Source: a virus
Lineage: Duplodnaviria; Caudoviricetes
Strand: one strand, 5' to 3'
IMG/VR virus record: IMGVR_UViG_3300010052_000155
Location: 1-29,720 of that record
Length of the DNA stretch: 29,720 bases
Shown: piece by piece, positions 1 through 29,720 of the stretch
Numbering within the stretch: the stretch's first letter is position 1
How the letters are laid out: every line of letters starts with the position of its first letter
Position numbers and translations under genes: made by a program
The notes under the pieces: model-generated
The model's input: the letters and a program-made list of their open reading frames with translations, nothing else
Told to the model about the DNA's origin: nothing
Database searches by the model: none

Positions 1-399
1 CTGCAGCGCCCCTCCGTAGACGACGGTTTTGTTGTTGTTGGAATCGAGGTGGAGGATTGGACCGGTTCCGGCTCCATCCTCCGTGTTGATGACGACGTCT
101 CCCTTGCTCTGCAGGATCGCCCGACCGTTCGCGGCGTCGTATGACAGATGAACGTCGTTGGGCGACGTGCCAACTGAGACACTTCCGCTCAGGACGATGC
201 TTGTCCCGTTGATAGTCCCGGTGAACGTGTCGCCGGCCTTCAGCGCGTACGCGGAAAGATCCGGTTCCGGAATGTCCGTCCATCCGGTCTGACCGGTTCC
301 GGCGTTCAGAAGGATCAGAGCCTGGTTGACCACGCCGACGGTGTTCGGCGCGATGAGCGGCCGGGCGTCGCCTGGCTCCATCCCTTGCATCGGCGTCAT
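1..399 (-). CDS. Tail-fibre/virion-appendage-like protein, N-terminal 133 aa (runs off the left edge of the window)
   Basis: Not in the ORF track; translated by hand from ATG at 399, which abuts the stop of the 400-624 gene: MTPMQGMEPGDARPLIAPNTVGVVNQALILLNAGTGQTGWTDIPEPDLSAYALKAGDTFTGTING... open to position 1. The Y-x-x-K-x-G-D-T-x-T-G motif is typical of phage tail fibres; Gly/Thr/Asn/Ser-rich. Confidence 0.65.
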   Translation of the reverse strand, partial: MTPMQGMEPGDARPLIAPNTVGVVNQALILLNAGTGQTGWTDIPEPDLSAYALKAGDTFTGTINGTSIVLSGSVSVGTSPNDVHLSYDAANGRAILQSKGDVVINTEDGAGTGPILHLDSNNNKTVVYGGALQ

Positions 400-624
400 C
401 TATCGGCCCCCGGCGACGTGAAGTTCGGGCGTCGGCGCCAGAGTCGGCTGCGGATCATCGCGGCCGAAAAGTTTGTCCTCGATTCGTTCGACCGATCGAT
501 CGATCCGGTCGACTCGAGTCACGACGCAACCCATTTGGAAGATGACATAGGCGGACGTCGACGCAGCGCCGCCAAAAGCGACCGCGGCTCCGACAATCGC
601 TTCTTTCGTCCAGCCTTTGAACAT
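400..624 (-). CDS. Small single-TM membrane protein with short coiled coil (holin/XhlA-like candidate)
   Basis: 74 aa; hydrophobic N-terminal segment (AIVGAAVAFGGAASTSAYVIF) followed by heptad-like VDRIDRSVERIEDKLF. Function inferred from shape only. Confidence 0.55.
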   Translation of the reverse strand: MFKGWTKEAIVGAAVAFGGAASTSAYVIFQMGCVVTRVDRIDRSVERIEDKLFGRDDPQPTLAPTPELHVAGGR

Positions 625-667
625 GGTTCGCAGACGCTACGCCGCCGGCGGAAATCCCGTCGACCGG

Positions 668-696
668 GGATAACCGCCGGGGAGTTTTCAGGCGGC
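668..696 (-). repeat. Left copy of 29-bp inverted repeat (partner 8066-8094)
   Basis: Minus strand GCCGCCTGAAAACTCCCCGGCGGTTATCC versus plus strand 8066-8094 GCCGCGTGAAAACTCCGCGGCGGTTATCC: 27/29 identical. Confidence 0.9.
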
Positions 697-972
697 CGGC
701 GCTTCCGGTTCCGCCGGCGGAACGAAATGCAACGTGCGGTCCGTCCGGAACTGGCCGCAATCGACGCACTCGACGCGGTGCATCACGATCAGGTTGAACG
801 GGCAATCGCCGTGAAACTGAATCGTCGGTTGCGGTAGCTCGGTCATTTTGTCGTGAACCTTTCGGCGCGTGGACTTGCAGGCGGGGCATCGCGAGGGGAT
901 CCCCAAGCCTTTCCCGTAGTCTCGATTCGGGCCGCGGACTTTCGGCGGTGCGGGTTTTGCGGGCCGGTTCAT
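688..972 (-). CDS. Zn-ribbon protein (CxxC...CxxC), Ogr/Delta-like late activator candidate
   Basis: True start is probably ATG 972, overlapping the terL stop (ATGA). 94 aa with CPAC and CVDC pairs. The 216-aa version in the ORF track is an over-extension into terL. Confidence 0.7.
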   Translation of the reverse strand: MNRPAKPAPPKVRGPNRDYGKGLGIPSRCPACKSTRRKVHDKMTELPQPTIQFHGDCPFNLIVMHRVECVDCGQFRTDRTLHFVPPAEPEAPAA

Positions 973-3263
973 AGGTAGGAAACCCTTTCGCGTTGGCGCT
1001 TCTTCGGCGCGTTGACGGATCCGCCTGGGGCGGCGAGTCGGACGCCGCACACTGAGGCGGCGACAGCAGCTCCGACGATGCAATCGAAATAGTGGTTTTG
1101 ACGGGCGGGGATCTTTCGCCACACGTCGACGCGGCGGTTCCCGGTGACTGGCTCCGGCAGTTCGCTCGTCAAATGCTCGGACAGGAAGTCGTGCCGATCC
1201 TTCGCGTCGACGCCGTAGAACGACAGCGATCCCGGATCCCCGCGGTCGGTGAGAAGCCGGCGGGCGGTGAAAGACTTCCAGTGGTAAGTATCGAAAATCA
1301 GGTGCATTCCGGACCGTGAACGGCCGCGGATCAGCCATTCGTCGGGGGAAATGTGTTCGCCTGGCTTCGCGCGGTAGGCGGAAATCGGAACCTGATTCGC
1401 GTCGCAGGTCCGGCCGAACGACGGCATGAGAACGGTTCGGTGTTTCGACTCACGAATCGCCCGCCGGACAACGGCCGAATTGAATCCGCAGTCGATCAGG
1501 CAGCGTGTGAGCCGGAGTTTGACGCCGTCCTCGCGCTCGTAATCGGCGTCCGCGAGCTGCTCGGATAACGCCTGCAGGCCGGCGTAAATCGCCCCGTCGG
1601 GGCCGCGGCTCGGATAGTTCTCCTGCAGGGTGGGCCGGAAGTTCTTCTCGGTGAAATGGGCCCGGGGCGATTTCGGGAACGTGCCGTAGTCGATGACGGT
1701 CCCGGTGAAGTCGGGTTCCCACGCGCAGAGCATCCAGTAAAGGACTTTTTGGTGGACGTCGATGAAGCCTGTGACGTGCTGCGTCCCCTGGGGGAGAATG
1801 AGACGCTTGAAGCCGGAGATTTTCCGGGACAGCTTCGCGGCCTCGAGCTGCAGGCCGTCGCCCTCGCCTGGGGGGAGTGGATCGTTGTTGTATTCCGTGG
1901 CGAACCCTTCCGGGCCCATCTGGAAAAACAGGTTCATCGCGTGTTGGACCGGGCCCAATTCGTCGGCGTCGAATCGGTGCGGGTTCCCGACGACGGCGCC
2001 ATCGTCCATCGCCTCGCGGTTCGCCTTATAGAATCGGGTCGCCCGCTTGTACGGTTCCTCGCAATCGTCGTTGCGCAGATCTTCGCGGACGATCTCGAAG
2101 TATTGCTCCCAAAGCTCGAGGGCGGCTTTCGAGGGGAACGTCGGGAGCATCTTGCCGCGGCGTGACTTCCATTCCGGGTGGCGGTTCTTGTCGAGCAAAC
2201 GGTCGGCGAGGTCGCCCGCTTCAATGACGGTGCAGGCGCAGAGGGCGGACATGCGTTTGCCCTGGGGAGCGCAACCGAGAAGGTCGGCGGTCAGGATCTT
2301 CTCGCGGGTGTTGGTCTGATCGGGGGACGCTGCGGACTCGCGGGTTTGCGGGTCGTCGATCAGAACAAGCGACGGCCGGAGAACCTTCCCGCCTTTCTGC
2401 AGGTGCTTGGCTCCGCGGGTGGCGCTCATCAGTCCGCAAGAGGCGATGATCGCTCCGCTCGAGGGCGAACCGGGGATCGTCGGCAGGATCAGTTTGCGGC
2501 GGGTGAACCGGATCGCGGTTCTCAGGCCGTTGACCGTCTGACCTTTCGCCCGGTTGTGGATCCCTCCAAGAGCGCGGATCGCAAAGCAGACTTCCGGGAA
2601 ATCTTCGTTGAGCCGCTCATTGGTCTCGAGCGTGGTCACGAGGTCGGCGAGCGCGTCGTTTCCCTTCTCGTCGGTCGCGTGAACCAGCATCGAAAACGCG
2701 TGGTATCCGTACAGGGTCGCCCACACGAGCGCCCGTTCGGCGCGGACGGACTTTCCGTCGCCGCGGGGCTCCGCGAACGCCTGCAGGCTCCCCTGCAAAA
2801 CGGTTGTCTGGATCCCCTTGATCTCGGCTTCCTGGTCGGGCGAGAACGGCCGGAAGAACACGTCGGGGAAATACTCGAGATAAAACGCCTTCAGGTCGCG
2901 CCGGCATCGCTCGCGGCGTTCCGGATTGACGACGGGAGGGACCGGGCCGATCTCGCGGGCGGCCGACGATTGTTTCCTCGAGCGGTCCGCCATCCGTTGA
3001 CGGTGGCGATCGCCGGCGTCGGCGGCTTTGACCTGGGCCGCGTTGTTTTGCGATCGGGCGCGAGCGGAAACGATCACGTCGCGCAGCGTGGCGAGCTGGG
3101 CTTTCGTGGCCGTCGCCTGCAGTCGTTCGATATCGAACCCGGTCCCTGCCCGTTCGGCCGCCTTCTCGAGCGCTTTAGTTTGCGCTGGGTTTGCGGCTTC
3201 GCGCAGTGCGGTCCAGAACGCGGAGAACGTCCGCGAAGGGGTCGCCCGTTTTGGTTTCGCCAT
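969..3263 (-). CDS. terL: Terminase large subunit (lambda GpA-type)
   Basis: 764 aa; Walker A-like AEPRGDGKS, Walker B-like LVLIDDPQT, nuclease motif GFIDVHQK, C-terminal NHYFDC motif typical of GpA-family terminases. Confidence 0.93.
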   Translation of the reverse strand: MAKPKRATPSRTFSAFWTALREAANPAQTKALEKAAERAGTGFDIERLQATATKAQLATLRDVIVSARARSQNNAAQVKAADAGDRHRQRMADRSRKQSSAAREIGPVPPVVNPERRERCRRDLKAFYLEYFPDVFFRPFSPDQEAEIKGIQTTVLQGSLQAFAEPRGDGKSVRAERALVWATLYGYHAFSMLVHATDEKGNDALADLVTTLETNERLNEDFPEVCFAIRALGGIHNRAKGQTVNGLRTAIRFTRRKLILPTIPGSPSSGAIIASCGLMSATRGAKHLQKGGKVLRPSLVLIDDPQTRESAASPDQTNTREKILTADLLGCAPQGKRMSALCACTVIEAGDLADRLLDKNRHPEWKSRRGKMLPTFPSKAALELWEQYFEIVREDLRNDDCEEPYKRATRFYKANREAMDDGAVVGNPHRFDADELGPVQHAMNLFFQMGPEGFATEYNNDPLPPGEGDGLQLEAAKLSRKISGFKRLILPQGTQHVTGFIDVHQKVLYWMLCAWEPDFTGTVIDYGTFPKSPRAHFTEKNFRPTLQENYPSRGPDGAIYAGLQALSEQLADADYEREDGVKLRLTRCLIDCGFNSAVVRRAIRESKHRTVLMPSFGRTCDANQVPISAYRAKPGEHISPDEWLIRGRSRSGMHLIFDTYHWKSFTARRLLTDRGDPGSLSFYGVDAKDRHDFLSEHLTSELPEPVTGNRRVDVWRKIPARQNHYFDCIVGAAVAASVCGVRLAAPGGSVNAPKKRQRERVSYL

Positions 3264-3561
3264 CCGTGGCGGTATCCAGTTCCGTCAGCAGCTTCCGAAT
3301 CAACGGAACAAGCTGCATCTGTGCGCGGAATTCCGGGGCGGGCTCCTGCTTTCGCAAGACTCCCTTGTCGTCCCGGATCTCGCTGATTTGCCCGTTTTTA
3401 TTGAGTGAGTCCGTCACGCGAACGAACTGCAGAAACAACTGCGCGGCCTGGGCCGCGGCTGACTCTCCGCGAAACTCTTTCGAGACCTCGAGGGTCTCGA
3501 CGATCGCATCCCAAAACGGCCGCGCGTCTTTCGTCAGCCAATCAGGGGGTTCCCGCTTCAT
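3175..3561 (-). CDS. terS: Terminase small subunit (P27-family-like)
   Basis: Start ATG 3561 (ATGA overlap with the upstream gene), 128 aa; PPDWL..DARPFW..IV..L N-terminus, L.KNG middle and PAPE...Q...IRKLLTEL C-terminus resemble P27/HK97-type TerS; directly upstream of terL. Confidence 0.75.
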   Translation of the reverse strand: MKREPPDWLTKDARPFWDAIVETLEVSKEFRGESAAAQAAQLFLQFVRVTDSLNKNGQISEIRDDKGVLRKQEPAPEFRAQMQLVPLIRKLLTELDTATDGETKTGDPFADVLRVLDRTARSRKPSAN

Positions 3562-3773
3562 GCCGGCGGCTGTAAGACCTTTTCCGCGGGCTCGTCTAGT
3601 CGATCTTCCGGCGGAAGTTCGTCGGCGAACTTTTTGAGGACATCGGCGACGACGTCTTTCAGGTGTCGCCGGCGGGCGGCGGCGTGGCGATCCAAACGGA
3701 GCATCGTCGCGATCGGGAGAGTGATCGTGTACGGCTTCCGGGTTTTTGGGGTGACTGCTGTTGACGGCTGCAT
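3558..3773 (-). CDS. Ribbon-helix-helix DNA-binding protein
   Basis: 71 aa from ATG 3773; beta strand KPYTITLP then helices IATMLRLDRHAAA and LKDVVADVLKKF, the CopG/Arc pattern; coupled to terS. Confidence 0.65.
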   Translation of the reverse strand: MQPSTAVTPKTRKPYTITLPIATMLRLDRHAAARRRHLKDVVADVLKKFADELPPEDRLDEPAEKVLQPPA

Positions 3774-3896
3774 GACCTTGGCGCTCCAGTGGGTTTCGCA
3801 TGACCGGGGGCCGGCAGGGATGCTGCCTCTACAAGCGGGCCCGCACGGATGGCAAACGGGAACGCCTGTCTTTTCACGCATGACGCGTGCCGCTGA

Positions 3897-4490
3897 ATGA
3901 ACCTCCAGGACGGGGATTTATTGGCCTGCTACGGCGGTGATCGCGCGGCTCGCGCAATCTCCGTTGTCACGGCGTCGGTTTTCGCGCCGCGTGGTCTGCG
4001 TCTCGGTCCCTCTCACGTCGGGATCGTTCTCGGTTCCTACCTCTACGAATCGACAACGCTTTGCGATGAGCCCTGCGTTGTGGCTGGCCGCCGCGTTTCC
4101 GGTGTGCAGGCCCACTATCCGAAATCGCGGATCGATTCCTACGTCAATGGTGGTGGCCGCGTCCAGACTTATCGTCTGACGGATCCTTGGCGGCTCTCGC
4201 CGGCGAGTTTGCGGCATTTGTGGGCGATCGTCGATGTGATGATCGCGCAGGGGACGCCTTACGACACGCCCGGGGCTGCTCTTTCGGGGGCTCGACTCTA
4301 TCAGCGGTCGCGGAAGTTTCCGGCGGCCGATTTCCGGCGGTTCTTCTGCTCTGAATTGGTCGCCTTGCTGCTGCAGGTGTCCGGCCGGCTCGACGTCGAG
4401 AATCCAACCCGGTTCAACCCGGGGAAGCTGTTGCGGCGGCTCGTGTCGACGGGTGTCTATCAGCTCGTGGGTGAAAGGGCTTCTCGATGA
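3897..4490 (+). CDS. Permuted papain-like (NlpC/P60, YiiX/YaeF, C92-like) amidase
   Basis: LQDGDLL N-terminus, SHVGI (catalytic His) before FFCSELV (catalytic Cys), GTPYD motif: the permuted NlpC/P60 order. Confidence 0.85.
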   Translation: MNLQDGDLLACYGGDRAARAISVVTASVFAPRGLRLGPSHVGIVLGSYLYESTTLCDEPCVVAGRRVSGVQAHYPKSRIDSYVNGGGRVQTYRLTDPWRLSPASLRHLWAIVDVMIAQGTPYDTPGAALSGARLYQRSRKFPAADFRRFFCSELVALLLQVSGRLDVENPTRFNPGKLLRRLVSTGVYQLVGERASR

Positions 4491-5683
4491 CGCCGTCTCT
4501 GAGTCGATTCCGCCGGCGGGCGGCTGATGAACTGATCATTTTCGCCGTGCTGGCGCTGGCTCTGACGCTCGCGAAAGGCGTCGTCTCCGTGGGTGGGAGC
4601 GTGTTCGCTGGCGACGGCCGGGTTTGCCTGGACGTCTGGTCGCCCGGCGACTGCATCCGATGCGAGGCGTTCGCCGATTGCTTGAAGCGGGATCCGCAGT
4701 TTCGGGCGGCGCTCGAGGCGAAATTCGTCGTCAACGGGCCGGTTTTGGTCGGCAAACATCATTCACACGCCCGGAACCGTGGCGTTCTCGAGGGGCCGTT
4801 TCCGGTGTTCGACCGGGGCCCACAATTCCCGCTCGTGTTCGGATTCGAGTCGCGCGAGAAACTGCTGATCGCCCTCGGCTGTATTCCGGGACGGAATATC
4901 GCACCGGTACCAGCTCCGGCGCCGTTGCCGCTGCCGCCGGCGGTGAATCTGGTACCAGAACAGTCCGGCGAGTTCGCAAAGCAGCTCGAGGCACTCCGGA
5001 AACGGCTCGATGAAGGGCTTTCCGAAACCGTCGACGCGACGCCGATTGTCGACGCGCTCGACAAGCGGGTCGGCGAGCGCCTGGCCGCCGGCTCGAAAGA
5101 CCAGCTCGAGCGGATCCTTGCCGAACTGCGGGCGTCTGAAACCCGGAATCGCGGCTCGGTCGGTTCCGTTCTCGAGAAGATCGAACGGATCGAACGGCTA
5201 CCGCCGGCGATCGTCTCGCTCGCGCCGCCGGCCAAAGTGCCGGCCGTGATCAAGCCGGAGGAACTGAGCGTCAAACTGTTCGGTTTCTCGCTTTCAATGG
5301 TTCAGTTCCTCGCCGGCATCGGTCTGACCGGCGCCGGCGGCGTGGGCGTTCCGCTCCTGGCCGCGAAGGCGATCGCGTTTTTGTGGCGACGCCGGCGGGA
5401 ACGGAAGGCGGCCGGCGGATCCTCGCCGACGGGATCTTCCGCGAACGCCGGCGACGTCCCTCGAGGGAAGGGCTACGGGATCCCGGTCGCGATCGACTCG
5501 CCGATCCCTGATCCGCTCGTGTTGACCGAAAAGCATTATCAGGCCGTGGAAGTCGACACGCACCGAAAGGCGTTCGATTGGGCCTGCGATGAAGTCGTCC
5601 GTAAACAGCCCGGGGCGGTCGACCTGCTCTCTCAACTCCGGGGATTGATCCAGCAAGCTCTGCCAGTGAAGGGGAAGAAATGA
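4487..5683 (+). CDS. Membrane protein with thioredoxin-like CxxC domain, Pro-rich linker, coiled coil and second TM segment
   Basis: 398 aa; N-terminal hydrophobic helix, VWSPGDCIRC followed later by PFPVF (cis-Pro-like), PAPAPLPLPP linker, C-terminal Gly-rich TM ending WRRRRERK; ATGA-coupled on both sides. Confidence 0.65.
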   Translation: MTPSLSRFRRRAADELIIFAVLALALTLAKGVVSVGGSVFAGDGRVCLDVWSPGDCIRCEAFADCLKRDPQFRAALEAKFVVNGPVLVGKHHSHARNRGVLEGPFPVFDRGPQFPLVFGFESREKLLIALGCIPGRNIAPVPAPAPLPLPPAVNLVPEQSGEFAKQLEALRKRLDEGLSETVDATPIVDALDKRVGERLAAGSKDQLERILAELRASETRNRGSVGSVLEKIERIERLPPAIVSLAPPAKVPAVIKPEELSVKLFGFSLSMVQFLAGIGLTGAGGVGVPLLAAKAIAFLWRRRRERKAAGGSSPTGSSANAGDVPRGKGYGIPVAIDSPIPDPLVLTEKHYQAVEVDTHRKAFDWACDEVVRKQPGAVDLLSQLRGLIQQALPVKGKK

Positions 5684-6492
5684 TTTCAGGCCACGACGCG
5701 TTCCTCCATTACAACGTGGGCGATTGGGAAAACTACGGGCTCGCCATCCCGAATTTCGGGAACGATCCCGACTCCCAAAACTCGACGGTTCGCTACCTCG
5801 TCGAAGTGACCGGCCGCAACCTGCAGGCCGTCATGTGGCAACCGGACGCGATGTTGCGATCGGTCCCGACGATCAACACGCTGACGCGCCTGCACAAGCT
5901 CTGCACGCGGGCCCGGTCGATCCTGTCTTCCCGGGCGGTTCCGCCTGGGAAACTGAACATGGAATCGGCACACGCCATTCCGGCCCGCGAGGACTTCCTC
6001 GTCTTCCCGGTTCCTTATTTCAAGGTGCGGAACGGCTGGCTGAAGGAATACGCCGGCCTTGTCCTGACCGGCCTCACGGATGCGATGCAGCATCAGGAGA
6101 ACGCGCGGCCGCTCGAGATTTCGACGGACTTCGCGTCGGCGTTCGGCCAGTATTTCCAGCGGATCTATATCCGGATGTGCGTCGAGCTGCTGCGGATTCC
6201 GCAGGCCGACGCGGAACAGCCCGATTTCACGCTCACTCAAGAGCAACTGTCGGCCTACAACCCGTCGCTCTACTTCACGTCGACCGAACTGATCGACACG
6301 GTTCCGCGCGAGTTTGATCGGCCGACGGAAGACGATCTCGAGGTTCTGACGAACGGAATCCCCTGCTCTGTGCTGCCGAAGCTCAACCGCTATCCGGCCG
6401 GGAATTCGATGGTCGGTTCGGCCTCGAGCGGCTCGACGGCCGTGAAGGCGGCCGGCGACGGAGCTCGGTTCTTCGCTCCCCCTGGCGTTTGA
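5680..6492 (+). CDS. Hypothetical protein (270 aa)
   Basis: Globular composition, SD-like AAGGGG, ATGA overlap with the upstream gene; no motif recognised. Confidence 0.75.
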   Translation: MISGHDAFLHYNVGDWENYGLAIPNFGNDPDSQNSTVRYLVEVTGRNLQAVMWQPDAMLRSVPTINTLTRLHKLCTRARSILSSRAVPPGKLNMESAHAIPAREDFLVFPVPYFKVRNGWLKEYAGLVLTGLTDAMQHQENARPLEISTDFASAFGQYFQRIYIRMCVELLRIPQADAEQPDFTLTQEQLSAYNPSLYFTSTELIDTVPREFDRPTEDDLEVLTNGIPCSVLPKLNRYPAGNSMVGSASSGSTAVKAAGDGARFFAPPGV

Positions 6493-6508
6493 TTTCTTCC
6501 CTGGGCGC

Positions 6509-6545
6509 GCCGCGGCGGCGAGGGCTACGTCGCCGCGGCTCTTTT
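6509..6545 (+). terminator. Intrinsic terminator-like hairpin
   Basis: GCCGCGGCGGCG-AGGGCTA-CGTCGCCGCGGC stem-loop followed by TCTTTT. Confidence 0.65.
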
Positions 6546-6553
6546 GATTCGAA

Positions 6554-6590
6554 CGCCGTCACGGATGACGGCGGCTCCTGCAGGATGCGG
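6554..6590 (+). promoter_or_regulatory. Tandem CsrA-type GGA hairpins over the SNase ribosome-binding site
   Basis: CGCCGTC-ACGGAT-GACGGCG (7-bp stem, ANGGAN loop) and CTGC-AGGAT-GCGG, the latter 5 nt before ATG 6596. Confidence 0.7.
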
Positions 6591-6595
6591 ATTCG

Positions 6596-6985
6596 ATGGT
6601 TCCTCAACCCGGCGTGTGTCTCGATGCGGTCGTCGTCGACGTGATCGACGGCGACACGGTCCGCGTCGAAGTGAAACGGACGTTCGACGTTCGTCTCCTC
6701 GATTGCTGGTGTCCGGAGTCGCGCACGAAAGACGACGCCGAAAAGGCTCGAGGGCTCGCCGCGAAAGAGCGGACGAAAGCCCTCGTCGGCGGTCGCCTTG
6801 TTCGGGTTCTGATTCCCGCCGGCGATCCGACTCGGCTCCTCGACGTCACGACGTTCGGCCGGGTTCTCGGCCGGATCTTCGTCGACGGGAAGAACCTCGC
6901 GCAGCAGCTCGTCAAAGAAGGGCTCGCCGCGGTCTCGAAAGAGGATCAGGCGGCGATCTTCGGAAAGGGTCGTTACGACAAATGA
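6596..6985 (+). CDS. Thermonuclease (SNase-like) family nuclease
   Basis: VVDVIDGDTVRV, VRLLDCWCPE and FGRVLGRIFVDGKNLAQQLVKEGLA motifs; no signal peptide. Confidence 0.92.
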   Translation: MVPQPGVCLDAVVVDVIDGDTVRVEVKRTFDVRLLDCWCPESRTKDDAEKARGLAAKERTKALVGGRLVRVLIPAGDPTRLLDVTTFGRVLGRIFVDGKNLAQQLVKEGLAAVSKEDQAAIFGKGRYDK

Positions 6986-7242
6986 TCAAGGTTTCTCCGT
7001 TCCGGACGTCGCGGGATATCGCCCGGTCGGCCGGCATCAACCGGATCGAAACGGTCGGCCAACAAATCGCCGTTGCGCAGCTCGTTTTGTTGAGCGCGAC
7101 GGCGCCGGCGATCGCTCGCCGGCAACTCTCCGCAGCGTTCGAAGGATCCGCGCAGCCGCGGACCGTCGATCGTGAGTGTCCCGGGTGCGGGGCCGCGGTC
7201 CCCGACGGCCGCCCTGGTCGTCGCTGTCAGTCCTGTCGATAG
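6982..7242 (+). CDS. Small protein with HTH-like N-terminus and C-terminal Zn ribbon
   Basis: ATG 6982 (ATGA overlap), 86 aa; SRDIARSAGINRIETVGQ (HTH-like), CPGC and CQSC. Confidence 0.6.
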   Translation: MIKVSPFRTSRDIARSAGINRIETVGQQIAVAQLVLLSATAPAIARRQLSAAFEGSAQPRTVDRECPGCGAAVPDGRPGRRCQSCR

Positions 7243-7250
7243 GGTCATCC

Positions 7251-7490
7251 GTGAAAGCTCGTCTCATTCGCTGGTTTCTGACGGCCGTTCATTACTTCAT
7301 CCGGGCTCGCCTCGAGCGGATCCTTTGCGAAGCGGCGGCCGACGGGATCATCACGAAAGGCGACGTCGCCGAATTGTCGAACCGCCTGGATCCCGCGTGC
7401 CGGGCTCCGCGGCTCGTGTTCCGCCGGCTCTCCCCGGAAGAACTTCGGGGCCTCTTGAACTTTCCGCCGAAGAAGTTGGGGCCAAAATGA
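7251..7490 (+). CDS. Hypothetical protein (79 aa)
   Basis: GTG 7251 lies 8 nt after the previous stop; its TGA overlaps the next ATG. Confidence 0.55.
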   Translation: MKARLIRWFLTAVHYFIRARLERILCEAAADGIITKGDVAELSNRLDPACRAPRLVFRRLSPEELRGLLNFPPKKLGPK

Positions 7491-8074
7491 GTTCGCCAGA
7501 TGACGCGGGGCCCATCGTCCCGCGTCCCGAATGTCGATTCCCTCGAGCGGTCGATTCCGATGCGCAGCTCTCCGACGCTGTCGCGTGGGTCGCCTGGGCT
7601 AATGCTGAGGCCGAAGCGATCGACGCCGACGCGGAAAGGCGTTGCCAGACCATCAAGGCGGCGGCGGCCCGGCGTATCGCAAAATTGCGATCGGCCCGGA
7701 TCGACAATGCGGGCCTCCAGATTGATCGCTACGTCGTCCGGAATCGCCGGCGGCTCCTGGCCGACGGGAAGACGCTACGTCTCGCCGGCGGCGTGGTGCA
7801 GGTCCGCAGGGGCAACGAAGCGGTGGCGATCGTCGGCAAGGAATCGGAATCCGAAGTCGTCGACCGCATCGCGCAGGCAACGGGGGCCGATCGTGCGATT
7901 GCTGAAGCCCTCGAGGGCGCCGGCGCGGCGACCTGGCTCCGGGTGTCGCTGGCGCTCAATCGGGAACGAATCAAACGCGACGTGGGAAACGGTGTGATCG
8001 ACTCAAGCGCCCTCGCTACGCATCGACTGAAAATCGAGCGGCCCGAATCGATCCGCGTTTCCCGCGCCGCGTGA
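7487..8074 (+). CDS. gam: Mu Gam-like host-nuclease inhibitor (Ku-related DNA end-binding protein)
   Basis: ATG 7487, 195 aa; N-terminal coiled coil, Y...NR..LL.DGKTLRLAGGVVQVR (K-S/T-x-x-L-x-x-G-x-V-x-x-R of Gam) and LNRERIK near the C-terminus. Confidence 0.7.
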   Translation: MSSPDDAGPIVPRPECRFPRAVDSDAQLSDAVAWVAWANAEAEAIDADAERRCQTIKAAAARRIAKLRSARIDNAGLQIDRYVVRNRRRLLADGKTLRLAGGVVQVRRGNEAVAIVGKESESEVVDRIAQATGADRAIAEALEGAGAATWLRVSLALNRERIKRDVGNGVIDSSALATHRLKIERPESIRVSRAA

Positions 8075-8094
8075 AAACTCCGCGGCGGTTATCC
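8066..8094 (+). repeat. Right copy of 29-bp inverted repeat (partner 668-696)
   Basis: 27/29 identity to the minus-strand copy; includes the gam stop codon; internal dyad CGCCGCG-TGAAAACTC-CGCGGCG. Confidence 0.9.
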
Positions 8095-8136
8095 GGCGTC
8101 GGCTCGAGGCGGGCCGCTCCGTAGTCTCCGCGAATC

Positions 8137-8340
8137 ATGGCCGCCCAAACGCTCGACGAACGCATCGCCGAAATCGAATCGCAGATCGATTCAGGCGTGA
8201 CGACGTTCACCGCGGACGGCGTCACGACGACGGTCGATCTCGAGTTTCTCAAGTCGCGGTTGTCGGAACTGAAGGCGGAAAAGGCGGGCAGAACGGACCG
8301 GGCTCCGTTCGTCTCTCTGAACCTGGGCAGCGCTTGGTAA
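8137..8340 (+). CDS. Head-tail joining protein (lambda gpW-like)
   Basis: 67 aa helix-hairpin-helix pattern (IAEIESQIDSG-VTTFTADGVTTTVDL-EFLKSRLSEL), directly before the portal. Confidence 0.75.
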   Translation: MAAQTLDERIAEIESQIDSGVTTFTADGVTTTVDLEFLKSRLSELKAEKAGRTDRAPFVSLNLGSAW

Positions 8341-9767
8341 TGGCGACGCGGAAAATGACGCCGACGGCGAAACGTCGGTCGAAAGCAGCGGGGGCCAGTG
8401 GCTCGCGCGCTCTCGGCTATGACGCCGCCGAAACGTCGAAGCGTCGCAAAGCGCCTTGTTCGACGATCACGTCCGAAGATGCCGTCGTCACGTCGAAGAA
8501 ACGCGACACGCTCGTCGGCGGGGCTCGCGATGTCGCCCGCAATTTCGCAATCGCCGCGTGGGCCATCCGGCGACACCTGGATTACGTCGTCTCACACAAG
8601 CTGCACTGCCGCACGGGCAATGCGGAGTTCGACGTCGAGTTCCAGAAATGGTTCGTCCGGATCACGTCGGCGGACGTGTTCGACGTGGCCGGCCGGCATC
8701 CGTTCGACCGCTATTTGCGGCTGATGGAAGCCGCGAAAGTCGTCGGCGGCGACCTGGGGAACCTGTTCCTTCAGACCGGTCATTTGCAGGCGATCGAAAG
8801 CGATCTGATCCGGGATCCGGAAGACAAGCGGGACGACACGATTCACGGCGTCCGGACGGACATCGCCGGGCGTGCAATCGCCTATCACGTTCGGCCGCGG
8901 GGCCGGAACGGCAAGGGCTACGGCGACGGGCGATGGATCCCGGCCGATAGCTTCTTTCTGCACGCGCAATTTGACCGCTTCGATCAATACCGCGGCATCG
9001 CTCCGATCGTGTCGGGCCTGAACAGCCTGCGCGACCTCTACGAAGGGTTCGACTATGGGCTCGCGAAGCTGAAAGTCGAGCAGCTCTTTTGCATGGCGAT
9101 CTTCCGTAAGGAAGGCGTCGAGCTGCCTGGAACAGAGACGGAAAGCGCGGAGCGCGGCAAATACAAGGTCGACATGGGGAACGGTCCGGTTCTCCTCGAC
9201 CTGGATCCTGGCGACGACGCCAAGTTCCTTAAGAGCGATTCGCCTGGGGCCAATACCCGGGAGTTCCTCGCGGCTGTGGCGATGGTGGCGCTCAAGGCGC
9301 TCGACATCCCTTACAGCTTTTTCGATGAGTCGTTCACCAACTTCTATGGCTCGGTGGGAGCGTGGCGGCATTACGACCGCTCTTGCGTCAGCAAACGCAG
9401 CGACATTCAGGCGTTTCTCAATTGGTGGATGGTCAAGCGGGTTGCCCTGGGGATCGTCCGCGGAGAGCTGCGGATTCCGGCCGGTCTCACGCTCGCAAAT
9501 CCGTGGTGGGAGTTCGTCCCGTCGGGCATGCCGTGGTGGGATCCCTCGAAAGAAATCAACGCGGATCTCCAACGGGTGATGGCCGGTTGGGGCACTCCGC
9601 AGCAAATCGCGAAGGAACGCGGCGTCGGCGATTGGTTCCAGAACATTGAAGAAACGGGCCGGGCCCTCGAGTTCGCGAGAACGAAAGGCGTTTCCGTCTC
9701 ATTCGCTCCGCAGGCTCCGGCCGCGCCGGATCCGGTCGACGATCAGCAGAAGGAAGAGAAGCCGTGA
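8340..9767 (+). CDS. Portal protein, lambda family
   Basis: GYDAA...RR N-terminus, ARDVARN, R.DQYRGI.P and W.DP.KE..A motifs of lambda gpB-type portals. Confidence 0.92.
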   Translation: MATRKMTPTAKRRSKAAGASGSRALGYDAAETSKRRKAPCSTITSEDAVVTSKKRDTLVGGARDVARNFAIAAWAIRRHLDYVVSHKLHCRTGNAEFDVEFQKWFVRITSADVFDVAGRHPFDRYLRLMEAAKVVGGDLGNLFLQTGHLQAIESDLIRDPEDKRDDTIHGVRTDIAGRAIAYHVRPRGRNGKGYGDGRWIPADSFFLHAQFDRFDQYRGIAPIVSGLNSLRDLYEGFDYGLAKLKVEQLFCMAIFRKEGVELPGTETESAERGKYKVDMGNGPVLLDLDPGDDAKFLKSDSPGANTREFLAAVAMVALKALDIPYSFFDESFTNFYGSVGAWRHYDRSCVSKRSDIQAFLNWWMVKRVALGIVRGELRIPAGLTLANPWWEFVPSGMPWWDPSKEINADLQRVMAGWGTPQQIAKERGVGDWFQNIEETGRALEFARTKGVSVSFAPQAPAAPDPVDDQQKEEKP

Positions 9768-10951
9768 AGAAACCCGCACTCGACAAAGCGCCTGAACACG
9801 TTCGCTCATTCTCCGGCCGCGGCCTTGCCGCTGCGAAGGAAGGCGAGAAACGCGTCGACCGCAAGGGGGGCGAGTTTTCCGCCGGCATCATCCGGGGCGT
9901 CTCGGTCATCACTCGAGGGGAAGCCCTGGGCCATGATGCCTGGATCGACTCGACGTTCCTCGATTCGGTCGCCGGCGCCATGGCGGCCAAGAAAAGCGGC
10001 ATCAAATCACGGTTCACGCATCCCGGCCTTTCGTCGGATGCGATGGGCTCCGCGCTCGGGTTCCTGAAGGATCCGCGGCGCGAAGGCGATCAGGTGTTCG
10101 CCGACCTGCATTTCACGGAAGCCTCTCACACGTCGCCGCGTGGCGACCTGGGCTCCTATGTGATGCAGCTCGCGGAAGAGACGCCGGAAGAGTTCGGATT
10201 GTCGATCGTGTTCGATGACGACCTCGAGGCGGAATCCGCTCACCTGAATGAGCATTCGGAAGAACTGACGGACACGGATCCCGACACGGGCCGCCGGCGG
10301 AAGCTGAAGCGGTTCAAGTCGCCGGATCCGGACAACGTCAAGAACCTGCAACACGTCCGGCTTTCCAGTCTGCGGGCCGGCGACGTCGTCGACACGCCGG
10401 CCGCCAACGCCGGCGGCATGTTCTCCGAAGATCGTCACGACGCGTTGATCATCGAAGCGGAACGGTCAATGGCGTACGCGCTGGGGCTCGAGGGGGCGAC
10501 CGCTCCCGACGGCTCGGCATTTTCGATTCATCCTGAACGGCTGAAGCGATTCGCGGAGCGTTTCCTCGAGTCGCGGGGCCTGACCATCGTCAAGAAAGAC
10601 GGGGCAAAAATGGCTGAGGGCAAGTCGCCTGCTGACGGTGGGGAACAGAACCCGCCGGCCGACGTCCGCGCGGAATTCGCGGCCAACCTGGACAAGTTCA
10701 CGAAACAGTTCGGCGCGCAGCTCGGAAGCGAATACCTCGCCGCCGGCCTGACCTTCGAAGCCTCGCTCGTGAAGTTCGCCGCGCATCAAGGCGAGAAGAT
10801 CGCCGCCGAAAAGAAGCGGGCCGACGACGCGGAAACCAAGCTGTCGGAAGTGAAGATCGGCGAATCGAAGCCGCTCCCCGCCGGCGACGGCGAGAAGGAA
10901 GCGCCGAAGTCGTTCTCGTCTCTGATCAAGGTTCCGACCGCGAAGAAGTAA
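9764..10951 (+). CDS. Prohead protease / scaffold fusion (putative)
   Basis: Lies between portal and capsid; IIRGVSVITRGEALGH, SRFTH, FGLSIVF and DVVDTPAAN fit a herpes/HK97-fold protease (His...Ser...PA); helical charged C-terminal scaffold-like region. Confidence 0.75.
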   Translation: MKKPALDKAPEHVRSFSGRGLAAAKEGEKRVDRKGGEFSAGIIRGVSVITRGEALGHDAWIDSTFLDSVAGAMAAKKSGIKSRFTHPGLSSDAMGSALGFLKDPRREGDQVFADLHFTEASHTSPRGDLGSYVMQLAEETPEEFGLSIVFDDDLEAESAHLNEHSEELTDTDPDTGRRRKLKRFKSPDPDNVKNLQHVRLSSLRAGDVVDTPAANAGGMFSEDRHDALIIEAERSMAYALGLEGATAPDGSAFSIHPERLKRFAERFLESRGLTIVKKDGAKMAEGKSPADGGEQNPPADVRAEFAANLDKFTKQFGAQLGSEYLAAGLTFEASLVKFAAHQGEKIAAEKKRADDAETKLSEVKIGESKPLPAGDGEKEAPKSFSSLIKVPTAKK

Positions 10952-10953
10952 GC

Positions 10954-11019
10954 CGACGCCTGGGAGGGCGTCGCGACTGAGTTTCCCCTGACCCGGGAAC
11001 ACGCTGCAAAGGATTGCAG
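10954..11019 (+). promoter_or_regulatory. CsrA-type GGA hairpins in the major capsid leader
   Basis: CGACGCC-TGGGAG-GGCGTCG (10954-10973) and CTGCA-AAGGAT-TGCAG (11004-11019), the latter containing the SD, 5 nt before ATG 11025. Confidence 0.7.
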
Positions 11020-11024
11020 GTCCA

Positions 11025-11963
11025 ATGGCTGACAGTTTTTCCACCCTGACCGATCTCGCGAAGATCAACGATACGTCGATCCGCGACCTCGAGGGCCTTT
11101 CCGACATTCTGAACGATGCTCCCCTCTTCGCGGCCCTGGCCGCGGCCGGCTCGAGCAACGGGACGAATCACCAGTACACGAAACAGACCGGGGCTCCGGC
11201 CGTCGGTTTCCGCGCCGCGAATGCCGGCGTCGACATGCTCAAGGCGACCGATACGGTCGTTTCGATGGATCTGAAGATCCTCGACGCGTCGTTCATGGTC
11301 GATATGGCGATCGCCGACGCTTACGGCGGCGGTCCGGAAAAGTGGCTCGCCCGCGAGGGTAAGCGCTTCCTGAAAGCCGCGTTCGCCGCCGGCGAAGGCG
11401 CCGTCCTGAACGGCGTCTCGGGAACCTTTGACGGGCTCCTGCAGGCGATGAACGACATCAGCCCGAACCCGGGCAATATCTACAACGCCGCCGGCGCCGC
11501 CGCGAACGCCGAATCGTCGATCTATCTGATCCGGACGAACGACGACGGCGAGGACGTCACGTTGATCGGCAAGGGTGAAGGCGGCGGAATCAAAATCGCC
11601 CTGGGCGAACCCGTCGTGACGGCCCGCGTCGATGCCAGCGGAAAGACGTTCCCCGCGTACTACGTCCCCTGCCAAGCCTGGATGGGCCTGCAGGTCGGCG
11701 GCCTGTATTCGGTGGTGCGTATCTGCAACATCGCCGCGGCAACGACCGTCAACGACGCGCTCATCTACGAAGCGCTCGCGCTGTTCCCGGCCAGCCGGCA
11801 GCCGAACCTGATCGTGATGAACCGTCCGAACCTGAAGAAGCTGCGAGCCAGCCGAACCGCGACCAACGCGACCGGCGCTCCGGCTCCGCGGCCGACGGAA
11901 GTCGAAGGCATTCCGATCATCGTGACCGACACGCTCGGGATGACCGAAGCCGTCGTCGCGTAA
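11025..11963 (+). CDS. Major capsid protein (epsilon15 gp7 / BPP-1-like)
   Basis: 312 aa; G..H.Y....G.P...FR..N.G, VD.A.AD, F.GL, SSIYL, S..RICNI and C-terminal GIPI...D....TEAV match my recollection of epsilon15 gp7. Confidence 0.85.
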   Translation: MADSFSTLTDLAKINDTSIRDLEGLSDILNDAPLFAALAAAGSSNGTNHQYTKQTGAPAVGFRAANAGVDMLKATDTVVSMDLKILDASFMVDMAIADAYGGGPEKWLAREGKRFLKAAFAAGEGAVLNGVSGTFDGLLQAMNDISPNPGNIYNAAGAAANAESSIYLIRTNDDGEDVTLIGKGEGGGIKIALGEPVVTARVDASGKTFPAYYVPCQAWMGLQVGGLYSVVRICNIAAATTVNDALIYEALALFPASRQPNLIVMNRPNLKKLRASRTATNATGAPAPRPTEVEGIPIIVTDTLGMTEAVVA

Positions 11964-11978
11964 TCCGTGTCCTCCCCT

Positions 11979-12034
11979 GATCGCCGGCGGCCTCGGTCCA
12001 ACCGGGTCGCCGCTGGCCGCCGGCGGTCGTTTTT
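11979..12034 (+). terminator. Intrinsic terminator-like hairpin after the capsid gene
   Basis: GATCGCCGGCGGCC ... GGCCGCCGGCGGTC followed by GTTTTT. Confidence 0.65.
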
Positions 12035-12046
12035 GAGGGTGTGACG

Positions 12047-12421
12047 ATGGATCGAAACAGAATGATCGCGGACCAGTTGAGGCGGGTCCGCAGAAAGTAC
12101 GGCGAGAAGCTCGAGTATCGGCGAGGCGATTTGTTTGCCCTGCCGTGCGTCGGGGTGATCGGCGCGACGATGCAGAAGGTTCTGACCGAAGCGGGAATCG
12201 TGACGGTCGGCCGGATGCGGGATTTCCTGATTGGTGTCGAGGAGCTGGTTTTCGAGGGCGATCGCGTGATCCCGGAAGCGGGGGACCGGATTTGTCGCCT
12301 CGAGCTGGACGGCTCGCCGGTGTTTGAAGCGTTGCCCGATGGCGACGACGTCTTTCACTACAGCGATCCGCTCGAGACTCAATTCCGGATCCATACGAAA
12401 GGGATCGGGTCGGACTCGTGA
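12047..12421 (+). CDS. Head-closure / head-tail adaptor (gpFII-like)
   Basis: Position after the capsid gene, ~124 aa, RDFLI...L......PEAGDRI and RIHTK beta-rich motifs. Confidence 0.65.
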   Translation: MDRNRMIADQLRRVRRKYGEKLEYRRGDLFALPCVGVIGATMQKVLTEAGIVTVGRMRDFLIGVEELVFEGDRVIPEAGDRICRLELDGSPVFEALPDGDDVFHYSDPLETQFRIHTKGIGSDS

Positions 12422-12906
12422 GCGCCGAATTCGTCGAACTGCAGGCGGCAATCGTGGCGGATCTCGCCGGCCGGGTTGATTCGTTCAACTTGACCGGGTG
12501 GGTTCCGAAGCGGGCGTATTTGCCAAAGTTCGACCTCGGCACTCTCCGCAACCTGCAGGTGGTGACAACGCCGGCGTCTCGAGTGAAGTCGGACACGAAC
12601 CGCGGGGTTCGCGGCCGGCGGCTCGAGGCTTACGTCGGCGTCCTCAAGAAACTCGACGCGACGTCTTCCGATCAGGTTTCGCCGCCGGCGAATCTGAGCG
12701 AGCTGGACGGACTGATCGAGTTCGTCGAACGCCTGGACGCCTTGTTTCAGCCTCCGAACCCGTCGGCGTCCGGTCCCTACAGGATCGGGGCGGACGGGAA
12801 ATTCCGGTGCGTCGAGTCGGCGATTGTGCCGCTCTACGACCTGGAACATATGCAGACGCTTCGACAGTTCTCCAGCGTGAACAAGGTCACGTTTGAGGTG
12901 TTTTGA
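12418..12906 (+). CDS. Tail terminator / neck protein (putative)
   Basis: 162 aa in the connector cluster; alternating alpha/beta pattern like gpU; GTGA overlap. Confidence 0.55.
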   Translation: MSAEFVELQAAIVADLAGRVDSFNLTGWVPKRAYLPKFDLGTLRNLQVVTTPASRVKSDTNRGVRGRRLEAYVGVLKKLDATSSDQVSPPANLSELDGLIEFVERLDALFQPPNPSASGPYRIGADGKFRCVESAIVPLYDLEHMQTLRQFSSVNKVTFEVF

Positions 12907-13448
12907 TGGGTCGCGATCGCAACGAACGCGGCTCCGTCAGTGGGTTAAGAGTCAGCCGACGCGACGTCAAATTCGACGGCGTTCTCGTGCTGAACTACGC
13001 CCGATTTTTGGCGGACGACGCCAAGAAACGGGCGGCGAACTATGTCCGCGTGATTGCCCGACGCAGCTTGAAAAAGCCGCGCCGGAAGAGTCTCGCGGAA
13101 ATGCCGCCAGTCGAGCGGCAAGCGTTCCTCGCCAAGCAACGGGCGGCGCGTCGGAAAGGGCTTCCCGCTCCGAAACGGCCGTTCGCAAACGCGAAGCCTG
13201 GAAAGCCTCCTTACAACGACAACGACATCATCCGTCGGCTTCTCGAGTTTGGTGAGACGCCGAACGGCGATTTTGTGATCGGTCCGCGGATCTTCAAACG
13301 CGGAACGGTCTCGCTCCTGGAACACGGGGGCAAGGCGAGACTGCCGGGCTACGGGGGGGAACCGGTGGAAATGGAGTTTCGGGGAAACCCGTTCATGCGT
13401 CCGGCACTGGAAGCCGCGGCGCCAAAGATCCCGGATCTCTTTAGATGA
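12906..13448 (+). CDS. Tail completion protein (HK97 gp10-like)
   Basis: Basic protein with LLEHGG and C-terminal NPFMRPALE motif. Confidence 0.7.
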   Translation: MGRDRNERGSVSGLRVSRRDVKFDGVLVLNYARFLADDAKKRAANYVRVIARRSLKKPRRKSLAEMPPVERQAFLAKQRAARRKGLPAPKRPFANAKPGKPPYNDNDIIRRLLEFGETPNGDFVIGPRIFKRGTVSLLEHGGKARLPGYGGEPVEMEFRGNPFMRPALEAAAPKIPDLFR

Positions 13449-13462
13449 TCGAAGGTGCAAGG

Positions 13463-13900
13463 ATGCAGTACGGAATCGATTGCAAGCTCTACAAGAACAG
13501 CGCCAGCTATGAGACGCCCACTTGGGGTCTCCTGGACATCGTGTCCAACGTCAAACTCAATTGTGAGTATGGCGAAGGCGACTCGACGAACCGGGCCGGC
13601 GGGGGCGTGGAAACCGTCGAGCCGACGTTGAAGAAAATCTCGATCGAGTTCGACGTGAAGGCGGACAATGCGTCGACGCAGTTCACGGCTCTCCGAGACG
13701 CGTTCTGGGCCAAAACGGCGATGGAGATCGCTTGTCTGGATGGGCTCGTCGCGACCGTGGGCTCGAGCGGCATCCGCGGGTGGTTCAAGGTGATCACGTT
13801 CAACCGGGACGAATCCGACGACAACATCGTTGTCTACAACGTCACGCTCAAGCCGTGTCAGGCGGCCAACCCGCTGACAAAAATGGTCATTTCTGTGTAA
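13463..13900 (+). CDS. Tail tube (major tail) protein
   Basis: ~145 aa, beta-rich; GIDCKLY...PTW, D.T.R..GG, L....IEF and F.R.E......Y.VTLKP pattern; no sheath gene, so a non-contractile tail. Alternative start 13445. Confidence 0.8.
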   Translation: MQYGIDCKLYKNSASYETPTWGLLDIVSNVKLNCEYGEGDSTNRAGGGVETVEPTLKKISIEFDVKADNASTQFTALRDAFWAKTAMEIACLDGLVATVGSSGIRGWFKVITFNRDESDDNIVVYNVTLKPCQAANPLTKMVISV

Positions 13901-13967
13901 CGCGGGATCCGCGTTGCTGGTTCTCTGGTCTCGTTTTCAGGTCTCAAGGATGGGGAGGTTTTGAGTC

Positions 13968-14318
13968 ATGGCTGCAAGGAAACCAAAGGTCGAAGTTCCC
14001 GCCGCTCCGGTCGATCCTCTTGTCGAGCGCGAGCAGCTCGCCGCGGCGACGGTCGAAAGCGTGCGCGAGGCGTGCGAATCCATGTCCGATACCTCGATGG
14101 TTCACCATCAGGTGAAGGGGCTCGCGGCGTTGTGTGATCTCGTCGAGAACGATCCCGCCGCGTCCGACGCGGTGAAAGACGTTCGCGGCGTGTGTGTGAA
14201 TTCGGGCCGCGATGCGTTCCGGGGCGTCTATGTCGGAACGCTGAAGATTCTGCGCGAGGCTTACTTGCGTTTGTCGGCTCCGGCCGGCGAACCGACTCCG
14301 GTTGATTCGCCTGTCTGA
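13968..14318 (+). CDS. Hypothetical protein (116 aa)
   Basis: Strong SD GGAGG; helical; sits between tail tube and chaperone. Confidence 0.7.
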   Translation: MAARKPKVEVPAAPVDPLVEREQLAAATVESVREACESMSDTSMVHHQVKGLAALCDLVENDPAASDAVKDVRGVCVNSGRDAFRGVYVGTLKILREAYLRLSAPAGEPTPVDSPV

Positions 14319-14341
14319 TCGTCCTGGCGTTTGATTGTGGA

Positions 14342-14408
14342 ACCGGGCCGCGTTGCCACGACGGCCGCGCGGCCCGGTGCATTTGAAACACTCCGGCAGG
14401 GAGGCCGG
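14342..14408 (+). promoter_or_regulatory. 11-bp hairpin plus SD-sequestering ANGGAN hairpin before the tail chaperone
   Basis: ACCGGGCCGCG/CGCGGCCCGGT (14342-14378), then CCGGC-AGGGAG-GCCGG (14393-14408) 5 nt before ATG 14414. Confidence 0.65.
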
Positions 14409-14413
14409 TCCAA

Positions 14414-14902
14414 ATGGCTCAATTCTCGGATAGTAAATCGGGCGTGTGGCTCGTCAGCGTGACGATGGGCACGGTGAAGCGGGTGAAAGATGAGACGGGC
14501 TTCAATGTCCTGGACCTCGTCGATCCGCGGTCGGATCTGGTGAAGCAACTCGCCCGGGATCCGGTCGATCTGTTTTTGATCCTGACGTCGGTTCTCCGTC
14601 CGCAGCTCGTCGAGCGCGGCATCAGCGACGACCAGTTCGCGGAGTTGCTGAACGAAGCGCAAATCGACGCGGCCTGCACTGCGTTGATGGAGGCGACCTT
14701 CGATTTTTTCCAACCGAAGAAGCGGGGCATTCTGAAGAATGCGCACGCGAAGGTGAACACGGCGTTCGATCGTGTTCGGAATCAGTCGATGGAGGAAGCG
14801 GAACGCGCTCTCGCGAGTCCGACGATCGATCTCGAACTCGAGGAAGCCTTTCGGAAAGGGCTTGGGCTCTCGGCTGGAAGTTCGCCGGCGTCATCGGCGT
14901 AG
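14414..14902 (+). CDS. Tail assembly chaperone (gpG-like)
   Basis: 162 aa upstream of the tape measure; contains DFF encoded by GAT TTT TTC. Confidence 0.8.
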   Translation: MAQFSDSKSGVWLVSVTMGTVKRVKDETGFNVLDLVDPRSDLVKQLARDPVDLFLILTSVLRPQLVERGISDDQFAELLNEAQIDAACTALMEATFDFFQPKKRGILKNAHAKVNTAFDRVRNQSMEEAERALASPTIDLELEEAFRKGLGLSAGSSPASSA

Positions 14903-15144
14903 ACCCGTCCCCGTTCAGTCTTCGGGAGTTGTTCCCGATGTGGGCCGGGAAACGTGACCACGATTGGAGCCAAACCGCGGAGCTGTGGGCCCTGCAGGCG
15001 AATTGCAACCGGGATCCGGCGAAACGATCGAAGGCGTACAGCGCCCGCGATCTCTGCCCCTGGCTCCCGGAACCTCCAAAGAAATCGCAACCGCTCGAGC
15101 GGATCACGCCGCGCGAAATCTCATTGATGCTGTTCGGAAAGTGA
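14704..15144 (+). CDS. -1 frameshift extension of the tail chaperone (gpGT-like)
   Basis: Slippery T TTT TTC at 14704-14710; the -1 frame is open from there to TGA at 15142-15144 and encodes WKFAGVIGVDPSPFSLRELFPMWAGKRDHDW. Confidence 0.75.
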   Translation, partial: FFPTEEAGHSEECAREGEHGVRSCSESVDGGSGTRSRESDDRSRTRGSLSERAWALGWKFAGVIGVDPSPFSLRELFPMWAGKRDHDWSQTAELWALQANCNRDPAKRSKAYSARDLCPWLPEPPKKSQPLERITPREISLMLFGK

Positions 15145-15148
15145 CACG

Positions 15149-17125
15149 ATGGCGGGCAACGCAAAAGCGATCGAAGCCGGACGGGCGTTTGTCCGTCTGT
15201 TCTCGGACGATACGGCGCTCCGTCGAGGTCTGAAGCTCGCGGGCGAGCGGCTCCGCTCCTGGTCGATGAACGCGCTGAAGGTCGCCGGCGGGGCGTTCAC
15301 GCTTGGCGCCGGCATTCTGACGCCGATTCTGGCGGCCGTCGCCGCGTATGAATCGGCCGGCTCGAACCTCGCCGACGCGGCCGCGCGGACCGGGATCCCG
15401 GTCGAGACGCTTTCGGGCCTGCGCTTCGCTGCGGAACAGTCGGCGACGGATCTCGAGACGCTCGAAGCGGGCCTCGGCCGGATGACGAAAGTCGTCGAGA
15501 AGGCTACGCGGGGTTCGAAAGGCGCTGAGGCGGCGTTGAATGACGTCGGCCTCTCGGCTTCCGCGCTCGCCGGGCTCTCTCCCGATGAACAGTTCCGCAC
15601 CATCGCCGAAGCGCTCTCACGGATTCAGGATCCGGGCGAGCGGGCCGCCAAGGCGATGGCGATCTTCGGGAAAGCCGGAACGAAGCTCCTGCCGTTGATG
15701 AACGGCGGGGCGGCCGGGATCCGGGATCTCGAGGAGGAAGCGAAACGGCTCGGCCTGACGATGTCGACAGAAGACGCCGCGGCGGCCGAAACGCTCGGCG
15801 ACAGTATCGGCACGCTGAAAGCCTTGTTCGGGCAGATGGCGGTGGTGATCGGCTCGACGGTCGCTCCGTTGGTGCAGACGTTCACGACGCACGCGATCGA
15901 AGCCTCGAAAATCGTCCTGACGTGGATTCGGGACAATCGCGAGTTGATTCTGACGGCGGTGAAGATCGGGCTTGCGCTGATGACGGCGGCGGCGGCGATC
16001 GCTGCGGTCGCCGTTGCGGGGCTCGGTCTATCCGCCTTGTTCTCGGGTCTCTCGGTCATCATCGGGGCCGTGGGCAGCGTGTTCGCGTTCCTCGGATCGG
16101 CGGTCGCGTTTCTGGTGTCTCCGCTCGGGATTGTTGTCGCCCTGGTCTCCGGGCTGGCGGCCTATGCGTTGTCGGCCGGCGGGGCGATCGAATGGCTGCG
16201 GTCGACCTTCTCGACGCTGACGGCCGGCGCCATGGGTGCGTTCGCCGCGATCGGCAAAGCCATGTCGGCGGGCGACCTCGGCCTCGCGGCCCGCGTCCTC
16301 TGGACCTATCTCAAAAGCGAATGGCAACGCGGGATCAACACGCTGTATTCCGCCTGGGCCGGCGTCCGGAACTGGTTTGTCGGCCTTTGGTCCGACGCGG
16401 TGTTCGGCGTCGTCCGCGTCGCGTTCAAGGTGTGGGGCGCTCTGAAATACGGGTTCAGTGAAGCGGTACGGTTCATGGCCGACGCCTTCTCCGCGTTCAG
16501 CTCGGGATTGATGAAGGGCTGGCATAACACGGTGGGCTTTATCCGGAAGGCGTGGACGCGGCTCAAAGCCCTCTTTAACAGCGACATCAACGTCGACGCC
16601 GAAGTCGAGCGGATCAACAAAGAGACGACGAACAACAACCGGCGCGTCGACACGGATCGGGATTCGCGGATCTCCGCGAGGGATCAGGTCGCGCGGGAAA
16701 ACCGGATCAAGTCGGAACAGGCCGAAAAGGCGTTCCTGGATTCGCTGCGCGAGCAACAGAACGTGGCGGACTCGTCGCGCGAGCAGAAATACGCCGATGA
16801 CCTGCGGCGCTCACAGGAAGAGTTGAAGCGAGCGCAGGACGACTATTCGGCGACGCTCGGGGAAGTGAACGCGTTGCCTGAGACGGCGACGACGAAACCA
16901 GTCCCGACGCCGGCGGAAGTGCGCGTCGATCAGGCCGCGGCGGGGCTCTCGAACGCCGAATCGAAGTTCAGCAGCTCGGGGACGTTCGCGGCCGCCGGCG
17001 TCGCCGGCCTGCAGGTCGGATCTCTCGACAAGCGGATCGCGACGGCGACGGAAAAGACGGCGATTGCGACGAAGAAGATCGCCGACGAGATGGACGATCA
17101 GGGCTTCACTTTGGGCGGTGACTAA
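15149..17125 (+). CDS. Tape measure protein
   Basis: 658 aa, Ala/Gly-rich helical; AGRAFVRL N-terminus, AMAIFGKAGTKLLPLM motif, hydrophobic central segments, periodic W/F. Confidence 0.92.
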   Translation: MAGNAKAIEAGRAFVRLFSDDTALRRGLKLAGERLRSWSMNALKVAGGAFTLGAGILTPILAAVAAYESAGSNLADAAARTGIPVETLSGLRFAAEQSATDLETLEAGLGRMTKVVEKATRGSKGAEAALNDVGLSASALAGLSPDEQFRTIAEALSRIQDPGERAAKAMAIFGKAGTKLLPLMNGGAAGIRDLEEEAKRLGLTMSTEDAAAAETLGDSIGTLKALFGQMAVVIGSTVAPLVQTFTTHAIEASKIVLTWIRDNRELILTAVKIGLALMTAAAAIAAVAVAGLGLSALFSGLSVIIGAVGSVFAFLGSAVAFLVSPLGIVVALVSGLAAYALSAGGAIEWLRSTFSTLTAGAMGAFAAIGKAMSAGDLGLAARVLWTYLKSEWQRGINTLYSAWAGVRNWFVGLWSDAVFGVVRVAFKVWGALKYGFSEAVRFMADAFSAFSSGLMKGWHNTVGFIRKAWTRLKALFNSDINVDAEVERINKETTNNNRRVDTDRDSRISARDQVARENRIKSEQAEKAFLDSLREQQNVADSSREQKYADDLRRSQEELKRAQDDYSATLGEVNALPETATTKPVPTPAEVRVDQAAAGLSNAESKFSSSGTFAAAGVAGLQVGSLDKRIATATEKTAIATKKIADEMDDQGFTLGGD

Positions 17126-17916
17126 TGGCGGTTCAAGTAATCCCCGCGTGGGAATCACCTTCGTTCGTCACGGGCGACACGCGATCCGTCGACGTCGTGT
17201 ACCTCGTGTTCGGTTCCGAAGCGGATCCGATCACCGACATTGAGGCGAACGGGTATCTCCTCAGCGGCTCCGATGAGACTTACGACGGCCTCCCGAAGAC
17301 GTCCGCCAAACTGAGCGAACGCCGCGGGGACTTCCTCTACGTCGGAACCGTCACCTATTCCGCGCCGGCGACGGAAGACGATTACGAATACGAGTTCGAC
17401 ACGACGGGCGGGACGACGAAGATCACGCAGTCGATCGCGACGGTCAATTCGTATGCGGCCTCGGGGACGGCTCCCAATTTTCAGGGGGCCATCGGCGTCA
17501 CGAAAGACGGCGTCGAGGGGTGCGAAATCGTCGCGCCGGCCTACGCCTGGCAGGAAACCTACGAGTTCGACAATGCGCTCCTGACCGAATCGTATCGGAA
17601 CGGTCTGGCGGCTCTGACGGGAACCGTCTGTTCCGGATCCTTCCGCGGCTATCCGGCCGGCGAGGTTCGATTCGATGGGGCGACCGGCCGACGGAAGAAC
17701 AGCTCGAAAACGTCGGTCACGTTCAAGTTCACGCAGTCGCCGAATGCGTCGGGGCTGACGATCGGTTCGATCTCCAGCGTGGCAAAAAAGGGCTGGGAAT
17801 ATCTGTGGGTCTTGTATGAGGAATCGAGCGACGAAAACCGGCTCGTGAAACGGCCGGTCGCTGTCTACGTCGAGCAGGTTTATAAGTACGTTTCCTGGAG
17901 CGGGCTGACTCCGTGA
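17125..17916 (+). CDS. Distal tail / tail-tip protein (putative)
   Basis: 263 aa, beta-rich, immediately after the TMP (TAATG overlap). Confidence 0.6.
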   Translation: MAVQVIPAWESPSFVTGDTRSVDVVYLVFGSEADPITDIEANGYLLSGSDETYDGLPKTSAKLSERRGDFLYVGTVTYSAPATEDDYEYEFDTTGGTTKITQSIATVNSYAASGTAPNFQGAIGVTKDGVEGCEIVAPAYAWQETYEFDNALLTESYRNGLAALTGTVCSGSFRGYPAGEVRFDGATGRRKNSSKTSVTFKFTQSPNASGLTIGSISSVAKKGWEYLWVLYEESSDENRLVKRPVAVYVEQVYKYVSWSGLTP

Positions 17917-18923
17917 GCAAGCTATCGAAGGCAATCCCCGGGCAGGTCGGCAAGGTCCGCGGCGATGCTTACAACGCGCTGATCGACACTCACAACCGGG
18001 TCGCGAACGGGACGCCGTCGGGCGTCTCGCCGGCGATGGGATTCACGTTCGATCCGTCGATCGTGCGGATGAAGAACACGACGGCGAGCGCGGTCGCCCG
18101 TTGGGGCGTCTTGTCCTGTAACGGGCCAGTGGTCCCGCCGGCGACGAGCGCCGCCTCGTTTCAGCAACAGGTTTGGTTGAACGGGGCCGCGCCGGCAAAG
18201 AACAAACGGGCGTTCGTGGCGCTCGAGCCGGTCGCCGCCGGCAAGCATGGTTTTTTCATGGCGCCGGGCTGCGTCGTCCCGGTGAAGATCGAGAAGGAAG
18301 AGGACATCACTTACAAGATCGCGCGGACTTCGACGCTGACGTCGAAGCTGGACGCGATCGAGGAATCGGACGTCGGGTCGGACGACCGGACCGTCGAAAT
18401 CCTGTGGCACGAAACCGGGACCGGCGAGAAATGGGCCCTCGTGTTGATGCCTGGGAGGCAGTCGCCCGGACTCACAGTCCTCGGCCCCTGTGCGTCCTAC
18501 ACTCCGGCGGTCGAGCTGGACGATACCGACTTCGACGTCGTGTTCCCGGGCGGCTGCCTGGGGCCTTCGCGGTACGGCCTCAACTATCGAAACCTGATCA
18601 CGGGAACGGCGACGTTCATTCCCCTCGAGCTGGAAGATCCGGAAGCTGAAACGCTCAAGTTCAGTTCCGACACGTTCTCCCATGCGTGCGTGGCCGGCTC
18701 GATTGATGTTTACGTCGATCTCGAAATCCCGTCTCTTGCCCGCGACGCGGTGAAACTGTTCGTCCGGAAAGACTCAGACGATTCGCTCCTCGCCAACTTC
18801 CGAAACTCGATTTTCTCGTGGTTCGCGATGCAGGCGGGCTATCTGCAGTTCGGTCCGGACGCGGGAACCTGCGCTTGTCCGACCTTCCCCTACGAAATCT
18901 GCCTTTCTGTTCCGACTCGGTGA
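17913..18923 (+). CDS. Tail-tip / baseplate-associated protein (putative)
   Basis: 336 aa, GTGA-coupled, beta-rich, 8 Cys. Confidence 0.55.
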   Translation: MSKLSKAIPGQVGKVRGDAYNALIDTHNRVANGTPSGVSPAMGFTFDPSIVRMKNTTASAVARWGVLSCNGPVVPPATSAASFQQQVWLNGAAPAKNKRAFVALEPVAAGKHGFFMAPGCVVPVKIEKEEDITYKIARTSTLTSKLDAIEESDVGSDDRTVEILWHETGTGEKWALVLMPGRQSPGLTVLGPCASYTPAVELDDTDFDVVFPGGCLGPSRYGLNYRNLITGTATFIPLELEDPEAETLKFSSDTFSHACVAGSIDVYVDLEIPSLARDAVKLFVRKDSDDSLLANFRNSIFSWFAMQAGYLQFGPDAGTCACPTFPYEICLSVPTR

Positions 18924-18926
18924 GTG

Positions 18927-20651
18927 ATGGCCGGCCCGGCGTTCCCGCTCAAACAGACCGTTCCGGCTTGTTCGGATCCCGCTCCCTCGGAAGCCGACGG
19001 AACGGAGCTCGATCGCGGAAACGTCGAAGTCAACGACGATTGTTGCCGGCGCTTCGCTCCGCGGCTGCAGGTGACAGTCAACGGGACGGCGCGGACGCTT
19101 TTCCTTGAGTCGGACGTGCCGACATGCTCCAAGACGGGGACGGGGGAAAAGATCTACTCGAGCGACTCCTATTCGCTCTGCGCAGGCGCGGCCGGCAAGC
19201 AATGGACGATCTCGTTTCCGTGCCCGACGTGCCCGTGTGGCGGGTTCCCGCCGGAAGGCGTTTGGGTCGGCGGGAACGTGTCGTTCAACGTGTCGGGTCC
19301 GATTTCCGGCCTGGCTGCCTCTACGGTCGACCTCGAAAACCAGTCGGTTTTTGAGGGGCTTTCGGCGCAGCTGTTCCGCGATTCGCTGTTGGCGATGGGC
19401 TTCACGGCCGATCAGTTTTCGGTGACTCCGGTTTGGTCTCCGACGCGGCGGTATCTCATCAACTTTGCGAACGCGACGGCTCCGTCGTCGCTGAGTCTGG
19501 ACGAATCGACGCTGAACGACTCGGCGGCGTTTCGGACGTGTGACGCGTCGCTGACAGGGCCGGTCTCCGGCCGGGTGCGGGTCGATGCGTATTTGCGGGC
19601 GGCCTGGGCGAGCTGCTCGAGGGCCGGAATGGTCGTCGAGGTTCGGGCGGTGTCCGGCGACGCGGTCATCGCCGAATACGGGAACGATCACTACGCCGTG
19701 AAACACGGGATGCGGGCGAACCTCGCGAGGCGCTGGGCCCTGGGGGAATGCAGTCATCCCTGCGCGGGGCTGCAGACGCCGGCCCAAATCCGCGCGCAGC
19801 ATGAACCGGCGTTGTGCGTTCAGGCTGTTCTCGCGCAAACGAAGTGCCTCGCCGGCCTGCAGGATCTCGACGTTCTCGCGACGTTCTCGAGCGACGGCGC
19901 CGGCCTGGGGACGATCGCCGACGGGTTCGTCGGTCACAATCAGCAGTCGACGGCGTCGTTCCTGGCTCCGGGCAGTTCTTCCGGAAGCGTGACGGCGCTC
20001 GGCGGTTCGGTGTCCGTCGACATTGTCGGTTGGGCCCGGCGATCCGGCGGCTCGTGGGTCGCGGCTCGGCTCGTGGCGACGTTCACGGCCGGCAATGGTC
20101 AACCGCATTGCCTGATTCGGGCGTGTGGCTGGCGGTTCAATTCGACGACGGGGAAGTTTGAATCGTCGACTCAGGCGAACGGATCGGCGACTCAGAACGC
20201 CCCGCCGGCGGCCGGGCTTTCATGGCCGGCCTTTCCCGGGAATCCGCAGAGCGTGAACGCGCTTCGATTCGTCGAGAACGCGGCCAATGTTTATTGGACG
20301 ATCACCGGGGGGAGCTGCACGCTGGCGGATCCTGTGACGGGGCTCGCGATTCCGGCGCTGACGATCACCGGAAAGACGTTCGGGGCCGCGACGGTGAATC
20401 ATGGGACCGTTCTTCTCTCCGGCCGGTACGGGTGGGAAGCCGACGCGCTCCCTTCGATCTGTGACGGCGTGTCTTGGCTCAAATCCGATGAGACGTTCGC
20501 CCTCGATTTCTTCGTGTCCGGCTTCCTGTATGAGTTCCGGAGCAATGTGACCGCGACCGGGTGGGCTCCTGGCTCGTGGAACGTGACCGACTTCCTTCCC
20601 GGCTCGTTGGAGACAAGCAACGGAACCGGAAACTCCTATGAGGCGAGTTGA
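18927..20651 (+). CDS. Cys-rich tail-associated / receptor-binding protein (putative)
   Basis: ~574 aa, 18 Cys including CC and CPTCPC; Gly/Ser/Thr/Asn-rich beta C-terminal half. Confidence 0.55.
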   Translation: MAGPAFPLKQTVPACSDPAPSEADGTELDRGNVEVNDDCCRRFAPRLQVTVNGTARTLFLESDVPTCSKTGTGEKIYSSDSYSLCAGAAGKQWTISFPCPTCPCGGFPPEGVWVGGNVSFNVSGPISGLAASTVDLENQSVFEGLSAQLFRDSLLAMGFTADQFSVTPVWSPTRRYLINFANATAPSSLSLDESTLNDSAAFRTCDASLTGPVSGRVRVDAYLRAAWASCSRAGMVVEVRAVSGDAVIAEYGNDHYAVKHGMRANLARRWALGECSHPCAGLQTPAQIRAQHEPALCVQAVLAQTKCLAGLQDLDVLATFSSDGAGLGTIADGFVGHNQQSTASFLAPGSSSGSVTALGGSVSVDIVGWARRSGGSWVAARLVATFTAGNGQPHCLIRACGWRFNSTTGKFESSTQANGSATQNAPPAAGLSWPAFPGNPQSVNALRFVENAANVYWTITGGSCTLADPVTGLAIPALTITGKTFGAATVNHGTVLLSGRYGWEADALPSICDGVSWLKSDETFALDFFVSGFLYEFRSNVTATGWAPGSWNVTDFLPGSLETSNGTGNSYEAS

Positions 20652-21166
20652 TGGCCGATCATCCCGATAGCGCTCATTTTCCGGCTTGCCCGTTCGCCGG
20701 CCGATTGCGGGCCTCGTGTGGCGATCGCTTTTGCCGGGATCCGGAGAAGCCGAAACAGGTCGTTCGCCTGGCTGATTGCCTGGCGTGTCCGCTGGCCGGA
20801 TCCGTCTCGCCGGCGCCGCCCCGGCGTCCTCGAGTCGGCGACGTGTTCGCGGAGCTGCTCGCCGCGAAGTATGGGGCGGCCGTCACGTCGAAATGCGATT
20901 GCGGCGACAAGATCGCGCAAATGAACAATTGGGGCCCGGCCGGCTGCCGTGAGAACCTCGAGACAATCGTCGGCTGGATCATCGAGAGCGCGGCGATCGC
21001 GGATTCAGAAGCCGCGGAAGATCCCGAAACGAAGGGCGGCGGGGCTGGCCGTGCGTTGCGGGCGATCGCTCCGGACGCTGCGAAGCGGTGGAAGCTGCGT
21101 CCCTTGGTCGGGAAGGCAATCCGGATCGTGGAAGAATGGAACCCGGAAGCGATCAGCGCGGCGTGA
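20651..21166 (+). CDS. Cys-rich hypothetical protein
   Basis: ~171 aa, 8 Cys (CLAC, CDC, WGPAGCREN); last gene of the rightward block. Confidence 0.65.
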   Translation: MADHPDSAHFPACPFAGRLRASCGDRFCRDPEKPKQVVRLADCLACPLAGSVSPAPPRRPRVGDVFAELLAAKYGAAVTSKCDCGDKIAQMNNWGPAGCRENLETIVGWIIESAAIADSEAAEDPETKGGGAGRALRAIAPDAAKRWKLRPLVGKAIRIVEEWNPEAISAA

Positions 21167-21437
21167 CCGGCTTTCCCTCGAGGGCGGCGTCGAACGGCGA
21201 GTCGGCCGGCCGGTCGGGGTTGTAGTTCGTGTGAACCGGGATCCATTCGAAGCGGTTCCCGATGGTTCCGGCGGTCCAACGTCCATGGCCGTTGTTGACC
21301 GCGTCACGCTGAAACGTGGCGGTCGCGTTGTCCCATCCTTTCCGGTAGCTCGTGGTGGCGACGCGGTCGAATCGGGCGGTTCCGCCGACGGCGAGTCCGG
21401 CGGCGATCAGGACAACGGAGAGAACGAATCGCTTCAT
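21153..21437 (-). CDS. Small exported or membrane-anchored protein
   Basis: 94 aa; MKRFVLSVVLIAAGLAVGG signal-like N-terminus. Confidence 0.65.
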   Translation of the reverse strand: MKRFVLSVVLIAAGLAVGGTARFDRVATTSYRKGWDNATATFQRDAVNNGHGRWTAGTIGNRFEWIPVHTNYNPDRPADSPFDAALEGKPVTPR

Positions 21438-21490
21438 GGTGGGTCTTTCAAAGAGGGTCGCTTCGCGAACGCGATCCGGTCTCGAGAAGT

Positions 21491-21661
21491 TCAGGAAATC
21501 GGTTCGTATTTGACGATGGAAAATTCAGGGCAACGGCAGTGCGGGCATGGGTGGACGATCGGTTTCGTCCTGGTCCGCCGGCATCGGTTGCACTCGATTT
21601 CGGCGACCGTGTAGGCGGGGTCGTCGAGTTTCGAGACGGGCTTTTTCGGCTTCGGTTTCAT
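21491..21661 (-). CDS. 56-aa Zn-ribbon mini-protein
   Basis: Below the ORF-track cut-off; hand translation MKPKPKKPVSKLDDPAYTVAEIECNRCRRTRTKPIVHPCPHCRCPEFSIVKYEPIS with CNRC and CPHC. Confidence 0.65.
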   Translation of the reverse strand: MKPKPKKPVSKLDDPAYTVAEIECNRCRRTRTKPIVHPCPHCRCPEFSIVKYEPIS

Positions 21662-21675
21662 GAGTGGGTAACGGT

Positions 21676-22064
21676 TGATTCCCCTGCGGTTCAGCGACGA
21701 TTCCCGCCTGTTGGATCGCCGCCATAGTCGAGCGCGTCGACATAGTCGTCGTCGAAGTCATCGTCATTGACCTCAACTTCGACCTCTTCTCCGACGCCGG
21801 CGCTGTAGACGTAGGTCATTTCCGCCTCGACGGTGAAACGCTGGGTTGAGTACCCGAGCGGATCGACGACGAACACGATGCGGCTCTGAACGAAGTCGCC
21901 TTCAGCGTTCGCATCGCTGGCGTACCTCTCTGCCGCCTCTTCGTGGTCCGTCGCCCGGATGGTTACGGCGTCGTCGCGGCCTCGGCCGCAGTCGTCCCAA
22001 CAGATGTACTCCAGCGGCATGGTGGTTCCTCCGGTGTGTAAGTAATGAGTGATTCCCCTGCGGT
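21676..22064. repeat. 15-bp exact direct repeat TGATTCCCCTGCGGT (21676-21690 and 22050-22064)
   Basis: Each copy abuts the stop codon of a minus-strand gene; together they flank 21691-22020. Confidence 0.85.
21691..22020 (-). CDS. Acidic hypothetical protein (109 aa)
   Basis: SD GGAGG; A.D.EEAA..Y motif common in small phage early proteins; Asp-rich tail. Confidence 0.75.
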   Translation of the reverse strand: MPLEYICWDDCGRGRDDAVTIRATDHEEAAERYASDANAEGDFVQSRIVFVVDPLGYSTQRFTVEAEMTYVYSAGVGEEVEVEVNDDDFDDDYVDALDYGGDPTGGNRR

Positions 22065-22270
22065 CAGACGGCTTCGACGGACTTCAGCGTGAAGCCACGG
22101 ACCGGCAGCAGGTTCTCGCGCTGCGCTTCGTCCCAATGGCGGCGGACTTCGGCTTCGTCTTTCGCCTCGACCGTCCAGTGACGGGTTCCGTAGGGCATGT
22201 TCGGCAGGTTTGGGTGGAAGATCCGGTCGAGAGGAACCGGGTTCTCAGCGGTGACTTTGAACTGCGGCAT
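22064..22270 (-). CDS. Hypothetical protein (68 aa)
   Basis: SD GAGG before ATG 22270; VEAKDEAEV motif. Confidence 0.7.
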   Translation of the reverse strand: MPQFKVTAENPVPLDRIFHPNLPNMPYGTRHWTVEAKDEAEVRRHWDEAQRENLLPVRGFTLKSVEAV

Positions 22271-22315
22271 GGTTCGCCTCATGGTTGATGGGGTAATTGC
22301 GTGTTCCCCGGCCGC

Positions 22316-22576
22316 TCACGGTGCGTCCGGCCATACGTCGCGCTTGTGGCGCAACAGCATCTGGATCATCCGATCGACGGCCGCCGGCGATTTGAGACGC
22401 ATGACGATGTCGTGTTGATGGCTGGCGGGACGGATCGAAATGGCGACGGCCGTTGCCGGGCCCGTCCCGTCGGGCGTTGGACACCAGCTTCCGACCGTGA
22501 ATGACTCGATATCGGGGCCATAGAGCGGAGTGCCGCCCCTCGTTGACGGTGGCAGCCTCTTGCGATTCTGACTCAC
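22316..22576 (-). CDS. Hypothetical protein (86 aa)
   Basis: GTG 22576 overlaps the upstream stop (GTGA); globular C-terminal part of the 147-aa track ORF. Confidence 0.6.
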   Translation of the reverse strand: MSQNRKRLPPSTRGGTPLYGPDIESFTVGSWCPTPDGTGPATAVAISIRPASHQHDIVMRLKSPAAVDRMIQMLLRHKRDVWPDAP

Positions 22577-22890
22577 GATTCGTGCGTCCTTTCGAGGGCC
22601 TTCAGGGCTTTCCGCAGCAGGTCGACGCACTCTCCATGGTCGCCGCGGAACACGAGGTAATTCAGCGGGGACGGCGTATCGCCGCCGCCGATACTGATTC
22701 GCAAAATGCCGTGTTCGTCCGGTGGAAGCTGGCGGACGTAGACGCCGTTCCATTTCCACTGGTCGAGGATCTGCTCGTCTGGCTTCCCTGCGGTGATTTG
22801 AGACTCTCCGGCCGCCTGCATCTTCTCGGCCTTGTCCTCAAGCGACTTGATCCAAGGGCGGTACGCGTCTCGGTCTCTGTGGGTCTGCAT
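22573..22890 (-). CDS. Hypothetical protein (105 aa)
   Basis: SD AGGAGG; globular composition. Confidence 0.7.
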   Translation of the reverse strand: MQTHRDRDAYRPWIKSLEDKAEKMQAAGESQITAGKPDEQILDQWKWNGVYVRQLPPDEHGILRISIGGGDTPSPLNYLVFRGDHGECVDLLRKALKALERTHES

Positions 22891-22933
22891 AGTCTTCCTC
22901 CTGATGGTTGGGTAATGGTTCGTTCCCCGCCGA

Positions 22934-23137
22934 TCATGGTTTGATCAGCGGTTCGAGGTTGCTTTCGTCGGTGTGAAGGATCCCGGCGACGGAATCGACC
23001 GGGAATTCGGCAACGCGTTTCCCGTTCTTGTCGTTCACGTTGAGCCAGACGGGCGAGCCGTTCGGGTGGTCAATGCGTTCGAAGGTCGCGGCTTCACTCA
23101 GGACGGCGACGGCGCCGCATTTCAGGACTATCTGCAT
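22934..23137 (-). CDS. Hypothetical protein (67 aa, beta-rich)
   Basis: ATG 23137 with GGAG SD, overlapping the end of the initiator gene. Confidence 0.6.
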   Translation of the reverse strand: MQIVLKCGAVAVLSEAATFERIDHPNGSPVWLNVNDKNGKRVAEFPVDSVAGILHTDESNLEPLIKP

Positions 23138-24162
23138 CGGTTCGGGTCTCCCTCGAGGGCCGCCAGCAATCGCCGCCGCAACACGCGGCCGATTCCATGC
23201 CGGCGAAAGCGTTTGAGCTCCAACGGCTCCAAGGTCCGCCGGGCGAGCGCCTCGAGGGCGTCCGCCGGCATTGCGTCCAGTTCTCTCCCGAAACTTCGCT
23301 CCAGACGCTCCAGCTCCGCGGCTGACGCGTTCCGGGCCTTCTCCGCGTCCTCGGCCTCGGCCGCTCTCCTGGCGGCCTCCTGTGCGTTCTGTGCGGCGAT
23401 TTGGGCCGACACGGACCGGGCGGGCCATCCACGATCGACCGGAAGGTCCGGCCGTGCGTTCTGAAGCCTTCGGACCAGCGCCCCGGGGCCCCATCCGTTC
23501 GGCGGGCCCTGGGTGCGGAAATAATCGATCAGCTCGAGGATGGTCCCTTCGCTGATCGTGGCTCGAGCCGCGGCAAGGGCTGCCGTCGGCCATTCAATCC
23601 CGATCGAAACAAGAACCGCCGCCGCCTCGTCGGATTTGGGCCCGGCGGGTTTGGGGGTAGGGGGTGGCGGTTCTTTTTGCGCTTCTTGAAGAGGACAGGT
23701 TTCCACTCGTGGCGGGTGGGGTCTGCTCTCGTGGCGGCTGGCAACCGCCATGGTGGCGGGTGGGGTCTCCCTCTTTGGCGGCTGTGGATCCGCGAAATCG
23801 GAAAGGCTTTCGAGATTGCTCCAGACGATCCAGCGGTGAAAAACCCGCCTGGGCCGCCGGCGCCCGTCGGAATCGAGTTCCTCTTCCTCCTCAACGATCG
23901 CGAGAACGTCGCGCAGGACGGCGATCGCCCGTTCGGCGACGCGCTCGCTGCAGCTTGCTCTCTGAGCGATGAGGGCGATTGAAGCGAAACAGGTTCCGCC
24001 CTGGCGGGCGAAACCGTCGATCACGCGGAGAACGCCTTTCAGGACGACACCGGAAACCGACGAGCCGCGTTCGGCCCGGTAGGACCGGGCGAAAACGGCG
24101 TCGTCGATCAAACGGAGCTGCGTCCCCCGCGTGAAATTGAGGGTCTGTTGTCGAGCATCCAT
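23128..24162 (-). CDS. Replication initiator (winged-HTH, lambda O-like organisation)
   Basis: CFASIALIAQRASCSERVAERAIAVL is the typical HTH_36-like motif; Pro-rich central linker carrying iterons. Confidence 0.75.
   Translation of the reverse strand: MDARQQTLNFTRGTQLRLIDDAVFARSYRAERGSSVSGVVLKGVLRVIDGFARQGGTCFASIALIAQRASCSERVAERAIAVLRDVLAIVEEEEELDSDGRRRPRRVFHRWIVWSNLESLSDFADPQPPKRETPPATMAVASRHESRPHPPRVETCPLQEAQKEPPPPTPKPAGPKSDEAAAVLVSIGIEWPTAALAAARATISEGTILELIDYFRTQGPPNGWGPGALVRRLQNARPDLPVDRGWPARSVSAQIAAQNAQEAARRAAEAEDAEKARNASAAELERLERSFGRELDAMPADALEALARRTLEPLELKRFRRHGIGRVLRRRLLAALEGDPNRCR
23706..23793. repeat. Four 22-bp-period iterons (putative replication origin)
   Basis: Core (G/T)TGGCGG(G/C)TG at 23709, 23731, 23753 and 23775; GTGGCGGGTGGGGTCT exact at 23709 and 23753; T-rich patch at 23671-23690. 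Confidence 0.75.
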
Positions 24163-24174
24163 GCGAAGCTCGCG

Positions 24175-24402
24175 TCATGCGGCCGGCGTGGGTGTGACCG
24201 GCAACGTCGGTCGCGGTTCCCTGGGCTCCTTCTTCGTGGCCTCGGGTCTCTCGATGGCGAAAGACGGCGGGGCGGCAATCCCAAGCCTCGCCGCGCTCTT
24301 ACCCACCCTGATCATGTCGATATTGATGATGGTCCCGGCGGGGATCGCCTCTTTCGCAATGATCTGGGTTCGCTCGCCCTTCTCACGTTTCAAAACAAGC
24401 AT
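24175..24402 (-). CDS. csrA: Carbon storage regulator CsrA/RsmA-family RNA-binding protein
   Basis: 75 aa from ATG 24402 (SD GGAGG): MLVLKREKGER...ARLGIAAPPSFAIERPE matches MLxLxRxxGE...VRxGIxAPxxVxxxRxE, keeping the R44-equivalent Arg. Confidence 0.85.
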   Translation of the reverse strand: MLVLKREKGERTQIIAKEAIPAGTIINIDMIRVGKSAARLGIAAPPSFAIERPEATKKEPREPRPTLPVTPTPAA

Positions 24403-24499
24403 CTTGCATGACCTCCATGGAACACGCCGCCGGCGGCTCGGCCGCGGCAACGTGGGAGTTTCAGAGCGCTCCGCGCCCGTCAAGGTTCCTTCCTCAGAC

Positions 24500-25303
24500 T
24501 CACGGCGTTCCGAAAAATATCGGAATGCCGGTCACGTTCTTGGCGAGCAGCTCGGCCAGCGAATCGAGGGATCCCTCGATTGCTTTGTCCAGGTCGTTCC
24601 GCGACGGGATCAGGGTGAACGTCACCCGCTGCGGATCGATCTCGAGCGCGGTCCGGACGGGGAACGTCTGGATCAGCGCCCGATCGTTGATGGGCCGAAT
24701 ATCGAGAGTCAGTTGCTCGGGAATCTTGGTGATGTCAGACGTGATCTGACTGTCGACCTCAGTCCCGATCGACTCGCGGCCTCGCTGCATTTCGACGCGC
24801 GTGTCCGATGAGGACGTCGCGCGAAGGGATGACAGCGCTTCGATCAGCCGGTCGCGAACGTCCATGGCGAGACAATCGCGAAGCGTTGTCCGTAGGACGC
24901 GGACGAACCGTTTCGGATCGAACGCCTTGTCATCGTCCGCCAGTCCGGTCAGGAACGAAAACTCGCGGGTCGGCCGAAACGCGACTTTCGCGCGATGTCG
25001 ACGGGAGTCGTCCTTTCCGTCGTCGAGGACGATCTCGACGCCGTTCCCGTTGAACCACACGGACGGATTAAAACCTCCGTCGGTGGATGACTTCAGGAAC
25101 GTCGCGAGCTGGTCGACACTCAGCAGCGACGGGCTCAAGGTCGGGGACGGCAGGATAATTTCCTCCCGCTCTCCCTCTGCGGAAACAAGCCATCGTTTCC
25201 GCGGCTCGCCGGGGATCTCCAGTAGATGAACCTTGTTGTTGGCTCCGGCGGCCATGACAGCAAGGTTTTTGATCTTGTCGATCGCTTCTGCCAGGAAGCT
25301 CAT
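24500..25303 (-). CDS. YfdQ / DUF2303-like protein
   Basis: 267 aa; L.SVDQL..F, V..VLDD, RA...F..T.EF, F...LR and IPE.LTL.I.P pattern; paired with an upstream ~120-aa gene like yfdP-yfdQ. Confidence 0.6.
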   Translation of the reverse strand: MSFLAEAIDKIKNLAVMAAGANNKVHLLEIPGEPRKRWLVSAEGEREEIILPSPTLSPSLLSVDQLATFLKSSTDGGFNPSVWFNGNGVEIVLDDGKDDSRRHRAKVAFRPTREFSFLTGLADDDKAFDPKRFVRVLRTTLRDCLAMDVRDRLIEALSSLRATSSSDTRVEMQRGRESIGTEVDSQITSDITKIPEQLTLDIRPINDRALIQTFPVRTALEIDPQRVTFTLIPSRNDLDKAIEGSLDSLAELLAKNVTGIPIFFGTP

Positions 25304-25674
25304 AGTTCGTCGTCATCCTCTCTTTCTTCCTCGCCGCCGAACGGCAGCGGGGCCTGATCAAGTTTGTCCGGAAAGTCCGAGTTGAACTTGAAGCCGGCTT
25401 TGCCGACTCGCATTTCGTATTTCCGGCTCTTGTAGGTGGGGACCGATGATTTGCACTCGATGCGGACGTCGGCCCGCTCGAGGATCTGCTCGTCGTCATC
25501 CGGCGCGGGCGTGATCGTGAATTCGAGTTTCACTTTCCGCGCCCCCTTCTCGAACGGCCGGGCAACGCAGTCCGCCGCCGATCGTTCAAGATGGAACTTC
25601 AACAGGTTGTTCAACTTTCCTTTGTCGAGGTTCGCCAGATTGCTGAAGTCCAAAAGCACTTCGTTCGTGGGCAT
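25300..25674 (-). CDS. YfdP-like protein
   Basis: 124 aa; L..LD.G.L.......L......C...P....RKV.LEF.I.P...V....KS..P pattern; ATGA-coupled to the DUF2303-like gene. Confidence 0.55.
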   Translation of the reverse strand: MPTNEVLLDFSNLANLDKGKLNNLLKFHLERSAADCVARPFEKGARKVKLEFTITPAPDDDEQILERADVRIECKSSVPTYKSRKYEMRVGKAGFKFNSDFPDKLDQAPLPFGGEEEREDDDEL

Positions 25675-25740
25675 CCTCCTTCGTCCTCCTGGTCCGGCGG
25701 TGACTCCAGTCGTCCGCCGGCGTTCTGAATGCCGCGGCTC

Positions 25741-26325
25741 TCAGCCGTGGCGGGAATACGCGGCCTTCTCATTTGAGAACGGCGCGTAGTTTTGCCGGTG
25801 TTCGGGTTCGATGTACGGGACGCCGATCGCTTCGAAATACGATCGTTCCGTCGGCGTGGGGATCGGCTCGCCGTTCTTCCAAAGCTGGCCGCCGGCGACC
25901 TTGAATCCCCTGGGCATTTTTCCGCCCTGGTCGACCGTCGACGCCATTTCCCGGGAAAAGTCTTCGGGGCCGGTTCGAATCAAAAGCATCAACCCGGGCG
26001 ACGCCGGCGGCATGACGATAAACAGGTCGATCGGCAGGCCGTTCATCACGAACCGCTTATAGCGCGGTCCGTTGCGGCGGGTTTGCTGGTCATACTTGAA
26101 CTTGTCGCCGACGATCGCTTTCAACCTGGGCTCGAGGAGCGATCGTTGCTCACCGTTGTCGAATAAGGCGTCGGCCGGCGCGAGTTTCGGAATGCAAACG
26201 ATCTCCGCGTCGCTCACGGTCGGCTTTCGCCGGCGGATCGATCCGGCGATCCGGACGGATTCGCAGGCGTCCGCGATGTGCGCGGCGAACCGGACGGCGA
26301 TCGATTCGGCGTCGTACAGGTTCAT
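25741..26325 (-). CDS. Minimal family-X DNA polymerase (palm + thumb only)
   Basis: 194 aa from ATG 26325; IAGSIRRRKPTVSDAEIV, PIDLF, LIRTGPEDF and TERSYFEAIGVPYIEPEHR are hallmark PolX motifs. Confidence 0.88.
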   Translation of the reverse strand: MNLYDAESIAVRFAAHIADACESVRIAGSIRRRKPTVSDAEIVCIPKLAPADALFDNGEQRSLLEPRLKAIVGDKFKYDQQTRRNGPRYKRFVMNGLPIDLFIVMPPASPGLMLLIRTGPEDFSREMASTVDQGGKMPRGFKVAGGQLWKNGEPIPTPTERSYFEAIGVPYIEPEHRQNYAPFSNEKAAYSRHG

Positions 26326-26675
26326 GGGTAAAAACTCGCGGTGGTCAGGGTTTCGGTTCGCCATGGGAACTGGCGCCGGTATTCGCGGTCGGCCCGATCG
26401 ACGGCGGTTTCGAGGGTCTCCGCGGTCGCTTCCTCAATCTGCTCGAGCAGCTCCGCGACGGCGTCGGCGGCTTGCTCCAGGTCGCCGCCGGCAGTCCAAA
26501 GCTCGCGGACAAAGCTCGCGACGTGGTTTTTCGTGTAATCCTTCGACGGCTCGAGGTTCGACAGGATCTCAGCAAGCTCGGCCAGCAGGCGCGGAACCTC
26601 GTCGATCACCAATTTCCGAACGGCGTTCCGGCGGAACCGGCGAGCCATCAGATCGATAGGGCAGCCGTGGGCCAT
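26322..26675 (-). CDS. Helical hypothetical protein (117 aa)
   Basis: ATG 26675 overlapping the upstream stop; ATGA overlap with the PolX gene. Confidence 0.65.
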   Translation of the reverse strand: MAHGCPIDLMARRFRRNAVRKLVIDEVPRLLAELAEILSNLEPSKDYTKNHVASFVRELWTAGGDLEQAADAVAELLEQIEEATAETLETAVDRADREYRRQFPWRTETLTTASFYP

Positions 26676-26989
26676 CAGTTCAGGTCCGCCGGGTTCGCCA
26701 TCGCATTGCGGATGGAGTTGGGGCCTTCGTCTCGGATAGTCACGATCACGGCTTTCACGAGCTTCCCGGTCATCCGGTGGATCTCTTGATCGTTCTTCGG
26801 CTTCCATCCGGACCCGGCGAGCATCGAAACGATCCCTTGTTCGAGGCAGGCCAGTGCGAACGCGGCCGGGTCATAGCTTGCGCCGCGGCTTCGAAGGATT
26901 CTCACCCCGGTATCGAGTGCGCAGTTGACGCTGGCGAGCCAGTAGTCGCGCTGCGCATCGAAACGGTTCTTTTCGTCCTCAGTTGGCAT
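26675..26989 (-). CDS. Hypothetical protein (104 aa)
   Basis: SD GGAG; coupled in the early operon. Confidence 0.65.
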   Translation of the reverse strand: MPTEDEKNRFDAQRDYWLASVNCALDTGVRILRSRGASYDPAAFALACLEQGIVSMLAGSGWKPKNDQEIHRMTGKLVKAVIVTIRDEGPNSIRNAMANPADLN

Positions 26990-26992
26990 GGC

Positions 26993-27325
26993 TCAACTCT
27001 CCCTCTCGAGGCGGATCGGATGGGTTCGCAGGCTGTCCTCGAGCTGATCCATTTCGGCCCGGGAGAAACCGCTTTTGAAGTAGATCGCCGGCGTCTGCGC
27101 AACCTCGATTTCGTGGGGCTCGAGCGTGTATCGCCGTCCGGCCGGTGTGAGGATCTCCGCAATCGCTCCGAACAAGCTGACCGCCAGAATGAAACAGGCG
27201 GTCGCCGTGTGCGGGTGGCCGGCGAGAATGAAGTCGAAAGCGGTCGACGCGGCCCATCCGGCGCTAAGGCCAAACAGGGCAATGCGGACGGCTTGGAAAC
27301 GACCGATGTAGGGAACGACTTTCAT
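26993..27325 (-). CDS. Two-TM membrane protein (110 aa)
   Basis: ATG 27325 with GAGGG SD; hydrophobic segments IALFGLSAGWAASTAFDFIL and ACFILAVSLFGAIAEIL. Confidence 0.65.
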   Translation of the reverse strand: MKVVPYIGRFQAVRIALFGLSAGWAASTAFDFILAGHPHTATACFILAVSLFGAIAEILTPAGRRYTLEPHEIEVAQTPAIYFKSGFSRAEMDQLEDSLRTHPIRLERES

Positions 27326-27340
27326 CGGTGGGCCCTCATC

Positions 27341-27394
27341 AAACGAAAACGGCCGGCGGCGCCGTGGAACATCCACGACAGAAACCGCCGGCCG
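27341..27394 (-). terminator. Intrinsic terminator-like hairpin after the recombinase
   Basis: Minus strand CGGCCGGCGG...CGTGGA-TGT-TCCACG...CCGCCGGCCG followed by TTTTCGTTT. Confidence 0.7.
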
Positions 27395-27415
27395 ACATCA
27401 CGATTGCCTCAGCGT

Positions 27416-28480
27416 TCAATCGGGCATCTGATCGGCCATCGGAAACGAATCGATCAGCGCGCAGACCGTTCTGGCGGTCGCCTTGTAGTGCTGCGCGTTC
27501 ACGTCCCGGGCGGCGTGCCCTAAGACGTAGCGACCGACGTCGGAATTCGAACCCGGCAATGCGTCCCATTCGACGTTTGCCGTCTTTCGAAGCTCTTGAA
27601 ACGTGTAGGGCTGACGAATCCCGGCCGCGGCCTGGATCGCATAAAATTCGCGATACCAGTCCCGTTGACAGGTCGCGAACGGCAAGAGCTGATCCTTTCC
27701 GTTCGGAACCTTTCGGCCTTCTATCTGCTTTAGGTGGAAGTGCAGACCTTTCGTCAGCGGAAGCGCGATCGGGTCCGTTTTGAACCCCTCCGTTTTCTCC
27801 GGAACGAACGTCAGCCATCCCCATTGGTGGCTGATCTTCAGCTCTCCGAGCGGACATTCCGGCTCGAACGTCACACACTCCCGCGGCATCAAGAGCCAGT
27901 CGTTCCGACGCGGACCGTAGGTCAATCCCATCAGAAGCGCCGTTCGCCATGTGAGCGGCGGCGGCGTGCGGGTATGCCTGGGCCGTTTCGCGACGCGGCA
28001 CTCGCGGTAGATCCGTTCGATCACCTCGAGCGGTACGACTCGCTTCCGCGGCTTCGAATCGTTCTCCGGCCTGCGTTCGGCCGAAACCCATTCGTCGATG
28101 ATCTGACGTCCGCGCTTGTTGTGCGGTCCCTTCGGTCCGCAGCGTTTCAAGATCGCCTCGACGTAGATCGCGTTTTTGTTGACCGTTCGCCCGCGCTTTC
28201 CTGAAGCGGCGAGCCAGTCGGCGAAGTCCTCGAGCTGCTCGTCGGTGATCTGCGCGATCTGCCCGGGATTGTTCGACCGGGAAAGCCATCGCTCCCAGTG
28301 TTTCAACATCCCGCGATACTCGGCGATCGTCGACTTTTTGCAGCGTTGTCTTTCCTGATCCCGCTTCAGGACATTCTCGTAAGCCTCTCGAAGCGTCCAT
28401 CGCCGCTGCTGTTCGCGGCTTGTGCGTGGCGCTTCGGAATACCCTTCGGCTGTGACCAGCCGGAACGGCGTCGCAATCAT
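27416..28480 (-). CDS. int: Tyrosine recombinase / integrase
   Basis: 354 aa; SAM-like core-binding domain (STIAEY, RTVNKN), YGPRRND (Arg I), PEKT (Lys), FQELRKT (H-x-x-R with His replaced by Gln), LGH and HY nucleophile. Confidence 0.9.
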   Translation of the reverse strand: MIATPFRLVTAEGYSEAPRTSREQQRRWTLREAYENVLKRDQERQRCKKSTIAEYRGMLKHWERWLSRSNNPGQIAQITDEQLEDFADWLAASGKRGRTVNKNAIYVEAILKRCGPKGPHNKRGRQIIDEWVSAERRPENDSKPRKRVVPLEVIERIYRECRVAKRPRHTRTPPPLTWRTALLMGLTYGPRRNDWLLMPRECVTFEPECPLGELKISHQWGWLTFVPEKTEGFKTDPIALPLTKGLHFHLKQIEGRKVPNGKDQLLPFATCQRDWYREFYAIQAAAGIRQPYTFQELRKTANVEWDALPGSNSDVGRYVLGHAARDVNAQHYKATARTVCALIDSFPMADQMPD

Positions 28481-28563
28481 CTAGGTCGGCCTTTCGAATC
28501 TCCCGCGGCGAGTGTTTCCCGCTCCTCTCTCGCCTCGGCCCGTCGCGAAAACCGTCCATGCAA
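28477..28563 (-). CDS. Putative 28-aa leader peptide coupled to the integrase
   Basis: AGGAGG (28569-28574) 5 nt before TTG 28563; its TGA overlaps the integrase ATG (ATGA). Confidence 0.4.
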   Translation of the reverse strand: MHGRFSRRAEAREERETLAAGDSKGRPR

Positions 28564-29030
28564 GTAAGCCTCCTGGCTCTTAATACTTTCCCCACGATTG
28601 GGGACGCGGCTCCCGTATCCGAGACGGGTTTTCTGAGCCGACAAAAACAACTCTGCGTAAGTGACTCTTGTTCCGACTCGTGAAGGGCGTGGGATCGTGC
28701 GGACGCGATCGAAGCAAGCGGGCGGGCAACCGCTTTCGCCTCGTCTCGCAATCCGCATCGATCCCGCGCTCCCTCGAGGGAAACCCCTCATCCGTGAAAA
28801 CGACCTGCTACCGGGCGTTGCATCGATCAACGGACGAACGGGGGCATCGGCAGAGCGCCGCGGTACTGGCGGCCTCGAGGGTGAGGGTCGCGGGGCAGTC
28901 GACTAGGGCAATGCCGACACGTCGCTCCGCGCTTCACTCTGCCGATCAGCGTTTCGGCAGGCATCCCGTGGGATTCGGGACGGCTTGAGAGAACGCCGGC
29001 CGGTCGTCAACGCGACAACCGACGGGCGTG
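28564..29030 (-). ncRNA. Long structured 5' leader / possible ncRNA upstream of the integrase
   Basis: No convincing CDS; at least six stem-loops readable by eye, including a ~100-nt imperfect hairpin at 28677-28778. Confidence 0.5.
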
Positions 29031-29069
29031 AGAATACAACGATCGTTGGGTCGGTCAAGCGATCGTTGG
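29031..29069 (-). promoter_or_regulatory. Sigma70-like early promoter with overlapping palindromic operators
   Basis: TTGACC (29053-29058) - 16 nt - TATTCT (29031-29036); perfect palindrome CAACGATCGTTG (29037-29048) in the spacer and a near copy 20 bp away (29057-29068). Confidence 0.75.
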
Positions 29070-29076
29070 AAAATTT

Positions 29077-29313
29077 TTAGCCGGCGAGGGCGGTCGCCTT
29101 CCGACGAACAACAGTCAGTTTCGGCTCGAGCTGCAGGGCCGCAAAGAATCGCTCCATGACGTCGGGCCCGGCGTCGCGGCGGCCGTTCAGGTACTCAGTG
29201 ACGTATTGCGGCGACTTCTCCATCGCTCGCGCCAGCTCGGTCCGCGTCATGTGCCGCGCCTTCAGCTCGCGGTTGACGATTTCGAGAAACTGCTTCTGAA
29301 GAATCAATTTCAT
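29077..29313 (-). CDS. XRE-family HTH regulator (repressor / Cro-like)
   Basis: 78 aa from ATG 29313 (SD GGAGG); MTRTELARAMEKSPQYVTEYLNGRR. Confidence 0.88.
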   Translation of the reverse strand: MKLILQKQFLEIVNRELKARHMTRTELARAMEKSPQYVTEYLNGRRDAGPDVMERFFAALQLEPKLTVVRRKATALAG

Positions 29314-29720
29314 TCCTCCACAATACACGCGGCTGCGCGGGATTTCGAGAACAGCCACAGCGACACGACAACAAGGAAGGCGGACAGGCCGGCGGCGACC
29401 ATCCAGTCGCGACTAGCGGGATCGCTCGAGCGAGCGATCAGGGCTCCGATTCCGAAGAACGCGGCCGGCAACAGGAACAGCCACGCGAGAACGCGGGCAA
29501 TGGTCTGCATGAATCCGCCGGCAGCTCGAGGGCTGCGGGTGTTGACGGCTGTCAACGGCTGGCGGTCATCCTGGGCGGCCCTGCTCTTTCGCCGGCGGCC
29601 GTAGACCTTCGTGTTGAATCCGGCGCCCGGGACGCCGACGGACAGTGATCCCGTGGTCCGTCCGATATTGATCCGGACGCCTGGCGCGATCTTGATCCGC
29701 TTCCTGAGAAAGAACCCCAT
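29310..29720 (-). CDS. DUF4236-domain membrane protein
   Basis: MGFFLRKRIKIAPGVRINIGRTTGSLSVGVPG matches the DUF4236 N-terminal signature; two C-terminal TM segments; ATGA-coupled to the XRE gene. Confidence 0.78.
   Translation of the reverse strand: MGFFLRKRIKIAPGVRINIGRTTGSLSVGVPGAGFNTKVYGRRRKSRAAQDDRQPLTAVNTRSPRAAGGFMQTIARVLAWLFLLPAAFFGIGALIARSSDPASRDWMVAAGLSAFLVVVSLWLFSKSRAAACIVEE

Follow-up and report, generated by a model that had tools for sequence, protein, structure and literature searches.

We analysed a stretch of 29,720 nucleotides (the window) from a prophage with a likely planctomycete host; in it, a 7.4-kb segment carrying the terminase genes lies between two inverted repeats. 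Its present gene order is probably the now fixed outcome of an old inversion, which took place between two copies of a predicted late promoter of the phage. This was the second of two alternatives offered in an earlier note on this DNA, and it is supported by the layout of a relative (locus L003), by promoter-like pairs in direct orientation in other relatives and by the single orientation observed. The window would then illustrate clearly how a phage genome is rearranged through late promoters that it carries in duplicate. It would also show that a lambda-type terminase module is able to persist apart from its head operon, which is unusual (2 out of 186 loci); the mechanism as such is not new.

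Gene content and layout

The earlier note had described terS and terL as directed away from the portal and head genes. This is borne out by the strands, portal and capsid lying on the plus strand and terL and terS on the minus strand (Table 1). It is also confirmed from the gene order that inversion of the segment would bring terS, terL, the Zn-ribbon gene, gpW and portal onto one strand. Regarding the gene labels, those of terL, terS, portal, SNase and Gam stand, whereas the labels amidase, holin-like, RHH, gpW and fibre rest on position or pattern, with zero family matches above the cut-off in Pfam and PHROG. The fibre label belongs to the truncated gene at the window end; the gene in its position in L003 encodes a beta-helix protein (PF13229). 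Homologs of the gpW-like gene stand before portal in relatives, and the L003 counterpart of the RHH-like gene is 35% identical over 48 aa to the divergent gene upstream of ami in the canonical locus L226.

Table 1. Features at and around the inverted segment of the window, with the basis of each assignment.
Feature	Position	Strand	Basis
Putative fibre or accessory structural gene, start only, cut by window end	1..399	-	Position/pattern; no Pfam or PHROG match
74-aa protein with a single hydrophobic stretch; holin-like label from pattern alone	400..624	-	No Pfam/PHROG match
-10-like hexamer TAGCGT, outside inverted segment	634..639	-	Predicted function
Left repeat, predicted late-promoter upstream half for 400-624 gene	668..696	-	Same motif at homologous place in L003
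Zn-ribbon protein, 94 aa, CX2C-X36-CX2C, basic N-terminus	688..972	-	Sequence pattern
terL, lambda gpA type	969..3263	-	PF20454, E 3e-17; phrog_38, phrog_15
terS, predicted start codon	3175..3561	-	phrog_83, E 2e-4; 52% identity to L003 counterpart
Small RHH-like gene (label by pattern), divergent from amidase-like gene, predicted start	3558..3773	-	No Pfam match
Permuted papain-like amidase-like gene	3897..4490	+	PF05708, E 0.066, below cut-off; 57% identity to L003
Membrane-like gene	4487-5683	+	4487..6492 jointly with g5680
g5680, conserved 270-aa gene of unknown function	5680-6492	+	287 homologs
SNase-family nuclease	6596..6985	+	PF00565, E 4e-9
ORF with Mu Gam-like domain, gene probably beginning downstream of 7172	7172..8074	+	PF07352, E 5e-10; phrog_491
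Right repeat, predicted late-promoter upstream half for gpW-portal-head	8066..8094	+	Contig-bridged in X1 and X2
-10-like hexamer TAGTCT, outside inverted segment	8122..8127	+	Predicted function
67-aa gene, labelled gpW-like from its position, plus lambda-type portal	8137..9767	+	Portal PF05136, E 2e-33
Tyrosine recombinase, early region, outside inverted segment	27416..28480	-	phrog_1 integrase, PF02899

Inverted repeats

The left repeat and the reverse complement of the right repeat are identical in 27 out of 29 bases and form the best-scoring inverted repeat of the window. None of 60 Markov simulations of order 3 reached their score of 23 (the highest was 21), which confirms the reported pair as beyond chance. 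The longest exact run common to both copies is 12 nt, and no additional copy above 19/29 occurs within the window. Each repeat contains the TGA stop of the terminal gene of the segment, as noted before: at 688-690 on the minus strand for the Zn-ribbon ORF, and at 8072-8074 for the ORF with the Mu Gam domain. We agree that recombination between the repeats would break no ORF, both copies sitting at ORF-safe positions. The proposed dyad CGCCGCG-9 nt-CGCGGCG is perfect in the right copy, but the left copy retains only 4/7. As it is confined to the right copy and five perfect 7-9-7 dyads occur across the window, it was rejected as a recombinase site.

Paired promoter-like element

On sequence grounds, each repeat forms the upstream half of one copy of a paired element (dyad, gap, TAG..T, ATG) that stands before the small hydrophobic gene and gpW, and would be the half of a predicted late promoter to which an activator binds. 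They sit 42-43 nt upstream of the two ATGs at 624 and 8137. The dyad GA(A/T)A-N13-T(A/T)TCC occupies 8072-8094 in the right repeat and, in imperfect form, 690-668 in the left one. The hexamer TAGTCT follows 27 nt past the dyad on the right and TAGCGT 28 nt past it on the left, each 9 nt ahead of its ATG. In the loci then compared, the full pattern GA[AT]A-N13-T[AT]TCC-N27/28-TAG..T occurred at the four homologous junctions of the window and L003 and nowhere else.

Four loci of canonical order (L349, L351, L352 and L358), three of which are close relatives, possess the element before gpW and a direct copy 4.5-6.6 kb upstream, which precedes a small hydrophobic gene. The best 29-nt identities of these direct pairs are 26, 26, 29 and 28, respectively. 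The pair of L349 uses other letters than the element of the window, L003, L351, L352 and L358, and in these five the TAG..T hexamer is found at a near-constant distance after the dyad. Since canonical relatives hold such near-identical pairs in direct orientation, high repeat identity does not imply an invertase.

Family-wide, palindromes occur before gpW in 25 out of 58 dereplicated loci (shuffle mean 6.7, maximum 12). Many of them are perfect and remain symmetrical even though their letters vary. The corresponding test for a -10 box was not significant (9 out of 58 loci; shuffle mean 5.4, maximum 10). A partner at 24/26 or better was found for only 5 out of 73 gpW-upstream sequences, many loci being short, and the two copies of L003 are identical in only 20 out of 29 positions ungapped. 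A sigma-70 scan of positions 400-8400 returned 0 promoter-like sites, and a terminator scan no terminator-like site at either repeat.

Orientation in assemblies and relatives

The right repeat is crossed by contigs from two studies (X1, X2) and the left repeat by a contig of one study, always in the orientation of the window and with no alternative joint. In X2, at a depth of 16-18, no joint or branch was found at either repeat. The junctions expected from a flip (Zn-ribbon to gpW, gam to the 400-624 gene) are thus not seen in these contigs, which drop rare variants. A misassembly at the repeat has a negligible probability: the window itself stems from an assembly, for which run X2 is possibly the source, but the longest exact common run is shorter than assembly words and independent contigs bridge the repeats. 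It was rejected on the X1 contig evidence and on the same order in the independently assembled L003.

L003, whose terL is 69% identical, has the layout and orientation of the window. The inverted arrangement is found in these two out of 186 loci, and the flipped state in 0 out of 186 loci and in 0 out of the 42 informative ones. In a tree built with a quick method, both form a clade (support 100) nested among canonical loci, with L226 as sister; the next-best terL genome after L003 (G036) has the canonical order. A small hydrophobic gene follows gam in the canonical relatives L205, L207, L224 and L226, and both neighbourhoods, gam to such a gene and Zn to gpW, occur in relatives, so that the synteny argument of the earlier note was correct. 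The genome order of the relatives is, however, not restored by the flip. The gene g5680 is present in 38 out of 398 genomes of the family of the L003 host; its cluster is co-directional with terL in 40 out of the 42 loci containing both genes, and the flipped state is therefore a possible intermediate only.

To find more of the lineage, viral sequences were scanned with terL, portal, capsid and g5680 (one scan covering 18 out of 64 parts), genomes (29 out of 64 parts) and metagenomes were scanned once each, a set of 398 genomes was searched three times, and viral contigs were screened for the motif. Among the matches listed, L003 was the only further member of the inverted lineage, no flipped state being found, and the motif screen gave 0 matches. 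In the data the inverted lineage thus consists of two genomes.

Proposed course of the rearrangement

The ancestor would have carried, on one strand, the early genes, ami to gam, a promoter P1, the small TM gene with accessory genes, terS-terL-Zn, a promoter P2 and gpW with the head genes. An earlier inversion of the block from ami to the accessory genes would have left P1 and P2 facing in opposite directions, so that they became inverted repeats; a later crossover between both would have led to the present gene order. The -10 box of each downstream operon, lying outside the segment, would stay in place, and the operon would gain an equivalent dyad, which may be why the inversion was tolerated. 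The adjacent Zn-ribbon protein would bind the dyads and activate near-leaderless late transcripts. In a four-block model the flipped state is the sole two-step intermediate, and in a five-block model it is one of two last predecessors; both changed neighbourhoods coincide with the repeats. The predicted intermediate was present in no locus.

The Zn-ribbon protein

Comparing L351 with L352, 41 out of 86 positions of the Zn protein are identical, compared to 632 out of 698 in terL and 59 out of 61 in gpW. The protein diverges far faster than its neighbours in this pair of loci, where the dyads differ. This joint fast divergence of the dyads and the adjacent protein suggests an activator-operator pair, with the Zn-ribbon protein as a candidate for binding the dyads. 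A membership in the Ogr family was rejected, as 0 out of 36 members of the Zn-protein family match Ogr/Delta (E 0.01) and the cysteine spacing is CX2C-X36-CX2C. The top fold match of the modelled protein in both searches is the N-terminal Zn ribbon of NrdR, a weak likeness (Foldseek E 0.36; VIA Z 4.0, rmsd 2.6, 45 aligned). One family member matches PF22811 (E 7e-5). The PDB sequence, Atlas and fold searches provided weak leads only, with no Ogr-type structure listed.

In prophages of planctomycetes, a phylum whose phages are barely studied, there appear to be paired palindromic elements before late operons, the letters of which differ among close relatives in parallel with a small Zn-ribbon protein encoded beside terL. 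If this protein is the late activator, it would represent a non-Ogr family of zinc activators with rapidly changing specificity. The literature found, which covered few subscription papers, held no description of such an activator system, nor of an invertible terminase block.

Alternative explanations

The fixed layout could also have arisen without the flipped state ever having existed, although we regard this as unlikely. The direct-repeat promoters would have released a circle with the small TM gene, the accessory genes, terS, terL and Zn, which was opened before terS and inserted in reverse. Direct pairs flank just such a block in L349, L351, L352 and L358, the minus-strand order ter, Zn, P, TM gene, fibre can be reasoned to be a circular permutation of it, and the intermediate of the inversion route is absent from all 42 informative loci. 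In the case of the PeSLs of T4-type phages, repeated regulatory cassettes are reported to give rise to circles (PMC2839356). However, a terminase-less intermediate and an illegitimate re-entry would be required, and it is less simple to explain why the RHH-like gene now leads terS, being divergent from ami in L226. We consider it quite unlikely that the segment still flips between the two late promoters, driven by homology with no dedicated invertase and too rarely for contigs, the sampled genomes representing the majority state. The high repeat identity, a 13-nt dyad spacer matching in 12 out of 13 positions within the window compared to 2-4 out of 13 with L003, and a flip that costs no ORF would fit this, as would the tendency of contigs to drop rare variants. 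Yet direct pairs show the same within-genome matching, and an exchange between their copies would remove terL; the exact run is at most 12 nt, and the orientation is identical in two genomes and in two studies. If it were true, one prophage would alternate which late operon receives read-through from the terminase arm; this would be an inverton of packaging genes that recombines at the very operators read by a fast-diverging Zn-ribbon activator.

A fixed layout in which the repeats act as RNA hairpins, as signals for processing or termination, or as packaging sites rather than as promoters, is very improbable. The constant symmetry of the many perfect palindromes, with varying letters, and the non-significant -10 test would agree with this; the dyad of the window is imperfect, though, and the terminator scan has no site at either repeat. 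Copies within a genome agree in their letters, although structure alone would not require this, and the spacing to TAG..T is near-constant in five loci. The first alternative of the earlier note, an active packaging/lysis switch run by the tyrosine recombinase of the window, was found to be unsupported and has very little probability. Invertons are defined as segments bounded by inverted repeats (PMC13501310); such repeats are present here at ORF-safe positions, with a score matched by none of the simulations, and the window does encode a tyrosine recombinase. Nevertheless, the X1 contig spanning the right repeat and the X2 contigs show no strand-change joint, L003 has the same orientation, and the flipped state occurs in none of the informative loci. 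Neither is the site conserved: the dyad is 7/7 in the right copy and 4/7 in the left, and the identical cores of the window and L003 lie in different registers. The direct pairs of the canonical relatives weaken the switch further. The recombinase is encoded 19 kb off, beside an HTH gene, and shares only 29% identity over 106 aa with its syntenic counterpart in the L003 prophage; it is likely the integrase of the prophage. Other recombinase families had zero matches among the 51 window ORFs scanned.

Comparison with known systems

The terL and portal genes of phage P2 point away from its capsid genes, so that a split packaging module has a precedent there. P2 late operons possess a dyad-type consensus, TGT-N12-ACA, read by the small four-cysteine zinc activator Ogr, and in the P2-like phage Smp131 two such late promoters overlap in opposite directions (PMC3931495). 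A dyad before several late operons is also found here, in the window, L003, L351, L352 and L358, and with other letters in L349. In contrast to P2, the consensus is GA(A/T)A-N13-T(A/T)TCC, the cysteines are arranged differently (Ogr has CX2CX22CX4C), the head module is of lambda type and the dyad letters turn over quickly among close relatives.

In the PeSLs of T4-type phages, repeated promoter cassettes are recombination points that reshuffle the genome: many early-promoter-plus-terminator cassettes around non-essential genes lead to deletions, swaps and mini-circles, and the word "inversion" is absent from the main text of that report (PMC2839356). A repeated regulatory element at rearrangement breakpoints is common to both systems. 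Here, however, the genes between the two predicted late promoters include those of the terminase, which are essential, and the repeats have 0 sigma-70-like sites and no terminator-like site, compared to a strong sigma-70 promoter and a terminator stem-loop in PeSLs. The likeness of the 94-aa protein to NrdR concerns its Zn-ribbon fold and is weak, within the range of a common fold; the protein has no ATP-cone. With the dyad placed near -52, activation would be more plausible than repression.

The G segment of Mu with Gin and the C segment of P1 with Cin are multi-kilobase segments between inverted repeats of about 30 bp and have their own invertases. The window resembles them and other invertons in its multi-kilobase segment between inverted repeats. 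It differs in having no adjacent invertase within the window and no second orientation observed, and its segment holds terminase genes rather than the variable ends of fibres. In relatives, moreover, a pair ahead of these two genes is found in direct orientation.

Orientation in the sequencing runs

The window stretch was found as contigs in two runs from two studies (X1 and X2), and X2 is a possible source of the window. In X2 one contig spans 70-973 at a depth of 15.9 and a second one reaches from 953 to beyond 12000 at a depth of 18, both with zero letters differing from the window; none of the contigs of this run has a strand-changing joint at the left or the right repeat. The X1 contig 7893-8184 bridges the right repeat in the window orientation at a depth of 3.8 and carries neither joints nor loose ends. 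As contigs drop rare variants, the data of both runs exclude only frequent flipping.

The two X2 contigs break at 953-973, with a 21-nt overlap at the stop of terL and the start of the Zn-ribbon gene. Another X2 contig of 1,170 nt spans 1-99 at about double depth (31). A 13-kb X2 contig aligns to 70-288, where it has 15 differences, and diverges beyond; many of the same variant letters in 1-288 recur in X1. This downstream part of the fibre-like gene (1-288) is present twice in the host sample, and the extra copy may belong to a second prophage or reflect a fibre C-terminal module that is shared.

Gene order among relatives

The window has terL and terS on its minus strand and the portal and capsid genes on its plus strand. 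The gene order is the same in the independently assembled relative L003, where one strand carries portal-gpW-gam-SNase-g5680-membrane-amidase and the opposite strand terS-terL-Zn-small hydrophobic gene-accessory genes. We surveyed 444 sequences, i.e. the window and 443 loci, which are not independent genomes and are partly redundant. A terL together with a head, neck or tail gene is present in 186 of them, and in 184 out of 186 these genes are co-directional (canonical). Similarly, terL is co-directional with g5680 in 40 out of the 42 loci having both. The exceptions are each time the window and L003, and the flipped state, i.e. the order after inversion of the segment between the repeats, therefore occurs in 0 out of 42. 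In a quick terL tree (40 rows) the window groups with L003 (100); this clade has the canonical L226 as its sister (96) and lies inside a canonical group (97).

The canonical order on a single strand is amidase-membrane-g5680-(SNase, gam)-small hydrophobic gene-(accessory genes)-terS-terL-Zn-gpW-portal. The small hydrophobic gene directly follows gam in L205, L207, L224 and L226, and in L226 an RHH-like gene is divergent from the amidase. The names amidase, holin-like, RHH, gpW and fibre are positional only; family searches of the window ORFs gave no match above the cut-off for them. The proposal of the earlier note that a flip restores the canonical order applies to the gam/small-gene and Zn/gpW adjacencies, while the amidase block stays opposite terL, unlike in the relatives.

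The amidase-membrane-g5680-SNase cassette (window 3897-6985; loci L193-L273) behaves as a mobile module, and in many relatives it is flanked by the neck genes and the major tail gene and does not stand before terL. The gene g5680 itself has 287 homologs and is without family annotation. One genome contains two near-identical prophage head modules at a distance of about 36 kb (L349 and L350, G376:C1:191300-247400). In L344 (G153:C26) about 13 kb separate the portal and protease matches, which suggests that the head operon has received a large insertion.

The repeats as putative promoters

The identity of 27/29 between the inverted repeats was confirmed, with a score reached in 0 out of 60 Markov simulations and a longest exact run of 12 nt. 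Each copy contains the TGA stop assigned to it earlier; the dyad described in the earlier note is perfect in the right copy and matches in only 4/7 positions in the left one. The window has five such dyads in all, the right-repeat dyad included.

An ATG follows 42-43 nt downstream of the end of each copy, and the likeness of the flanks returns just before it. At the two corresponding junctions L003 carries a short inverted match of its own, with letters differing from the window. All four junctions share GA(A/T)A-N13-T(A/T)TCC, 27-28 nt, TAG..T, 6-9 nt and ATG. Among the loci searched for it the strict composite is confined to these junctions; a looser form, searched in about 5 million bases, additionally gave two copies in L358 and five scattered matches. 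L358 serves as the key control: it has the canonical gene order, and its two copies are directly repeated at a distance of 4.5 kb, the one preceding gpW and the other a 90-aa hydrophobic gene.

A partner at ≥24/26 was found for 5 out of 73 distinct gpW-upstream sequences, inverted in the window and direct in L349, L351, L352 and L358, where it stands before a small hydrophobic gene (best 29-nt identities 26, 26, 29 and 28, respectively). Three of these four are close relatives, leaving about two independent cases. Judged from these sequences, the near-identity of the copies is a family trait and not the sign of an invertase, because a recombinase acting on direct pairs would delete terL.

Among 58 dereplicated loci, 25 have a palindrome of at least 8/10 pairs before gpW, against a mean of 6.7 and a maximum of 12 in shuffles; many of these palindromes have their centre 50-55 nt 5' of the ATG. 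Position, dyad and a near-leaderless-type hexamer spacing in five genomes argue for the repeats as parts of late promoters; we only infer this function, since the family-wide -10 test was not significant (9 out of 58 loci; shuffles 5.4, maximum 10) and a sigma-70 scan gave 0 sites.

Positions of features in the window
Feature	Position	Strand	Location
Inverted repeat, left copy	668-696		before small hydrophobic gene
Inverted repeat, right copy	8066-8094		before gpW-like gene
Short element GGGGAA...ATTAC..., 4 copies	21655-21700, 22029-22074, 22278-22323, 22899-22944	-	just 5' of small early-region genes
Three 22-nt-spaced repeats, origin-iteron-like	23709-23784		inside replication-initiator-like gene
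CsrA-like regulator, phage-borne	24175-24483
DNA polymerase beta thumb domain protein	25741-26364

The four-copy element is possibly a repeated leader or an early regulatory cassette.

A candidate regulator

The Zn protein has a CX2C-X36-CX2C pattern and a basic N-terminus, and is a candidate regulator that would bind the dyads. The DNA identity among L351, L352 and L358 across the region is 80-86%. Their palindromic dyads, one 5' of gpW and the other about 4.5 kb farther in the 5' direction, differ between the genomes, and within each genome they are symmetric and alike in both copies. The dyad letters change in step with the fast-diverging Zn protein. Between L351 and L352, 41/86 residues are kept in Zn, 632/698 in terL, 59/61 in gpW and 383/404 in portal; between L351 and L358, 73/86 in Zn and 681/698 in terL. 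Zn is not alone in changing fast, because the capsid protein is also divergent (165/313 in L358 vs L351).

The model of the Zn protein (pLDDT 78.6) has as its best match the NrdR Zn ribbon, a weak one (E 0.36; Z 4.0). Membership in the Ogr family was rejected, with 0 out of 36 members of the Zn-protein family matching.

Origin of the layout

The layout is a real, rare, lineage-level rearrangement that is most likely fixed, probably by inversion. Both breakpoints would then lie inside promoter copies. As the hexamer of each downstream operon is situated outside the segment and stays with its operon, the rearrangement would be near-neutral. In an enumeration with four blocks the flipped state is the sole intermediate on a two-inversion path. 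The early block is likewise reversed in the window and L003; its inclusion raises the number of inversions to three, with the flipped state as one of two possible last predecessors. In the window and the L003 prophage (window 21691-29720; L330), unlike in canonical relatives, the early region and the tail genes run towards each other, a further lineage-level inversion. An excision between direct repeats followed by re-entry of the circle is an unlikely route to the fixed layout; it would need no flipped intermediate and, by reasoning, would yield the same gene order with both breakpoints in promoter copies.

Rare flipping of the segment, beneath what contigs retain, is a little less probable still. 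An active switch driven by a recombinase is very improbable: the tyrosine recombinase of the window lies 19 kb from the segment, adjoins an HTH gene and is best read as the integrase. A search of the L003 genome with it gave no match at E 0.001; the enzyme in the syntenic position there is 29% identical to it over 106 aa, while the structural proteins of the window and L003 are 40-69% identical. Repeats that are elements other than promoters are just as improbable. A misassembly, against which the contigs of both runs and L003 speak, has a negligible probability.

Host and comparison with known systems

The window is a virus record of 29,720 bases with 63% G+C. The record likely represents a prophage extracted from a host contig, because its exact terL is also recorded on a contig of 79,860 bases. 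The closest relative among the matches listed is the prophage L003 (terL 69%) from an assembly of Planctomyces sp., which makes a planctomycete host likely.

Mu Gin and P1 Cin serve as comparison systems, and the P2 genes P and Q are taken at their familiar identity. The literature searched, with most subscription papers outside its scope, gave no pertinent description of an invertible terminase block or of these planctomycete elements. By the features that define them, the segment does not qualify as an inverton (PMC13501310), nor the system as PeSL cassettes (PMC2839356, which treats PeSL shuffling) or as a P2 Ogr system (PMC3931495, which treats Ogr and the late promoters of P2). The genome was likely rearranged in the manner of PeSL-bearing genomes, and its system likely works like P2 late control, with a dyad and a zinc activator.

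Follow-up and report, generated by a model that had tools for sequence, protein, structure and literature searches.

Results

A temperate phage carrying a divergent CsrA-family gene

The window analysed here is the whole 29,720-nucleotide stretch, positions 1 to 29,720 of the virus record IMGVR_UViG_3300010052_000155, and comes from a temperate phage whose host is of Planctomycetaceae type (Table 1). The start of the terminase large subunit gene (terL) lies inside the coding region of terS, whose homologue in L081, a syntenic prophage, is 52% identical. The amidase-like gene, which had no match in a Pfam search, opens a coupled block. The putative chaperone gene found no family match in Pfam, PHROG or further profile searches; the tape measure gene that follows it, at 15149, was identified by PHROG. 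No sigma-70-type promoter was found in 3000-15500, and the window held no Rfam match at gathering score for a sponge or antagonist RNA. The csrA gene is part of the early operon, where a replication-initiator-like gene follows it directly.

Table 1 Genes and RNA features of the window discussed in the text (WC, Watson-Crick; negative positions are relative to the start codon).
Feature	Coordinates	Strand	Details
Terminase large subunit (gpA type)	969..3263	-	Pfam PF20454, PHROG 38/15
Terminase small subunit, terS	3175..3561	-	PHROG 83, E 2e-4, on longer ORF 3175-3801
terL hairpin	3258..3271	-	4 WC bp, ACGGAU loop overlapping AUG; position -4
Amidase-leader hairpin	3812..3825	+	AGGGAU loop, 81 nt 5′ of amidase-like gene start
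Permuted papain-like amidase (C92-like)	3897..4490	+	Atlas structure match to PF05708, TM 0.79
Terminator-like stem	6509..6539	+	Immediately 5′ of nuclease leader
Twin nuclease-leader hairpins	6554..6590	+	7 WC bp, ACGGAU loop (-35); weaker AGGAU pentaloop over Shine-Dalgarno (-14)
Staphylococcal-nuclease-family gene	6596..6985	+	Pfam PF00565
Capsid hairpin	11004..11019	+	5 WC bp, AAGGAU loop = Shine-Dalgarno, -16
Major capsid protein	11025..11963	+	Pfam PF20911, PHROG 212
Tube site	13456..13467	+	CAAGGAUG over AUG at 13463; 3 bp; position -4
Tail tube protein	13463..13900	+	PHROG 1407; start placed from homologue starts in L081 and L154
Gene-13968 site	13942..13955	+	CAAGGAUG 5′ of gene; 1 WC and 3 G-U pairs
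Chaperone hairpin	14393..14408	+	5 WC bp, AGGGAG loop = Shine-Dalgarno, -16
Likely tail assembly chaperone	14414..14902	+	Named from position between tube and tape measure
Divergent CsrA-family gene	24175..24402	-	Pfam PF02599, PHROG 9500 and 678, model match RsmN/RsmF
csrA own-RBS site	24412..24419	-	CATGGAGG (CANGGANG) over csrA ribosome-binding site

The first-pass annotation had called the csrA gene a CsrA homologue, and this was borne out by a Pfam score of 37.1 bits (cut-off 27). With the canonical CsrA equivalog TIGR00202 the protein scored 23.4 bits, under the curated cut-off of 70.1. L4 in strand 1 and R52 after strand 5, the equivalent of R44, are kept, R52 being invariant in 18/18 alignment rows; the roles of L4 and R44 in CsrA are given in excerpts of PMC7652899. 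The monomer model has the five strands of the fold (pLDDT 84.9), and its first four matches in Foldseek are all to RsmN/RsmF of Pseudomonas aeruginosa (PDB 4KJI, 4K59; PMC3791407), with a TM-score of about 0.6 and E 6e-3, no match reaching E ≤ 0.001. Like RsmN/RsmF, the phage protein has an insertion after strand 2 (about 9 residues) and no long C-terminal helix; unlike them, it is modelled with coil (residues 17-26) rather than a helix between strands 2 and 3, and the monomer model may mimic the non-swapped fold. A homodimer model scored 0.54 against 0.00 for the best control, a mark reached by 20/30 solved pairs and 1/23 single chains; runs agreed in 96% of contacts (pLDDT 76), and the score may reflect likeness to solved CsrA dimers. 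Judged from its sequence, the protein is a candidate for GGA-RNA binding and translational regulation.

Predicted GGA-loop hairpins at translation starts

Seven stem-loops had been proposed in the window, and all seven sequences are exact at their coordinates. The stems fared unevenly when their ensemble probabilities were computed over four sequence contexts. Those of the terminase, nuclease, capsid and chaperone sites are perfect over 4-7 bp. Taking an ANGGAN loop on a stable stem as the mark of a high-affinity site, the terL (probability 0.32-0.99), first nuclease-leader (0.84-1.00) and capsid (0.70-0.98) hairpins are stable in most contexts, the chaperone (0.11-0.90) and amidase-leader (0.08-0.99) stems depend on context, and the tube and gene-13968 sites do not qualify, with predicted unstable stems (0.00-0.26 in all four contexts). 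Competing folds are predicted for the chaperone and tube leaders. The geometry said to be common to the capsid and chaperone sites was confirmed, both combining 5 WC bp, a six-base loop and position -16.

The loop overlaps the Shine-Dalgarno (SD) sequence or start codon at terL and tube (-4), capsid and chaperone (-16) and the second nuclease site (-14); the amidase site (-81) and the first nuclease site (-35) lie further upstream. A C-G pair closes the loop at 6/7 sites, and extra GGA motifs occur in 6/7 leaders. A second CACGGATG lies in the amidase leader at 3844-3851. The site over csrA's own ribosome-binding site forms no stable stem. The terL site lies within terS, where translating ribosomes would melt the hairpin.

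These sites resemble the SD hairpins bound by CsrA/RsmA/RsmE (RsmE-hcnA, PDB 2JPP) in that a short stem presents GGA within a six-base loop covering the SD or start, and the CsrA SELEX consensus is given as RUACARGGAUGU in excerpts of PMC7652899. They differ in that the targets are phage morphogenesis genes in a planctomycete host with many CsrA paralogues, and in that the sites are predicted.

Hairpins exceed chance in one loop register

In the interval -40..+5 around each of 42 hand-set starts we counted ANGGAN hexamers, requiring at least 4 WC bp for a stem. Enrichment at starts, proposed as a check, was found: stems stood at 4/17 such hexamers against 1/198 elsewhere (Fisher p 1.3e-4), while hexamer-preserving shuffles of the flanks expect 0.07 (p 5e-5, the floor of 20,000 shuffles). 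Of the 42 hand-set starts, 2 were wrongly placed; starts from an independent gene caller gave 4/14 (expected 0.03). By genes, the window had 4/38 against 8/872 in hosts (p 0.001) and 1/324 in control phages; by hexamers, five GC-matched control phages had 1/118 (p 4e-4), and at WC ≥3 controls showed no excess (2 versus 1.6 expected). A smaller excess was seen in the genes of hosts G054 (5/75 versus 0.4 expected, one being a duplicate) and G051 (2/67 versus 0.4). The ANGGAN motif had been chosen in the first-pass annotation on this same sequence.

The hairpins are not, as had been suggested, phage-wide: WC stems of at least 3 bp stand at 4/21 called late genes only, and the portal, protease, tape measure and tail-tip genes of the window have no such hairpin. 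The difference between late and early hexamers in the window (6/12 versus 0/5) was not significant (p 0.075).

Relatives other than the window had 18 stems in the NN-GGA-N register against 1.7 expected (17 versus 1.2 in A-U-collapsed form), and none of the other 33 registers had more than 7; A stood at loop position 1 in 28/34 (background 209/498). The hairpins are non-random and, in these relatives as in the window, bear a CsrA signature: the hexaloop register, A first and C-G closing. No excess was found at the starts of portal (0/19 hexamers), protease (0/16) or gpW (0/5) genes. A family-wide capsid hairpin was rejected, with WC ≥4 stems at 5/97 hexamers in the capsid family, where the rule is a plain unstructured AAGGA SD at about -14.

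Four sites are kept with altered stems in L081, in which a divergent csrA-like gene lies 5′ of the replication gene. The chaperone hairpin lies at the same position with a G-C changed to U-A, the terL hairpin keeps 3/4 pairs, the amidase-leader hairpin keeps 4/4, with both GGA sites of that leader aligning with L081 GGA sites, and the capsid hairpin is imperfect. The nuclease hexaloop hairpin is not present in L081, and the tube site is kept neither there nor at the same position in L154. As to stem covariation, proposed as a check, 15/18 pairs are kept over the four sites and 5/7 two-sided changes still pair, which is not significant alone (by our estimate, chance about 0.14), the sites having been picked because L081 has them and two sequences giving a formal covariation test no power. 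Single-sequence searches of viral contigs for close relatives returned 0 loci for the capsid and 2 for terL; the csrA protein matched only itself in a word-indexed search and 7 weak relatives in a full scan.

A role for the stems without any protein, in adjusting how well abundant virion proteins are initiated or how stable their mRNAs are, with an incidental AAGGA SD in the loop and weaker sites arising by chance, would agree with AAGGA being the capsid family's ordinary SD, with the unstable tube and gene-13968 stems and with selection of the motif on this very sequence. We nevertheless think such a protein-free role unlikely: the excess falls in a single loop register, in which A comes first and the closing pair is often C-G, the ACGGAU loops over AUG are not SD sequences, and the control phages lack the excess.

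Weak association with phage-borne csrA

A terL match was found in 115/398 genomes of the host family, and 20 regions were read. Before counting, 4/20 fetched prophage regions (G428a/b, G054a/b) were excluded for having few late genes in the stretch, and G015/G017 as duplicates of G169b/G296. WC ≥3 hairpins occurred at 23/314 late genes in 18 csrA+ phages against 7/340 in 19 csrA- phages (p 0.013, kinship uncorrected), and at least two late hairpins in 6/18 against 1/19 records. The association had p 0.17 when csrA- was restricted to near-complete or chromosomal records, 0.28 when the window and L081 were also removed, and 0.096 inside one host family; 8/18 csrA+ relatives have no late hairpin. 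Prophage G296 has four late hairpins, and its early operon yielded no csrA. A nearby csrA was counted as a host gene from its canonical-host-like score and its place 4 kb beyond the integrase; counted as phage-borne, it would strengthen the association. Overall, the association with phage csrA is weak.

These data bear on which protein would use the sites. The hairpins may be operators for host CsrA paralogues only, keeping late transcripts that leak through in the lysogen silent or coupling virion production to the state of the host; the phage CsrA would then have host mRNAs, for example those of defence genes, as its targets. Hosts carry 0-20 csrA matches each (at least one in 29/32), the same hairpins occur in smaller excess in G054 and G051 genes, hairpins but no early csrA are seen in G296 and G169b, and L081 shares only 22% identity with the window in csrA against 66% in the capsid. 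Phage Rsm proteins have also been proposed as host-defence suppressors (PMC8450108). Against this stand the presence of csrA in 6/7 records with at least two late hairpins and its place in the early operon, the expected expression site of a lytic-cycle regulator. We regard restriction to host paralogues as possible, though doubtful.

Phage csrA genes are common, and the available excerpts point to host genes as their targets. Phage-borne alleles (PMC7366521, PMC8450108; coliphage PTXU04 gp28, PMC11879866; Burkholderia phage JC1 gp47, PMC9144972) share with ours a location on a phage genome; in the portions consulted, the suggested targets are host processes or defence, or only a plaque-size effect is shown, and phage mRNA targets are unnamed. 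Host CsrA controls prophages in Salmonella (PMC12371270) and Serratia (cited in PMC7366521), likewise tying the Csr system to the phage life cycle; the excerpts describe routes via the cI repressor or left unspecified, not operators at late-gene starts. We found no paper naming a phage's own late genes as targets. Here the candidate targets belong to the phage itself, namely its virion and packaging mRNAs, at exact, mutable sites.

A possible translational gate on late genes

Translation of several capsid, tail and packaging genes is likely to be gated by CsrA, whether that of the phage or that of the host, as far as can be read from sequence. Part of the original interpretation survives: the hairpins are non-random, carry the CsrA signature and are rare in host genes and control phages, and L4/R44 are kept; its phage-wide scope does not. 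We lean, a little short of even confidence, towards the ANGGAN hairpins being docking sites for CsrA dimers, at which the early phage CsrA, probably with host paralogues, blocks translation until titrated. The likely docking sites would be the predicted ANGGAN-loop folds at the starts of four genes (terminase, nuclease, capsid and tail chaperone), and ribosome loading would stay blocked until late mRNA exceeds the protein. Known Csr biology suggests binding and repression at sites whose loop lies over the SD or AUG. What is seen directly is the sequences, their excess over chance, the register, partial conservation and csrA in the early operon; the phage protein's own part is conjectural.

The phage CsrA might instead lift a block: it could join host CsrA in mixed dimers that are inactive, or stabilise an open fold at leaders whose competing structures bury the start. 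Its divergence (below equivalog cut-offs, with the insertion after strand 2), the competing folds in the chaperone and tube leaders and the activation of translation by CsrA described in excerpts of PMC7652899 would fit. This seems quite improbable, given that the capsid, chaperone, terL and tube loops are the SD or lie over the AUG, a geometry of repression, and that the RNA-binding residues are retained.

If repression by docked CsrA is right, a translational gate joins late-gene control, and the sites offer a first handle on recognition by the many CsrA paralogues of planctomycetes. With several of the sites at the front of translationally coupled blocks, a few hairpins could gate more genes. 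More speculatively, and with considerable doubt, this lineage of planctomycete temperate phages may run a purely translational late switch, in which a self-limiting early CsrA clamps the lead genes for head, tail and packaging until hairpin-rich late mRNA titrates it, which would make the system a threshold timer of virion assembly. Release would come by titration as early transcription and csrA translation fall; the csrA ribosome-binding site carries CANGGANG, a motif present at 6/13 phage csrA starts against 68/1472 genes.

Candidate CsrA operators in the window

The window (a virus record of 29,720 bases, ~63% GC) encodes terminase, lambda-type portal, capsid, tube, tape measure, integrase, HTH and replication-initiator-like genes. 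Its host is likely a member of the Planctomycetaceae, because the named capsid relatives are mostly from Planctomycetota, with the best match (66–67%) in a Planctomyces sp. MAG. The terminase block runs opposite to the structural operon, an inversion shared with the syntenic prophage L081, and their divergent starts lie only 123 nt apart. The leftward block is headed by a small gene without a family hit, which we take to be a possible ribbon-helix-helix protein; hairpins of the ANGGAN type lie at the starts of its counterparts in L081 and in record G395.

The CsrA-shaped candidate operators, present at only some of the late genes, are real and statistically solid. All seven stem-loops quoted in the first-pass annotation were found in place. 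Both strands hold 215 ANGGAN hexamers, 17 of them within −40..+5 of 42 hand-set starts. Watson-Crick (WC) stems of ≥4 bp flank 4/17 near-start hexamers vs 1/198 elsewhere (p 1.3e-4), and all three stems of ≥5 bp lie near late starts. The enrichment held against flank shuffles that kept the hexamer (0.07 expected, 4 observed; p 5e-5, the floor). Two of the 42 hand-set starts were misplaced; with gene-caller starts instead, 4/14 near-start hexamers have a stem. Because of the ensemble folding probabilities, obtained at four context sizes per site, we class four of the seven sites as strong and two as motif matches with no stable stem. The set is not phage-wide as originally described: stems occur at just 4/21 called late genes.

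Capsid and chaperone leaders share ACAC directly 5′ of differing stems, and a TCCA-type spacer plus ATGGCT 3′ of them. The two GGA sites that precede the amidase-like gene each overlap the start codon of a short upstream ORF; these ORFs end at the amidase start and are not kept in L081.

Hairpin sites and other features (window coordinates unless prefixed)
Feature	Position	Strand	Ensemble stem probability	Remark
Nuclease site			0.84–1.00	
Capsid site	10996–11030 (leader)		0.70–0.98	
terL site			0.32–0.99	
Chaperone site	14385–14419 (leader)		0.11–0.90	
Amidase-leader site			0.08–0.99	
Tube site			0.00–0.21	
Gene 13968 site			0.01–0.26	
Short ORFs 5′ of amidase-like gene	3820–3900, 3849–3896	+		
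Terminase block	400–3773	−		
Structural operon	3897 onward	+		
csrA	24175–24402	−		Early operon, between DUF2303 gene and replication gene
Replication gene start	24156–24163	−		CATGGATG (CANGGANG), 2-bp stem, likewise
Small early-operon protein	25741–26364	−		DNA polymerase beta thumb domain; similar gene adjoins csrA at locus L261
L081 portal start	L081:7338–7375			Tandem pair of ACGGAUG hairpins, both of them over in-frame AUGs
Two-copy gene, host G054	L304:10787, L307:10807			Identical starts, perfect 5-bp AAGGAU hairpin at −12; possibly an insertion sequence
Alike host genes, two Planctomycetaceae genomes	L297:7833, L311:18139			AAGGAG hairpin at −16 kept; candidate host CsrA target

Controls and relatives

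Sixty 20-kb host chromosome stretches (three genomes, 872 called genes) gave 8 sites with WC stems of ≥4 bp in 194 near-start hexamers, with about 1.0 expected from shuffles; the window's rate (4/38 genes) is well above this (8/872; p 0.001). The control phages phiC31, TM4, Bxb1, 16-3 and BPP-1 (59–68% GC; four of five covered over 41–50 kb) yielded one such site in 118 hexamers (324 genes; 0.4 expected). The hosts of phiC31, TM4, Bxb1 and BPP-1 are not known to carry csrA. S. meliloti is listed without it in PMC7366521.

We fetched 233 capsid loci, giving 147 dereplicated leaders that usually carry an open AAGGA Shine-Dalgarno (SD) near −14. With the window included, WC stems of ≥4 bp occur at 5/97 capsid hexamers (0.4 expected), 4/46 tube, 3/37 chaperone and 2/13 g17125-family hexamers, and at none in portal, protease and gpW leaders. 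With the window removed, we scanned 433 leaders, holding 498 GGA, in 35 loop registers. The excess was confined to the register with two bases 5′ of GGA and one base 3′ of it (18 vs 1.7 expected), and to the A-U-collapsed version of that register (17 vs 1.2). The next-highest cell (7 vs 2.0) lay on the same diagonal as the top register. Loop position 1 is A in 28/34 of these hairpins vs 209/498 in the background, and 16/34 are closed by a C-G pair. Register, loop A and closing pair match the ANGGAN hexaloop and SELEX consensus for CsrA sites (PMC3791407, PMC7652899), and the register result is independent of the initial choice of sites. In relatives, hairpins are commoner at late genes than at other genes, which include flanking host genes (13/632 vs 5/802, p 0.014).

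From terL through to the tail, L081 has its genes in the window's order. Four of its hairpins have counterparts in the window, at terL (−4), capsid (−12, imperfect), chaperone (−16) and the amidase leader (−82). It carries further hairpins at portal and g17125, and it lacks the tube and nuclease hexaloops. Across the four sites 15/18 pairs are kept, and 5/7 changed on both sides still pair. This pairing pattern is suggestive but short of significance, and it comes from sites picked after looking. In L154, closer to the window (77% DNA identity over 2.2 kb), the tube site is absent at the window's position.

Which CsrA would bind

Phage CsrA passes Pfam CsrA, falls below the cut-offs of canonical CsrA equivalogs, and keeps L4 and R52 (R44 equivalent). 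Its model has five strands and best matches RsmN/RsmF, whose inserted helix it lacks. The homodimer model scored 0.54 vs 0.00 for the best control (contact agreement 96%, pLDDT 76), which may reflect likeness to solved dimers; 20/30 solved pairs and 1/23 single chains attain the homodimer mark. Atlas neighbours are chiefly viral CsrA clusters (scores <0.9). The L081 prophage has a divergent csrA-like gene 5′ of its replication gene (Pfam E 0.037; 22% identical to the window's csrA).

Host genomes also match csrA (29/32, up to 20 each). Among 37 phage records (18 csrA+, 19 csrA−), WC≥3 hairpins are present at 23/314 late genes in csrA+ vs 7/340 in csrA−, about 2 being expected in each (Mann-Whitney p 0.013). 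The association with csrA is weaker without the window and L081 (p 0.035), at WC≥4 (p 0.055), within one host family (p 0.096) and with csrA− limited to 10 near-complete or chromosomal records, many csrA− being fragments (p 0.17). Phage-like early operons were confirmed for csrA of G116 and G281a, and the status of G078 comes from position alone. Late hairpins are absent from eight of the 18 csrA+ records, and the prophage G296 has four with no csrA in its early operon.

CANGGANG occurs at 6/13 phage csrA starts vs 68/1472 genes (7/17 after adding four inspected by eye); the window's csrA start has the motif and no stem. E. coli csrA is reported to repress itself (PMC7652899). Judged from sequence, the late-gene and csrA-start pattern shows putative Csr-type control of these genes, whichever paralog acts.

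A possible route to late-gene silencing

Phage-borne csrA is already known: accounts describe alleles in 30/2517 phages (PMC7366521), a proposed anti-defence role for phage Rsm/CsrA (PMC8450108), smaller plaques on csrA knockdown in PTXU04 (PMC11879866), and a perhaps virion-associated CsrA in JC1 (PMC9144972). Host csrA has been linked to cI (PMC12371270), and a non-proteobacterial CsrA binds a CAAGGAUG stem-loop (PMC13418256). Among the titles and abstracts listed from mostly non-subscription literature, none dealt with CsrA operators on the late genes of phages or with CsrA in planctomycete phages.

Phage CsrA is a candidate binder, and the hairpins are a putative timer. In established Csr biology, CsrA bound to a loop that forms the SD or spans the AUG blocks initiation. 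Phage CsrA would be produced early, kept in check by the motif at its own start, and with host paralogs could keep leaky late transcripts silent until plentiful late mRNA titrates CsrA. Weak points are that the terL site sits within terS and that late and early hairpins within the window do not differ significantly (p 0.075). Because the terL, amidase and nuclease genes each head a block linked by start-stop overlaps, hairpin control could reach beyond them to more genes.

Follow-up and report, generated by a model that had tools for sequence, protein, structure and literature searches.

A stop-free frame that begins in the leader of a Planctomycetota prophage integrase and may serve as a translated bypass into the lytic genes

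What does a leader of some 550 nt do between a repressor-controlled promoter and the integrase gene of a prophage? The window analysed here, a stretch of 29,720 bases, is an IMG/VR provirus record that carries siphovirus head and tail genes. On its minus strand follow, in this order, a DUF4236 gene, an HTH repressor gene, the promoter, the leader (28481-29030), the tyrosine integrase gene and early genes including csrA (Table 1). A sequence-only reading of the window had described the leader as a highly structured RNA in the only large non-coding gap of the genome, and had proposed that it is a cis-regulatory leader, a CsrB-like sponge, an antiterminator RNA or a recombinase-associated RNA. 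The promoter that it had placed upstream of the leader is indeed found there, sigma70-like and accompanied by operator-like repeats, and relatives have TTGAC-type hexamers at a comparable distance. What the sequence-only reading missed is the main feature of the locus, an overlapping stop-free frame that starts inside the leader.

Table 1. Features of the leader, the integrase gene and the early operon, with their positions in the window.
Feature	Position	Strand	Basis or remark
HTH (XRE-type) repressor gene	29077..29313	-	Pfam HTH_3, E 1.7e-8; directly upstream of the promoter
Operator-like sites at the promoter	palindromic 29037-29048; second copy 29056-29068	-	
Sigma70-like promoter TTGACC-16-TATTCT	29058-29031	-	directly downstream of the repressor gene
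First leader hairpin	28994..29029	-	MFE
60-nt tandem-hairpin motif (CAAG, hairpin, one C, hairpin)	28935..28993	-	covariation with L103, L104 and L106
Rod, 38-bp imperfect, no U-tract behind	28677..28778	-	in MFE; -62 kcal
Predicted CsrA sites: GGA hairpin loop over the SD, and CATGGA overlapping ATG 28559	28553..28578	-	unpaired probability 1.0 and 0.77
406-codon ORF, -1 frame relative to the integrase	27339..28559	-	covers the whole integrase; frame open from 28787
Tyrosine integrase, 354 aa	27416..28480	-	Pfam SAM-like and PHROG integrase; without arm-binding domain
Intrinsic-terminator-like hairpin and U-tract	27394-27350; U-tract 27349-27342	-	-36.1 kcal, z -6.6
First early gene past the terminator-like hairpin	26993..27325	-	ATG 16 nt downstream of the first stop-codon base of the -1 ORF
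Phage-encoded CsrA	24175..24456	-	Pfam CsrA, E 6e-9; downstream, same early operon

The integrase has the core-binding domain and the catalytic R-K-H-R-H/W-Y set of the tyrosine recombinases, with the first H of HxxR replaced by Q; R191, K229, R298, H322 and Y332 are conserved in the alignment. Its profile matches lambda-type integrase chains in the PDB weakly. The named relatives are from Planctomycetota, with profile matches in 12 of 401 genomes of the phylum and in 78 of 398 genomes of one family. A tblastn search of 50,697 phage records gave no match, and scans of viral contigs with the integrase, with alignment A1 and with P0002 found no relative. A same-strand tRNA gene lies at most about 1.5 kb upstream of the integrase in 21 of the 43 loci scanned, as expected of integrases that adjoin an attachment site; homologues of the repressor also adjoin tRNA genes and integrases in the relatives.

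The structure attributed to the leader is real overall but not uniform. Compared with 100 shuffled sequences, none of which folded as well, the minus strand of 28481-29030 reaches -255.5 kcal/mol (z -4.19), but the signal is confined to two domains, the stretch 28930-29030 (z -4.1) and the rod (z -7.0), which had been predicted and is present in the minimum free energy fold. The rest of the leader is near chance (z -0.5 for 28780-28930 and -0.4 for 28481-28676). Many relatives also have a long rod at about this position; these rods could not be aligned, and the scan of minimum free energy folds did not always choose them. Among the relatives, neither the rod nor the middle of the window leader has an alignable homologue. 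Between the region upstream of the integrase and the relatives, blastn gave a single match (162 nt, in L028), which except for a 24-nt hairpin consists of the repressor gene; the contigs compared showed no variant in the leader. No terminator-like site was found on the minus strand within the leader. The Rfam search called for by the sequence-only reading gave no match at gathering score in the window and none at E values up to 10 in 28300-29200. The distance from promoter to integrase is 500-580 nt in 22 of 36 loci, with promoters picked by eye.

Of the roles proposed for the leader, that of a cis-regulatory element fits best, and antitermination could still apply to the 60-nt tandem-hairpin motif. 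A recombinase-associated RNA finds no support, as several leader families precede related integrases, and these align neither with each other nor with the leader of the window. The two GGA loops that had been picked out fared differently: AGCC-AGGA-GGCT is predicted to be fully unpaired in its loop, but in the ensemble the GGA at 28793 takes part in a helix (unpaired probability 0.0) and hence forms no loop. The former loop had been placed over a Shine-Dalgarno (SD) sequence, and AGGAGG is present there (28574-28569), but it lies about 90 nt from the recombinase start and 9 nt before another start codon, ATG 28559.

This ATG opens a long reading frame in the -1 register relative to the integrase. 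The last 79 nt of the leader are the beginning of that frame, so that the 3' end of the presumed non-coding gap is open. With AGGAGG before this ATG, these 79 nt are likely to be translated. In the window the frame has no stop at any of 68 sites at risk, against 1-10 such stops in each of the 20 other window genes tested (20/20). Our model of expected stops overshoots about twofold, with non-overlapped genes showing about half the expected number, and after a rough correction for this the window alone gives p ~0.003. Because of the overshoot we prefer the empirical contrast, and the case rests on the relatives.

Counted over 300 codons, the -1 frame has no stop in 39 of 78 Planctomycetota integrase loci and 1-16 stops in the other 39. 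The 78 remain from 85 loci after removal of duplicates and broken genes (L007, L022, L069, L018, L040, L070, L071); near-identical pairs are still among the 39 stop-free loci, and the closest integrases, P0002-P0004 (52-66% identity), lie outside these DNA-level counts. Sorted by label, 39 of 42 loci of the leader or tRNA type are stop-free and none of 36 others, but the labels were not drawn blind, and the unlabelled 39/39 split is therefore the one to rely on. It is not a matter of base composition: at 45% GC, L009 has 0 of 56 risk sites stopped where 28 were expected, the stops in the +1 frame of stop-free integrases stay normal (2-17), and the other window genes do carry stops. On a quick tree the trait requires about 5 label changes, compared with 26 for shuffled labels. 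The stop-free integrases are mostly only 20-35% identical to that of the window, with synonymous sites saturated. Three of four held-out loci found via the repressor are stop-free (L104, L105, L107), and the fourth, L106, has five stops; in L113 the frame is open after one early stop. A promoter and leader are present with a closed -1 frame in L006, L056 and L106, and only some of the loci yielded a -1 start preceded by an SD sequence. Selection has acted against stops in this frame. One relative (L139:648-3399) has two tandem integrases, each under its own stop-free -1 ORF and chained to a small gene between them.

Selection keeps the frame open and does not act on its peptide. The fourfold degenerate sites of the integrase are the first positions of the -1 frame, and they diverge by 0.27-0.29 at 96% identity, as freely as in pairs without the overlap (0.09-0.31 at 94-97%). 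Over codons 1-44, which precede the integrase, substitutions are spread evenly across the three codon positions. In none of eight close pairs is the frame shifted on balance in this part (a ninth pair, a distant one, has a net change of -9), whereas in all seven pairs compared the non-coding leader differs by 2-8 small indels. The -1 ORFs are 406-700 codons long; their N-terminal parts align within close groups, but neither length nor C-terminus is conserved. No Pfam family matches the peptide, which is absent from the protein collection and has no homologue there, and its Atlas score of 0.80 is what a real gene yields when read in the wrong frame. A conventional overlapping gene would show purifying selection on its peptide, and none was found.

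The downstream end of the frame is just as distinctive. In the window a terminator-like hairpin begins 22 nt after the integrase stop codon, inside the last codons of the -1 ORF, and its U-tract abuts the -1 stop. In 37 of 38 loci, two of which are cut by contig ends, the -1 frame continues for 62-797 nt past the integrase stop; in the exception, L060, it ends 37 nt before that stop. A hairpin of -10 kcal or lower with a U-tract lies between both stops in 31 of 37 loci, but in only 24 of 124 control windows of equal size inside the integrase. The six loci without a qualifying hairpin are L011, L014, L036, L037, the truncated L046 and L060. At 15 of 34 loci the -1 stop and the following start codon overlap, compared with 45 of 253 for other nearby stops, and the next start lies within -11 to +25 nt of the -1 stop in 25 of 34 (122 of 253 for the other stops); there is no direct overlap in 19 of the 34, the window included. 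An earlier control for this coupling (238/671) was discarded, as it had scored internal Met codons of the integrase.

We consider it probable that the leader of this integrase-first early operon starts a stop-free -1 frame that acts as a translated bypass across the terminator behind the integrase and into the lytic genes, gated by the leader and by CsrA. A ribosome covers about 15 nt ahead of itself. Ribosomes in the integrase frame would stop 22 nt before the hairpin and, because their cover falls short, leave it folded; such a transcript would yield integrase only. Ribosomes in the -1 frame would cross the integrase start, melt the hairpin and reinitiate at the next gene, so that transcription would continue into the lytic genes. 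The choice of start codon on one mRNA would thus be a switch between integration and the lytic course. CsrA and the folding of the leader would set which start is used, and the effect of CsrA could go in either direction. The 60-nt motif and the rod would likely act in pausing, antitermination or processing. Both translation of the -1 frame and readthrough at the hairpin are inferred.

A link to CsrA through predicted target sites on the mRNA, and not through a sponge, is plausible. CsrA binds an A(N)GGA hairpin motif, as described in the available part of PMC10729762, and the GGA loop over the SD sequence and the CATGGA on ATG 28559 in the window match this motif. The sequence CAYGGA occurs before the integrase start at 0.31-0.37 per 100 nt in 35 stop-free loci, compared with 0.02-0.07 in other integrases; in most relatives these sites are nearer the integrase start than the -1 start. 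A csrA gene lies downstream in the window and in the extended regions of 4 of 7 relatives (89 of 104 called ORFs scanned).

Other readings of the same data have to be weighed. The -1 frame might be translated in order to shield the RNA from Rho, to occlude initiation at the integrase or to deliver ribosomes to the next gene, with the hairpin as a stabiliser or processing site instead of a switchable terminator. Such uses would account for the stop-free frame and its coupling equally well, and for the stop-free loci that have no good hairpin, but the U-tract hairpin between both stops in 31/37 loci and the overhang of 62-797 nt in 37/38 make them unlikely. We regard it as very unlikely that the -1 ORF encodes a functional, probably disordered protein (a directionality factor, an antirepressor or a Kil-like toxin), either complete or fused to the integrase by frameshifting. 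Open frames of 406-700 codons whose N-terminal parts align in close groups would suit a protein; the lack of codon-position bias outside the overlap, the unsuppressed fourfold sites of the integrase, the variable lengths and C-termini, the absence of a Pfam match or database homologue and the wrong-frame value of the Atlas score (0.80) would not.

The main function could also lie in the RNA itself, in which case the leader would be processed into a separate RNA species (antisense, antiterminator or recombinase-binding) and the open frame would be secondary. The recurrent promoter-to-integrase distance (by eye) agrees with this, as do the covariation of the 60-nt motif and the strong covariation of the loop-junction pairing in relatives (97% paired, 5/7 compensated). 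We nevertheless find this reading distinctly improbable: the window shows no significant C4-like pairing (p 0.39), no second target was found in 20 of 20 relatives by exact or one-mismatch search, the central part of the window leader is no more stable than shuffled sequence, and leader families are interchangeable before related integrases. A CsrB-like sponge, suggested by the phage-encoded CsrA and by one GGA in a hairpin loop, we hold to be extremely improbable. The leader is not enriched in GGA, with 15 copies against a shuffled mean of 10.7 (sd 2.8), and only two of the 15 have an unpaired probability above 0.7; CsrB, according to the accessible text of PMC10729762, has 22 hairpin copies.

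The translated bypass has its closest parallel in phage P4. In the parts of PMC10111431 and PMC4825925 that are available, translation of the long, upstream-starting eta frame is described as preventing termination, so that downstream genes are reached; the former also describes Kil as a truncated form of Eta, and Eta as crossing an RNA element. The P4 eta/kil and CI RNA region and the present locus share a long frame kept open across a termination site, here terminator-like, and many relatives carry a CI-like pairing of a loop and junction with the 5' end of the leader, although the window leader does not. The differences are that here the frame lies out of register over an entire 354-aa enzyme, that its peptide is unconstrained, and that the barrier is a hairpin after the integrase. 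No downstream target of the seqC type was found (0/20), and P0155 has no Pfam match and no homology to Eta (a Bro-network protein). The locus would work like P4 eta and is not a member of that system. In phage lambda, sib retroregulation of int degrades the RNA from its 3' end. The problem solved is the same, namely to uncouple the integrase from the lytic early transcript, but the means proposed here is frame choice on one mRNA. Like leader-peptide attenuators and upstream-ORF coupling, the bypass would be indifferent to the peptide made, but its ORF runs to 400-700 codons and lies nested across another gene. In IsrK/orf45-anrP of Gifsy-1, as far as the available text of PMC4825925 describes it, peptide-indifferent translation of an ORF controls a downstream gene. 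Our search of the literature (mostly open-access, without supplements, and including the accessible part of PMC12191101) found no description of the arrangement reported here.

Beyond the window, and with slightly less than even confidence, we suggest that these Planctomycetota prophages decide between integration and lysis by frame choice. A nested, peptide-indifferent ORF of 400-700 codons would be the antitermination device, gated by interchangeable leaders (C4-like address loops in most, the new tandem-hairpin motif and a protein repressor in the window) and by feedback from phage CsrA. To our knowledge, bacteria and their phages seldom have long same-strand overlaps that cover a whole enzyme gene, and gene-calling programs reject such frames; at loci of this kind the longer frame can be annotated instead of the integrase, as a naive caller did in our analysis. 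If true, the proposal would add a new way of deciding between lysis and lysogeny and a clear instance of translation serving as a signal. The locus also contributes RNA motifs that are missing from the catalogues, from a phylum whose phages have received little study.

One such motif is the 60-nt tandem hairpin, which the window shares with L103, L104 and L106, in all cases behind the same repressor and promoter type. Four of its 11 pairs change on both sides and 97.7% of cells are paired, in a structure that was drawn from the very sequences scored for covariation. The motif model R1 found two new promoter-proximal copies (L112 and L113) in 151 genomes, one of which precedes an integrase. Nine matches weaker than E 1e-5 that we inspected in these genomes looked like chance, and a match in L114 covers the first hairpin only. 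Searches with two leader patterns gave 12 matches that were unrelated by eye and without an integrase, and no match, respectively. In predicted folds the second hairpin of the motif competes with a longer helix, 28930-28946/28846-28862, which displaces it as the transcript grows. The put element of phage HK022 consists of two adjacent stem-loops one base apart shortly after an early promoter (PMC9378689, available part). The window motif has the same layout but is shorter, and the two were compared by layout only. In L103 the long leader after the 60-nt motif contains a stretch resembling a tRNA T-arm (~2310-2345); no integrase follows.

Most other relatives have a different leader, with bipartite pairing of the C4/CI type. 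Across 15 aligned sequences 97% of its long-range helix is paired, and compensation is seen at 5 of 7 pairs; a second group of six sequences is 89% paired with 4 of 6 compensated. In the relatives the leader folds into a three-way junction, two short stretches of which are complementary to its promoter-proximal part, and so resembles the c4 antisense RNA with icd-ant of phages P1 and P7. These leaders come from a different phylum, showed no second target and give no Rfam C4 match. A downstream target, at a translation start or of the seqC type, was found in none of 20 relatives when exact and one-mismatch complements were searched. Rfam C4 (RF01695) had no match at E values up to 1 in 12 relatives and none in the window, and Rfam as a whole returned nothing from these 12 beyond tRNAs and sub-threshold noise. 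C4 appears as a table row in the available part of PMC2864571. A C4-like pairing considered for the window (+21/+31 with +209/+223) is attributable to chance (p 0.39).

The uncatalogued C4/CI-like leaders form three sequence families, represented by L041:890-1129, L009:2784-3023 (minus strand) and L021:2751-2990 (minus strand), with about 22 other loci. Near the 5' end lie two short address stretches, whose pairing partners are a loop and a junction strand some 110-130 nt downstream. Address and partner stretches change together even between close relatives (L041/L042, L052/L053), as expected of immunity determinants. In L044, L045 and L047, whose integrases have a closed -1 frame, a terminator-like hairpin about 450-650 nt upstream of the integrase has a loop that is complementary, by eye, to the 5' end of the transcript.

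Several further features of these prophages were observed. Tandem duplicated HTH repressor genes lie upstream of the promoter in L023, L107 and L108, and tRNA genes lie downstream of the integrase, within the early operon, in L013 (2762-2838), L017 (1057-1128) and L032 (231-305). About 6 kb downstream of its integrase, L134 has two TIR-domain genes, one with pentapeptide repeats (10384-13008, minus strand). The early operon of the window encodes a stand-alone protein of the PolX/DNA polymerase beta thumb type (25741-26364, minus strand). The window's terminase genes (969-3881, minus strand) are oriented opposite to the head and tail genes, and an SNase-like nuclease and a Mu Gam-like protein are encoded between the terminase and portal modules (6596-8074, plus strand).
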